Shown here one piece after another: positions 1 to 64,000 of a stretch of 64,000 nt of DNA. The position numbers were made by a program, and so were the translations under genes. Below the pieces are notes generated by a model, which was not told where the DNA came from, did not search any database, and saw nothing but the letters and a program-made list of their open reading frames with translations. This stretch comes from Alphaproteobacteria bacterium. Lineage in GTDB: Bacteria > Pseudomonadota > Alphaproteobacteria > Bin95. The stretch spans positions 2,145,666 to 2,209,665 of the forward strand of contig OZ219787.1 of NCBI GenBank assembly GCA_964291285.2, written 5' to 3'. Positions within the stretch are counted from its first letter, which is position 1. Each line of letters begins with the position of its first letter.

Positions 1-2
1 TG

Positions 3-344
3 CAGGACCGCCAGAAGCTGGGACCGCTGCTCGAGAGTTTCGTGCATGGAGAGATCGCCAAGGCCATCGCCCTCTCGGACGAAGCGACGACCGTCACTCA
101 CTATCGCGACAAGGACGGCATGGAGGTCGATCTGGTTCTGGAGCGTTCGCCGGGCGCCGTTGTGGGAATCGAAGTCAAGGCGAGAGCAACAGCGCATCCC
201 CGGGATTTCAGGGGACTGCAACGCCTGAAGGAGACGACAGGCGACAGGTTCGCCTGCGGGATCGTCCTGCACGACGGCGAGCGCATTCAGCGAACGGGCC
301 CCGGGCTGTTTGCGATGCCCGTCAGGATGCTCTGGGAAGCCTGA
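3..344 (+). CDS. C-terminal part of AAA+ ATPase / DUF4143 protein (PD-(D/E)XK-like tail), 5' end outside window
   Basis: Frame open from window start: GPLLESFV..E, HYRDKDGMEVDLVLE, GIEVKA motifs typical of DUF4143 ATPases. Confidence 0.8.
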   Translation, partial: QDRQKLGPLLESFVHGEIAKAIALSDEATTVTHYRDKDGMEVDLVLERSPGAVVGIEVKARATAHPRDFRGLQRLKETTGDRFACGIVLHDGERIQRTGPGLFAMPVRMLWEA

Positions 345-382
345 GGGAAGGACGGTCCCGTTCCAACGCCCGCCGGCCCCCG

Positions 383-1381
383 TCACCCGTAGAGCACGGC
401 GCAGCGGACTTCGATGCTCCAGCGGTCGGGGGCGTCGGGCGGGGTTGCGGGGTCCTCGAAGGCGCTGTGGAAGCTGAAGGTGCAGGGCCCGTCCGCACCC
501 TCGGCATCGGCCCTGGCACCTTTGGAGCGCGCCAGTTCGCCCTCGGAGTCCCACTGCTTGATGAGCAGCGCCTCGTCGCGGGTCATGGCGGACCAGTAGA
601 TCCAGCGGTGACGCGGGTCGTGCTTGGCGAAATAGTTCTCGCCTATCCGGTCGCCGTAATGGATTTCGAACACGACCAGCTCCTCCGGGCGCACGCTCGC
701 GGCGTCGCAGAGCGCCAGCGGCCGGGTCGCTACCGGCTCGCGGGCGATGTTGCGCCAGACATTGATGATCGCGAAGCGCCCGCTCTCCACCGCCTCTTCC
801 ACCGCCTGCCCGTCCAGCAGAGTCGCGCCCTCGGGCAGCGCCGTGCGGTAGGTGTCGTTCAGGGTCGGCGGGCGGGCGAGGTCGCGGAGACGCTGCGGCG
901 CGCTGGTCAGCGTGTAGTCGCCATGCACCAGATGGGCCGGCCCCTGCACCTGCTGGCCGCCGGCGATGCGCTGCTGGCCGGACTTGCCGGTTGCGGAGCG
1001 GACATTGTGGTCGAAGGCGGCGACGGTCGCCGCCCCCGTCGCCGCCTGCACGATCCCGGCGCATTCCGGATAATAGGCGCGCACCACGGCCTCATGATCG
1101 AGAAAGTCGAGACCGGGGTCGGCCATCGGGCGCCGGAGCAACTCGAACCCGTTGGCGGCAAGCGTCGGCTGCGCCCCCGGTGCAAGGCCGCGCGCGTCGA
1201 GGATCGGCATTTCCTGCTCTTCCAGATCGACGCCCAGCCGGCCGCTGTCGCTGCCGTCGAGGTCGCGCCGGGTCAGGACCCTGCCGTTGCGGTAGAGAGA
1301 GGATTCCGCCGACGGCTGCATGTAGTGGAACACGCCGAGGCGCACAGTCTCCGGGGCCGCTTCTCTCGCTGCTTCGGTCAT
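383..1381 (-). CDS. CmcJ/NvfI/AsaB-family oxidoreductase
   Basis: FDHNVR, VHGDYT, INVWRNI, PLALCDA, HSAF, RWSIEVR motifs; ATG at 1381 chosen over upstream start. Confidence 0.75.
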   Translation of the reverse strand: MTEAAREAAPETVRLGVFHYMQPSAESSLYRNGRVLTRRDLDGSDSGRLGVDLEEQEMPILDARGLAPGAQPTLAANGFELLRRPMADPGLDFLDHEAVVRAYYPECAGIVQAATGAATVAAFDHNVRSATGKSGQQRIAGGQQVQGPAHLVHGDYTLTSAPQRLRDLARPPTLNDTYRTALPEGATLLDGQAVEEAVESGRFAIINVWRNIAREPVATRPLALCDAASVRPEELVVFEIHYGDRIGENYFAKHDPRHRWIYWSAMTRDEALLIKQWDSEGELARSKGARADAEGADGPCTFSFHSAFEDPATPPDAPDRWSIEVRCAVLYG

Positions 1382-1559
1382 TGCCGGTCTTCCGCTTCCT
1401 GACTGTCCATGAGGGCCGGGCGGCAACCCCGCCCGCCCTGTCGATACATAGCCCCTATCCGGCGAAAATCCTATCGTGGTCCGGACCGCCGGCCCGATGG
1501 CGGATTCGAGGCGAAAAACCGGCTTGTTCGAAATCTTTGAAATATTTCCCTTTTACATC

Positions 1560-1588
1560 TTGACAAATCAAAAATCTAACCCAATATG
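1560..1588 (+). promoter_or_regulatory. sigma70-type promoter
   Basis: TTGACA (1560-1565), 17-bp spacer, AATATG (1583-1588) in an AT-rich patch of a GC-rich genome. Confidence 0.55.
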
Positions 1589-1914
1589 GGGCGGAAGGAA
1601 GGAAGCGGCATTCGCGGGGCCGCTTCCTTCCCGTTTCGCGTTGGCGCCGGCGCGAAAAAAACCCCGAGAAACGGACGGGAGACGTGCGTCCTGCGCCTGC
1701 CCCGCGCGCGCGGGCAATCAGGCGCGCGAACCGCGCCGGCGGCGACGCACGCGGGCAGGCGGGCGCGATACGCGCGAAACAGGGTCCCGCCGCGCCGGGC
1801 GGGCCGGCGGCAGGGAGAACGGAACGGAACGCGATGGAGGAACGGCATGCGGGATACGGACAGGCGGCGACCGGGCGGACAGGATGGCCTCCCATCCCGG
1901 CCCGCGCCGGCGTC

Positions 1915-2050
1915 CCTCATCCTGAGTAGCGCCGGCCTTCGCCCTGCGAAGGCCGGCGCGTATCGAAGGACGGCTGCCAGCAGTTCGGGGCGGTCCTTCG
2001 ATACGCGCCGCTCCCGGCTGGCGCCGGAAGCGGCGCTACTCAGGATGAGG
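1915..2050. repeat. REP/RPE-like inverted-repeat pair
   Basis: CCTCATCCTGAGTAGCGCCG (1915-1934) is the reverse complement of 2031-2050; inner arms CGGCGCGTATCGAAGGAC / GTCCTTCGATACGCGCCG. Confidence 0.85.
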
Positions 2051-2095
2051 ATGAGGCAGGCAGGGGCCAAGGTGACGAGGAGGAGTGGAGCGGAC

Positions 2096-2152
2096 CATGA
2101 CAAAACATGACATTCCACCCCCGGAACATGACAAAACATGACCTTTCATGAC
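2096..2152. repeat. phased CATGAC direct repeats
   Basis: CATGAC at 2096, 2106, 2127, 2137, 2147. Confidence 0.85.
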
Positions 2153-2164
2153 ACTCCCGGCGTC

Positions 2165-3259
2165 TCAGCCGGCCGCCGGCGTCTCCTTGAGCCAGGCGAG
2201 CACGGCGGCGCATTCCTCGGTCGGGAAGGCGTGGGCGAGGTCCGGGAGCTCGCGGTATGTGACGACTGCGCCCCGGGCCGAGAAGGCGTCGCGGGCGGCG
2301 CGCGCGATGGCGACCGGGAACATCCAGTCGAGCGCGCCGTGCGCCAGGTAGATGGGCAGCCCCTGCAACCGCTCCGCGCCGATGAACTCCAGCAGCATGG
2401 GATGGAAGGTGCCGGCGAAGGGGGCCAGATGCGTCCAGGGGCCGTCCGACGGCAGGGCCGAGACATAGCTGAAGGTGGCGCCGTCGCTCATGCCGGTCAG
2501 CAGCAGCCGCGCCGGGTCGACCGCATGCCGCTCGCGGATTTCCGCAACGATCTCCAGCAGGCGCGGCGTGTCGCGGTCGTCGCCCATGAGCGCCCAGGTC
2601 CGGTCCGTCGAAGTCGGCGCGGCGAGGATCGCGCCGGCCGTGCGCGCGGCGCGGAGCCAGCTCCACAGGAACAGCCGCCCGTGGCCGCCGCCGCCGTGCA
2701 GCGCCACCACGAGCGGCGCGGGCGTTTCCGGGTCGAGGTCCTCCGGCACGAACAGCGACCAGCCGCCGCGCTCGCCGCGGCCGTTGCCGAAATGCGTGAC
2801 GCCCGCTTCCGGCCGGGAGGGCCGGGCAAGGCGCTCCAGGCGCTCCTCGTCGCCGCGCGCCGAAGGCTCCAGGAAGAACTTGCTGACCGGCGGCAGCATG
2901 GGCGCAAGCGGATAGAGATATTCCAGCGCCGGGGCGCGGGCGCGCGTGCCGCGCAGCGCCTCCTGCATGTCTCCCGTTCCGCCGGCCAACTCCATGCGCG
3001 CAAGCGCGTCGAGCGCGGTGTCGGCACTGCCGGAAAGCGCCTGCCGGGGACCGTTAAGCCGATCCGGCCAGGCGGCTTCCTCCAGCGCCGGGCGGGCATT
3101 GCGGAGAGCGCCGTCGAGCGGGGAGAGGATGGACCACAACCGCTCCAGCCCCTCCGGATGGAGGTTGCGGGCGGCGAATTCGAGGCCATCCAGCGCATTC
3201 AGGAGTGGCGGCAGGATGCCGGTTATCGCATCGACAAGGCGGTCGTTCTCGTCTGTCAT
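2165..3259 (-). CDS. phospholipase/carboxylesterase (alpha/beta hydrolase) with N-terminal helical extension
   Basis: ALHGGGG, GMSDG nucleophile elbow, HGALDWMF, terminal His (LAHAFP). Confidence 0.8.
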   Translation of the reverse strand: MTDENDRLVDAITGILPPLLNALDGLEFAARNLHPEGLERLWSILSPLDGALRNARPALEEAAWPDRLNGPRQALSGSADTALDALARMELAGGTGDMQEALRGTRARAPALEYLYPLAPMLPPVSKFFLEPSARGDEERLERLARPSRPEAGVTHFGNGRGERGGWSLFVPEDLDPETPAPLVVALHGGGGHGRLFLWSWLRAARTAGAILAAPTSTDRTWALMGDDRDTPRLLEIVAEIRERHAVDPARLLLTGMSDGATFSYVSALPSDGPWTHLAPFAGTFHPMLLEFIGAERLQGLPIYLAHGALDWMFPVAIARAARDAFSARGAVVTYRELPDLAHAFPTEECAAVLAWLKETPAAG

Positions 3260-3324
3260 GGACACGCAAGGTAGCATGGCGCCGACCGGGGCCGCGCCGG
3301 GCCGGAGAGAAACCGATTTCCGAC

Positions 3325-4593
3325 ATGCAGGTTGAGCGCTCCTCCCCGCCGCGCGGCGTGTTCGCGCCCTTCGCCGTGCGCAGCTTCCGGTTCCAGTGGC
3401 CCGGCGACCTTGCGACTTCGCTCGCCTTCGAGATGGAGACGCTGATCCTCAACTGGTTCGTGCTCGTCGCGACCGACTCGGTGATCCTCCAGACTTCCTT
3501 CGCCGCGCTCCAGTTCCTCGGCACCTTGCTGGCCCCGGCGATGGGCTCGCTGGCCGACCGGCTCGGCCGGCGCACCATGATCGCGGCGATGCGCGGCTTC
3601 TACCTCGTGCTCGCGGGCTGCCTCGCCGGGCTCGGGCTCGCGGACAGGCTCGACCCGGCCTCGGTGTTCGCCATCGCCGCGCTCGCCGGGCTGGTCCGCC
3701 CGTCCGACCTGGTGATGCGCAACGCGCTGGTCGGCGACACGATGGCCGACCGGCTGCTCGTGAACGCCATAGGGTTCTCGCGCATGGCGCAGGACCTGGC
3801 GCGCATCGGCGGCGCGCTGATCGGGGCAACGCTGTTCGAGTCGCTCGGCATCGGCCCTGCCTACCTTGTCGTCAGCGCCTTCTACCTTGCGGCCTTCGCG
3901 CTCAGCTTCGGCGTTGGCGGGCGGCGCGCGCGTCCGGGCGGCAGGGGCCCGTCCATGCTGGCGGAACTCAGGGTCGGCTTCCGGCATATCCGGCGCACGC
4001 CCGCGCTGATGGCGGCCATGTGGCTGGCCTTCCTCGTCAACTTCTGCGGCTTCCCCGTCTCCAGCGGGCTGATGCCCTATGCCGCGCGGGAGGTTTACGG
4101 GCTGGACGCCGCCGGCCTCTCGCACCTTCTCGCCAGCTATGCCGCCGGCGCGGGCGTCGGCTCCTTTGCGATGGCCGTGGGCGGCGGCCCGCGCCGGTCT
4201 CCGGTCGGCGCGGTGTTCGAGGGCGTCGCGCTCTGGTACCTGCTGCTCGCGGTCTTTTCGCAGATGAGCGTGAAATGGGCCGGCATGGCGGTGATGGCCA
4301 CTGTGGGGATCGTTCAGGGCATGGCGATGATCGGTCTCACCGCGTTCCTGCTCCGCCGCAGCAATCCGCGGCTCCGGGGCATGGTGATGGGGGTGCGCAT
4401 GCTCGCGGTTTACGGCATGGCCGTCGGGATCCCGCTCGGCGGCGTCCTGATCGAGACCGTCGGCTACCGGGCGACGGTGATGAGCTATGCGCTTGCGGGC
4501 CTCGCCGGCACGGCGCTGATCGCATTCCGCTGGCGCCGCGCCCTGTTCGGGGCGGAGGCGGCTGGACGGCGTTCGCGAATGGCGGCAGGCTGA
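3325..4593 (+). CDS. MFS transporter
   Basis: GSLADRLGRR motif A, about 12 hydrophobic segments. Confidence 0.85.
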   Translation: MQVERSSPPRGVFAPFAVRSFRFQWPGDLATSLAFEMETLILNWFVLVATDSVILQTSFAALQFLGTLLAPAMGSLADRLGRRTMIAAMRGFYLVLAGCLAGLGLADRLDPASVFAIAALAGLVRPSDLVMRNALVGDTMADRLLVNAIGFSRMAQDLARIGGALIGATLFESLGIGPAYLVVSAFYLAAFALSFGVGGRRARPGGRGPSMLAELRVGFRHIRRTPALMAAMWLAFLVNFCGFPVSSGLMPYAAREVYGLDAAGLSHLLASYAAGAGVGSFAMAVGGGPRRSPVGAVFEGVALWYLLLAVFSQMSVKWAGMAVMATVGIVQGMAMIGLTAFLLRRSNPRLRGMVMGVRMLAVYGMAVGIPLGGVLIETVGYRATVMSYALAGLAGTALIAFRWRRALFGAEAAGRRSRMAAG

Positions 4594-4625
4594 AAGACGG
4601 AAACCGGAGCCGGAAACCGAGAGAG

Positions 4626-5984
4626 ATGAGCCGCAAACCCGACCGCCAGATCGCCCTGGTCGCCTTTCTCCAGGCGCAGAATTGCTCGACCCTGCCCGCC
4701 GCCTGGCGCCACCCGGACGCGCGGCTGGACTTCATGTCGGCCGACTATTACCGCGACCTCGCCCGCCTGCTGGAGCACGGCAAGTTCGACATCGGCTTCT
4801 TCGACGACCGGCTCGCCATGCCGGACATGTTCGGCAAGGACCACGCGCACACGGTCGAGCACGGCATACGCTGCGTGAAGATGGACCCCATCGTCACCCT
4901 GATGGCGATGGGCATGGCGACGGAACGGCTCGGCCTCGGCGCCACCTGCTCGACGACCTATTACGACCCGTTCCATGTCGCGCGCATGTTCTCGACGCTC
5001 GACCTCATGTCCAGCGGACGCGCCGCCTGGAACGTCGTCACCTCCGTCAACGAGAACGAGGCGCTCAACATGGGGCGCGACGGCGTGACCGAGCACGACC
5101 TGCGCTACGACCGGGCGGACGAGTTCATGGAGGTGGTGCACGGCCACTGGGACGCCTGGGACGATGACGCGCTGGTGCTGGACCAGGACAACAACGTCTT
5201 CGCCGACCCGGACAAGGTCCACCGGCTCGACCATGAAGGGCCGTTCTTCAAGTCCCGCGGACCGTTCACCGTGCCGCGCTCGGCGCAGGGCCATCCGGTG
5301 GTCATCCAGGCGGGCCAGTCCGGGCGCGGGCGGCGTTTCGCGGCCCGCTGGGGCGAGCTCATCTTCGTGGCCTATCCGACCCTCGAAGCGGCGAAGCCCG
5401 CCTACAAGGCGCTGAAGGACGATTGCGCCGCGCACGGGCGGGACCCCGACGGCATGAAGATCGCAAGCCTCTTCTACCCGATGGTCGGCGAAAGCCTGAT
5501 GGAAGCCGAGGACAAGCGCGCGCTCTACGACACGCTGCCGAACGAAACCGACCAGCTCTCGCTGCTCTCGGAGGCGCTCAATTACGACTTCGCCAGGAAG
5601 GGCATGGACGAGCCGTTCAGCGACGAGGAAATGGAGGGCCTGACCGGCATGCAGTCCATGCGCGACCGCGCCGTGCAGGTGACCGGCAACCCGAACCCGA
5701 CGGTGCGCGACTTCATGACCGCCACGGGCCGCGGCCTGCTCAAGGACCCCTGGGTCGGCGGGCCGAAGGAGGTCGCGGACAGGATGGAGGAGTTCTTCGT
5801 CGAGCGCGGTTCGGACGGCTTCGTCATCGGCGCCACGCACTTCCACGGCTCTTTCGAGGACCTCATCAGGCATGTGGTGCCGGAGCTGCAGAAGCGCGGC
5901 CTCTACCGGAAGGATTACACCGGCCCCACGCTCCGCGACCATCTGGGCCTCGACTACCCCCGGCCGGGGCACTGGCGGCACTGA
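4626..5984 (+). CDS. LLM-class flavin-dependent monooxygenase (NtaA/SnaA/DszA family)
   Basis: AWRHP, LDLMSSGRAAWNVVTS, QAGQSGRGRRFAA, VVPELQKRGLYR...TLRDHLGL. Confidence 0.9.
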   Translation: MSRKPDRQIALVAFLQAQNCSTLPAAWRHPDARLDFMSADYYRDLARLLEHGKFDIGFFDDRLAMPDMFGKDHAHTVEHGIRCVKMDPIVTLMAMGMATERLGLGATCSTTYYDPFHVARMFSTLDLMSSGRAAWNVVTSVNENEALNMGRDGVTEHDLRYDRADEFMEVVHGHWDAWDDDALVLDQDNNVFADPDKVHRLDHEGPFFKSRGPFTVPRSAQGHPVVIQAGQSGRGRRFAARWGELIFVAYPTLEAAKPAYKALKDDCAAHGRDPDGMKIASLFYPMVGESLMEAEDKRALYDTLPNETDQLSLLSEALNYDFARKGMDEPFSDEEMEGLTGMQSMRDRAVQVTGNPNPTVRDFMTATGRGLLKDPWVGGPKEVADRMEEFFVERGSDGFVIGATHFHGSFEDLIRHVVPELQKRGLYRKDYTGPTLRDHLGLDYPRPGHWRH

Positions 5985-6035
5985 CGGCGGAGAGCCGCCG
6001 GACCGGGGGAGGCGAAGCGGGAGGCGCCGGCGGGC

Positions 6036-7145
6036 ATGGCGGAGAGGGTGGAATGCGTCGTCATCGGCGCGGGCGCGGTCGGGCTCGCCTGCGCGCGCCG
6101 CCTCGCCATGGCCGGGCTGGAGGTGGTGGTGCTGGAGGCCGCCGAGGCCATCGGCACCGAGACCAGTTCGCGCAACAGCGAGGTCATCCACGCCGGCATC
6201 TACTATCCCGCCGGCAGCTTCAAGGCGCGGGCCTGCGTCGAGGGCAAGCATTTCCTCTACGACTACTGCGCCGAACGCGGCCTGCCGCACAAGCGGATCG
6301 GCAAGCTGATCGTGGCGTCCGACGAGAGCCGCATCCCGGAGCTGGAGACGTTGCAGGCGCGCGCGGCGGCGAACGGCGTGCCCGACCTCGAACTGCTGAC
6401 CGGCGCGGAGGTGCGCGCGCTGGAGCCGGCGGTGAAGGCGGAGGCCGGGCTGCTCTCGCCCTCCACCGGCATTATCGACAGCCACGCGCTCATGCTGGCC
6501 TTCCAGGGCGATGCGGAGGAGGCAGGCGCGATGATCGCCTTCCATGCCCCGGTCGTCTGCGCCCGCGCGCTCGAAGACGGCGTCGAACTGGAGGTCGGCG
6601 GGGCGGAACCGATGACGCTCGCCGCCGGCCTCGTCGTCAACAGCGCCGGCCTCGCCGCGCCGGCCGTCGCGCGCCGGATCGAGGGCCTCGACGCAAGGCA
6701 CATCCCGCAGGCCCGGTTCGCCAAGGGCAACTATTTCTCGGTCGCCGGCCGCCAGCCCTTCCGCCGCCTCGTCTATCCGATGCCGGAGGCCTCCGTGCTG
6801 GGCGTGCATGTGACGCTCGATCTCGCGGGGCAATGCAAGTTCGGCCCGGACCTTGAATGGCTGGAGGAGCCCGAATACGACGTGGACCCGGCGCGCGCGG
6901 ACCGTTTCTACGACGCCGTGCGGCGCTACTATCCGGGGCTCGCGGACGGCGCGCTGCAACCGGCCTATGCCGGCATCCGGCCGAAGATTCACGGCCCCGG
7001 CGAGCCGCAGCCGGATTTCCTGCTCCAGGGGCCGGAGACGCACGGGGTTCCGGGCCTCGTCAACCTGTTCGGCATCGAGTCGCCCGGCCTCACCGCCTCT
7101 CCCGCCATCGCCGACGAGGTGGCCCGCCTGGCCGGAGCGCCGTGA
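6036..7145 (+). CDS. FAD-dependent oxidoreductase, L-2-hydroxyglutarate dehydrogenase-like
   Basis: [36 protein letters not shown]. Confidence 0.85.
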
Positions 7146-8023
7146 CGCCGGCCGCGCCTGCCCCGGCATTGCGCGGCATCGGCTTCGCGGTGCTGGCGGG
7201 GGCCTGTTTCGTGTGCATGCAGGCCGCCGCCAAGGCCGGCACGGAGGCAGGCTATCCGGCGGTCCAGGTGGTCTGGGCGCGCTTCACCCTGCATCTGGCG
7301 GCGCTCGTTCTGCTGATGCCGCACCGGCTGGGCGCGCTCATCCGCACCGAACGCCCGGCCCTGCAGACCCTGCGCGGCGGCTTCCTCGTCGCCTCGACTG
7401 CCTGCTCCTTCGCGGCACTGGAGCTTCTGGCGCTGCCGGAGATGACCGTCATCACCTTCGTGGCACCTCTCTTCACCATGGCGCTCGCGGTGCTCTGGCT
7501 CCGGGAGCGCGTCGGCGTCAGGCGCTGGGCGGCCGCGCTCGTGGGCTTCGCCGCCGTCGCCATGGCCGCCGGGCCGGACGGGCTGACCGCGAATGCGGGC
7601 GTGCTGCTGGCGCTGGGCATGGCGCTGTTCTATGCGCTCTACCAGGTGGCGACGCGCGCGCTCCGCCACGCCGCCCCCGCGCCGGCCGCGCTCTTCTACG
7701 CGGCGCTCGCCGGCGCGGTTGCGACTTCGGCCGTCGCCCCCTTCTTCTGGCGCGCGCCGGACCTTGCCGGCTGGGGGCTGCTGGCGCTCCCCGCGCTGTT
7801 CGGCGCCATCGGGCAATATGTGTTGATCCGCGCCTACGAGACCGCCCCGGCGGGGCTGATCGCGCCTTTCATGTATGTCGAATTCGTCTGGTCGGTCGCG
7901 CTCGGGCTCGCGGTGTTCGGGTTCTTCCCCGATAGCTGGACCCTGGCGGCGGCGGTCATCATCATAGGCAGCGGCCTCTATATCCGGCACCGGGAGCGAA
8001 GCGCGCCATGCAGTTCGGACTGA
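7142..8023 (+). CDS. DMT/EamA family transporter
   Basis: GTG overlaps upstream TGA; two EamA-like hydrophobic repeats, [10 protein letters not shown]. Confidence 0.85.
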
Positions 8024-9171
8024 CCGAAGACCAGACCGCCCTCAAGGAAGCTGCCGGGCGCTTCGCCCGCGAAGTGCTGCTGCCCGGCTACCGCAAGCGC
8101 GAGGACGACGCCGCGATGGGCGCCGAGCTCATCCGCGAGATGGGCCGCCTCGGCCTCATCGCACCCTCGCTGCCGGAACGCTACGGAGGCATGGGCCTCG
8201 ACGGCGTGACCGCCGGCCTGCTGATCGAGGAGATCGCCTATGGCGACCTCAATGTGAGCTATGTGCCGCTGCTCTCCTCCCTCAGCGCCGACATCCTCGC
8301 CCGCCACGGCGACGAGGCGCTGGCGGCGGCGCGGTTGCCGGCCATCGCCGAGGGCCGCGAGACGATCGCGCTCGGGCTGACCGAGCCGCGCGGCGGGTCC
8401 GACGCGGCCAACCTGCAACTGCGCGCCCGGCGCGACGGCGGCGACTGGGTGATCGACGGCGAGAAGGCCTCGATCTCCATGGCGGCCCATGCCGACAGTG
8501 TGCTCGCCATGGCGCGCACCGATCCCGACCGGCCGGGCGCGCGCGGCGTGACCGCATTCCTGATCGACCTCGATGCGCCCGGCGTCTCGCGCTCGGCCTA
8601 TGACGACCTGGGCTCGCTCGCGGTCGGGCGGGGCTCCATCTGGTTCGACGGCGTGCGCGTGCCGGACCGCAACCGCGTCGGCCCCGAGGGGGCGGGCTTC
8701 ACCCAGACCATGCAGGGCTTCGACTATTCGCGAACCCTGATCGGCCTGCAATGTCTCGGCCCCGCCCGCGCCTCGCTCGACGAGACCTGGCCCTACACGC
8801 TGGAGCGCGAGGCCTTCGGCCGCCCGATCGCCGAGTTCCAGGGGGTTACCTTTCCGCTCGCCGAATACGACACCCAGGTCGAGGGCTGCCGGCTGCTCTG
8901 CTACCGCACGCTATGGCTGCGCGACCAGGGGATGCCGCACACCAAGGAGGCGGCGATGTGCAAATGGTGGGCGCCGAAGCTCTCCGTGGACACCATCCAC
9001 CAGTGCCTGCTGACGCACGGCCATCTCGGCTACAGCCGCGACCTGCCGCACCAGCAGCGCCTGCGCGACGTGATGGGCCTCGAGATCGGCGACGGCACGG
9101 CGCAGATCTCCAAGATGGTGATCGCGCGCGAGACCGTCGGGCGCGCCGCCGTGCAATACGCGCGGCGGTGA
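8008..9171 (+). CDS. acyl-CoA dehydrogenase, cyclohexanecarboxyl-CoA dehydrogenase-like
   Basis: LTEPRGGSDAA, GEKASIS, QGFDYSR, GLEIGDGTAQI. Confidence 0.85.
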   Translation: MQFGLTEDQTALKEAAGRFAREVLLPGYRKREDDAAMGAELIREMGRLGLIAPSLPERYGGMGLDGVTAGLLIEEIAYGDLNVSYVPLLSSLSADILARHGDEALAAARLPAIAEGRETIALGLTEPRGGSDAANLQLRARRDGGDWVIDGEKASISMAAHADSVLAMARTDPDRPGARGVTAFLIDLDAPGVSRSAYDDLGSLAVGRGSIWFDGVRVPDRNRVGPEGAGFTQTMQGFDYSRTLIGLQCLGPARASLDETWPYTLEREAFGRPIAEFQGVTFPLAEYDTQVEGCRLLCYRTLWLRDQGMPHTKEAAMCKWWAPKLSVDTIHQCLLTHGHLGYSRDLPHQQRLRDVMGLEIGDGTAQISKMVIARETVGRAAVQYARR

Positions 9172-9174
9172 CGC

Positions 9175-10182
9175 TCAGCCCTTCCGGCCCGAGACGCGGA
9201 CGAGGATACCGGGCAGGAAGTCCTCCACGGCGATGTCGCGGAAGCCGGCGGCCTCGAGATAGCCGGCCACTTCCTCGCTCGAATGGGCAAGGCCGGTGGA
9301 GGCGTGGAGCGTTTGCGCAAGGCCCCAGAGCGCGGCATCCGCAGGCCCGGACCGGTCCGGCGCCAGCGCCTCGCCGATCAGGTGGAACGCGCCGCCGGGC
9401 AGCAGCGCGTCATGGGTCTTCTTCACCACCCATGCGATCTGCCAGCGCCCGTACATCGGCAGGTTCGACGCCATGACGGCGAGGTCGCAGCCGGTCGGGA
9501 AATCGTCCTTGTTGAAGTCGCAGGGCACGGCCTCGATGCGGTCCGACAGGCCGGCCTCGTCGATATAGCCGCGCGCGACCTCGCAGACCGCCGGCAGGTC
9601 GAGCACCGCCGCCCTGAGTTCCGGGTTCGCCCGGCAGGCCGCGATGCACCAGGCGCCGGAGCCGCCGCCGATATCCATCATGCGGGTGCTGCCGGTGAGG
9701 TCGGTCGTGCGGGCGAAGTGCCGGCCGGCGCCCGCGCCCACGGACCGGGTCGCCTCATGGTAGCGCCTGGCCTCTTCCACCGTGATGTCGGCGACGGAAG
9801 CGTTCTCCTCCAGCGGCGGGCCCGGCCGGCGCAGATGGTCCGCAAGCCGGCCCCACTCGTTCCAGTCCGGCCTGGTGAAAAACATCCAGGGCGCGGCGTA
9901 GTGGCGCGAGTCGGCGACCAGAAAGCGCTCCACGTCCGGCGCGTTGACCAACCTGCCGCCCTCGCGGCTGATCAGGCCGAGCCCGAGGCAGGCGACGATA
10001 ATCCGCTCGCCGTTGGGCGGCTCAAGGCCGAGCGCGGCGGCAAGCGTCTCTTCGGTGTCGGCGCCGCGCGCGATCTCGGTGAACAGGCCGAGTTCGACGG
10101 CGGCCAGCAGCGCCCCGCTCTCCCGGTAAGCGCGGGCGAGGCGTTGCAGGCGGACCGTGTCGGGCCGCGCGCCCTCAGCCAT
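9175..10182 (-). CDS. SAM-dependent O-methyltransferase with dimerisation domain
   Basis: N-terminal AVELGLF winged helix; MDIGGGSG, VLDLP motifs. Confidence 0.85.
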   Translation of the reverse strand: MAEGARPDTVRLQRLARAYRESGALLAAVELGLFTEIARGADTEETLAAALGLEPPNGERIIVACLGLGLISREGGRLVNAPDVERFLVADSRHYAAPWMFFTRPDWNEWGRLADHLRRPGPPLEENASVADITVEEARRYHEATRSVGAGAGRHFARTTDLTGSTRMMDIGGGSGAWCIAACRANPELRAAVLDLPAVCEVARGYIDEAGLSDRIEAVPCDFNKDDFPTGCDLAVMASNLPMYGRWQIAWVVKKTHDALLPGGAFHLIGEALAPDRSGPADAALWGLAQTLHASTGLAHSSEEVAGYLEAAGFRDIAVEDFLPGILVRVSGRKG

Positions 10183-10963
10183 AGCTGGCGGACATGCCTT
10201 CCGAGGGGTCCATATGCGCGCCGTAGGGCGGGATCGGGTAGCGCAGCCCGACGCGGGAGAGCTTCTCCATGCCCTCGACGCCGCGCGCGAACTCCTCCGG
10301 CGGCATGGCGATCAGCATTTCGTCGTCCGCCACGCCCCCGTAGCGGCGCTCGGCATAGCAGGGGATCGAGATCGAGGTGTCGCGGGTGAGCAGCGCCTTG
10401 CCCCAGCTGTCGGCGCAGGCGCTCTCGCCGGTGATCGACATGTCGTAGCGCCGGTAGCGCTTCCATTGCAGGCCGTTGACGAACAGGATGATCTGGCCCG
10501 GCGTGCCGTAGAACAACACGATGTCGGGCGGGTCGAGGCGCGCAGCCCTGAGCGGCGAGACCACCGTGCCGACATATTTCCCGAAGGTCTGGCGCGGCAT
10601 GTGCGCCTGGTGCTCGCGCGCGGCCTCGCGGTCTGCGAACCACACGCCGTCCATATGCTCGCCCGAAAGCGTGCCCTCGTCCGGCAGGTCGATGCCCATG
10701 ACGCCGCCGCAATTGGACTGCGGGCGCACATTCTCCGCCGTGATGCCGAGCGTGAAGCCGGCGATCCGGCTCTGCGTGACAAGCTGACAGGTGGTGTGGA
10801 AGCGCCCCGGCTTCGGGCGGCGCAGCCCCGGCACCGTCTCCATCTCCTCCAGGCTTTCGTACTGCTTCATGCCGATCGGCAGCGTGCGGATCTTCAGCAG
10901 GTCCTGCAGCTTGACGGCAAGCGTGCGGAGTTCGGCAGCGCCGACGGCGGTTTCTTCGCTCAT
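10175..10963 (-). CDS. DUF169 family protein
   Basis: Conserved Cys pattern (TTCQ, SNCG, ESACAD, PCYAERRYG), PDIVLFYGTPGQ. Confidence 0.75.
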   Translation of the reverse strand: MSEETAVGAAELRTLAVKLQDLLKIRTLPIGMKQYESLEEMETVPGLRRPKPGRFHTTCQLVTQSRIAGFTLGITAENVRPQSNCGGVMGIDLPDEGTLSGEHMDGVWFADREAAREHQAHMPRQTFGKYVGTVVSPLRAARLDPPDIVLFYGTPGQIILFVNGLQWKRYRRYDMSITGESACADSWGKALLTRDTSISIPCYAERRYGGVADDEMLIAMPPEEFARGVEGMEKLSRVGLRYPIPPYGAHMDPSEGMSASYG

Positions 10964-11042
10964 TTCGGGAGGGCTCCCCTTGCGGCGGTAGGCGCGCTCA
11001 TCATAGCGTCTCGCCGGAGTTACGCGAGGAAGGAACGCTCCC

Positions 11043-11366
11043 ATGATCTTCGACCACCGCATCTATACCTGCCGCCCCGGCACGGTGCCCAAGGCGATGG
11101 CCCTCTACGAGGAGCACGGCTACCCCGTGCAGACCCGCCATCTCGGAGAGCCGGTGCTCTACGGCATCACCGAGACGGGGCCGATCAATACCTATGTCCA
11201 TGTCTGGGCCTATGAGGACGCGGCCGACCGCGCGAGCAAGCGCGCCGCCATGCAGGCCGACCCGGAGTGGCAGGCCTATCTCGAGCGTTCCGGCGAGGCA
11301 GGCTATCTGCTCAGCCAGGAGAACCGCATCCTGCAGGCCGCGCCGTTTTTCAAGCCGAAGCGCTAG
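11043..11366 (+). CDS. NIPSNAP family protein
   Basis: R.YT..PG, G.IN...HVWAYE..ADR...R....DPEW. Confidence 0.9.
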   Translation: MIFDHRIYTCRPGTVPKAMALYEEHGYPVQTRHLGEPVLYGITETGPINTYVHVWAYEDAADRASKRAAMQADPEWQAYLERSGEAGYLLSQENRILQAAPFFKPKR

Positions 11367-11484
11367 GCACAACAATCCATCCAGTCGCGGGAAGAGTTGC
11401 GGCGGCCCGCCTTTCGGCGCAGCATGGGCTGGCCGCCGCGACGCCCCGTCCTCGTTGTCGCGGACGACGGGGAGCCTCGCCGCC

Positions 11485-11991
11485 ATGCAAGACAGAACGA
11501 CAGTCCCGGCAAGCCGTTTCCGGCTTCGGGGAAGTCTCACCGGCATCTGCCGCGCGGGGCGGCGCATCCTGCTCCCGGCTCTTTTGCCGATGTGCCTGGC
11601 CGCCGCGCCGGCGATTGCCGGAGACCGCCCGGATACGCCGGAAAACCGTGCGGAGGCGGCGAAGGCTTATCTCAAGCTCGTGCCGGTGGAGCGGATGGCG
11701 GACCGCGTAGCAGGCAATGTCCTGCTGCTGATCCCGGAAGAGAAACGTGGACTCTTCCGGCAGGGTGTGTCGGAGGGACTCGCCGCGGCCGACATCGAGA
11801 CCATCATGGTGAAGATCGTCGCCAAGCACTTCACCGCGGCCGAGATCGAGGCCATGACCGCGTTTTACGGTTCGGCCGAAGGGCAGGCCATCGAGAAGAA
11901 GCTGAAAGGCTACATGGCGGATATCAGCCTTCATGTCATCCCGATCATTCAAAAGTCCGTCACCGAAGTGATGGAGAAGCACTTCGAATAG
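11485..11991 (+). CDS. DUF2059-like exported protein (start uncertain)
   Basis: Signal-like LLPALLPMCLAAAPAIA; HFTAAEIEAMTAFYGSAEGQAI motif. Confidence 0.65.
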   Translation: MQDRTTVPASRFRLRGSLTGICRAGRRILLPALLPMCLAAAPAIAGDRPDTPENRAEAAKAYLKLVPVERMADRVAGNVLLLIPEEKRGLFRQGVSEGLAAADIETIMVKIVAKHFTAAEIEAMTAFYGSAEGQAIEKKLKGYMADISLHVIPIIQKSVTEVMEKHFE

Positions 11992-12028
11992 GCGCGGCCC
12001 CAGCCGCCCTTCAGGAAAGGCCGGAAAA

Positions 12029-14344
12029 ATGGACCAATTCGGCATCGGCCAGCCGGTGCGGCGCAAGGAAGACGCGCGCTTCGTGACCGGCGCCGGGCGC
12101 TTTACGGACGATATCGACATCGCCGGCCAGGCCCACGCGGTCGTGCTCCGCAGCCCGCACGCCCACGCCCGCATCCTGGACCTCGACACGCGCGCGGCCG
12201 AGGCGGCACCCGGCGTCGTGGCCGTGCTCACCGGGCAGGATGCGGCGGCCGACGGCCTGCCCATGCTGCCCTGCCAGGTGGACGTGCCAGGTGCGAACGG
12301 CGCGCGCATGGCCGATCCGGGCCGCGCAGTGCTCCAGACGGACCGGGTGCGCTATGTCGGCGATCCGATCGCCTTCGTGGTAGCGGAGACGGCGGAGCAG
12401 GCGCGCGACGCCGCCGAACTCATAGAGGTCGAATACGAGATGCTGCCGGCCGTCACCACGGCCGCCGAGGCGGATGCGCCGGGGGCGCCGGTCCTCCACG
12501 AACCGGTAGGCTCCAATCTTTGCGTGCACTGGCTCAGCCATGACGGCACCGAGGTCGAGGCGGCGTTCGCGCGGGCGGCGAAGACCGTGAGGGTGGAACT
12601 CGCCAACAACCGCGTCGTCGGCAACCCGATGGAGCCGCGCGTCGCCATCGGGCAGTGGGAGGCGGATACAGAGCGCTATCTGCTGCATTCGCCGACCCAG
12701 GGGGCCGTCCGGGTGCGCAACGGCCTCGCCGACATCGCCTTCGACATGCCGAAGGACCGGGTGCGCGTCGTCTCGCCCGATGTCGGAGGCGGCTTCGGGC
12801 TGCGCGGCAAGCTGTTCCCGGAAACGGTGATGGTGCTCTGGGCCGCCCGGCGCCTCGGAAGGCCGGTCAAGTGGCGGGCGGACCGGCAGGAGACCATGCT
12901 CGCCGACCCGCACGGCCGCGACCATCTGACAGTGGCGGAAATGGCCTTCGACGATGAGGCGCGTATTCTCGGTATGAAGGCTCACACGCTCGCCAATCTC
13001 GGCGGCTACCTCTCCGATTTCGGGCCGAGGATCCCGACCGTGGCCGGCGCCCGCATCGCAGGGACCGTCTATCACGTGCCGGCCATGCAGCTTTCCGTGC
13101 GCTGCCTCTTTACCAACACCGTGCCGACGGACGCCTACCGCGGCGCGGGCCGGCCGGAAATCTGCTACCAGATGGAGCGCCTGCTGGACGCGGGCGCCGA
13201 GGTTTTCGGCCTTTCGCCCGCCGAAATCCGCCGCCGCAACTTCATCCGGCCGGATGCATTGCCTTATACTAACCGGGTCGGCATGGTCATCGATTCGGGC
13301 GCCTTCGCCGAGACTCAGGAACAGGCTCTGGAGCGCGCCGATGTCGCCGGCTTCGACCGGCGCCGGGCGGAGTCGGAAGCCGCCGGCAAGCGTCGCGGTC
13401 TCGGCCTCGGCTACTATATTGAGGCCTCGGGCGGCGCGCCGGTGGAACAGGCGCAGGTCCGCGTCGAAGAGGATGGCAGCGTCTCCCTCATCATGGGCAC
13501 CTTCAGCCACGGCCAGGGCCATGAGACCGCCTTCGCCCAGATCGTCCACCAGAAGCTTGGCATCGCGCTCGACGATGTCCGGCTCCTGCAGGGCGACACG
13601 GCGTTCGTCGCCTTCGGCAACGGCACCGGCGGCTCGCGCTCCTCGCAGATGGGCGGCGTCTCCGTCTCGCGCGCCTGCGCGCAGATCGTCGAGAAGGCCT
13701 CGCGCATCGCCGCGCACCGGCTGGAGGCGGCACCCACCGACATCGAGTTCGCGGACGGCGGGTTCCGCGTGGCAGGCACGGACCTTGCGGTCTCGCTGGC
13801 CGAGGTCGCGCGGCTCGCGCACGACCCGGCGGCGCTGCCGGAGGGTGAGGAGCCGGGCCTCGACGAGACCTGCCGCTACCAGCGCCCGACCGAGTGCAAC
13901 TTCCCGAACGGCTGCCATGTCTGCGAGGTGGAGGTGGACCCGGAGACCGGCCGGGTCGAGGTGGTGAAATACACCGCCGTGGACGATTGCGGCATCGTCA
14001 TCAACCCGCTGCTGGCGGCGGGCCAGGTGCATGGCGGCGTCGGCCAGGGGCTGGGCCAGGCGCTGCTGGAGCACACGGCCTACGAGGCGGGGAGCGGCCA
14101 GTTCCTCGCCGGCTCCTTCATGGACTACTGCATGCCGCGCGCCGGCGATTTCCCAGAGATCGATGTGGGCTTCAACCCGGTGCCGAACCCGTCGAACGAG
14201 CTCGGCGTCAAGGGCATCGGCGAGGGCGGTGCCTGCGGCGCGCCGCCCGCGATCACCGCCGCCGTCGCCGACGCGCTCGGCATCTCCCATATCGACATGC
14301 CGATCACCCCGGAGAAGGTCTGGCGGGCGCTGAACGGCGCCTAG
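12029..14344 (+). CDS. xanthine dehydrogenase-family molybdopterin-binding subunit (CoxL-like, form II type)
   Basis: RKEDARFVTG, VGGGFG, AYRGAGRPE, GQGHET, GVKGIGEGG. Confidence 0.9.
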   Translation: MDQFGIGQPVRRKEDARFVTGAGRFTDDIDIAGQAHAVVLRSPHAHARILDLDTRAAEAAPGVVAVLTGQDAAADGLPMLPCQVDVPGANGARMADPGRAVLQTDRVRYVGDPIAFVVAETAEQARDAAELIEVEYEMLPAVTTAAEADAPGAPVLHEPVGSNLCVHWLSHDGTEVEAAFARAAKTVRVELANNRVVGNPMEPRVAIGQWEADTERYLLHSPTQGAVRVRNGLADIAFDMPKDRVRVVSPDVGGGFGLRGKLFPETVMVLWAARRLGRPVKWRADRQETMLADPHGRDHLTVAEMAFDDEARILGMKAHTLANLGGYLSDFGPRIPTVAGARIAGTVYHVPAMQLSVRCLFTNTVPTDAYRGAGRPEICYQMERLLDAGAEVFGLSPAEIRRRNFIRPDALPYTNRVGMVIDSGAFAETQEQALERADVAGFDRRRAESEAAGKRRGLGLGYYIEASGGAPVEQAQVRVEEDGSVSLIMGTFSHGQGHETAFAQIVHQKLGIALDDVRLLQGDTAFVAFGNGTGGSRSSQMGGVSVSRACAQIVEKASRIAAHRLEAAPTDIEFADGGFRVAGTDLAVSLAEVARLAHDPAALPEGEEPGLDETCRYQRPTECNFPNGCHVCEVEVDPETGRVEVVKYTAVDDCGIVINPLLAAGQVHGGVGQGLGQALLEHTAYEAGSGQFLAGSFMDYCMPRAGDFPEIDVGFNPVPNPSNELGVKGIGEGGACGAPPAITAAVADALGISHIDMPITPEKVWRALNGA

Positions 14345-14393
14345 CCCGGCCCCGGTTGAAAGGAGCCTGTCGGCCGGCGTCCGGGCCCTGCGG

Positions 14394-15611
14394 TCAGGCG
14401 CCGAGTTCGCGCTTCAGGTTGCGGTCCACGGCGTCGAGGAAGCCGGCGGTGCTGAGCCAGCCCTGGTCCGGCCCGGCCAGCAGCGCCAGGTCCTTGGTCA
14501 TCTCGCCGCCTTCCACCGTCCCGATGCAGACCCGCTCTAGGGTACGGGCGAACTCGGAGACATCGGGCGTCCCGTCGAACTGGCCGCGATAGTCGAGGCC
14601 GCGCGTCCAGGCGAAGATCGAGGCGATGGAGTTGGTCGAGGTCTCGTTGCCCTGCTGGTGCTGGCGGTAGTGGCGGGTGACGGTGCCATGCGCTGCCTCG
14701 GCCTCGATGGTCTTGCCGTCCGGCGTCATCAGCACCGAGGTCATGAGGCCCAGCGAGCCGAAGCCCTGGGCCACCGTGTCGGACTGCACGTCGCCGTCAT
14801 AGTTCTTGCAGGCCCAGACATAGCCGCCTTCGAGCTTCATGGCCTGCGCCACCATGTCGTCGATCAGCCGGTGCTCGTACCAGAGCCCGGCGGCCTCGAA
14901 GCGGTCCTTGAACTCGTTCTCGAACACCTCCGCGAACAGGTCCCGGAAACGCCCGTCATAGGCCTTCAGGATCGTGTTCTTGGTGGACATGAAACAGGGA
15001 TAGTTGCGCATCAGCGCGTAGTTGAAACAGGAGCGCGCGAAGCCCCGGATCGACTCGTCGAGATTGTACATCGACATGGCGATGCCGCCGCCGGGGAAGT
15101 CGAACACCTCGCGTTCGATCGCCTCGCCGCCGCCCTCCGGCTCGAAGCGGATGGTGAGCTTGCCCTTTCCCGGCACGACGAAATCGGTCGCGCGATACTG
15201 GTCGCCATAGGCGTGGCGGCCGATGATGATTGGCTTCGCCCAGCCCGGCACCAGGCGCGGCACGTTCGAGCAGATGATCGGCTCGCGGAAGACGGTGCCG
15301 TTGATGATGTTGCGGATCGTGCCGTTGGGCGAGCGCCACATGGCCTTGAGGCCGAATTCCTCGACCCGGTCCTCGTCCGGCGTGATCGTCGCGCATTTGA
15401 CGCCGACGCCGTATTTCTTGATCGCATTGGCCGAGTCGATGGTGATTTGGTCGTCGGTCTCGTCGCGCTTCTGGATCGACAGGTCGTAATATTTCAGGTC
15501 GATATCGAGATAGGGCAGGATCAGCTTTTCCTTGATGAACTCCCAGATGATCCGCGTCATCTCATCGCCGTCGAGCTCGACGACGGGGGTTGCAACCTTG
15601 ATCTTGCTCAT
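14394..15611 (-). CDS. icd: NADP-dependent isocitrate dehydrogenase
   Basis: [41 protein letters not shown]. Confidence 0.97.
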
Positions 15612-15737
15612 ATGCGTGCCGCTCCCGGCGTGCTTGTCGGCCGCCGAAGGCTTGGCCGTACCGTGTTGAAAGGAAGGCCCGCAACATAGGCCCGCGCCAG
15701 CGGAGGCGCAAGCAGGGCGCCAGCAGGCCGCTTTGCG

Positions 15738-16958
15738 TTATGGCGGCCCGGCGGCGCGGAAGCGGATCGGCATGGAGACGGTGCCGCGCAGGCTCACCCC
15801 GTCGCGCCAGTCGAGCCGGTCCGTTGTGATCCCGATGTCCTGCATCGCCGCCAGCAGGCGCGGGAAGGCCAGCGCCGCCTCCAGCCTCGCGAGCGGCGCG
15901 CCGACGCAGAAATGAATGCCGAAGCCGAAGGCGATCTGCCGGCCCTCCCGGCGCGCGATGTAGAAGCGCTCCGGGTCCGCGAACGCCTCCGGGTCGCGGT
16001 TGGCGGCGTTCAGCATCAGGAAGACGCGTTCGCCGGCCCGGATGCGCCGGCCGCGAATCTCCATGTCCTCGGCCGCGACCCGGGAGACAGCCGGGGCGGG
16101 CGAGTCGAAGCGCAGCATTTCCTCCACCGCCGCCTCCGCGCGCTCCGGCTCCCGGCGCAGCAGGTCCTGCTGGCCGGGATGGTCGATCAGGCGCATCAGG
16201 CCGTTGGCGAGCAGGCCGGTGGTCGTCTCGTGGCCGGCGAAGAGCAGCAGGATGCAGTTCGCCACGAGGTCGTCGTCGGAGAGGCCCGGACTCGCGGCAA
16301 GCTCGGAAATGAGATCATCGGCCGGGCGGCAGCGGCGTTCCTTCAGCAGCTTGCGGAAAGTCCCGTCGAGGCCGGCGACAGCGGCCTCGGCGCGAAGATG
16401 CTTGTCGGGTGCGGTCTGCGAGGAACCGACGAACAGGGCCAAGTCATGACTCCAGCGCTGGAAATCGTCGAGGCGATCCAGCGGCGCGCCAAGGATCTCC
16501 ATGATGACGCCGGCCGGCAGCGGATAGGCGAAGTCGGCGACGAAATCCATCGACCCGCCGTCCAGCGCCGGCCCGAGCAGAGCGTCGATCCGCCGTGCGA
16601 TGCGGGGCGCCATCGCGCCGAGCGCGGCGGTGGTGAAGCGGCCGTTCAGATGGGCGCGAATGCGGGTGTGCTCGGGCGGGTCGAGGAAGACAGCCCAGCG
16701 TCCGAGTGCGCCTTCGCTCTGCTGCAACTGCCGGCGGCGTGCGGGATCGAGCCCCTGGAAATAGGCCGCCATGCGCTCGGCCGAGAACCGTCGGTCGCGC
16801 TGCGCGGCGAGGCAGTCGTCGTAGCGTGTCAGCAGCCAGGCCTTCAGCCGCCGGCTCCAGGCGACAGGCGCCTCGGCACGCAGGCGGGCAAGCGCGGGGT
16901 AGGGGTCGGCGATGGTCGCCGGATCGGTCGGGTCGTAAATCTCGTCTATGGCCGTCAT
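15738..16958 (-). CDS. cytochrome P450
   Basis: DPPEHTRIR, AGHETT, EEMLR (ExxR), FGFGIHFCVG heme-binding motif. Confidence 0.93.
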   Translation of the reverse strand: MTAIDEIYDPTDPATIADPYPALARLRAEAPVAWSRRLKAWLLTRYDDCLAAQRDRRFSAERMAAYFQGLDPARRRQLQQSEGALGRWAVFLDPPEHTRIRAHLNGRFTTAALGAMAPRIARRIDALLGPALDGGSMDFVADFAYPLPAGVIMEILGAPLDRLDDFQRWSHDLALFVGSSQTAPDKHLRAEAAVAGLDGTFRKLLKERRCRPADDLISELAASPGLSDDDLVANCILLLFAGHETTTGLLANGLMRLIDHPGQQDLLRREPERAEAAVEEMLRFDSPAPAVSRVAAEDMEIRGRRIRAGERVFLMLNAANRDPEAFADPERFYIARREGRQIAFGFGIHFCVGAPLARLEAALAFPRLLAAMQDIGITTDRLDWRDGVSLRGTVSMPIRFRAAGPP

Positions 16959-17050
16959 CCGCCCAGCGTTCCTTGCGGTCGCGGTGAGCATGGCCACTGG
17001 ACCCGCCCATCGCAAGCCGCCGGCCGTCTCCGGCTTCTCCCGCGCCTCTT

Positions 17051-17095
17051 CCGCGTTTCGCGCGGCCCTCGCCCAACCTTCTCCCCGGGGGAGGG
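17051..17095. repeat. REP-like palindrome, related to 23091-23137 (opposite orientation)
   Basis: CCGCGTTTCGCGCGGCCCTCGCCCAACCTTCTCCCCGGGGGAGGG resembles the reverse complement of CCCTCTCCCTCGGGGAGAGGGCTGGGTGAGGGCCGCGCGAAGCGCGG. Confidence 0.7.
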
Positions 17096-17220
17096 CTTTC
17101 TTCGGATGCAACCGCTCCGTATCCCCATAACTCTCCCTTCCCGCTCGGCGGGAGGGGCCGGAGGCGGGCCAATCTCTCCGCGCGGCGCCGCCTTGCGGCC
17201 GGAGAGCCACACTCCTCTTG

Positions 17221-17315
17221 CGTCACCCCGGACGGCGTGCCAGTGCCGAGCCGGGGCTTCCGGACGAAGGGAGGCCCTTGCTGCACGAGGCCCCGGATCG
17301 GGGTCCAGGGTGGCC
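17221..17315. repeat. degenerate RPE/REP-like element related to 51615-51745
   Basis: CGTCACCCCGG...CCCCGGATCGGGGTCC shared with the 51.6-kb element. Confidence 0.55.
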
Positions 17316-17351
17316 AAATGGGGCGCGGAGCGCGGCGTGGCAGGGCCGGAT

Positions 17352-17446
17352 TGGCGGAGGAGAGTGGGAGTCGAACCCACCTGGCAGCGATACGCCGCCG
17401 CAGCGGTTTTGAAGACCGAGCCGGCCACCGGACCGGATTCCCCTCC
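17352..17446 (-). tRNA. selC: tRNA-Sec (anticodon UCA)
   Basis: 95 nt; 8-bp acceptor stem GGAGGGGA/UCUCCUCC, 6-bp D stem with 4-nt loop, CUUCAAA loop, long variable arm, GUGGG-UUCGACU-CCCAC, GCCA end. Confidence 0.93.
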
Positions 17447-17481
17447 GCAACCCGATTAGTGGCAAGTCCGGACGGGGCGGG

Positions 17482-18477
17482 TCAAGCGACGAAGAGCGGG
17501 CGCAGCCTCGCCTTCTCCTCCGGACCGCACCAGGCGCCTTCCAGCGCGGCGGCTGCAAGCTTGCAAATCTCGGCGCGGCTGAAGCCGAACACGTCCATGA
17601 GCACGGCATATTCCCCGGCGAGGCTGTTGTGGAACATGCCCGGATCGTCGGTGTTGACCGTGATGTTGAGCCCGCGCTCCCAGTAGCGGCGCACCGGATG
17701 GTCCTCGATCCGCCCGATGACGCCGGTGGCGAGGTTGGAGAGCGGGCAGAGTTCCAGCACGACGCCGCTCTCAGCCAGGAGATCGACGACGGCCTCGTCC
17801 TCCTCGGCGCGCAGCGCATGGCCGATGCGGTCCACCCCGAGCGCCTCGACCGCGCCGCGGACGCTCGCCGCACCGGCCGCCTCTCCGGCGTGGGCGCTGG
17901 TCCTGAGCCCCGCCCTGCGGGCCTCTTCATAGACCGGCGCAAAGGGTTCGGGCGGATAGAGATGCTCCGAGCCGCCGATGCCGATGCCGGGAATGCCGGC
18001 GTCGCCCGCAACCTCGACGATCTCCGCCAGCGTGACGGCCGCGTTTTCGGGCCCGAGGTCGCGGACGAGATCGGCAATCAGGTAAAGCATCACCTCCGGC
18101 ACCCGGTCGAAGCCGCTGCGGATGGCCATGGCGAGGCGGGCGGGCGTCAGGCCCCGGTCCGCGAACCGGGCGGGCGAGAAGAACAGCTCCGCATAGCGGA
18201 TGTTCTGGCGCGCAAGGTCCGTCGCGACGGCTTCGGCAATAAAGGTGAAGTCGTCATAGCTCCTGAGAAATCCGTTCTTCCAAATCCAGCTATCGATGAA
18301 GGCCGGGAAATCGGGATAGGTCAGGCGCTCCCTCAGCGCTTCCACGGTCGGGATGGCGGGGTCCCCGCCGGCGGCCCGGATCAGCTCGAACAGCGCCGGC
18401 AGCGGAATGGCGCCTTCCAGATGCAGGTGCAGCTCCACCTTCGGCAAGGCGGCGAGCCAGTCGTCACGCTCCGTCAT
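17482..18477 (-). CDS. add: adenosine/adenine deaminase family protein
   Basis: LPKVELHLHLEG, AHAGE, RIGHA, CPLSN, NTDDP. Confidence 0.9.
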   Translation of the reverse strand: MTERDDWLAALPKVELHLHLEGAIPLPALFELIRAAGGDPAIPTVEALRERLTYPDFPAFIDSWIWKNGFLRSYDDFTFIAEAVATDLARQNIRYAELFFSPARFADRGLTPARLAMAIRSGFDRVPEVMLYLIADLVRDLGPENAAVTLAEIVEVAGDAGIPGIGIGGSEHLYPPEPFAPVYEEARRAGLRTSAHAGEAAGAASVRGAVEALGVDRIGHALRAEEDEAVVDLLAESGVVLELCPLSNLATGVIGRIEDHPVRRYWERGLNITVNTDDPGMFHNSLAGEYAVLMDVFGFSRAEICKLAAAALEGAWCGPEEKARLRPLFVA

Positions 18478-18710
18478 TCAGCCAGTCCTTCCGACGACGG
18501 GCCCGGCGGCGTCCCTGGCCCGTCGGGATTGACCGCCAGGAACGCCGCCGCCAGCGCCAGGAAGACCGCGAGCGCCAGCGCGAGGCGGCGGCGCTGCCAT
18601 GCCGTGTCGGTGTGCGGGCGCTTCTTTGCGCGTACGAGCTTCACCCCTGCATCCACCGCAATGCCGAGCGCGATGAGGACGACAAGGGCGAGAATCTGGT
18701 GAAGCGCCAT
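18474..18710 (-). CDS. small two-TM hypothetical membrane protein
   Basis: 78 aa, two hydrophobic helices, stop overlaps add start, fills the gap in the operon. Confidence 0.55.
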   Translation of the reverse strand: MALHQILALVVLIALGIAVDAGVKLVRAKKRPHTDTAWQRRRLALALAVFLALAAAFLAVNPDGPGTPPGPSSEGLAE

Positions 18711-18718
18711 CGCCCCGC

Positions 18719-19846
18719 TCAGGTGTCGGGGGCGAATACGTCGCGCGTATGCGCGCCGAGCGCAGGCGCCGCGCTGCGGACCGGCGGCCGCTCGCCGTCC
18801 AGGCTCACCGGCAGGCCGAGCAGGGGATAGCCGGTTTCCGGCTCCGTCAGCATGGCGCCGAGCGCCGCCGTCTGCGGATCGTCGGCCGCCTCGCTCACCT
18901 TGTTGATCGGCGCATGGGGCACGCCCGCCGCCTCCAGCGCCGCCTGCCATGCGGCGCGCGGCCGGGTCAGCAGGGCGAGCTGGATGAGCGGGATCAGCGC
19001 CGCGCGGTTCGTCAGCCGGTCCCGCACCGTGGCGAAGCGGGCGTCCCTGCCCCATTCCGGCCGGCCCAGCACGGCGCAGAGCCGCTGGTAGAGCCGGTCA
19101 TTGCCGGCCGCGATCATGACCGGGTCGGTCGCCGTCCCGAACACCTGGTAGGGGGTCAGCATCGAGTTGCCATTGCCCTGGCGCTCCGGCTCGCGGCCGG
19201 TGAACAGATAGTCGGAAAGCGGCTGATAGACCCAGCCGAGGCCGGTCTCGAAGAGCGAGACATCGACCCGCCCGCCCCTGCCGGTCCGCTCCCGCCGGCG
19301 GAGCGCGGCAAGGATGCCGATGACGGCCCACATCGCGGTGCCCGGATCGACGATCGAGACGCCGGCGCGCATGGGCGGCCCCTCCACCGGCCCGTTCATC
19401 GCCATGACGCCGGCATAGGCATGGGCGAGCGGCTCGTATCCGGGCTTCGAGGCAAGCGGCCCGGTGCGCCCGAACGCGCCGACCTCGCAATAGACGAGGC
19501 GCGGATTGCGGGCCTCGAGCGCCGCATGGCCGATGCCCAGGGTTTCGGCGAGGCCGGGGCGCAGATTGTGAAGCAGCACATCCGCCCGCTCGACGAGCTC
19601 AAGGAAGCGGGCGAGCGCCGCCTCCTCCTTGAAGTCCACCACCGCCGAGCGCTTGTTGCGGTTGAGTATGTGGAAGGCGAGCGGGTGGCGCTCGCCGTCT
19701 CTCTCGACGAACCAGAAGCGGGCGTCGTCGCCGCCCGGCTTCTCGATCTTGATGACGTCGGCGCCGAGATCGGCGAGGATCGTGCCCGCATAGGGGCCGG
19801 CGATGTTCTGGCCGATCTCGATGACGGTGAGGCCGGAAAGCGGCAT
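18719..19846 (-). CDS. CaiB/BaiF family III CoA-transferase
   Basis: IAGPY...LADLGADVIKIEKPGGD, NRNKRS, APALGAHT. Confidence 0.92.
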   Translation of the reverse strand: MPLSGLTVIEIGQNIAGPYAGTILADLGADVIKIEKPGGDDARFWFVERDGERHPLAFHILNRNKRSAVVDFKEEAALARFLELVERADVLLHNLRPGLAETLGIGHAALEARNPRLVYCEVGAFGRTGPLASKPGYEPLAHAYAGVMAMNGPVEGPPMRAGVSIVDPGTAMWAVIGILAALRRRERTGRGGRVDVSLFETGLGWVYQPLSDYLFTGREPERQGNGNSMLTPYQVFGTATDPVMIAAGNDRLYQRLCAVLGRPEWGRDARFATVRDRLTNRAALIPLIQLALLTRPRAAWQAALEAAGVPHAPINKVSEAADDPQTAALGAMLTEPETGYPLLGLPVSLDGERPPVRSAAPALGAHTRDVFAPDT

Positions 19847-19949
19847 GGGCGGCTGCGCTCCTGCTGTTCCCGCCGGTGCGCGGGGCGGAAAGCCTTGACC
19901 CCGGCGCCGGCTGGCGATTCGATGGCCGGGACCTTAGCAGGGGCGTTTC

Positions 19950-21203
19950 ATGGAGCCTAGAAAACTGACCGCAAGCCTCTTCGACGAGCTCGCCGAAGCC
20001 ACCCATGACGGCGTCGGCATCACCCGGGCGAGCTACGGCGAGGGCGAGGCGTTCGCGCACGGAGCGGTCGCGCGCGCGGCCCGCACCCTCGGCCTCGAAG
20101 TGGAAACGGACCCGGCCTGCAACACCTACATGACCTTGCCGGGCGCCGACCGCGCCGCCCCGCCGGTCGTCATCGGCTCGCATCTCGATTCGGTGGCCGA
20201 GGGCGGCAATTTCGACGGCGCGGCGGGCGTGGTCGCCGGGCTGGCGGCGATCGCCTCGCTGCAGCAAGGCGGGACCGCGCCCGGCCGCGACATCCGCGTC
20301 ATGGGCATCCGCGCCGAGGAGAGCGCCTGGTTCGGCACCTCCTATATCGGCAGCCGGGCCGCACTGGGCGCGCTGCCGCCGGGCGCGACGGAGACCGCGC
20401 GGCGGGCCGACACCGGGCGCACCTTGGCCGAGCACATGCGCGGGGCGGGCGGCGACCCGGACGCGCTCGACCCGCCCTTCCTCGACGCCGCCCGCCTGCA
20501 TGCCTTCCTGGAGGTGCATATCGAGCAGGGCCCGGTGCTGGTCGAGCAGGGCCTGCCGGTCGGCATCGTCACCGGCATACGCGGCAACCGCCGCCTGCCG
20601 GCCGCGCGCTGCCTCGGCGCCTACAGCCATTGCGGCGGCATGCCGAGGCGCTCGCGCCAGGACGCGGTGATGGCCACAATGGACCTGATTGCGTGGCTCG
20701 ACGCGCTCTGGGACGAGCGCGAGGCGGCGGGGGAGGATTTCGCCTTCACCGTCGGCAAGCTCGCCACCGACCCCGACCGCCACGCCATGACCATCGTGCC
20801 GGGCGAATGCCGCTTCTCGCTCGACATGCGCTCGCTGGACGCTGCGTTCCTCGACGATCTGGAAGGCCGGGTCGCGGCGGCGGCGCGGGAGATCGAGGCC
20901 CGCCGGGGCGTCGCCTTCGAGCTGGGCGAACCGACGCGCGCCGCCCCCGGCGTGCTGGACGAGTCCATCCGCGCCGGGCTGCTCGACTGCGCCCGGAGCC
21001 TCGGCGTGCCGCATAACGAGATGGCGAGCGGGGCCAGCCACGACTCGGCCGCCTTCGCCGCGGCCGGGGTGCCGACCGCCATGCTGTTCGTGCGCAATCC
21101 GAACGGCAGCCACAATCCCGACGAGGCGATGGAGCTCGACGACTTCATGGCCGCCGTGAGCATACTCACCCGCTGGCTCGCCACCGAAGGAGCGCGCGCA
21201 TGA
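19950..21203 (+). CDS. Zn-dependent amidohydrolase, N-carbamoylase/allantoate amidohydrolase family
   Basis: GSHLDSV..GGNFDG, AEE, EVHIEQGPVL, SGASHD, GSHNPDE. Confidence 0.9.
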   Translation: MEPRKLTASLFDELAEATHDGVGITRASYGEGEAFAHGAVARAARTLGLEVETDPACNTYMTLPGADRAAPPVVIGSHLDSVAEGGNFDGAAGVVAGLAAIASLQQGGTAPGRDIRVMGIRAEESAWFGTSYIGSRAALGALPPGATETARRADTGRTLAEHMRGAGGDPDALDPPFLDAARLHAFLEVHIEQGPVLVEQGLPVGIVTGIRGNRRLPAARCLGAYSHCGGMPRRSRQDAVMATMDLIAWLDALWDEREAAGEDFAFTVGKLATDPDRHAMTIVPGECRFSLDMRSLDAAFLDDLEGRVAAAAREIEARRGVAFELGEPTRAAPGVLDESIRAGLLDCARSLGVPHNEMASGASHDSAAFAAAGVPTAMLFVRNPNGSHNPDEAMELDDFMAAVSILTRWLATEGARA

Positions 21204-22153
21204 CCCGCATCGCCATTCTCGACGACTACCAGGGCATCGCGCTCTCCATGGCGGACTGGGACAGCCTGCCGGACGGCTGCCAGGTCGAGGTCTTCCACGA
21301 CCATGTGGCGGACCCGGCGGTGGTGGCCGACCGGCTGAGGGACTTCGAGATCGTGTGCATCATGCGCGAGCGCACGCCCTTCCGGCGCGAGCTCATCTCC
21401 CGCCTGCCGAAGCTCAGGCTGCTGGTGACGACGGGCATGCGCAACGCTGCGGTGGATGTGGCGGCGGCGCGCGAGCAGGGCGTCACCGTCTGCGGCACCG
21501 CCGGCAGCGCACACACCACGCCCGAGCTCACCTGGGGCCTGATCCTGGCGCTCCAGCGCCATATCCCCGCCGAGGACCGGGCGATGAAGGCCGGCGCCTG
21601 GCAGACGACCGTCGGGCGCGGGCTCGCGGGCGCCACGCTCGGCCTGCTGGGGCTCGGGCGGCTGGGTTCCGAGGTCGCGCGGGTCGGGCATGTGTTCCGC
21701 ATGAACATCATCGCCTGGAGCCAGAACCTGACGGACGAGCGCACGGCCGGGCACGGCGTCACCCGCGTCGGGAAGGACGAGCTGTTCCGGCAGTCGGACG
21801 TGCTGTCGATCCACACGCTGCTGAGCGGGCGCACGCGGGGGCTGGTCGGCGCGCGCGAGCTCGCCCTGATGAAGCCCTCGGCCGTGCTGGTGAACACCTC
21901 GCGCGGCCCGATCGTGGACGAGGCGGCGCTGGTGGACGCGCTCCGCAACCGCACCATCGCCGGCGCCGGCCTCGACGTGTACGACACCGAGCCGCTGCCC
22001 CGCGGCCACCCGCTCAGGAGCCTCGACAACGCCGTGCTGACGCCGCATCTGGGCTATGTGACGACGGACACCTTCGCGGTCATGTATCCGCAGACGCTCG
22101 AATGCGTGCAGGCCTGGCTGGCCGGGAGCCCGGTGCGCGTCATCTCCGGGTGA
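21200..22153 (+). CDS. D-2-hydroxyacid dehydrogenase family protein
   Basis: IAILDDYQ, MRERTP, GLGRLG, NTSRGPIVDE, TPHLGYV. Confidence 0.92.
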   Translation: MTRIAILDDYQGIALSMADWDSLPDGCQVEVFHDHVADPAVVADRLRDFEIVCIMRERTPFRRELISRLPKLRLLVTTGMRNAAVDVAAAREQGVTVCGTAGSAHTTPELTWGLILALQRHIPAEDRAMKAGAWQTTVGRGLAGATLGLLGLGRLGSEVARVGHVFRMNIIAWSQNLTDERTAGHGVTRVGKDELFRQSDVLSIHTLLSGRTRGLVGARELALMKPSAVLVNTSRGPIVDEAALVDALRNRTIAGAGLDVYDTEPLPRGHPLRSLDNAVLTPHLGYVTTDTFAVMYPQTLECVQAWLAGSPVRVISG

Positions 22154-22257
22154 GGGCAGCGCCGGCATCCGGGCGCAATACGGGGCTTTGAGGGGGAAAA
22201 TCCGGGTCCGGGAGCGCCCCCTCACGGGCGGCGGGATGCGGGGCAGTTCTTTTTTCC

Positions 22258-22287
22258 TTGCTTTTATTCCTGTATGTTCTATATATA
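22258..22287 (+). promoter_or_regulatory. sigma70-like promoter upstream of HTH gene A
   Basis: TTGCTT-N16/17-TATATA/ATATAT in an AT-rich patch. Confidence 0.5.
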
Positions 22288-22442
22288 CCCTCATGGAGCT
22301 TGGAAACGGGCCGGAGGGAGACATGACCTGACGGGTCGGCGGCGTGACGCCGGGCACGATTTTTCCATGAGGGCTGCGGACCGGAAGGGGGGCGGCCGAC
22401 CAACAGGAGAGGTGCGCGCGCCGCATGGCGGAATTGCGGTCG

Positions 22443-22514
22443 GGCTCGAGGAAAACCGGCGGTTTTTTCCCTTCAGGCTCGACCGGCAACGGCGGTTTTT
22501 TTCAATCGGGCTCG
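22443..22514. repeat. 33-bp-period tandem repeats
   Basis: GGCTCG at 22443, 22476, 22509; first two units share GGCTCGA-N7-CGGCGGTTTTTT. Confidence 0.75.
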
Positions 22515-22553
22515 CCCCGTCGCGGCGGCGGAGCCGGAAGCGGAGGAGAAGCG

Positions 22554-22988
22554 ATGACGGATGAATCGACGAGGGCGCGGGCGGCCGCCCTGCCGGCGCC
22601 GAGGAGGGGCAGCCCGGTAGGCGAGGAGCTGCGGGCGCTCGCGGTCGCGGCGGTGCTGCGCGACGGGCAGAGCGTCGCCGAGGCGGCCCGGCGCTTCGGG
22701 CTGGGGGAGACGACGATCCGCGGCTGGATGAAGCGCTTTCGCGAGCGCGGCCATGTGCGGCCTGACTCGATGGGCGGCAGCGTCTCGCGGATCGGGCGCG
22801 CGCGGGAGCGCATCTTCAGCATCCTGGCGGAGCGCCCGGGGCTTTCCCTGACCGGGCTGCGCGATGCGCTCGCCGCCGAGGGCCTCGTGTTCGCGGTCTC
22901 CACGGTGCATCGCTTCCTGAAGCGCCACGGCATCGACCGCAAAACCCGCCCCGCCCGCGGCCGGGGCAAGCGGGGCAGCGGGCGGTAA
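22554..22988 (+). CDS. stand-alone IS630/Tc1-type double-HTH DNA-binding protein, no DDE domain (paralog A)
   Basis: GGAGGAG RBS; ELR..AVAAV..GQSVAEAARRFGLGETTIRGW.KR...G and second helix VSTVHRFLKRHG; stop followed by a hairpin, no catalytic domain downstream. Confidence 0.75.
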   Translation: MTDESTRARAAALPAPRRGSPVGEELRALAVAAVLRDGQSVAEAARRFGLGETTIRGWMKRFRERGHVRPDSMGGSVSRIGRARERIFSILAERPGLSLTGLRDALAAEGLVFAVSTVHRFLKRHGIDRKTRPARGRGKRGSGR

Positions 22989-23090
22989 CGGGCGGCGGGC
23001 TGCTTTTTTGCCGTCGCCCTGCCCCCACCGGCAGGCTCCCCCTCGCAAGCGAAGGAAAGGGGAATTGGGAGGCGCCGCCGGTGACTATGA

Positions 23091-23137
23091 CCCTCTCCCT
23101 CGGGGAGAGGGCTGGGTGAGGGCCGCGCGAAGCGCGG
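23091..23137. repeat. REP-like palindrome
   Basis: CCCTCTCCC-TCG-GGGAGAGGG stem; related copies near 17051 and 51541. Confidence 0.7.
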
Positions 23138-23195
23138 AATGGCGGGGCGGCGCAAAGGGGCTTTCGTGCGTGGCCGCTCTCGCTATGGTCGCGCC

Positions 23196-26100
23196 ATGAG
23201 CGATTCGGACGCGCAGACCGAACGGCAGAAGGACAGTATCGACGCTGCTGAAGTCGATACCTTCATTGAGCGGTGGGAGAAATCCGGCGGCTCGGAATCG
23301 GCGAATTTCCAGATGTTCGCCGGCGAACTCTGCGACCTTCTCGGCCTGCCGAGGCCCGATCCCTCGGAAGAGCGGAACGAATACAACGACTACACCTTCG
23401 AGCGGCGCATCGACTTCAAGCACGACAACGGCACTACCAGTCCGGGATGGATCGACCTCTACCTGCGCGGCTGCTTCGTCATGGAGGCAAAGCAATCCGC
23501 CAAGCAAAGAGCGAAGAAGACCGCCGACCCCCGCCAGACGGACATGCTTCCCGAAGACGCGATGCAGGTGAAGGCCGGCACGGCGACGCGCGGCACGCGC
23601 GGCTGGGACGGGGCGATGCGCGCCGCCAAGCGGCAGGCGGAGGACTATGCCCGCGCCCTGCCGGAGGAGCATGGCTGGCCGCCTTTCGTCCTGGTCGTCG
23701 ATGTCGGGCATGTCTTCGAGGTCTATGCCGATTTCTCCGGCCAGGGGAAAAACTATGCCCAATTCCCGGATCGGGAGGGCTATCGCATTCCGCTCGAAAG
23801 CCTGCGCGACCCGGAGGTCCGCGCCCGGCTCCGCGCGGTCTGGACCGACCCGCACTCGCTCGACCCCGTCCGGCGGAGCGCCGAGGTCACGCGCGAAATC
23901 GCCGAGCGCCTCGCCCGCATCGCCCGCAGCCTGGAGGACCGGGGGCGCCACCCCGAGGAGGTCGCCGAATTCCTGATGCGCTGCCTGTTCACCATGTTCG
24001 CCGAGGATGTCGGCCTGCTGCCGGAAAAGGGTTTCGAGACGCTGCTGGGCGATATGGTCGATACGCCGCAGCATTTCGCGCCGGCGCTGGAGGGCCTGTG
24101 GCAGGTCATGGACGAGGGCGGCTACGCCCCGCACCTGAACGCGACGGTGAGGCGCTTCAACGGCTCGCTCTTTAGCAAACGCACGGCGATTCCGCTGGAG
24201 GCGGACGAAATCGGCGAACTCCGGATCGCCGCCGGGCGCGACTGGCGCCATGTGGAGCCGGCCATTTTCGGCGCTTTGCTGGAACGCGCGCTGGACAAGC
24301 GGGAGCGCGCCAGACTCAATGCCCATTACACGCCGCGCGCCTATGTGGAGCGGCTGGTCGTGCCGACGATCATCGAGCCGCTGCGCGCCGACTGGGAGGC
24401 AGCGCTGGCGGAGGCCCATGCGCTGGACGAGGCGGGGGACCGCAACGCCGCGCTCGAGAGGGTCAAGGAATTCCACCACGCGCTTTGCACGACCCGCGTG
24501 CTGGACCCCGCCTGCGGCACCGGCAATTTCCTCTATGTCTCGCTGGAGTTGATGAAGCGGCTCGAAGGCGAGGCGCTGGATGCGCTGGAGGGGCTGGGCG
24601 AGGACGCGCCGCGCTTCGTCATGGAGGGGGAGACCGTCGGCCCGCGCCAGTTTTACGGGCTGGAGCTCAACCCGCGCGCCGTCGCCATCGCCGATCTGGT
24701 GCTGTGGCTCGGCTACCTGAAATGGCAGCTTCGCACCTTCCCGCCGGACCGGCTCGCCGAGCCCGTGCTGCACGCCTACGGCACGATCCGGGAGCAGGAT
24801 GCGGTTCTGGCCTGGGACAGGCAGGAGCTTCTTTGCGACGAAAAGGGCAGGCCGCTTTCCCGCTGGGACGGCGTGACCGTGAAGCTGCATCCGGTCACCG
24901 GGGAGGAGGTTCCCGACCCGGACGCGCAAGTGGAACTCTACCGCTACGAAAACCCGCGCCCGGCCGAGTGGCCGGAGGCGGAATTCGTCGTCGGCAACCC
25001 GCCCTTCGTCGGCGGCCTGAACATGCGCAGGGAATTGGGCGACGGCTACGCCGAAGCCTGCCGGGAGGCCCGTAAGAAGATTCCCGGCGGCGCGGATTTC
25101 GTCATGCATTTCTGGGACGAGGCCGCGACCCGCCTGCTGCGGAAGCCGAAGAAGGGGCAGCCGAACCCGCTGCGCCGCTTCGGTTTCATCACCACCAATT
25201 CGGTGACGCAGACCTTTTCCCGGCGCGTGATCGAGCGGCATATGGCGGCGAAGGAGCCTCTGGCGCTGGCCTGGGCTGTGCCGGACCATCCATGGCTGAA
25301 GGCAGCAGACAAGGCAGCGGTGCGCATCGCCATGACCGTTGCAGCGCGCGGCGGAAGCGAAGGCCGGCTGGCGACGGTTGAGCGGGAAGACGGGCTCAAC
25401 ACGGATACGCCGCTTGTCGAACTGAAGGAGCGGACCGGAAGGATCGCCGGCAACCTGAAAATCGGCGCGGACATCACGGCGGTCCGGCCACTATTGGCGA
25501 ACGATCTGGTTTCCAGTCCCGGCGTCAAGCTGCATGGCGAAGGCTTCAAAGTTACGCCGCGACAGGCGGAGGCTCTCGGTCTCGGCACGGTGCCGGGACT
25601 TGAAGATTATATCCTGCCCTACCGCAACGGCCAGGACATCGCCGGGCACCCGCGGGGCCTCATGGTGATCGACCTGTACCTGTTGGCGGCGGATGAAGTC
25701 CGTGAGCGGTTCCCGAAAGTTTATCAGCATGTCGTCGATCATGTGAAGCCGGATCGGGACCAGAACAACCGGCAGACCTATCGCGAGAATTGGTGGATTT
25801 TCGGCGAACCCCGTTCCGAATTAAGGCCGGTTCTGGAGCCGCTGAGCCGCTATATCGCAACGGCTGAAACATCGAAGCATCGGTTCTTCCAGTTTCTCAC
25901 TGCGGATATCCGGCCCGATAATCGGTTGATTTGCATCGGAACGTCCAAGTCTTGGTATTTGGCCATTCTTTCTTCCAGAATACACATAATTTGGACCTTG
26001 GCAGTGGGCGGGTTACTCGAGGACCGCCCGATTTATACGAAGAGTTCAACGTTTTCTCCGTTTCCGTTTGCGTTGGAATGTGCAGAAGACCGTTTGAACT

Positions 26101-26807
26101 TACTAGGCGAGCGCCTCGATACCTTCCGCAAGGAGCGGTTTGCCGAGAATGATTTTCTCACCATGACCTCGCTCTACAATGTGCTGGAGCGGGTGCGGGA
26201 GCTTGAGAGCGGTTACGAGGTTCCGGCCCTCACGCCGAAGGAGCGGGACATCCACGAAGCCGGGCTGGTGTCGGTCCTGAAGGAGATCCACGACGACATA
26301 GACCGCGCCGTCTTCGAGGCTTACGGCTGGGCCGACCTCGCGCCCGCGCTGGTCGGCAGGCCGGGCGCCACGATGCCCTCGCCGCACAAGACGCCGCAGC
26401 AGGAGCAGGCGGAGGAGGAATTGCTCGCCCGCCTCGTCGCGCTGAACCGGGAGCGGGCGGAAGAGGAGCAGGGCGGCGCCGTCCGTTGGCTGCGGCCGGA
26501 CTACCAGATACCGAGGCTCGGCCATAAGGCGAAGGGCGCGCAAGTGGAGGCGGACCTTGCCACGCCGGAAGCCGCCGCCGGCAAACCGGCATGGCCGAGG
26601 GAGGAACTGGCCCGCATCCGCGCGCTCCGCGACATGCTGGACCGCGCCGCCGCCCCCGCTAACGCGGAGACATTGAGCGCGGCTTTCAAAGGCAAGGATT
26701 CGCCCCGCCGGCGGAAAGCGGTGGAAAAGGCCCTCGAAACCCTCGCCGCCGCCGGCGCGGCGCAACGGACGGCGGACGGAGAGGGCCGCTATTTCATTCC
26801 CCGGTAG
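23196..26807 (+). CDS. type IIG/IIL (MmeI-like) fused restriction-modification enzyme
   Basis: N-terminal E...IDLYLRGCFVMEAK nuclease motif, HYTPR, LDPACGTGNF (motif I), GNPPF (motif IV), C-terminal TRD. Confidence 0.92.
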   Translation: MSDSDAQTERQKDSIDAAEVDTFIERWEKSGGSESANFQMFAGELCDLLGLPRPDPSEERNEYNDYTFERRIDFKHDNGTTSPGWIDLYLRGCFVMEAKQSAKQRAKKTADPRQTDMLPEDAMQVKAGTATRGTRGWDGAMRAAKRQAEDYARALPEEHGWPPFVLVVDVGHVFEVYADFSGQGKNYAQFPDREGYRIPLESLRDPEVRARLRAVWTDPHSLDPVRRSAEVTREIAERLARIARSLEDRGRHPEEVAEFLMRCLFTMFAEDVGLLPEKGFETLLGDMVDTPQHFAPALEGLWQVMDEGGYAPHLNATVRRFNGSLFSKRTAIPLEADEIGELRIAAGRDWRHVEPAIFGALLERALDKRERARLNAHYTPRAYVERLVVPTIIEPLRADWEAALAEAHALDEAGDRNAALERVKEFHHALCTTRVLDPACGTGNFLYVSLELMKRLEGEALDALEGLGEDAPRFVMEGETVGPRQFYGLELNPRAVAIADLVLWLGYLKWQLRTFPPDRLAEPVLHAYGTIREQDAVLAWDRQELLCDEKGRPLSRWDGVTVKLHPVTGEEVPDPDAQVELYRYENPRPAEWPEAEFVVGNPPFVGGLNMRRELGDGYAEACREARKKIPGGADFVMHFWDEAATRLLRKPKKGQPNPLRRFGFITTNSVTQTFSRRVIERHMAAKEPLALAWAVPDHPWLKAADKAAVRIAMTVAARGGSEGRLATVEREDGLNTDTPLVELKERTGRIAGNLKIGADITAVRPLLANDLVSSPGVKLHGEGFKVTPRQAEALGLGTVPGLEDYILPYRNGQDIAGHPRGLMVIDLYLLAADEVRERFPKVYQHVVDHVKPDRDQNNRQTYRENWWIFGEPRSELRPVLEPLSRYIATAETSKHRFFQFLTADIRPDNRLICIGTSKSWYLAILSSRIHIIWTLAVGGLLEDRPIYTKSSTFSPFPFALECAEDRLNLLGERLDTFRKERFAENDFLTMTSLYNVLERVRELESGYEVPALTPKERDIHEAGLVSVLKEIHDDIDRAVFEAYGWADLAPALVGRPGATMPSPHKTPQQEQAEEELLARLVALNRERAEEEQGGAVRWLRPDYQIPRLGHKAKGAQVEADLATPEAAAGKPAWPREELARIRALRDMLDRAAAPANAETLSAAFKGKDSPRRRKAVEKALETLAAAGAAQRTADGEGRYFIPR

Positions 26808-26897
26808 GGGCGTATCCCGTCCTCCTCGCGCCAAACTCTCTCCAGCTCGTTTCCGCCACCGTCACCGGCCGCGACGACAAGGGCGTGGGGCCGCTAC

Positions 26898-28911
26898 CCC
26901 GACTTCCGCAACTCGGCTTGAGAATCGACTGATTTGACGGTTTTCCGGCGCGAGAAGTGTCGGATTTCGGTGCAGTACCTCTCGGGACCGGCTTGTAGTG
27001 CCGACCTACCCCCTTGATCGGGCTGGCGAAGATCCGGACGCTGCGCTGATGTTCGTGCGCTGCAAGAGACGCTTCAAGGACGGCAAGGAGCACCGCTACT
27101 GGAGCGTTGTGGAGAACGTCCGGGTCCACGGCGGTCGGGTTGTTCAGCGTCAGGTGCTCTATCTCGGGGAGATCAACGACAGCCAGCGAGCGGCGTGGTG
27201 CCGCTCGATCGAGGTGGTGGAGGGCAAGTCGCGATCACGGCAGATGGCGCTGTTTCCCGAGGACCGGGAGGCGCCGGCGCTGACTTGCGAAGTGGTGAAG
27301 ATCGACCTCTCGCAGGTGGCGCTTCACGACCCGCGCCAGTGGGGGGCGTGCTGGCTGGCGCTGTCCTTGTGGGACCGCCTGGACCTGGACCGCTTCTGGG
27401 AAGAGCGGCTGCCGGCGAGCCGGCAAGGCACGCGGTGGCTGGACATCCTGAAGATCCAGGTCTGCTACCGGCTGATCGACCCGGGCAGCGAGTGGCGCCT
27501 TCACCGTCACTGGTATGAGCACAGCGCGCTTCGCGATCTTCTGGGTGGCGAGCGGGCGATCGCCGACGACACACTCTATCGCTGTCTCGACAAGCTGCTG
27601 GCGCACAAGCAGGGCTTCTTCTCGTTTCTGCGCGACCGCTGGGCGACGCTGTTCGAGGCGCGCTTCGACGTGCTGCTCTACGACCTGACCTCGACCTACT
27701 TCGAGAGCGATCCGCCGTTCGATGACAAGCGCCGCTTCGGCTACAGCCGGGACAAGCGGCCCGACTGCGTGCAGGTGGTGATCGCCCTGATCGTTACGCC
27801 GCAGGGCTTTCCGCTGGCCTATGAGGTGATGCCGGGCAACACCTCCGACGACACCACGCTGGCGGCGTTCCTCAAGAAGATCGAGGATCAGTATGGCCGC
27901 TCCGAGCGGGTGTGGATCATGGACCGCGGCATCCCCACCGAGGAGACGCTGGCCGCGATGCGCGAGGGCGAGGCGCCGGTGCGCTACCTGGTGGGCACGC
28001 CCAAGGGCCGGCTGACGCGGCTCGAGAAGGTGTTCCTGGGCCTGCCCTGGCAGGAGGTGCGCCAGTCCGTGACTGTCAAGCTTCTGGTCGAGGATGGCGA
28101 GCTCTACGTCCTGGTGCGCAGCGAGGGGCGGCAGGTGAAGGAACGCGGCATGCGCCGGCGCCGGCTGAAGAGGCTGTGGCGTCGATTGGCCGAGTTGCAA
28201 GGGCAGTCGAACAGCCGGGATCAGTTGTTGCTCAAGCTCGGCGCCGCCAGGAAGGAGGCCGGCCGGGCCTGGAGCCTGGTCGACATCACCGTGCCCGGGA
28301 CCGACAGCGAACTCGCCGCCAACGGCTTCTCATTCCGCCTGCAGCGCGACCGGCTGCGCCAGGTCCGCCGCCGCGAGGGCCGTTACCTGCTGCGATCCAA
28401 CATGGTCGCCGAAGACCCCGCCACGCTGTGGCATCTGTACATGCAGCTCGTCGAGATCGAGCAGGCGTTCAAGGAACTCAAGCACGACCTCGCGATCCGC
28501 CCCATCTTCCATCAGCGCCAAGAGCGCATCGAGGCGCATATCTTCGTCTCGTTCATCGCCTACTGCCTGCTGGTGACCCTGAAGAACCTCGCCCGGCCGC
28601 GCGCCCCGGGCCTCACCCCACGCGCCATCCTTGAGGCCTTCGCCACCATCCAGATGGTGGACGTCCATCTGCCAACCACCGACGGCCGGCACCTCGTCCT
28701 GCCGCGCCACACCCGGCCGAACAAGGAGCACGAGCTACTGCTGCAACAGCTCGGCATGACCTGGCCGCAGCAACCCGCACCCCGGATCTCCGCCTGACGG
28801 CACACGGCGCCGCCTCTCCGTTCGCCGCCTTGTAGTGCCGACCCTCGGGGAGACGATCAAGGCTATTCAATGAGTTAGCATCCTCATGACCCCCGAGTTG
28901 CGGAAGTCGGG
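26898..28911 (+). mobile_element. IS1634-family insertion sequence, copy 1 (2014 bp)
   Basis: 19-bp terminal IRs CCCGACTTCCGCAACTCGG; CTAC duplicated at 26894-26897 and 28912-28915. Confidence 0.93.
27049..28797 (+). CDS. IS1634-family DDE transposase
   Basis: YDLTSTYFE, GYSRDKRPD, MDRGI, IEQAFKELK, RPIFHQ..RIEAHIF. Confidence 0.93.
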   Translation: MFVRCKRRFKDGKEHRYWSVVENVRVHGGRVVQRQVLYLGEINDSQRAAWCRSIEVVEGKSRSRQMALFPEDREAPALTCEVVKIDLSQVALHDPRQWGACWLALSLWDRLDLDRFWEERLPASRQGTRWLDILKIQVCYRLIDPGSEWRLHRHWYEHSALRDLLGGERAIADDTLYRCLDKLLAHKQGFFSFLRDRWATLFEARFDVLLYDLTSTYFESDPPFDDKRRFGYSRDKRPDCVQVVIALIVTPQGFPLAYEVMPGNTSDDTTLAAFLKKIEDQYGRSERVWIMDRGIPTEETLAAMREGEAPVRYLVGTPKGRLTRLEKVFLGLPWQEVRQSVTVKLLVEDGELYVLVRSEGRQVKERGMRRRRLKRLWRRLAELQGQSNSRDQLLLKLGAARKEAGRAWSLVDITVPGTDSELAANGFSFRLQRDRLRQVRRREGRYLLRSNMVAEDPATLWHLYMQLVEIEQAFKELKHDLAIRPIFHQRQERIEAHIFVSFIAYCLLVTLKNLARPRAPGLTPRAILEAFATIQMVDVHLPTTDGRHLVLPRHTRPNKEHELLLQQLGMTWPQQPAPRISA

Positions 28912-28990
28912 CTACCGCTCCCGCGACCTCTGCCTTGCCTGGATGAACGCGCTCGCCGCCGGCGATCCCGATGCGGAGATCGACCTGTAG
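28912..28990 (+). pseudogene. C-terminal remnant of an Eco57I-like type IIG R-M gene, split by the IS
   Basis: Joining across the target duplication gives AWGRYRSRDLCLAWMNALAAGDPDAEIDL*, resembling the tail of large type IIG methylase-nucleases. Confidence 0.55.
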
Positions 28991-29045
28991 GGACACGGCC
29001 CCTGCCGCCGCTATAGTGCCGCCGCCGTAGAGGGGAGGTGTGCGC

Positions 29046-29690
29046 ATGGGCCTCAAGGGACAGATCGTGCCGGTCACGCCGTTCCAGCAGAACTGCTCGA
29101 TCGTCTGGTCGGAGGCGACCATGGCGGGCGCGGTGGTGGACCCCGGCGGGGACCTGCCGCGCATCCGGGCCGCCGTGGAGCAGGCGGGGGTGGCGGTCGA
29201 GAAGATCCTGCTGACCCACGGCCATGTCGACCACGCCGCCGGCGCGGGCGCGCTCGCCGCCGAACTGGGCGTGCCGATCGAGGGGCCGCACGAGGCCGAC
29301 CGGTTCCTGATCGAGGGGCTGCCGGAGCAGGCGGCGCAGCTCGGCTTCGGCCCGGCGCTCGCCTTCGAGCCCTCGCGCTGGCTCGACGAGGGCGACGAGG
29401 TGGCGGTCTCCGACCTCGTGCTGGAGGTGCGCCACTGCCCCGGCCACACGCCGGGCCATGTGGTCTTCTTCCACCGGCCGTCCAACCTCGCCCTGGTGGG
29501 CGACGTGCTGTTCCAGGGCTCGGTCGGGCGGACCGACCTGCCGGGCGGCGACCATGCGGCGCTGATCCGCTCGATCCGCACCAAGCTCTGGCCGCTCGGC
29601 GCGGACATCGCCTTCCTGCCGGGGCACGGGCCGATGTCCACCTTCGCCGCCGAGCGCGCCTCCAACCCCTTCGTCGGCGACGGGGTTTAG
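29046..29690 (+). CDS. MBL-fold metallo-hydrolase (YcbL/GloC-like)
   Basis: VTPFQQNCS, THGHVDH, PGHTPGH, GDVLFQGSVGRTD, PGHG. Confidence 0.9.
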   Translation: MGLKGQIVPVTPFQQNCSIVWSEATMAGAVVDPGGDLPRIRAAVEQAGVAVEKILLTHGHVDHAAGAGALAAELGVPIEGPHEADRFLIEGLPEQAAQLGFGPALAFEPSRWLDEGDEVAVSDLVLEVRHCPGHTPGHVVFFHRPSNLALVGDVLFQGSVGRTDLPGGDHAALIRSIRTKLWPLGADIAFLPGHGPMSTFAAERASNPFVGDGV

Positions 29691-29737
29691 CGTCCCGTTC
29701 CGAAGCTCACGCGCCGTCGCCCGGGGCTCCCCACCCC

Positions 29738-29823
29738 GTCATGCCCGGACTTGTTCCGGGCATCCATTTCCGCCGCTGCGATGGCCCCCGAGGGAGATGC
29801 CCGGAACAAGTCCGGGCATGACG
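29738..29823. repeat. REP/RPE inverted pair between convergent genes
   Basis: CGTCATGCCCGGACTTGTTCCGGGCATC ... GATGCCCGGAACAAGTCCGGGCATGACG, perfect inverted copies. Confidence 0.9.
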
Positions 29824-29878
29824 ATATGGAGGCATGACGGAGGCGGACGACGTTCGGCCGCGCCGGAGAAGCAGGCCG

Positions 29879-30391
29879 CTACTCCTCCAGCTTGAGGCCG
29901 GGGATGCCGAGCTTGCCGGTGCGCTCGATCTTGGCGAGGATGCGGGCGTCGTGGCGGAACCACTGGCCCGCCTCCTTGTCGGGATTGGCCTTCGCCCATT
30001 CCTTGACGAACCAGTTGCCGCGCGCCCACTTGCCGTCCGGGTCCGCGGACTTCTTGAACTGCACGGCGAACATCGGCAGCTTCGGGTTCTCGATCAGCAG
30101 CCCGTCCACGACCGTCTTCATGCCGCAGAAGGGCACGAGGTCGGCCTGGGTGCCGGCGAAGGGGTCGAAATTCTTCGCCGCCGGGATGAGCCGGCCTTCT
30201 TCGGTCAGCAGGCCGAGCTGGCGCTTGCCGCCGCCGCAATTCTCCGGGCAGTCGCCGGTCAGTTCGCAGACGATATCCACGACGGTGACGGTCAGCCGCG
30301 CCTTCTCCTCGTGCTCGATGCCCCATTCGTCGGCGGCGAAGGCGGGCCCGGCGATCAGGGCCAGGCCGGCGAGAGCGGACAGGATACGCAT
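29879..30391 (-). CDS. exported Cys-containing hypothetical protein
   Basis: Signal peptide (AFA-A); VVDIVCELTGDCPENCGGG motif. Confidence 0.7.
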   Translation of the reverse strand: MRILSALAGLALIAGPAFAADEWGIEHEEKARLTVTVVDIVCELTGDCPENCGGGKRQLGLLTEEGRLIPAAKNFDPFAGTQADLVPFCGMKTVVDGLLIENPKLPMFAVQFKKSADPDGKWARGNWFVKEWAKANPDKEAGQWFRHDARILAKIERTGKLGIPGLKLEE

Positions 30392-30396
30392 GGGCC

Positions 30397-30813
30397 TCAC
30401 TCCCCGAACGGCATGATGCCGTATTCTTCATGGGTCAGGTTGACGACGCCGCCGTCCTCGGCGACCTCGGTCACGATCAGGTAGTTGACGCCGTCGCGCC
30501 GGTAGAGGTCGCCGTCCACCGTGACCCGGTGGGACTGGATGTCGATGACGCGCGGATTGTCCACCGGGTCCTCGTCCTCGATGCGGAGCACCATGTAGAC
30601 CGTCCCGTCATCGCCCTTGATGGAGACGGGAATGCCGCCGACCGCGCACCAGACCGCGCACTGGTGGTGCGCCGTGCCCTCGGCGAACATGATCTCGGTG
30701 ACGTAGCACCATGTGTCGATGACCTCGCCCGCGACGCGGACGCGCTCCGGCGCCGCGGCCTGCGCCCCGGAGACGCAGGCGAGCGCCAGAATTCCCGCCA
30801 GCAATGCCCTCAT
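30397..30813 (-). CDS. exported Cys/His-containing hypothetical protein
   Basis: Signal peptide (AQA-A); GEVIDTWCY...HHQCAVWCAVGGIP. Confidence 0.75.
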   Translation of the reverse strand: MRALLAGILALACVSGAQAAAPERVRVAGEVIDTWCYVTEIMFAEGTAHHQCAVWCAVGGIPVSIKGDDGTVYMVLRIEDEDPVDNPRVIDIQSHRVTVDGDLYRRDGVNYLIVTEVAEDGGVVNLTHEEYGIMPFGE

Positions 30814-31184
30814 TCAACCGCACTCCTCAGATAAGCGATGACGGCCGCGCGCTGTCCGGCTTTCCTGAAGCCCGGAAACGCCATGCGCGTGCCCTTTGCG
30901 AACGCCCTCGGCTTCGTCAGCCAGGCGTCGAGATTTTCCTCGGTCCAGACCTTGCCCCTGTGCCTGGCGAGCGCCTTCGAATATTTGAAGCCCGGCATCG
31001 AGGCGACGGGCCGGCCGACCACGCCCATGAGGTTCGGGCCGACCTTCTTCTTCCCCGTCTCGTCGAGGCGGTGGCAGACCGTGCATTTCTTCTTGAACAG
31101 CTTCGCCCCGTCGATATCGGCCGCCGCCGGCGCGACGATGCCCGCAAACAGTGCCGCCGCAACGGCAAATCCCGGAATCCGCAT
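30810..31184 (-). CDS. cytochrome c2-like class I cytochrome c
   Basis: Signal peptide, CTVCH, GPNL.GVVGR, GTRMAFPG axial Met. Confidence 0.93.
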   Translation of the reverse strand: MRIPGFAVAAALFAGIVAPAAADIDGAKLFKKKCTVCHRLDETGKKKVGPNLMGVVGRPVASMPGFKYSKALARHRGKVWTEENLDAWLTKPRAFAKGTRMAFPGFRKAGQRAAVIAYLRSAVE

Positions 31185-31338
31185 CTCCCGGAATCCCCTT
31201 CTTCCGAGGCGCCCGGCGCCAAATTACAGCCCGGCCGGGGCCGGCGCCAGCGTCCCGGCCGGGGCGGCTCATCACTTTTCCGTGTGCATCCGGGCCGCCT
31301 TTCCGTTACACTGAAGGTTCGGCCATCGCGGCCGCGAT

Positions 31339-31385
31339 ACGCAAGATGTTGTGGGTATTGGCCAAAAACCGCGTACTTGTTGTGT
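31339..31385 (+). promoter_or_regulatory. tandem NrdR boxes
   Basis: ACGCAAGATGTTGTGG (31339) and CGCGTACTTGTTGTGT (31370), 31 bp apart, just upstream of nrdA. Confidence 0.7.
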
Positions 31386-31398
31386 GTGGAGGCGGGAT

Positions 31399-33279
31399 AT
31401 GGACGGCGCAGGCGCATTGGAGCTCCGGGACGGCGCGGCGGGGGACGCGGCGCCGCTGCTGCGCGGCCTCACCGCCCACGAGGTCTATCAGAACGAGCGC
31501 GGCATCCGCGTCGTGCTGGACCGCGGCCGCGACGGGCTGCTGACCCGCTTCGGCAGGGAGACGCTGGAGGACCGCTACCTGATGCCGGGCGAGTCCTACC
31601 AGGACCTGTTCGCCCGCGTCGCCGGGCATTTCGCCGACGACAGCGCACACGCCCAGCGGCTCTACGACTACATCTCCCGGCTCTGGTTCATGCCGGCCAC
31701 GCCCGTGCTGTCCAACGGCGGCACCAAGCGCGGCCTGCCGATCTCCTGCTTCCTGAACGAGGCCGACGACAGCCTGGAGGGGATCGTCGGGCTCTGGACG
31801 GAGAATGTGTGGCTGGCGGCGCGCGGCGGCGGTATCGGCAGCTACTGGGGCAATCTGCGCTCCATCGGCGAGAAGGTCGGCCAGAACGGGCGCACCTCCG
31901 GCGTCATCCCCTTCGTGCGGGTCATGGACTCGCTCACCCTCGCCATCAGCCAGGGCAGCCTCAGGCGCGGCTCGGCGGCGGTCTACATGCAGGCGAGCCA
32001 CCCGGAGATCGAGGAGTTCGTCGAGCTGCGCCGGCCCACCGGCGGCGACCCCAACCGCAAGGCGCTCAACCTGCATCACGGCGTGCTGGTGCCGGACGCC
32101 TTCATGCGCGCCGTCGAGGCGGACGAGGAATGGGCGCTCATCAGCCCGCGCGACCACAGCGTGCAGAGCCGCATCCGCGCCCGCGACCTCTGGATCCGCA
32201 TCCTGACGGCCCGGATCGAGACCGGCGAGCCCTATCTCGTCTTCATCGACCATGTGAACCGGGCCCGTCCGGAGCACCACAAGCTGGCGGGACTGGAGGT
32301 GAAGACCTCGAACCTCTGCTCGGAAATCGTGCTGCCCACCGGCCCGGACCATCGCGGCGGCGAGCGCACGGCCGTGTGCTGCCTCTCCTCGCTCAACCTC
32401 GAGCGCTACCTGGAATGGGAGGACGCGCCGGGCTTCATCGAGGACGTGATGCGCTTCCTCGACAATGTGCTGGAGGACTTCATCCAGAACGCGCCGGACT
32501 CCATGAGCACGGCCGCCTACGCGGCGATGCGCGAGCGTTCGGTGGGGCTCGGCGTCATGGGCTTCCACAGCTTCCTGCAGAGCCTGGACGTGCCGCTCGA
32601 ATCCGTCATGGCGTCGGTCTGGAACCGGCGCATGTTCTCCCGCATCCAGGCGGATGCCGACGCGGCGTCGAAGCGGCTGGCGGCCGAGCGCGGCTCCTGC
32701 CCGGACGCCGCCGATTTCGGCATGGAGGAGCGCTTCTCCAACAAGACGGCGATTGCGCCGACCGCCTCCATCTCGATCATCTGCGGCGGCGCCTCGCCCG
32801 GCATCGAGCCGCTCGCGGCCAACGCCTACACCCACAAGACGCTCTCCGGCTCCTTCGCCGTGCGCAACCGCTATCTGGAGGCCGTGCTGGAGGCAGCCGG
32901 CCGCAACGACGAGGAGACCTGGTCCTCGATCACGGTCAACGAAGGCTCGGTGCAGCATCTCGACTTCCTGACCGATGGTCAGAAGGCCGTGTTCAAGACG
33001 GCGTTCGAGCTCGACCAGCGCTGGATCGTGGACCTTGCCGCCGAGCGCGCGCCGATGGTGGACCAGGCCCAGTCGGTCAACCTCTTCCTGCCCGCCGACA
33101 TCCACAAGCGCGACCTGCACGGGCTGCACGCCATGGCCTGGAAGCGCGGCCTGAAGAGCCTCTATTACTGCCGCTCGAAATCGCTCCAGCGCGCCGAGGC
33201 GGTGGGCGGCAAGCGGGTGGCGCGGCAGGACGAGGCGCCGCTCCGGGTCGATTACGAAGAGTGCCTCGCATGCCAGTGA
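31399..33279 (+). CDS. nrdA: ribonucleoside-diphosphate reductase class I alpha subunit (no ATP cone)
   Basis: ATPVLSN, PISCFL, SNLCSEI, APTASIS, KSLYYCRS, C-terminal EECLACQ. Confidence 0.93.
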   Translation: MDGAGALELRDGAAGDAAPLLRGLTAHEVYQNERGIRVVLDRGRDGLLTRFGRETLEDRYLMPGESYQDLFARVAGHFADDSAHAQRLYDYISRLWFMPATPVLSNGGTKRGLPISCFLNEADDSLEGIVGLWTENVWLAARGGGIGSYWGNLRSIGEKVGQNGRTSGVIPFVRVMDSLTLAISQGSLRRGSAAVYMQASHPEIEEFVELRRPTGGDPNRKALNLHHGVLVPDAFMRAVEADEEWALISPRDHSVQSRIRARDLWIRILTARIETGEPYLVFIDHVNRARPEHHKLAGLEVKTSNLCSEIVLPTGPDHRGGERTAVCCLSSLNLERYLEWEDAPGFIEDVMRFLDNVLEDFIQNAPDSMSTAAYAAMRERSVGLGVMGFHSFLQSLDVPLESVMASVWNRRMFSRIQADADAASKRLAAERGSCPDAADFGMEERFSNKTAIAPTASISIICGGASPGIEPLAANAYTHKTLSGSFAVRNRYLEAVLEAAGRNDEETWSSITVNEGSVQHLDFLTDGQKAVFKTAFELDQRWIVDLAAERAPMVDQAQSVNLFLPADIHKRDLHGLHAMAWKRGLKSLYYCRSKSLQRAEAVGGKRVARQDEAPLRVDYEECLACQ

Positions 33280-34016
33280 GCGGCGGGCCGCTTTCCGGAA
33301 AGACAGCCCTCGTCACCGGCGCCAGCCGCAATATCGGCCGCGAAATCTGCCTGCGGCTGGCGCGCGACGGCGCGCATGTCTGCGTCAACACCCGCCGGGC
33401 CGAGGATGCCGCCCGCGCGGTCGTGGCGGAAATCGAGGCCGAGGGCGGCTCCGCCTCGCTGCACATGGCGGACGTGACCGACGAGGCGGCCGTCGCGGCG
33501 ATGGCGGCGGCGGCGGGCCCGGTGGACATCCTGGTCAACAACGCCGCCATCCGCCGCCATGTGCCCTTCCTGGACTCGACGCTCGCCGACTGGCGCGAGG
33601 CGCAGGCGGTCGTGCTGGAAGGCGCCTATCTCTGCGCCCGCGCCGTGCTGGGGTCCATGCAGGCGAAGGGCTGGGGGCGGATCGTGAATATGGGCGGCGT
33701 CTCCGCGCATATGGGCATGGCGGAGCGCGCCCATGTCAGCGCCGCCAAGGCGGGGCTGATCGGCTTCACCAAGGGGCTGGCGACGGAGTTCGGCCCTGCC
33801 GGCGTCACCGTCAATTGCGTGGTGCCGGGCGTGATCGACACGGTGCGCGACCCCGGCGGGCTCAGCCCCGGACAGGCCAGCGCGGTGCCCATCGCCGTCG
33901 GCCGCCAGGGCCGCCCGGAGGAAGTCGCCGAGACGGTCGTGCATCTCTGCCAGCCGACAAGCGCCTACATCACCGGCGCGACCATCCATGTGAACGGGGG
34001 CGCCTACCTGCCCTGA
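33276..34016 (+). CDS. SDR family oxidoreductase
   Basis: TGASRNIG, LVNNA, HVSAAK, VNCVVPG; GTGA overlap with nrdA stop. Confidence 0.88.
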   Translation: MSGGPLSGKTALVTGASRNIGREICLRLARDGAHVCVNTRRAEDAARAVVAEIEAEGGSASLHMADVTDEAAVAAMAAAAGPVDILVNNAAIRRHVPFLDSTLADWREAQAVVLEGAYLCARAVLGSMQAKGWGRIVNMGGVSAHMGMAERAHVSAAKAGLIGFTKGLATEFGPAGVTVNCVVPGVIDTVRDPGGLSPGQASAVPIAVGRQGRPEEVAETVVHLCQPTSAYITGATIHVNGGAYLP

Positions 34017-34063
34017 CCGGCGACGGCCACGGGCCGGAAGGGGCAAAGGCCCGCTACAGCGAG

Positions 34064-35263
34064 ATGCAAACGGCCGACCGCCCTCCCCTCCGCCCCGGCG
34101 AGTTCGTGCCGCTCATCGCGTTGCTGATGTCTCTCGTCGCGCTCGCCATCGACGCGATGCTGCCCGCCCTGCCGGCGATCGGCCGCGACCTCGGGGCGGC
34201 GCGCCCGAACGACGTCCAGTTCGTGATAACGGCCGCGTTCGTCGGGCTCGGCCTCGGCCAGATGATCTTCGGCCCGCTCTCCGACCGCATAGGGCGCAGG
34301 CCGGCCATCCACGCCGGTCTCGCGCTGTTCGCGGCCGGATGCCTCATGAGCGTCTTCGCGCCCGACTTCGAGACGATGATCGCGGGCCGCGTGCTGCAGG
34401 GCTTCGGCGCGGCGGGGCCGCGGGTCGTGGTCATGGCGCTGGTGCGCGACCGGTATGAAGGAAGCCGGATGGCGCGCGTCCTGTCGTTCGCGATGGCGGT
34501 TTTCATCCTCGTTCCGGCAGTGGCCCCGGCGCTCGGGCAGGCGGTCCAGTGGCTCGGCGGCTGGCGCGCGATCTTCTTCGCCTTCCTTGCGGTCGCCGGG
34601 GTCGCGTTTGCATGGTTCGGGCTTCGCCAGCCGGAAACGCTCCCGCCCGCCCGCCGCCGGCCGTTTTCCCCGCGGGCCATCGGCGCGGGCGTTCTCGAAG
34701 TGCTGAGGATCCGGGCGTCTCTCGGCTATACGCTCGCCACCGGTTTCGTGTTCGCGGCGTTCGTCACCTATCTGAGCTGCGCCCAGCAGGTCTTCCAGGA
34801 GGCCCACACGACCGGCGCGCTCTTCCCGCTCTATTTCGCCCTGCTCGCGCTCGCCATCGCGGCCGCCTCGCTCGCAAACGGCCGCCTCGTGACGAAATAC
34901 GGCATGCAGCGGCTCGTCAGGGCGGCGACAATGACGATGGCGCTCCTCTCGGCGGCCGCGTGGGCGGCGGCGTTCGCCTTCGACGGGCTTCCGCCGCTCT
35001 GGCTCTTTGTCGCCTGCCTGTTCGCTGTCTTCCTCTGCATCGGCCTCCTCTTCGGCAACCTCATCGCTCTGGCGATGGAGCCCCTCGGCCATATCGCCGG
35101 CGTCGGCTCGGCGGTGGTCTCTTCGCTCTCCACCTTCATCTCGATTCCGCTCGGGGCGGCAGTGGCGCTCAGTTTCGACGGCACGATATACCCGCTGACC
35201 GCCGCCTTCGCCGTCTTCGGAGCGGCGGCCTGGGCCGCAATCCGGTGGGCCGGGAGACGCTGA
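34064..35263 (+). CDS. Bcr/CflA-type multidrug efflux MFS transporter
   Basis: AIDAMLPALP, GPLSDRIGRRP, GRVLQG. Confidence 0.9.
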   Translation: MQTADRPPLRPGEFVPLIALLMSLVALAIDAMLPALPAIGRDLGAARPNDVQFVITAAFVGLGLGQMIFGPLSDRIGRRPAIHAGLALFAAGCLMSVFAPDFETMIAGRVLQGFGAAGPRVVVMALVRDRYEGSRMARVLSFAMAVFILVPAVAPALGQAVQWLGGWRAIFFAFLAVAGVAFAWFGLRQPETLPPARRRPFSPRAIGAGVLEVLRIRASLGYTLATGFVFAAFVTYLSCAQQVFQEAHTTGALFPLYFALLALAIAAASLANGRLVTKYGMQRLVRAATMTMALLSAAAWAAAFAFDGLPPLWLFVACLFAVFLCIGLLFGNLIALAMEPLGHIAGVGSAVVSSLSTFISIPLGAAVALSFDGTIYPLTAAFAVFGAAAWAAIRWAGRR

Positions 35264-35271
35264 GCCGGGGC

Positions 35272-36483
35272 CTATCTCGGCCGCGACAGCCGGTACCAGG
35301 CCCAGGCGAGGAGCTGGAGCGCGAGCAGGCCGCCGAAGGCGGTCCGGTAGGCCTCTTCCGGATAGCGGCCCGCCTCGGCCTCCCAGAAGTCCAGCACGCC
35401 GCCGATGGCGTACTGGATGGCGAAGGCGCCGAGGAAGACCAGCAGGTTGAGCGCGGTGTTGGCGCGGCCCGCCAGCACCGAGCCGAAATAGGCCGAGAGA
35501 TAGGCATAGGAGAGGATGGTCATCTGGCCGGTCATGGCGAACAGCGCCCAGAAGGCCGTGGCCGGCGGCCAGAGGCCCAGCACGATGGCGAGCAGCGAGA
35601 CGACGAAGACCGCCACGATGGCCTCGACCACCGCCATTAGCGGGATGCCGCGCCGGTTCGCCCAGTCGCCGAGCGCGCCCGAGAGCAGGATGCCGACAAT
35701 GAAGGCCGCCGCCATCAGGAAGAGCGTCGAGGCGACCTCCTCCGGGCCGAGGCCGCCCACGTCGCGCAGCCAGGGCGCGGCCCAGAGGGTCTGGAGCGCG
35801 ATATGAGCGCCGCAGGTTCCCGCGATGATCGGCGCGAGGCTCCAGAAGGTGCGGTCCCGATAGACATGGGCGATCCCGGCGATCTGCGCCCCGAAGCCGC
35901 CGCGGCTCAGCATGTCGGGCTTCTCGCGCGGCGCCAGCAGGAAGATGGCCGAGGCCGCGAGCGCGACCGCGCCGCCGAGTCCCGCGAAAACGGCCCGCCA
36001 GCCGTAAGCCGCCACGGCCATGTGGGCAGGTTCCGTCGCCGCCAGCACCCCGAAGCCGCCGAATACCATGACGAGCGCGTTGAACAGCGGCACGCGCTCG
36101 GGCGGCGCCCAGAGCACCACGGCCTTGAAGGACGCCATCAGCCCGCCGGCGAAGCCGAGCCCGATCAGGAGGCGCGCGCCCACCAGCATGTCCGCCGACC
36201 CGCCGGCCGCGAACAGGACGGAGCCGAGCGCCGAGACCATGAGCAGGCAGGCCTGCACCCGGCGCGGCCCGAACCGGTCCAGCAGCACGCCGAGCGGCAG
36301 CTGGAAGGCGCCGAAGCCGAACAGGTAGGCGGCCGTAATCAGCCCGAGCCCTTCGGCGGTCACGCCGACATCGCGCTCCAGGTCCGCCACCACCACGGCG
36401 TTCACCGCGCGCAGCAGGTAGGACATGAAATAGCCGAGGCCGAAGGGTGCTACGACCGCGGCCCAGAGGCGCCAGGGGCTCAT
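35272..36483 (-). CDS. MFS transporter
   Basis: GVLLDRFGPRR motif A, many TM segments. Confidence 0.88.
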   Translation of the reverse strand: MSPWRLWAAVVAPFGLGYFMSYLLRAVNAVVVADLERDVGVTAEGLGLITAAYLFGFGAFQLPLGVLLDRFGPRRVQACLLMVSALGSVLFAAGGSADMLVGARLLIGLGFAGGLMASFKAVVLWAPPERVPLFNALVMVFGGFGVLAATEPAHMAVAAYGWRAVFAGLGGAVALAASAIFLLAPREKPDMLSRGGFGAQIAGIAHVYRDRTFWSLAPIIAGTCGAHIALQTLWAAPWLRDVGGLGPEEVASTLFLMAAAFIVGILLSGALGDWANRRGIPLMAVVEAIVAVFVVSLLAIVLGLWPPATAFWALFAMTGQMTILSYAYLSAYFGSVLAGRANTALNLLVFLGAFAIQYAIGGVLDFWEAEAGRYPEEAYRTAFGGLLALQLLAWAWYRLSRPR

Positions 36484-36493
36484 GGACGCGCCC

Positions 36494-42316
<5,823 letters not shown>

Positions 42317-42380
42317 CCCGCGGGCGCTCCGGGCGGATAAGGACCCCGTTGCAGCGAGGCGATGGAGCGCGAACGAGGCC

Positions 42381-42677
42381 ATGCGAGCATGCATCTTCAG
42401 CCCGACCCGCACGGCGATGCAGCAGGGCCGGGGACGGACCGGCATGTGGGTGGTCGAGTTCGAGCAGGAATCGGCCCGACAGCTTGATCCGCTCATGGGC
42501 TGGACCAGCTCCCGCGACACCCGCCAGCAGGTGCGGCTGGAATTCGCGACGCAGGAGGCGGCCCTCGCCTATTGCGAGAAGCGCGGCCTCGAATACAGCC
42601 TGCGCGCCCCGCAGCAGCGCCGCGTGAGACCGAAGGCCTACGCGGACAATTTCCGCTGGAACCGGGTCTCCGGGTAA
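42381..42677 (+). CDS. ETC complex I subunit, NDUFS4-like
   Basis: IFSP.RTAMQQG, DPLMGWTSS.DT..QV.L.F, KAYADNF. Confidence 0.9.
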   Translation: MRACIFSPTRTAMQQGRGRTGMWVVEFEQESARQLDPLMGWTSSRDTRQQVRLEFATQEAALAYCEKRGLEYSLRAPQQRRVRPKAYADNFRWNRVSG

Positions 42678-42687
42678 GCGGACATGC

Positions 42688-42764
42688 GCGCCCTTAGCTC
42701 AGCTGGATAGAGCAGCGGACTTCTAATCCGCAGGTCGGAGGTTCGAGTCCTCCAGGGCGCGCCA
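42688..42764 (+). tRNA. tRNA-Arg (anticodon UCU)
   Basis: GCGCCCU/AGGGCGC acceptor stem, GCGGA-CUUCUAA-UCCGC, GUUCGAGUC T loop, CCA end. Confidence 0.96.
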
Positions 42765-43017
42765 ATGACCGAATTGCATCGCGCCGCGATCACGAGCGAG
42801 ACGAATACCCGACTGAGCAGCTTGCGCCGCGGCAGGCCAAAGGAGACGCTGCCGTGGCCGCCGAAGACGAGGCGCCATTGTCTCATCCCGGCCGCCCGCG
42901 ACATCGACGGAAGCCCGGTCTGCCGGACCGAAGCGCTTCAGGTGGGTGCGCGGACGCCTTGCCCGGGGCGCGCATGTTTCCGCCCCGATTTGACAACACT
43001 CAACCATTTCGTCCTAA

Positions 43018-45031
43018 CCCGACTTCCGCAACTCGGGGGTCATGAGGATGCTAACTCATTGAATAGCCTTGATCGTCTCCCCGAGGGTCGGCACTACAAG
43101 GCGGCGAACGGAGAGGCGGCGCCGTGTGCCGTCAGGCGGAGATCCGGGGTGCGGGTTGCTGCGGCCAGGTCATGCCGAGCTGTTGCAGCAGTAGCTCGTG
43201 CTCCTTGTTCGGCCGGGTGTGGCGCGGCAGGACGAGGTGCCGGCCGTCGGTGGTTGGCAGATGGACGTCCACCATCTGGATGGTGGCGAAGGCCTCAAGG
43301 ATGGCGCGTGGGGTGAGGCCCGGGGCGCGCGGCCGGGCGAGGTTCTTCAGGGTCACCAGCAGGCAGTAGGCGATGAACGAGACGAAGATATGCGCCTCGA
43401 TGCGCTCTTGGCGCTGATGGAAGATGGGGCGGATCGCGAGGTCGTGCTTGAGTTCCTTGAACGCCTGCTCGATCTCGACGAGCTGCATGTACAGATGCCA
43501 CAGCGTGGCGGGGTCTTCGGCGACCATGTTGGATCGCAGCAGGTAACGGCCCTCGCGGCGGCGGACCTGGCGCAGCCGGTCGCGCTGCAGGCGGAATGAG
43601 AAGCCGTTGGCGGCGAGTTCGCTGTCGGTCCCGGGCACGGTGATGTCGACCAGGCTCCAGGCCCGGCCGGCCTCCTTCCTGGCGGCGCCGAGCTTGAGCA
43701 ACAACTGATCCCGGCTGTTCGACTGCCCTTGCAACTCGGCCAATCGACGCCACAGCCTCTTCAGCCGGCGCCGGCGCATGCCGCGTTCCTTCACCTGCCG
43801 CCCCTCGCTGCGCACCAGGACGTAGAGCTCGCCATCCTCGACCAGAAGCTTGACAGTCACGGACTGGCGCACCTCCTGCCAGGGCAGGCCCAGGAACACC
43901 TTCTCGAGCCGCGTCAGCCGGCCCTTGGGCGTGCCCACCAGGTAGCGCACCGGCGCCTCGCCCTCGCGCATCGCGGCCAGCGTCTCCTCGGTGGGGATGC
44001 CGCGGTCCATGATCCACACCCGCTCGGAGCGGCCATACTGATCCTCGATCTTCTTGAGGAACGCCGCCAGCGTGGTGTCGTCGGAGGTGTTGCCCGGCAT
44101 CACCTCATAGGCCAGCGGAAAGCCCTGCGGCGTAACGATCAGGGCGATCACCACCTGCACGCAGTCGGGCCGCTTGTCCCGGCTGTAGCCGAAGCGGCGC
44201 TTGTCATCGAACGGCGGATCGCTCTCGAAGTAGGTCGAGGTCAGGTCGTAGAGCAGCACGTCGAAGCGCGCCTCGAACAGCGTCGCCCAGCGGTCGCGCA
44301 GAAACGAGAAGAAGCCCTGCTTGTGCGCCAGCAGCTTGTCGAGACAGCGATAGAGTGTGTCGTCGGCGATCGCCCGCTCGCCACCCAGAAGATCGCGAAG
44401 CGCGCTGTGCTCATACCAGTGACGGTGAAGGCGCCACTCGCTGCCCGGGTCGATCAGCCGGTAGCAGACCTGGATCTTCAGGATGTCCAGCCACCGCGTG
44501 CCTTGCCGGCTCGCCGGCAGCCGCTCTTCCCAGAAGCGGTCCAGGTCCAGGCGGTCCCACAAGGACAGCGCCAGCCAGCACGCCCCCCACTGGCGCGGGT
44601 CGTGAAGCGCCACCTGCGAGAGGTCGATCTTCACCACTTCGCAAGTCAGCGCCGGCGCCTCCCGGTCCTCGGGAAACAGCGCCATCTGCCGTGATCGCGA
44701 CTTGCCCTCCACCACCTCGATCGAGCGGCACCACGCCGCTCGCTGGCTGTCGTTGATCTCCCCGAGATAGAGCACCTGACGCTGAACAACCCGACCGCCG
44801 TGGACCCGGACGTTCTCCACAACGCTCCAGTAGCGGTGCTCCTTGCCGTCCTTGAAGCGTCTCTTGCAGCGCACGAACATCAGCGCAGCGTCCGGATCTT
44901 CGCCAGCCCGATCAAGGGGGTAGGTCGGCACTACAAGCCGGTCCCGAGAGGTACTGCACCGAAATCCGACACTTCTCGCGCCGGAAAACCGTCAAATCAG
45001 TCGATTCTCAAGCCGAGTTGCGGAAGTCGGG
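43018..45031 (-). mobile_element. IS1634-family insertion sequence, copy 2 (2014 bp, inverted relative to copy 1)
   Basis: Same IRs and identical transposase translation; flanks CTAA / ATAG are not a duplication. Confidence 0.93.
43132..44880 (-). CDS. IS1634-family DDE transposase
   Basis: Protein identical to 27049-28797. Confidence 0.93.
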   Translation of the reverse strand: MFVRCKRRFKDGKEHRYWSVVENVRVHGGRVVQRQVLYLGEINDSQRAAWCRSIEVVEGKSRSRQMALFPEDREAPALTCEVVKIDLSQVALHDPRQWGACWLALSLWDRLDLDRFWEERLPASRQGTRWLDILKIQVCYRLIDPGSEWRLHRHWYEHSALRDLLGGERAIADDTLYRCLDKLLAHKQGFFSFLRDRWATLFEARFDVLLYDLTSTYFESDPPFDDKRRFGYSRDKRPDCVQVVIALIVTPQGFPLAYEVMPGNTSDDTTLAAFLKKIEDQYGRSERVWIMDRGIPTEETLAAMREGEAPVRYLVGTPKGRLTRLEKVFLGLPWQEVRQSVTVKLLVEDGELYVLVRSEGRQVKERGMRRRRLKRLWRRLAELQGQSNSRDQLLLKLGAARKEAGRAWSLVDITVPGTDSELAANGFSFRLQRDRLRQVRRREGRYLLRSNMVAEDPATLWHLYMQLVEIEQAFKELKHDLAIRPIFHQRQERIEAHIFVSFIAYCLLVTLKNLARPRAPGLTPRAILEAFATIQMVDVHLPTTDGRHLVLPRHTRPNKEHELLLQQLGMTWPQQPAPRISA

Positions 45032-46612
45032 ATAGGTCCCGCGCGCGTTAAGGACTGCCGTGTAGATCGCCGCACCGGGCTCCCGCGCCATGTCCGAGGC
45101 GCAGACATGCTGCAGGAAGGCCTCCGCTCCCGGTCCCTCCACCTCGATCTTGCCGAAGGGGCTGAGGTCGAAGACGGCGGCTCGCTCGTGGGCGGCCATG
45201 ACCTCCCCGCGCACGGCCTCGAACCAGTCCGGCCGGTCGAAGCTGAGCGCGGGCTCAGCGGTCTTGCCGAACCAGAGCGGCCGCTCCCAGCCGTAGAACT
45301 GTCCCAAATGGGCCCCGGCGGCGTGGTGCTCGGCGTCGAGCGGCAGGTGGCGCAGGTCCCGAGCGGTGGCGGGTTGCCGTCCCGGATACGCGATCTCGTA
45401 ATGGGTGCCGAGGATTTCCGGGGCGCGGGCCATCAGGTGCTCGACCCTGTCGAAGACCGGCGCAAAGCGCATGGCGTCGGCTTCCGAGAGGTCGTAGGCG
45501 GTATGGCCGTGGACGATGCAGTGGGCGAGGTTCATGCCCGCGCCGCCGGCGGAGGCGACGCCGACCGAGTTCATGCCGCAGCCGAGGAAGAGACCCCGCG
45601 TCTCCGCCGTCTCGCCCAGCATGAACATGCCGTCCGGCGTGAAGCTCTCCGGCCCGTTCAGCAGCATCCGGGCCTCGGCGGTCTCCAGCACCGGCAGGCG
45701 GTGCAGCGCATTCACCATCATCGGCTCGAAATGGTCCCAGTCCTCCGGCAGGAGGCCGAAGGCGAAATCCTCGCCGAGCGCGCCGGGCGGTATCGGTTTG
45801 CCCATCGGCTCGAAGCAGCCGATCAGCAGCCCGCCGCTGTCGTCGCGGATATAGAGGCGGCCGTCATGGTCGGAGAGGGTGGGCACATTGCCGTCGATGC
45901 CCTCCACCGGCCCCGTCAGCAGGTAGAAATGCTCGCAGGCGAGCAGCGGCGCCCGCGCGCCGGCCATCGCGGCGACCTCGCGCGACCAGAGCCCCGCGCA
46001 GACCGCAACGGCGTCGCACATCACCGCGCCCGCGCTCGTCTCGACGCCGCGCACCCGCCCGTTTCCGGTGAGGATGCCCGTCACGCGCACATCCTCGAAC
46101 AGCCGGGCCCCGCGCGCCCGCGCCCCTCTGGCCAGCGCCGCCGAGACATCGGTGGGGCCGACCCGCCCGTCCCCCGGCGACCAGACCGCGCCCAGCACGT
46201 CATCCGCGTTCATCAGCGGCCAGCGCTCCTTCGCCTCGCCGGGGCTTATCGACTCCGCCTCGACGCCGAAGGCATGGGCGAGCGCCTCCTGTCGGCGGAT
46301 GTGGGTCAGCCGGTCCGGCGTCGTGGCGATCGACAGCGAGCCCTTGCCGATCCAGCCGGTGCTCTGGCCGGTTTCGCGCTCGAGCCGGGAATAGAGGTCG
46401 ATGGAATAGCGGATCATGCGCGTCAGGTTGCGCGAATGGCGGAGCGCGCGGACCTGCGCCGCCGAATGCCATGTCGTGCCGGAGGCGAGCTTGTCCCGCT
46501 CCAGCAGGATCGCGTCGCCGACGCCCATCACCGCGAGATGGTAGAGGGTGGAGCAGCCCATGACGCCGCCGCCGATGACGACGACCGAGGCGTGCGCGGG
46601 AAGGCCGGTCAC
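45032..46612 (-). pseudogene. GcvT-family FAD oxidoreductase (sarcosine/dimethylglycine dehydrogenase-like), 3'-truncated by IS
   Basis: GGGVMG, SGTTWHSA, NGPESFTPDG, GWERP, FDLSPFGK; breaks at LNARGTY into the IS end, GcvT C-terminal part missing. Confidence 0.88.
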
Positions 46613-46631
46613 GGTCTCGGGGCCCACCGGG

Positions 46632-47462
46632 CTATTTCTGGCAGACCGGGCAGAAGAAGGTGGACCGGCCCGACCGGACGCTGCGCCGGACGGTGGCGCC
46701 CTTGCGCCCGCAGGGACAGGGGCTGCCCTCGCGCCCGTAAACCCGCCAGCTGTGCTGGAAATAGCCGAGTTCGCCCGAGGCCTGCACATAGTCGCGCAGC
46801 GAGGAGCCGCCGGCCGCCACGGCCTGCTCCAGCGTCCCCCGGACGGCCCTGGCGAGCGCGCGCGCTTCGGCCGCCGAAAGGTCGCCGGAAGGCCGGTCGG
46901 GGTGGAGCCGCGCCCGGTTCAGCGCCTCGCAGACATAGATGTTGCCGAGCCCGGCGATGCGCCGCTGGTCGAGCAGGGCGGCCTTGAGCGGCGCGCGCCG
47001 GCCGGCGAACAGCGCCCGCAGCCGGCGGCCGGTGAGCTCCGGCCCGAGCGGCTCGATGCCGAGGCCGGCGAGCCGGGGATGGTCCGCCAGCGCGCCGGGC
47101 GCGATCAGGTCCATGTAGCCGAAGCGCCGCGCGTCGCGGTAGATCAGGTGCTGCCCGTCGTCGGTCTCGACGATCAGGTGGTCGTGGCGGTCGGGCTCGG
47201 GCGCCGGGCCCTCGCCCAGCATCATCCTCCCGGACATGCCGAGATGGGAGAGCCATGTCGCGCCGTCGTCCAGCGCCGCGAGGATGTATTTCGCCCGCCG
47301 GTCGAAGCCCTCGATGCGCCGCCCCTGCAACCGGGCCGCGAACCGCTCCGGCAGGGGGAAGCGCAGGTCCGCCCGGCGCTGCTCGACGCGCGCGAGCCGC
47401 CGGCCGGCAAGCGCCTTCGCCAGCCCCCGCATCACGGTCTCGACTTCCGGCAATTCGGGCAT
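46632..47462 (-). CDS. mutM: formamidopyrimidine-DNA glycosylase
   Basis: MPELPEVE, HLGMSG, GLGNIY, C-terminal zinc finger ending CPVCQ. Confidence 0.96.
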   Translation of the reverse strand: MPELPEVETVMRGLAKALAGRRLARVEQRRADLRFPLPERFAARLQGRRIEGFDRRAKYILAALDDGATWLSHLGMSGRMMLGEGPAPEPDRHDHLIVETDDGQHLIYRDARRFGYMDLIAPGALADHPRLAGLGIEPLGPELTGRRLRALFAGRRAPLKAALLDQRRIAGLGNIYVCEALNRARLHPDRPSGDLSAAEARALARAVRGTLEQAVAAGGSSLRDYVQASGELGYFQHSWRVYGREGSPCPCGRKGATVRRSVRSGRSTFFCPVCQK

Positions 47463-47539
47463 GGGCGGCAAGGCTAGTGCGTTTCGGGGGGCGGCGCACA
47501 GCCTATCGGCGGCGGCGGGGGTGGATTATGGTTCGGCCG

Positions 47540-48283
47540 ATGAGCGGGGCGAACAGAGATTCGGTCGATTTCGGCTTTCGGGATGTGCCGAGGGGGGACA
47601 AGGCCCGGCTCGTGCGCGGCGTGTTCGACAGCGTGGCGCCCCGCTACGACCTGATGAACGACCTGATGAGTTTCGGCGTCCACAGGCTGTGGAAGGCGGC
47701 GCTGGTCCGCGCGCTACGGCCGCGGCCCGGCATGGCGCTGCTCGATGTCGCGGGCGGCACGGGGGACATCGCCGTTGCCGCCGCGGCCGAAGGGGCGCGC
47801 GCCGTCGTCGTCGATATCAACGAGGACATGGCGTCCGCCGGGCGCGACCGGGCGTTCGACCGGGGCTGCATGGAGGTCGGCTGGGCCGTCGCCGACGCCG
47901 AGGCGCTGCCCTTCCCGGACATGAGCCAGGACGCGGTGACCATCGCCTTCGGCCTGCGCAATGTCACCGGCCGCGAAAAGGCGCTCTCGGAGATGCGCCG
48001 GGTGCTGAAGCCGGGCGGGCGGTTCTTCTGCATGGAGTTCTCCCAGGTGGCGGCGCCGGCGCTGAGGGCCCTCTATGAGCGCTACGCCTTCGGCGTGCTG
48101 CCGCGCCTCGGCGCGCTGGTGGCCGGCGACGCGGACGCCTACCGCTACCTGGCCGAGAGCATCGCCCGGTTCCCCGACCGGGAGGCGCTCGCAGCGTCCA
48201 TGCGCGCCGCCGGCTTCGGCCGGGTGCGCTGGAGCATCCTCTCGGGCGGCGTCGTCGCGCTGCATCGCGGCTGGCGCCTCTGA
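47540..48283 (+). CDS. ubiE: ubiquinone/menaquinone C-methyltransferase
   Basis: VFDSVA.RYDLMNDLMSFG.HRLWK, DVAGGTGD, YLAESI. Confidence 0.95.
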   Translation: MSGANRDSVDFGFRDVPRGDKARLVRGVFDSVAPRYDLMNDLMSFGVHRLWKAALVRALRPRPGMALLDVAGGTGDIAVAAAAEGARAVVVDINEDMASAGRDRAFDRGCMEVGWAVADAEALPFPDMSQDAVTIAFGLRNVTGREKALSEMRRVLKPGGRFFCMEFSQVAAPALRALYERYAFGVLPRLGALVAGDADAYRYLAESIARFPDREALAASMRAAGFGRVRWSILSGGVVALHRGWRL

Positions 48284-48284
48284 C

Positions 48285-49793
48285 GTGCTGGATTTCGCGC
48301 GCCACGTCCTGCGCCTCGGACGGATCGGCTGGACCCTGGCCCGCCACGACGCGCTCTGGCCGCTGGAGCTCGCCCAGGGGCTGGAGACGGCCGCCATGCT
48401 GGCCCGCCTCGTCAGCCGGAGGCGCCCGGAACGGCGCCGGGGCGAGCGGCTCGCCGCCGCCCTGCAGGCCCTCGGGCCGACCTTCGTCAAGTTCGGCCAG
48501 GCGCTTTCGACCCGCGCCGACCTGCTGGGCGAGGACGTGGCGGACGACCTCGCCGACCTCCAGGACCACCTCCCGGCGCTGCCGTTCGAGACCATGCGCA
48601 GGAGCATCGAGGAGCAGTTCGAGACGCCGCTCGCCGAGCTGTTCTCGGATTTCGACACCGAGGCCGTCGCCGCCGCCTCGATCGCGCAGGTCCACCTCGC
48701 GAGGACGCCCGAGGGCGCGCCGGTGGCCGTCAAGATATTGCGCCCGGGGATTGAGCAGGCCGTCGCCAACGACCTGCGCCTGTTCCTCTGGGTGGCGCGC
48801 TGGCTGGAGCGGCTCGCGCCGTTCTCGCGGCGGCTGCACCCCGTCGATGTCGTGCAGACCTTCGCCGAGAGCGTCCGCATCGAGATGGACCTCCGGCTGG
48901 AGGCGGCCGCGGCGACCGAGCTTGCGGGGAATTTCGGCGACGAGGCGCATTTCAGGGTGCCGTCGGTGGACTGGCGGCGCACCGCGCGCCGCGTGCTGAC
49001 CCTGGAGCGGGTGGAGGGCCTGCCCGTGGACGAGGTGGACGCGCTCCAGGCCGCCGGGCACGACCCGGACGCCATCATGGCGACCGCGGCGGAAGTGTTC
49101 TTCAAGCAGGTCTTCCGCGACGGCTTCTTCCACGCCGACATGCATGCCGGCAATATCTTCGTGGCCCCCGACGGGGCCATCGTGCCGGTCGATTTCGGCA
49201 TCATGGGCCGGCTCGACCGCCCGACGCGCGAATATCTGGCGGAAATGCTGCTGGGTTTCCTCTCACGCGACTATGAGCGGGTGGCGGCCGTGCATTTCCG
49301 CGCCGGCTACGTCCCCGCCGACCAGTCGCAGGCGCTCTTCGCCCAGGCGGCGCGCTCCATCGGCGAGCCGATCCTCGAACGGCCGCTGAACGAGATTTCC
49401 GTCGCCCGCCTGCTTCGTCAGCTGTTCCACGTAACGGCGCAGTTCCGCATGGAGACCCAGCCGCAATTGCTGCTGTTGCAGAAGACCATGCTGATGGCGG
49501 AGGGCATGGGCCGGCGGCTCAACCCGAATGTCAACATCTGGGAGATGGCGCGGCCGCTGATCGAGGAATGGATGCTGGACCGGCTCCACCCGGTCAACCG
49601 CGCCCGGCATGCGGCGTCCGAGCTGCGCGGGCGCGTCGACCGCTTCTTCGTCACCATGGACCGGATCGACCTGGCGCTGGAGCGCATCGCGGAGAGCGAG
49701 TCGACGCAGAGGCGCGGCATCCCGGTCCAGATCCAGGGCCTTCTCGGCGGCCTCGCGCTGCTGATCCTGCTGGCGGCGATCCTGTTCGACTGA
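48285..49793 (+). CDS. ubiB: ubiquinone biosynthesis kinase-like protein
   Basis: LGPTFVKFGQ, AAASIAQVH, VAVKILRP, FFHADMH, DFGIMG. Confidence 0.95.
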   Translation: MLDFARHVLRLGRIGWTLARHDALWPLELAQGLETAAMLARLVSRRRPERRRGERLAAALQALGPTFVKFGQALSTRADLLGEDVADDLADLQDHLPALPFETMRRSIEEQFETPLAELFSDFDTEAVAAASIAQVHLARTPEGAPVAVKILRPGIEQAVANDLRLFLWVARWLERLAPFSRRLHPVDVVQTFAESVRIEMDLRLEAAAATELAGNFGDEAHFRVPSVDWRRTARRVLTLERVEGLPVDEVDALQAAGHDPDAIMATAAEVFFKQVFRDGFFHADMHAGNIFVAPDGAIVPVDFGIMGRLDRPTREYLAEMLLGFLSRDYERVAAVHFRAGYVPADQSQALFAQAARSIGEPILERPLNEISVARLLRQLFHVTAQFRMETQPQLLLLQKTMLMAEGMGRRLNPNVNIWEMARPLIEEWMLDRLHPVNRARHAASELRGRVDRFFVTMDRIDLALERIAESESTQRRGIPVQIQGLLGGLALLILLAAILFD

Positions 49794-49841
49794 AGCGGCA
49801 ACGCTTCCCCCCCGCGCCGAACAGGACTAAAAGCGGGTTCC

Positions 49842-51056
49842 ATGCTGGACGGCAAACGCATTCTGCTGATCGTCGCGGGCGGCGTCGCCGCCTACAAGAG
49901 CCTGATCCTCGTGCGCCGCCTGCGCGAGCGCGGCGCGGCGGTGCGCGCGGTGCTGACGGCCGGCGGGGCGGAGTTCGTCACCCCCCTCTCGCTCGCCGCG
50001 CTCACCGAGGACAGGGTCTATCAGGAGCTGTTCTCGCTGACCGACGAGAGCGAGATGGGCCATATCCGCCTCTCCCGCGAAGCCGACCTCGTGGTGGTCG
50101 CGCCGGCCACGGCCGACCTGATGGCGAAGATGGCCGCGGGCCTCGCCGACGACCTCGCCTCCACCGCGCTCATCGCCACCGACAAGCCGGTGCTGGTCGC
50201 GCCCGCCATGAATGTCGAGATGTGGGGCCACGCCGCGACGCAGGCCAACATGGCGCTGCTGGAGCGCCGCGGCGTGCTGCGCGTCGGGCCGGGGGCGGGC
50301 GACCTTGCCTGCGGCGAGACCGGCGCCGGGCGCATGGCGGAGCCGGAAGAGATCGTCATCGCCATAGAGAACGCGCTCGCCGGCCGGGCATCTGGGGCGC
50401 TCGCGGGCCGGCGCGCGGTCGTCACCAGCGGCCCCACCTGGGAGCCGATAGACCCGGTGCGCTACATCGCCAACCGCTCCTCCGGCAAGCAGGGACACGC
50501 CATTGCAGGCGCGCTCGCCCGCCACGGCGCGGAGGTAGTGCTGGTCACCGGCCCGACGCATGAGCCCGACCCGGCGCATGTGCGGATCGAGTGCATCGAG
50601 ACGGCGCGCGAGATGCTGGACGCCTGCATGGCCGCGCTGCCGGCGGACATCGCGGTCTGCGCGGCGGCGGTCGCGGACTGGCGGGTGCGCGAGGCGGCGG
50701 GCGAAAAGCTCAAGAAGGAAAACGGCGGCCTGCCCGCGCTCGAACTCGCCGAGAACCCCGACATCCTCCACCGGCTCGCCAGCCTGGAGAACCGCCGCCC
50801 GCCGCTGGTGGTGGGCTTCGCGGCCGAGACGGAGAATGTGGTGGCACACGCCCGCGAGAAGCGCCGGCGCAAGGGCTGCGACTGGATCCTCGCCAACGAC
50901 GTGTCGCCCGGCACCGGCACCTTCGGCGGCGAGCGCAACACGATCCACCTCATCGACGAGGAGGACCGCGTGGAGGACTGGCCGCCGGTCGCCAAGGCGG
51001 AGGTGGCCGAACGCCTCGCGCTGCGCATTGCGGACCGCTTCGCCGCCGGCGCATGA
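49842..51056 (+). CDS. coaBC: phosphopantothenoylcysteine decarboxylase/synthetase
   Basis: GGVAAYK, APAMN, LACGETGAGRM, DPVRYIANRSSGKQG, GFAAET. Confidence 0.96.
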   Translation: MLDGKRILLIVAGGVAAYKSLILVRRLRERGAAVRAVLTAGGAEFVTPLSLAALTEDRVYQELFSLTDESEMGHIRLSREADLVVVAPATADLMAKMAAGLADDLASTALIATDKPVLVAPAMNVEMWGHAATQANMALLERRGVLRVGPGAGDLACGETGAGRMAEPEEIVIAIENALAGRASGALAGRRAVVTSGPTWEPIDPVRYIANRSSGKQGHAIAGALARHGAEVVLVTGPTHEPDPAHVRIECIETAREMLDACMAALPADIAVCAAAVADWRVREAAGEKLKKENGGLPALELAENPDILHRLASLENRRPPLVVGFAAETENVVAHAREKRRRKGCDWILANDVSPGTGTFGGERNTIHLIDEEDRVEDWPPVAKAEVAERLALRIADRFAAGA

Positions 51057-51508
51057 CGGAGAGGATCGAGGTCCGCATCCAGCGCCTGCCCCACGCGCCG
51101 GGCCTGCCGGAATACGCGACGGCCGGCAGCGCCGGCCTCGACATCGCGGCGGCCGTTGCGGCGGACGAGCCGCTGGAGCTTGCCCCCGGCGCCCGCGCGC
51201 TGGTGCCGACGGGGCTGCGCCTCGCCGTGCCGGAGGGCTGGGAGGCGCAGGTAAGGCCCCGCTCCGGCCTCGCGCTCCGCCACGGGCTGACCCTGCCGAA
51301 CAGCCCCGGCACCATCGATTCCGACTATCGCGGCGAGCTGCAGGTCATCGTGATGAACGCCGGCGCCGAGCCCGTCCGCATCGAGCGCGGCATGAAGATC
51401 GCCCAGCTCGTCCTCAAGCCCGCCCCCCGCGTCGCCTGGCGCGAATGCGCGGAACTGGACGAGACGGAGCGGGGAGAGGGCGGCTTCGGCTCGACGGGAA
51501 CGGGGTAG
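51053..51508 (+). CDS. dut: dUTPase
   Basis: GSAGLD, RPRSGLA, PGTIDSDYRGE, RGEGGFGSTG. Confidence 0.97.
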   Translation: MTERIEVRIQRLPHAPGLPEYATAGSAGLDIAAAVAADEPLELAPGARALVPTGLRLAVPEGWEAQVRPRSGLALRHGLTLPNSPGTIDSDYRGELQVIVMNAGAEPVRIERGMKIAQLVLKPAPRVAWRECAELDETERGEGGFGSTGTG

Positions 51509-51540
51509 GGGGCCTGCCGCTGCTTCCGCTGGCGCGGAAG

Positions 51541-51745
51541 CCCCCTCTCCCATCCTCTCCCATCCTCTCCCCGCAAGCGGGGAGAGGGGAATTTGCGGCG
51601 GGCCGCCCCACCACCGTCACCCCCGCGAAGGCGGGGATCCATCCCTGACCGTTTGCGTCCGCCGCAGCCGGTCGGAGCAGGGCCGGACCGCCCATGCCTG
51701 CCGGGCGTGTCGGGGATGGACCCCGGATCGGGGTCCGGGGTGACG
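51541..51745. repeat. cluster of REP/RPE-like palindromes
   Basis: CCTCTCCCCGC-AA-GCGGGGAGAGG stem; CGTCACCCCCGCGAAGGCGGGGATCCATCC ... GGATGGACCCCGGATCGGGGTCCGGGGTGACG pair. Confidence 0.75.
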
Positions 51746-51788
51746 ATAGGGGCGCGCGGCGGGAAGAGGGGCGGGGGACGCCGCGCCC

Positions 51789-51841
51789 TGTGGATAACTT
51801 CCTCCCCAGGGGTTGCAATTCGGGAAAATAAGCCCTAAATA
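51789..51841 (+). promoter_or_regulatory. DnaA-box sequence plus sigma70-like promoter upstream of HTH gene B
   Basis: TGTGGATAA (51789-51797); TTGCAA (51813)-N17-TAAATA (51836). Confidence 0.5.
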
Positions 51842-51972
51842 GCCGCCCATACAGGTATGAAGCAGGAACGATGACCTGGTGAACCGAGCCGCATTGCGGC
51901 CATCAGACGGGATTTCGGCGGCTGAAAGGGGATGAGGCCGCAGACGGGGGAGCTGCGCGCGCGGACACGCAA

Positions 51973-52022
51973 CGTTCCATTAGAGAAGACATGAGGGCGT
52001 TCCATTGGAGAAGGCACAAGGG
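51973..52022. repeat. 25-bp tandem direct repeat
   Basis: CGTTCCATTAGAGAAGACATGAGGG / CGTTCCATTGGAGAAGGCACAAGGG. Confidence 0.8.
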
Positions 52023-52045
52023 CCGGGCGCGGCCGGGGAGAGCGT

Positions 52046-52465
52046 ATGGTGAAAGAGTTGACGGGACACAGGCGCGGCAAGCCTGCCGGCGAGGAGCTCA
52101 GGCGCCGGGTGGTCGCCGCGGTGCTGGAGAAGGGGATGACCGGCCATGCCGCGGCCCTGCATTACGAGGTAAGCGAAAGCAGCGTCGCGCGGTGGGTCCG
52201 GCGCTACCGGCAGCACGGCCACCTGTGCGAGGCCCCGAGGCCCGGCCGCCCGTCGCGGACGGAGCCGGAGCGGGAGCGGATTTTCGCCGTCCTGGAGAGG
52301 CGCCCGAACATCTCCATCCGCGCGCTGCAGCAGGCGCTTGCCGCCCGGGGCGTGGTCCTGGGCGTGGGCTCGCTGCAACGCTTCCTGGCACGCCACGGCG
52401 TCCAGTGCGGCCGCCGCCCCGTACGGCGCCGCAAGCGCGCCCCGAAGGCCGGCGGCCGCGCTTGA
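52046..52465 (+). CDS. stand-alone IS630/Tc1-type double-HTH DNA-binding protein, no DDE domain (paralog B)
   Basis: RRGKPAGEELR..VVAAVL, VSESSVARW, RERIF, ALAARG, RFLARHG; aligns with 22554-22988. Confidence 0.75.
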   Translation: MVKELTGHRRGKPAGEELRRRVVAAVLEKGMTGHAAALHYEVSESSVARWVRRYRQHGHLCEAPRPGRPSRTEPERERIFAVLERRPNISIRALQQALAARGVVLGVGSLQRFLARHGVQCGRRPVRRRKRAPKAGGRA

Positions 52466-52546
52466 CGGCGGGCGGCCGGGACAATCTTGTCCGCACCGCA
52501 ATTGTGCGGCAGTCTGGCGCTTCCGTGAAGGCGGTCCGGGACGGGC

Positions 52547-52792
52547 ATGGCGAGCATCACGATCCGCAACCTCGATGACGATGTGAAGACGCGCCTTCGC
52601 CTGCGCGCCGCCGGGCGCGGCCGCTCCATGGAAGAGGAGGCGCGGACCATCCTGCGCGACGCCGTGCACCGAGGGGAGGCCGGCCCCCGGAACCTGGCGG
52701 CGTTCACCCGCGACTGCTTCGCGCCCCTTGGCGGGGTCAAGCTCGAATTGCCGCCGCGCGGCCCCATGCGCGAGCCTCCGGACTTCTCGTAG
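52547..52792 (+). CDS. FitA-like ribbon-helix-helix antitoxin (plasmid stabilisation family)
   Basis: MASITIRNLDDDVKTRLRLRAA.RGRSMEEEARTIL...GGV.LELPPR. Confidence 0.9.
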   Translation: MASITIRNLDDDVKTRLRLRAAGRGRSMEEEARTILRDAVHRGEAGPRNLAAFTRDCFAPLGGVKLELPPRGPMREPPDFS

Positions 52793-52804
52793 GCCGCACA
52801 CCGG

Positions 52805-52865
52805 ATGTTCGTGCTCGACACGAATGTGGCCTCCGAACTCATGCGTCCGGCGCCGGCCGCTGCGG
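52805..52865 (+). pseudogene. N-terminal stub of a PIN-domain (VapC/FitB) toxin
   Basis: MFVLDTNVASELMRPAP, after which homology and GC content break. Confidence 0.75.
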
Positions 52866-53115
52866 CATCCGATGGTAAACGTCACGCGCGATATCTTGTC
52901 ACCTCAAATCTGGACCACGGTGGTACAGACCGGATAGATGGGTAACAGTGTTCGTGGTACGTTTGGCATTCACCGGCCTGATCCATTCCTACTCCTGCTC
53001 TCTGAGACAAAAGCAGCGTTGCAGCCACCTAAATCTGTCCACCATTTTAGTAGCTTGAATCGCAGTCTCGTCTTGGATATAATTTCCCCTGCAGAGCACA
53101 AATCATGAAGGTCTC

Positions 53116-53148
53116 TTGCATGCTGTGTCGATCAGTGACATACTGTCA
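53116..53148 (+). promoter_or_regulatory. promoter with palindromic operator over the -10
   Basis: TTGCAT-N17-CATACT; TGACA-TAC-TGTCA at 53136-53148. Confidence 0.55.
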
Positions 53149-53171
53149 AAAATTAACACAGGGACGGTGCT

Positions 53172-63239: not shown

Positions 63240-64000
63240 ATGCGCACCAGCGGCGAGAGACAACGCAAGACGAAGGCGGCGACCAGTCCGACAATTGCAG
63301 GATCCGAGCCATTGGAAGCCGCCCGGCTGCTGCCGAACGGCGCGCGCTTCTACCGCTGCGCCCTGCAGGTCAATCCGTTCGCCTATCTCGAGCGCCACGG
63401 CAAATCGACCAACTTCCGTTCGGAGGCGGACTACAATGCGGCGATCGTCCGGGCTTGTTGCAAGGCCGGTATCGAAGTCGTGGCGGTCACCGACCACTAC
63501 CGCGTCGAGACGTCCCGGGCGCTCTTGCGGGCCTGCCGCGAGGCCGGCCTTTTCGCGTTCACCGGCTTCGAGGCGGTTACGAAGGACGGCGTCCATTTCC
63601 TTTGCATTTTCGACCCGGAGCAGGAAGCAAGGCTGGAAAGAGTGATCGGGGACTGCGGCGTCCACGATTCGAGCGCAGCTTCTCCCGTGGGAAGCCTCGA
63701 CTCTCTTGAATTACTGGCGAAGGCGCGTGAGTGGGGCGCGGTCGCCATCGCCGCGCATGTGGCTTCCAATGGCGGATTGCTGAAAACCCTCAGCGGGCAG
63801 CCCCGGATCAATGCCTGGACCTCGCCGGATCTGCTTGCCTGCGCGCTGCCGGGAGCGACCGTGAAGGCGCCGGATGGGATCCGACGAATCCTTGAGAACA
63901 AGGATCCCCAGCACCGGCGCACCCGCGCGGTAGCGGTTGTCAACGCCTCGGATGTCAACGACCCGGCGGATCTGGAGAAAGACAGCGCATCCTGCTTCAT
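63240..64000 (+). CDS. PHP-domain protein, probable N-terminus of a Ppl/TrlF-like PHP + ATPase; runs off the window
   Basis: Open frame from ATG 63240 (not in ORF track): GARFYRCALQVNP, VAVTDHY, GFEAVTKDGVHFLCIFDP, AAHV, NASDVN. Confidence 0.8.
   Translation, partial: MRTSGERQRKTKAATSPTIAGSEPLEAARLLPNGARFYRCALQVNPFAYLERHGKSTNFRSEADYNAAIVRACCKAGIEVVAVTDHYRVETSRALLRACREAGLFAFTGFEAVTKDGVHFLCIFDPEQEARLERVIGDCGVHDSSAASPVGSLDSLELLAKAREWGAVAIAAHVASNGGLLKTLSGQPRINAWTSPDLLACALPGATVKAPDGIRRILENKDPQHRRTRAVAVVNASDVNDPADLEKDSASCF

Follow-up and report, generated by a model that had tools for sequence, protein, structure and literature searches.

The genes p1 and p2, which encode stand-alone paired-like double-HTH proteins, probably belong to a multigene family that is monophyletic and confined to a single genus. 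From the sequence, we favour a family of IS630 OrfA genes, domesticated or semi-selfish, whose members would be carried by modules that are largely SOS-gated. Both genes lie in front of defence genes, and the original prediction regarded each as the regulator of the locus it heads; our data suggest instead that p1 and p2 are not dedicated switches for the adjoining genes.

Homology, domains and fold

As had been proposed, p1 and p2 are paralogous over their length (44% identity over 112 aa, E 3e-30). Both proteins match HTH_23, HTH_28, HTH_29 and HTH_32 (Pfam), and both match the N-terminal part (1-124 of 299 positions) of the NCBIfam IS630 model with 52-62 bits, which lies below its 100-bit cut-off. 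Structure prediction agrees with a double HTH of the IS630/Tc1 paired type: an AF2 model (mean pLDDT 73.5) matches the paired domains of Pax5 and Pax6, the SETMAR DNA-binding domain on its TIR, Mos1 and Tc3, and the sequence profile matches Prd, Pax8 and the PAI subdomain of Sleeping Beauty. The fold-defining residues are invariant, and identity between the family and the HTH of the resident IS630 is only about 33%. The lack of a catalytic domain was likewise confirmed, since all 32 DDE_3 matches of the genome fall outside the window (the whole 64,000-nucleotide stretch of DNA analysed) and no DDE-like frame was found within ~4 kb of p1 or p2.

For p1, an upstream in-frame ATG exists at 22425, but family alignment and SD favour 22554 as the probable start. 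An identical copy of p2 is located at C2:1421791-1422207, and the p2 locus is duplicated with 99.98% identity at the end of this contig (C2).

Table 1. Positions of p1, p2, their upstream parts and their downstream neighbours within the window
Feature	Position	Strand	Basis and details
p1, 144-aa stand-alone paired-like double-HTH protein	22554..22988	+	ORF, HMM, fold; SD GGAGGAG 22542-22548
p1 promoter	22257..22284	+	-35 CTTGCT 22257-22262, 16-nt spacer, -10 CTATAT 22279-22284
p1 LexA-like box remnant GTTCTATATATACCC	22276..22290	+	left half-site retained, right half-site gone
p1 micro-ORF (putative) ATG ACC TGA	22323..22331	+	within conserved motif CATGACCTGAC; GGAGGGA upstream
p1 conserved leader block GAGGTGCGCGCGC	22409..22421	+	SD-like
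p1 tandem repeat	22457..22519	+	TRF: period 33, 1.9 copies, 80% match
MmeI-family type IIG restriction-modification gene	23139..26807	+	p1 neighbour, outside p1 unit; Pfam MmeI_N/hel/Mtase/TRD; PADLOC REase_MTase_IIG, 1469 bits
p2 promoter-like site	51812..51840	+	GTTGCA 51812-51817, 17-nt spacer, CTAAAT 51835-51840
p2 micro-ORF (putative) ATG ACC TGG TGA (MTW* variant)	51871..51882	+	
p2 conserved leader block GAGCTGCGCGCGC	51950..51962	+	
p2 tandem repeat	51973..52023	+	TRF: period 25, 2.0 copies, 84% match
p2, 139-aa stand-alone paired-like double-HTH protein	52046..52465	+	ORF, HMM
FitA-like antitoxin (52547-52792) and 46-aa PIN toxin remnant (52805-52945)	52547..52945	+	Pfam FitA-like_RHH; ORF list; p2 neighbours
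Truncated C5 DNA methylase (cut dcm)	53172..53909	+	Pfam match to positions 1-114 of 324 only
Mobile island, left part, at least 10 kb	53762..64000	+	HmaA-like SNF2 helicase, UvrD helicase, HmaB/DUF1156 methylase

Family size, distribution and origin

The genome holds 44 family loci at E <= 1e-5, 43 of them distinct, and a reading of p1 and p2 as a two-gene pair was rejected on this count. Among the congeners, 14 of 16 give a match at E <= 1e-10 and 12 of 16 give 4-41 matches; per-genome counts within the genus range from 0 to 43. In other genera, the matches are ordinary two-ORF IS630 elements only. A composite pattern of LexA-type box and micro-ORF occurs in 11 stretches in ~185,000 species genomes, all of them in the MAG set of the family. 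In the tree, 99 long-leader members form one clade (support 0.905) with no IS630 OrfA inside, and five short-leader copies cluster with true IS630 OrfAs.

The best matches in other genera and in congeners with few copies are OrfA frames (133-159 aa) of IS630 elements that carry CTAGAGCG... termini and, downstream of OrfA, a DDE frame (LVFIDET...). The closest database homologues are not full-length IS630 transposases but proteins of 133-221 aa; no longer, full-length homologue was found in the databases, and the best 150 representatives include only two single-stretch proteins of ~300-350 aa. DDE, TIR and TSD of the family units were looked for and not found, a DDE_3-like frame being present near 2 of 124 loci only, both of which are copies of an unrelated resident IS630. 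The coding sequence is in frame and 330-560 nt long in 100 of 102 units, and the family shares an OrfA-length end.

Synteny links about 26 of the 82 units in relatives to a unit of this genome, and orthologues span several species. Nucleotide identity reaches at most 89% between paralogues within the genome and 92-98% between syntenic orthologues; besides one 13.4-kb segmental duplicate, no near-identical copies were detected inside the genome. The 43 distinct loci, the monophyletic clade, the syntenic orthologues and the conserved promoter and leader support a family that appears to be maintained and not random IS debris. This part of the original prediction, a transposase-derived, catalytic-less and maintained family, therefore held.

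Module architecture

Each copy forms a monocistronic module of ~0.7-0.9 kb with promoter, micro-ORF, leader of 150-300 nt, strong SD and OrfA-length gene, in this order. The upstream layout that had been noticed for p1 and p2 (promoter-like site, micro-ORF, leader block, tandem repeat, gene) proved to be common to both, and a survey of homologues recovered stand-alone genes with no DDE and with a conserved promoter and leader; defence neighbours are not a family rule.

The family promoter consensus is a near-perfect CTTGAC-N16/17-CTATAT. With a spacer of N15-18, it is perfect in 49/102 units and carries at most two mismatches in 86/102, a match reached by only 5 of 2000 random windows, and 14 of the 16 exact matches genome-wide are located upstream of family genes. 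An alpha-rhizobial promoter consensus, as given in PMC2873474, was used for comparison. Scans for an E. coli-type consensus found no promoter in the p1 and p2 regions; the p1 site fits the alpha-rhizobial consensus instead (two mismatches to CTTGAC-N16-CTATAT), and the p2 site, judged in the same way, has four mismatches to CTTGAC/CTATAT.

A GTTC-N7-GTTC box, which PMC8565304 gives as the alphaproteobacterial LexA motif, overlaps the -10 element with at most one mismatch in 68 of 126 units. The promoter of lexA itself carries GTTCTATATTGGTTC, which is also the box of the paralogue at C3:1818853, and the recA box has one mismatch. Of the 28 genomic boxes whose spacer is AT-rich, 12 lie upstream of family genes; other boxes adjoin lexA and genes for an S24 peptidase, an MmcB-like protein and an SRAP protein. 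The family box GTTCTATATAAGTTC is a predicted LexA target like the lexA operator, although it could instead be bound by the HTH proteins themselves. The box remnant of p1 has three mismatches over the eight half-site positions (compare the lexA operator GTTCTATATTGGTTC); p2 has no LexA box, with five mismatches. With half a box at p1 and none at p2, SOS control cannot be claimed for either gene.

Micro-ORFs of the ATG ACC TGA type, always stopping after 2-4 codons, are found in 102/126 units at 32-41 nt past the -10 box. Only half of them (50/102) have an SD-like 4-mer upstream, so the motif may work at the DNA or RNA level and not as an ORF. The surrounding motif CATGACCTGAC has 11 exact matches in the genome, nine of them in family units, and the leader block is present with at most two mismatches in 48/102 leaders. 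A terminator-like hairpin at 22481-22497, upstream of p1, was no better than shuffled sequences.

Selection and turnover

Estimates of dN/dS, which are unreliable under the NG86 method used at 90% GC3, have a median of 0.69 in 82 close pairs and amount to 1.2-1.6 for p1 against its orthologues, with 0.06-0.28 for neighbouring genes. Purifying selection on the family appears to be weak, and the high ratios would fit weak constraint as well as diversification. Since long frames stay open by chance in a genome of 68% GC, an intact ORF says little by itself. Between members of the 20 closest independent sister pairs, 15 indels were counted in coding sequence versus 85 in leaders, and indel density in close pairs is about ten times lower in the coding part.

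The flanks of paralogues are unrelated, homology beginning ~10-25 nt before the -35 element and ending at the stop codon. Eight sites are polymorphic for presence and absence: the interval between two given genes contains a unit of 0.9-3.3 kb in relatives but measures only 3-96 nt in this genome. One of these sites is located between convergent genes only 3 nt apart, a setting more readily explained by insertion than by deletion. As far as sequence comparison can tell, this polymorphism reveals a turnover comparable to that of mobile elements. Terminal inverted repeats, target duplications and a conserved 3' end were absent from the seven junction sets inspected, and the downstream flanks, which likewise have neither terminal inverted repeats nor a conserved 3' end, resemble each other in REP/MITE-like palindromes. 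At one locus (L070), a possible duplication of ~45 nt was noted, the sole such case among the junctions inspected.

Proposed origin and alternative explanations

The ancestor of the family was probably OrfA, the DNA-binding product that a two-ORF IS630 element makes without frameshifting. Loss of the catalytic orfB and of the terminal inverted repeats would have left an OrfA-length gene in a self-contained monocistronic module, probably driven by a near-consensus alpha-proteobacterial sigma-70 promoter with a putative LexA operator over the -10 element in about half of the copies. The predicted transcript would open with a conserved micro-ORF of 2-4 codons ~30 nt in, followed by the 150-300 nt leader with its SD-like block, often tandem repeats, a strong SD and the gene. 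In box-bearing copies only, very strong promoters could be held down by LexA until DNA damage occurs. Through their two HTH motifs, the proteins would bind specific DNA in the manner of IS630/Tc1 transposases at the element ends; the most likely targets lie in their own units, namely the leader repeats or the motif (autoregulation), and further sites are possible. Fast protein evolution might then reflect diversifying DNA specificity.

Turnover could also mean that the units are selfish and non-autonomous, consisting of a promoter and a DNA-binding gene only and being moved in trans or otherwise with no benefit for the host. We consider this unlikely, even if the unrelated flanks with sharp homology limits, the occupied and empty sites, the uneven counts within the genus, the high dN/dS and the differing locations of the p1 + MmeI block in genomes G000 and G005 would all suit it. 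The junctions inspected bear no clear marks of transposition, paralogues are less alike than syntenic orthologues, and the resident IS630 differs in its ends (ATACCAGCGG...) and shares only 33% identity in the HTH. That same divergence and the separate clade argue against OrfA-type transposition regulators, which would bind IS630 ends and confer immunity against the parent family. PMC2170065 describes an IS630-family transposase whose N-terminal double HTH binds the inverted repeats of the element, and the genome has 32 DDE_3 matches; we nevertheless regard such a role as improbable, as motif CATGACCTGAC is nearly confined to the units, the 11-mer by which it resembles the left ends (GTGATCTGA...) of IS630 relics in G013 and G015 could be due to chance, and forty diverged paralogues far exceed the need of one IS type. 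Least credible of all is neutral debris of decayed IS630 copies. Missing DDE domains, high dN/dS, frames left open by chance in a GC-rich genome and the five short-leader copies among true IS630 OrfAs are compatible with decay, but the in-frame coding sequences with their common end, invariant fold residues, low coding indel density, consensus promoters kept across subfamilies and syntenic orthologues in several species are not.

The downstream genes themselves were correctly described by the original prediction: MmeI-type R-M after p1, and FitA/PIN/dcm plus a helicase/methylase island after p2. The R-M gene starts 150 nt downstream of p1 in the same orientation, a pair kept in G005, a FitA antitoxin follows p2, and McrBC, TA or Type ISP genes lie downstream at four further loci, all of which would be expected if each gene regulated the defence locus behind it. 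As a family rule, this reading is largely refuted by the sequence comparisons, and we judge it very improbable. R-M, McrBC or TA genes occur within the next two downstream ORFs at only 6 of 43 distinct loci; five loci have IS transposases downstream, and the others are followed by metabolic, transport, LysR, Rho and similar genes or by ones with no Pfam match. The first downstream gene is on the same strand at 23/44 loci only, and PADLOC holds no match or model for the p1 or p2 protein. Linkage of the MmeI-type gene to a p1 orthologue was seen in G005 only, among the genomes searched, and five other congeners have the same R-M gene with no family gene in front. Behind p2, the dcm gene is interrupted 1.3 kb beyond p2 by the repeated element that begins near 53762; with four copies of 99.3-99.8% identity, the island is a later insertion of a mobile element. 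The defence genes beside p1 and p2 would owe their place to the location of the modules in variable intergenic regions, and would not be a regulon.

Comparison with known systems

InsA and the OrfA of IS911 act as stand-alone regulators. Like such OrfA/InsA-type products (IS1, IS3/IS911, frameshifting IS630), the family proteins comprise only the DNA-binding part and end at the frameshift window, and the OrfA frames of IS630 in related genomes have the same length and end. Small DNA-binding-only products of this type can regulate alone, as stated in PMC5009743. The family differs by its lack of orfB, TIR or a surrounding element, by its own consensus promoter, long leader and micro-ORF, and by ~40 diverged copies per genome instead of identical IS copies. 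Start-stop elements and the two-codon bar minigenes of phage lambda are minimal upstream ORFs, and the family likewise has an ORF of 2-4 codons at the 5' end of the predicted transcript. It is kept as an ORF despite TGA-to-TGG changes, but these micro-ORFs are putative and only half have an SD-like 4-mer.

With the alphaproteobacterial LexA regulon, the family shares the GTTC-N7-GTTC operator over the -10 element, identical to the operator of its own lexA. SOS control is known for integron integrases (PMC3323433). In contrast to that regulon, one paralogous family holds 12 of the 28 candidate boxes here, its product has no evident SOS function, and many copies, including p1 and p2, have lost the box. 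The N-terminal domain of IS630/Tc1/mariner transposases (ISY100, Tc3, Mos1, Sleeping Beauty) likewise consists of two three-helix HTH units and a basic linker, and that of ISY100 binds terminal inverted repeats (PMC2170065); the family has no attached DDE and shows ~20-25% identity to the solved domains. No bacterial IS630 counterpart of domesticated DNA-binding domains was found in the open-access literature. The proposed family would be comparable to the eukaryotic domesticated Tc1/mariner/pogo DNA-binding domains (SETMAR, CENP-B and the Pax paired domain), in which a transposase DNA-binding domain was retained as a host gene after transposition was lost; its fold matches include the SETMAR domain in complex with the Hsmar1 TIR. 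Unlike these, the putatively domesticated family is bacterial, unfused, massively multi-copy and found in one genus.

Two paralogous genes with a paired-like DNA-binding domain

We found that p1 and p2, the two small plus-strand genes under study, encode proteins that share 44% identity over 112 residues (E 3e-30) and are paralogues aligning over their length, as the original prediction had proposed. The p2 frame is present as such in the ORF list, and p1 forms the 3' portion of a frame with an earlier first ATG; the later, probable start is favoured because of a strong SD sequence, GGAGGAG, and the family alignment. Both proteins match Pfam HTH_23, HTH_28, HTH_29 and HTH_32 and cover only the N-terminal positions 1-124 of the 299 positions of the NCBIfam IS630 transposase model, which they match at 52-62 bits against a cut-off of 100. 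The AlphaFold2 model, built on a 33-sequence alignment (mean pLDDT 73.5, pTM 0.38), shows residues 24-65 and 84-124 each folded into a three-helix unit, with a basic tail that is disordered. Foldseek ranked the Pax5 and Pax6 paired domains at the top (E about 1e-3, TM 0.52-0.58), followed by the SETMAR DNA-binding domain on its TIR, Mos1 and the bipartite domain of Tc3, and the sequence profile matches Prd, Pax-8 and the PAI subdomain of Sleeping Beauty at E 2e-4 to 8e-4. By Pfam, NCBIfam and fold, p1 and p2 thus possess the N-terminal double HTH (paired-like) DNA-binding domain of IS630 transposases. The equivalent domain of ISY100 binds terminal inverted repeats, according to an excerpt of the study describing it (PMC2170065).

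Features and their coordinates (window positions unless a contig, C1-C5, of the source genome is named)
Feature	Position	Strand	Remark
Short palindromic intergenic repeat	17049-17093
tRNA-Sec gene	17352-17446	-	anticodon tca; conserved core region upstream of p1
Dehydrogenase gene, stop	22153
First ATG of the longer p1 frame	22425	+
SD of p1	22542-22548	+	GGAGGAG
p1	22554-22988	+	144 aa
Short palindromic intergenic repeat	23090-23139
2,032-bp IS, two inverted copies	26883-28914 and 43015-45046		599-aa DDE_Tnp_1 transposase
13.4-kb repeat including the p2 locus	40579-54004		equals C2:1420249-1433674 (reverse), at the very end of C2
CCCTCTCCC...GGGAGAGGG-type short palindromic intergenic repeat	51540-51590		upstream of p2; the type also lies beside p1
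p2	52046-52465	+	139 aa
Cut in the dcm gene	about 53762-53909		3' of p2
Mobile island	53762-64000 (to contig end)		at least 10 kb
Further island copies	C3:1427647, C4:659909, C4:786291
CATGACCTGAC outside recognised units	C1:595892-595902	-
CATGACCTGAC outside recognised units	C3:1168897-1168907	-
Tandem HTH fusion, short-leader member	C3:2006614-2007156 (L137:4980-5675)		232 aa

Size and distribution of the family

The source genome (6.13 Mb, five contigs, 68% GC), in which the window occupies C3:2145666-2209665, contains 44 loci matching p1 and p2 in tblastn at E <= 1e-5, with 40-68% protein identity; distinct family loci number 43, because one of the 44 is the p2 locus again. The 13.4-kb stretch that carries this second p2 locus matches the window at 99.98% identity, which points either to a recent segmental duplication or to an overlap in the assembly that would join C2 to C3.

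A search of 40 other genomes (16 congeners and 24 from other genera) gave matches at E <= 1e-10 in 14 of the 16 congeners, 12 of them with 4-41 matches, two with 2 and the remaining two of the 16 with none, and in 3 of the 24 genomes of other genera with 1-2 matches each, these match counts per genome not being copy numbers. Relatives' loci searched for from p1 alone were not found, and the related-locus search with one short-leader protein gave one congener only. All public records with the family are titled 'MAG: Alphaproteobacteria bacterium', with one exception titled Chloroflexi. Among the best 120 of 319 matches in a collection of 5.8 billion proteins, lengths were 133-221 aa and identities 56-92%, and the names, where given, were 'transposase' or 'helix-turn-helix domain-containing protein'. 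A composite pattern of LexA box and micro-ORF occurred in 11 stretches in about 185,000 species genomes, all of them in MAGs that hold the family.

HMMER returned 1,116 matches at E <= 1e-3 among 1.84 billion representatives. The best 150 of these 1,116 were mostly 68-260 aa long; the long ones were arrays with 5-12 matched stretches, and only two were apparent single-stretch proteins of 300-350 aa. A search among 8000 longer candidate proteins gave no fused or longer forms at E <= 1e-5, a weak negative. One short-leader member of the source genome is a fusion in which the HTH unit is repeated in tandem about two and a half times, and the representative library contains proteins of 313-2283 aa with 4-12 repeated p1 matches; arrays of the p1-type domain therefore exist.

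Descent from an IS630 OrfA

The original prediction had noted the lack of a DDE domain at p1 and p2, and this holds: all 32 DDE_3 matches of the genome lie outside the window. When the 3-4 kb flanks were queried with frames from the resident IS630 (a 1,174-bp element of the source genome, distinct from the family) and four related IS630 elements, DDE-like sequence of any kind was found near only 2 of 124 family loci, both of them copies of the resident element, one on the opposite strand. This resident IS630 is bounded by ends of its own (ATACCAGCGG…) and by TA duplications, and its HTH shares only about 33% identity with the family. A comparison of filled with empty sites (seven sites) revealed neither terminal inverted repeats nor a TA target duplication at family units; the resident IS630, by contrast, shows both.

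Ordinary IS630 elements with CTAGAGCG... ends supply the best matches in two low-count congeners and in three outside genera: the matching OrfA frames measure 133-159 aa, and the DDE domain (…LVFIDETW…) follows downstream in another frame; complete elements with inverted repeats, about 1.06 kb in length, were recovered for two of those genomes. The family proteins, of about 130-150 aa, have an OrfA-type end, with a stop soon after RHGxxRKK, and the IS630 OrfA frames in four compared genomes (G013, G015, G019 and G033; 133-159 aa) end in the same way. No overlapping orfB downstream, within an element with ends, was found at the family loci. The clean stop at a common length was inherited from the ancestral OrfA. 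IS families that use frameshifting, IS630 included, yield an upstream DNA-binding product that is able to regulate alone, as described in a section of PMC5009743.

A maximum-likelihood tree of 111 sequences (FastTree, LG+gamma), rooted on the HTH of the resident IS630, placed 99 of 99 long-leader members in a single clade with a support of 0.905 and all six IS OrfAs outside it. Because this clade holds all long-leader members and no IS OrfA, we infer that the family is a single-origin derivative of IS630 OrfA. Five short-leader copies of the source genome (L115, L116, L118, L148 and L149) are intermixed with the six true IS630 OrfAs. These copies are OrfA-only, without DDE and TIRs. At 40-75 nt from the start codon they still have -35 boxes together with GTTC-N7-GTTC-like repeats; the capture of promoter and box may predate the long leader or may have occurred twice.

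Promoter, candidate LexA box and micro-ORF of the family units

Nucleotide homology among the paralogues extends from 10-25 nt before the -35 box to the stop codon, and the flanks are unrelated. The common upstream layout claimed for both genes was found at p1 and at p2. Of 126 units examined (44 from the source genome and 82, in 80 loci, from relatives), 102 bear a micro-ORF, and among these the promoter CTTGAC-N15-18-CTATAT is perfect in 49 and present with <=2 mismatches in 86, as against only 5 of 2,000 random 87-nt windows with <=2 mismatches. In 62 units the spacer is 16 nt long, and in 18 it is 17 nt. Exact CTTGAC-N16/17-CTATAT sites number 16 in the genome, and 14 of them lie upstream of family genes; p1 deviates from the consensus at two positions and p2 at four. 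CTTGAC/CTATAT is the sigma-70 consensus reported for Sinorhizobium in a passage of PMC2873474. A scan for E. coli-type promoters yielded 0 sites at p1 and 0 at p2. A look-up of RNA runs for window positions 22200-23100 gave none.

The -10 box is overlapped by a candidate LexA box, a 15-mer such as GTTCTATATAAGTTC; GTTC-N7-GTTC is the published LexA motif of Alphaproteobacteria, as given in part of PMC8565304. The lexA gene of the source genome (C3:1242759-1243427) carries GAACCAATATAGAAC, the reverse complement of GTTCTATATTGGTTC, which is identical to the box of the paralogue at C3:1818853, and the recA site reads GTTCCTGAAATATTC. The pattern GTTC-N7-GTT[CT] with at least 5/7 A/T in the spacer occurs 28 times in the genome, in 12 cases in the sense orientation and 190-370 nt ahead of a family gene. 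Genes flanking the other 16 sites include lexA, an S24 peptidase gene, an MmcB-like repair gene, a SRAP gene, a glyoxalase/bleomycin-resistance family gene and an N6/N4 methylase gene, and five of these 16 boxes lie inside ORFs. Allowing <=1 mismatch in the eight half-site positions, 68 of the 126 units have the candidate box. The p1 box, with three mismatches, is a half-site whose right partner has been lost, likewise in three p1 orthologues, and p2, with five mismatches, has no LexA box.

The micro-ORF starts 32-41 nt downstream of the -10 box and reads MT* in 64 units, MIWT* in 11, MTWT* in 9, MIWI* in 7, MTW* (the p2 type) in 4, MTWS* in 3, MTWI* in 2, and MTWK* and MI* in one unit each. 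Changes of its TGA to TGG were followed by a new stop within two codons every time, the copies being related and the events not independent. An SD-like 4-mer precedes only 50 of the 102 micro-ORFs. Exact copies of the 11-mer CATGACCTGAC number 11 in the genome, nine of them in units (reversed control, 2). One of the two copies outside recognised units lies 1.46 kb upstream of the family gene C3:1167034 and may be an orphan, or belong to a leader that an insertion has parted from its gene. By eye, the micro-ORF motif resembles the IS630 left end (GTGATCTGA...) in three relics; we do not claim it as a relic of that end, because the likeness concerns a mere 11-mer and right ends were not recoverable.

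Leaders are 139-465 nt long (median 247), and 48 of 102 contain the SD-like block GAGGTGCGCGCGC with <=2 mismatches; the block was rejected as marking the beginning of another small ORF, because start codons do not follow it consistently. Tandem repeats of period >=15 were reported by TRF in 18 of 100 leaders, including those of p1 and p2, and usually end 12-37 nt upstream of the start codon. Rfam gave no leader match at gathering score or E <= 1. A global RNA structure of the leader was rejected: RNAalifold predicted 0 pairs over 99 leader starts, and the MFE z-score had a median of 0.1 in the 52 leaders folded out of about 100 and fell below -2 in four of them. Local hairpins past the micro-ORF appear compensatory by eye only. 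The gene itself begins with a strong GGAGGAG-like SD 5-7 nt upstream of the ATG. No conserved 3' end or terminator was detected, only 5 of 102 units show a T5+ run in the 140 nt after the stop, and similarity downstream of the units stems from REP/MITE-like palindromes. One such element of ~130 nt, CTCATCCTGAGTAGCG...CGTATCGAAGG...CTACTCAGGATGAGG, follows about 10-13 of the 102 units (e.g. L141, L142 and L117) and once lies within a leader.

Inheritance, insertion and selection

For about 26 of the 82 units from relatives, the flanks map next to a unit of the source genome, at 14 of its loci; these syntenic copies are inherited in place, and the pairs are 92-98% identical in nucleotides. At eight other sites (10 units), both flanks lie 3-96 nt apart in the source genome and the relative carries 0.9-3.3 kb. 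The filled sites are always intergenic spacers, once between convergent genes 3 nt apart, and only one locus (L070) has one duplicated gene end, of about 45 nt. Among 29 long-leader copies of the source genome, the nearest neighbour in the tree lies in another genome for 17 and in the same genome for 12.

Constraint on the family proteins is visible: 24 alignment positions are invariant and a further 31 nearly so, together tracing the helices, the coding sequence is intact at 330-560 nt in 100 of 102 units, and the 20 closest independent sister pairs show 15 gaps in the coding sequence against 85 in the shorter leaders. A multiple-of-three test of gap lengths in 49 sister pairs was uninformative, because the nucleotide aligner splits gaps. 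Nei-Gojobori dN/dS had a median of 0.69 for 82 pairs with dS of 0.05-0.2 and reached 1.2-1.6 for p1 against its orthologues, and the same script gave 0.06-0.27 for flanking core genes and 0.22-0.28 for the MmeI gene, all of these values being rough because a GC3 near 90% depresses dS. The variable positions lie, by eye only, in and around the third helix of each HTH.

Neighbouring genes

A simple GC3-based gene call with two ORFs per locus and Pfam annotation of 88 ORFs revealed R-M, McrBC or toxin-antitoxin families downstream at 6 of 43 distinct loci (p1, p2, L123, L131, L136 and L146) and IS transposases at five loci. The remaining downstream genes encode LysR, rhodanese, amidase, Rho, aminotransferase, PhoX, CoA-transferases, succinate dehydrogenase subunits and similar proteins, or have no Pfam match. 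The first downstream gene is co-oriented at 23 of 44 loci, and PADLOC assigned 0 families to p1 and 0 to p2. These data do not support the original proposal that the two genes are regulators of the adjoining defence loci; judged from the downstream neighbours, the defence linkage of the family is probably incidental.

The MmeI-type gene of the p1 locus is found in six other congeners, and a p1 orthologue precedes it only in G005, where the genes adjoining the p1 and MmeI block differ from those of the source genome. p1 sits at the edge of a variable region, since synteny with five congeners stops within about 20 nt past the stop of the dehydrogenase gene. The 2,032-bp IS copies of the window are 100% complementary and flank 14.1 kb with ribonucleotide reductase, MFS transporters, CTP synthase, enolase and tRNA-Arg(tct); this segment may be invertible or a composite transposon, because the bracketing IS occurs in at least 50 near-identical copies over all five contigs. 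3' of p2 lie a FitA antitoxin gene, a 46-aa PIN remnant and a C5 DNA methylase (dcm) gene that was cut by the mobile island. The four island copies are 99.3-99.8% identical and encode an HTH_3-SNF2-NOV_C helicase (HmaA-like), a low-GC UvrD/GajB-like helicase and a DUF1156 methylase (HmaB-like).

Discussion

The core of the original prediction, a selected family derived from a transposase, is supported by our data, which fit a family that has left its insertion sequence. In the scenario we propose, this family would have retained the DNA-binding function of OrfA and would be expressed from autonomous, very strong predicted promoters, which in about half of the copies may be gated by LexA, as predicted from the box sequence. 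The product of a mobile element holds nearly all perfect predicted sigma-70 promoters and close to half of the candidate LexA boxes in this genome, and such a takeover of promoters and LexA boxes would alter the reading of the SOS regulon in these uncultured bacteria. The two genes that drew attention also carry a more general caution, namely that the presence of an adjoining defence gene only weakly supports taking a small HTH gene for a defence regulator.

A more far-reaching reading, which we consider unlikely, is that this transposase-derived family forms the largest block of the SOS regulon, in which DNA damage co-fires the LexA-gated promoters and the diversifying DNA-binders rewire transcription or chromosome handling genome-wide, or in which the minigenes signal via ribosomes. 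If it were true, twenty to forty perfect-consensus, LexA-gated promoters would fire together upon DNA damage, and each transcript would open with a two-codon minigene and encode a fast-diversifying, sequence-specific DNA-binding protein. Each paralogue would then bind the repeats of its own leader and, in addition, sites private to it; in the alternative role, the minigenes would load or stall ribosomes as a damage signal.

The conserved micro-ORF of 2-4 codons at a fixed distance from its promoter offers a clean test case for the function of minimal uORFs in Alphaproteobacteria. For studies of how DNA specificity evolves, the family also offers some 100 diverged paired-like domains as a natural series, the leader of each gene supplying a candidate cognate site. 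In open-access text, we found no report of a bacterial IS630 OrfA that was freed from its element and expanded to a multigene family; eukaryotes offer well-known cases of domesticated transposase DNA-binding domains, among them Pax, CENP-B and SETMAR.
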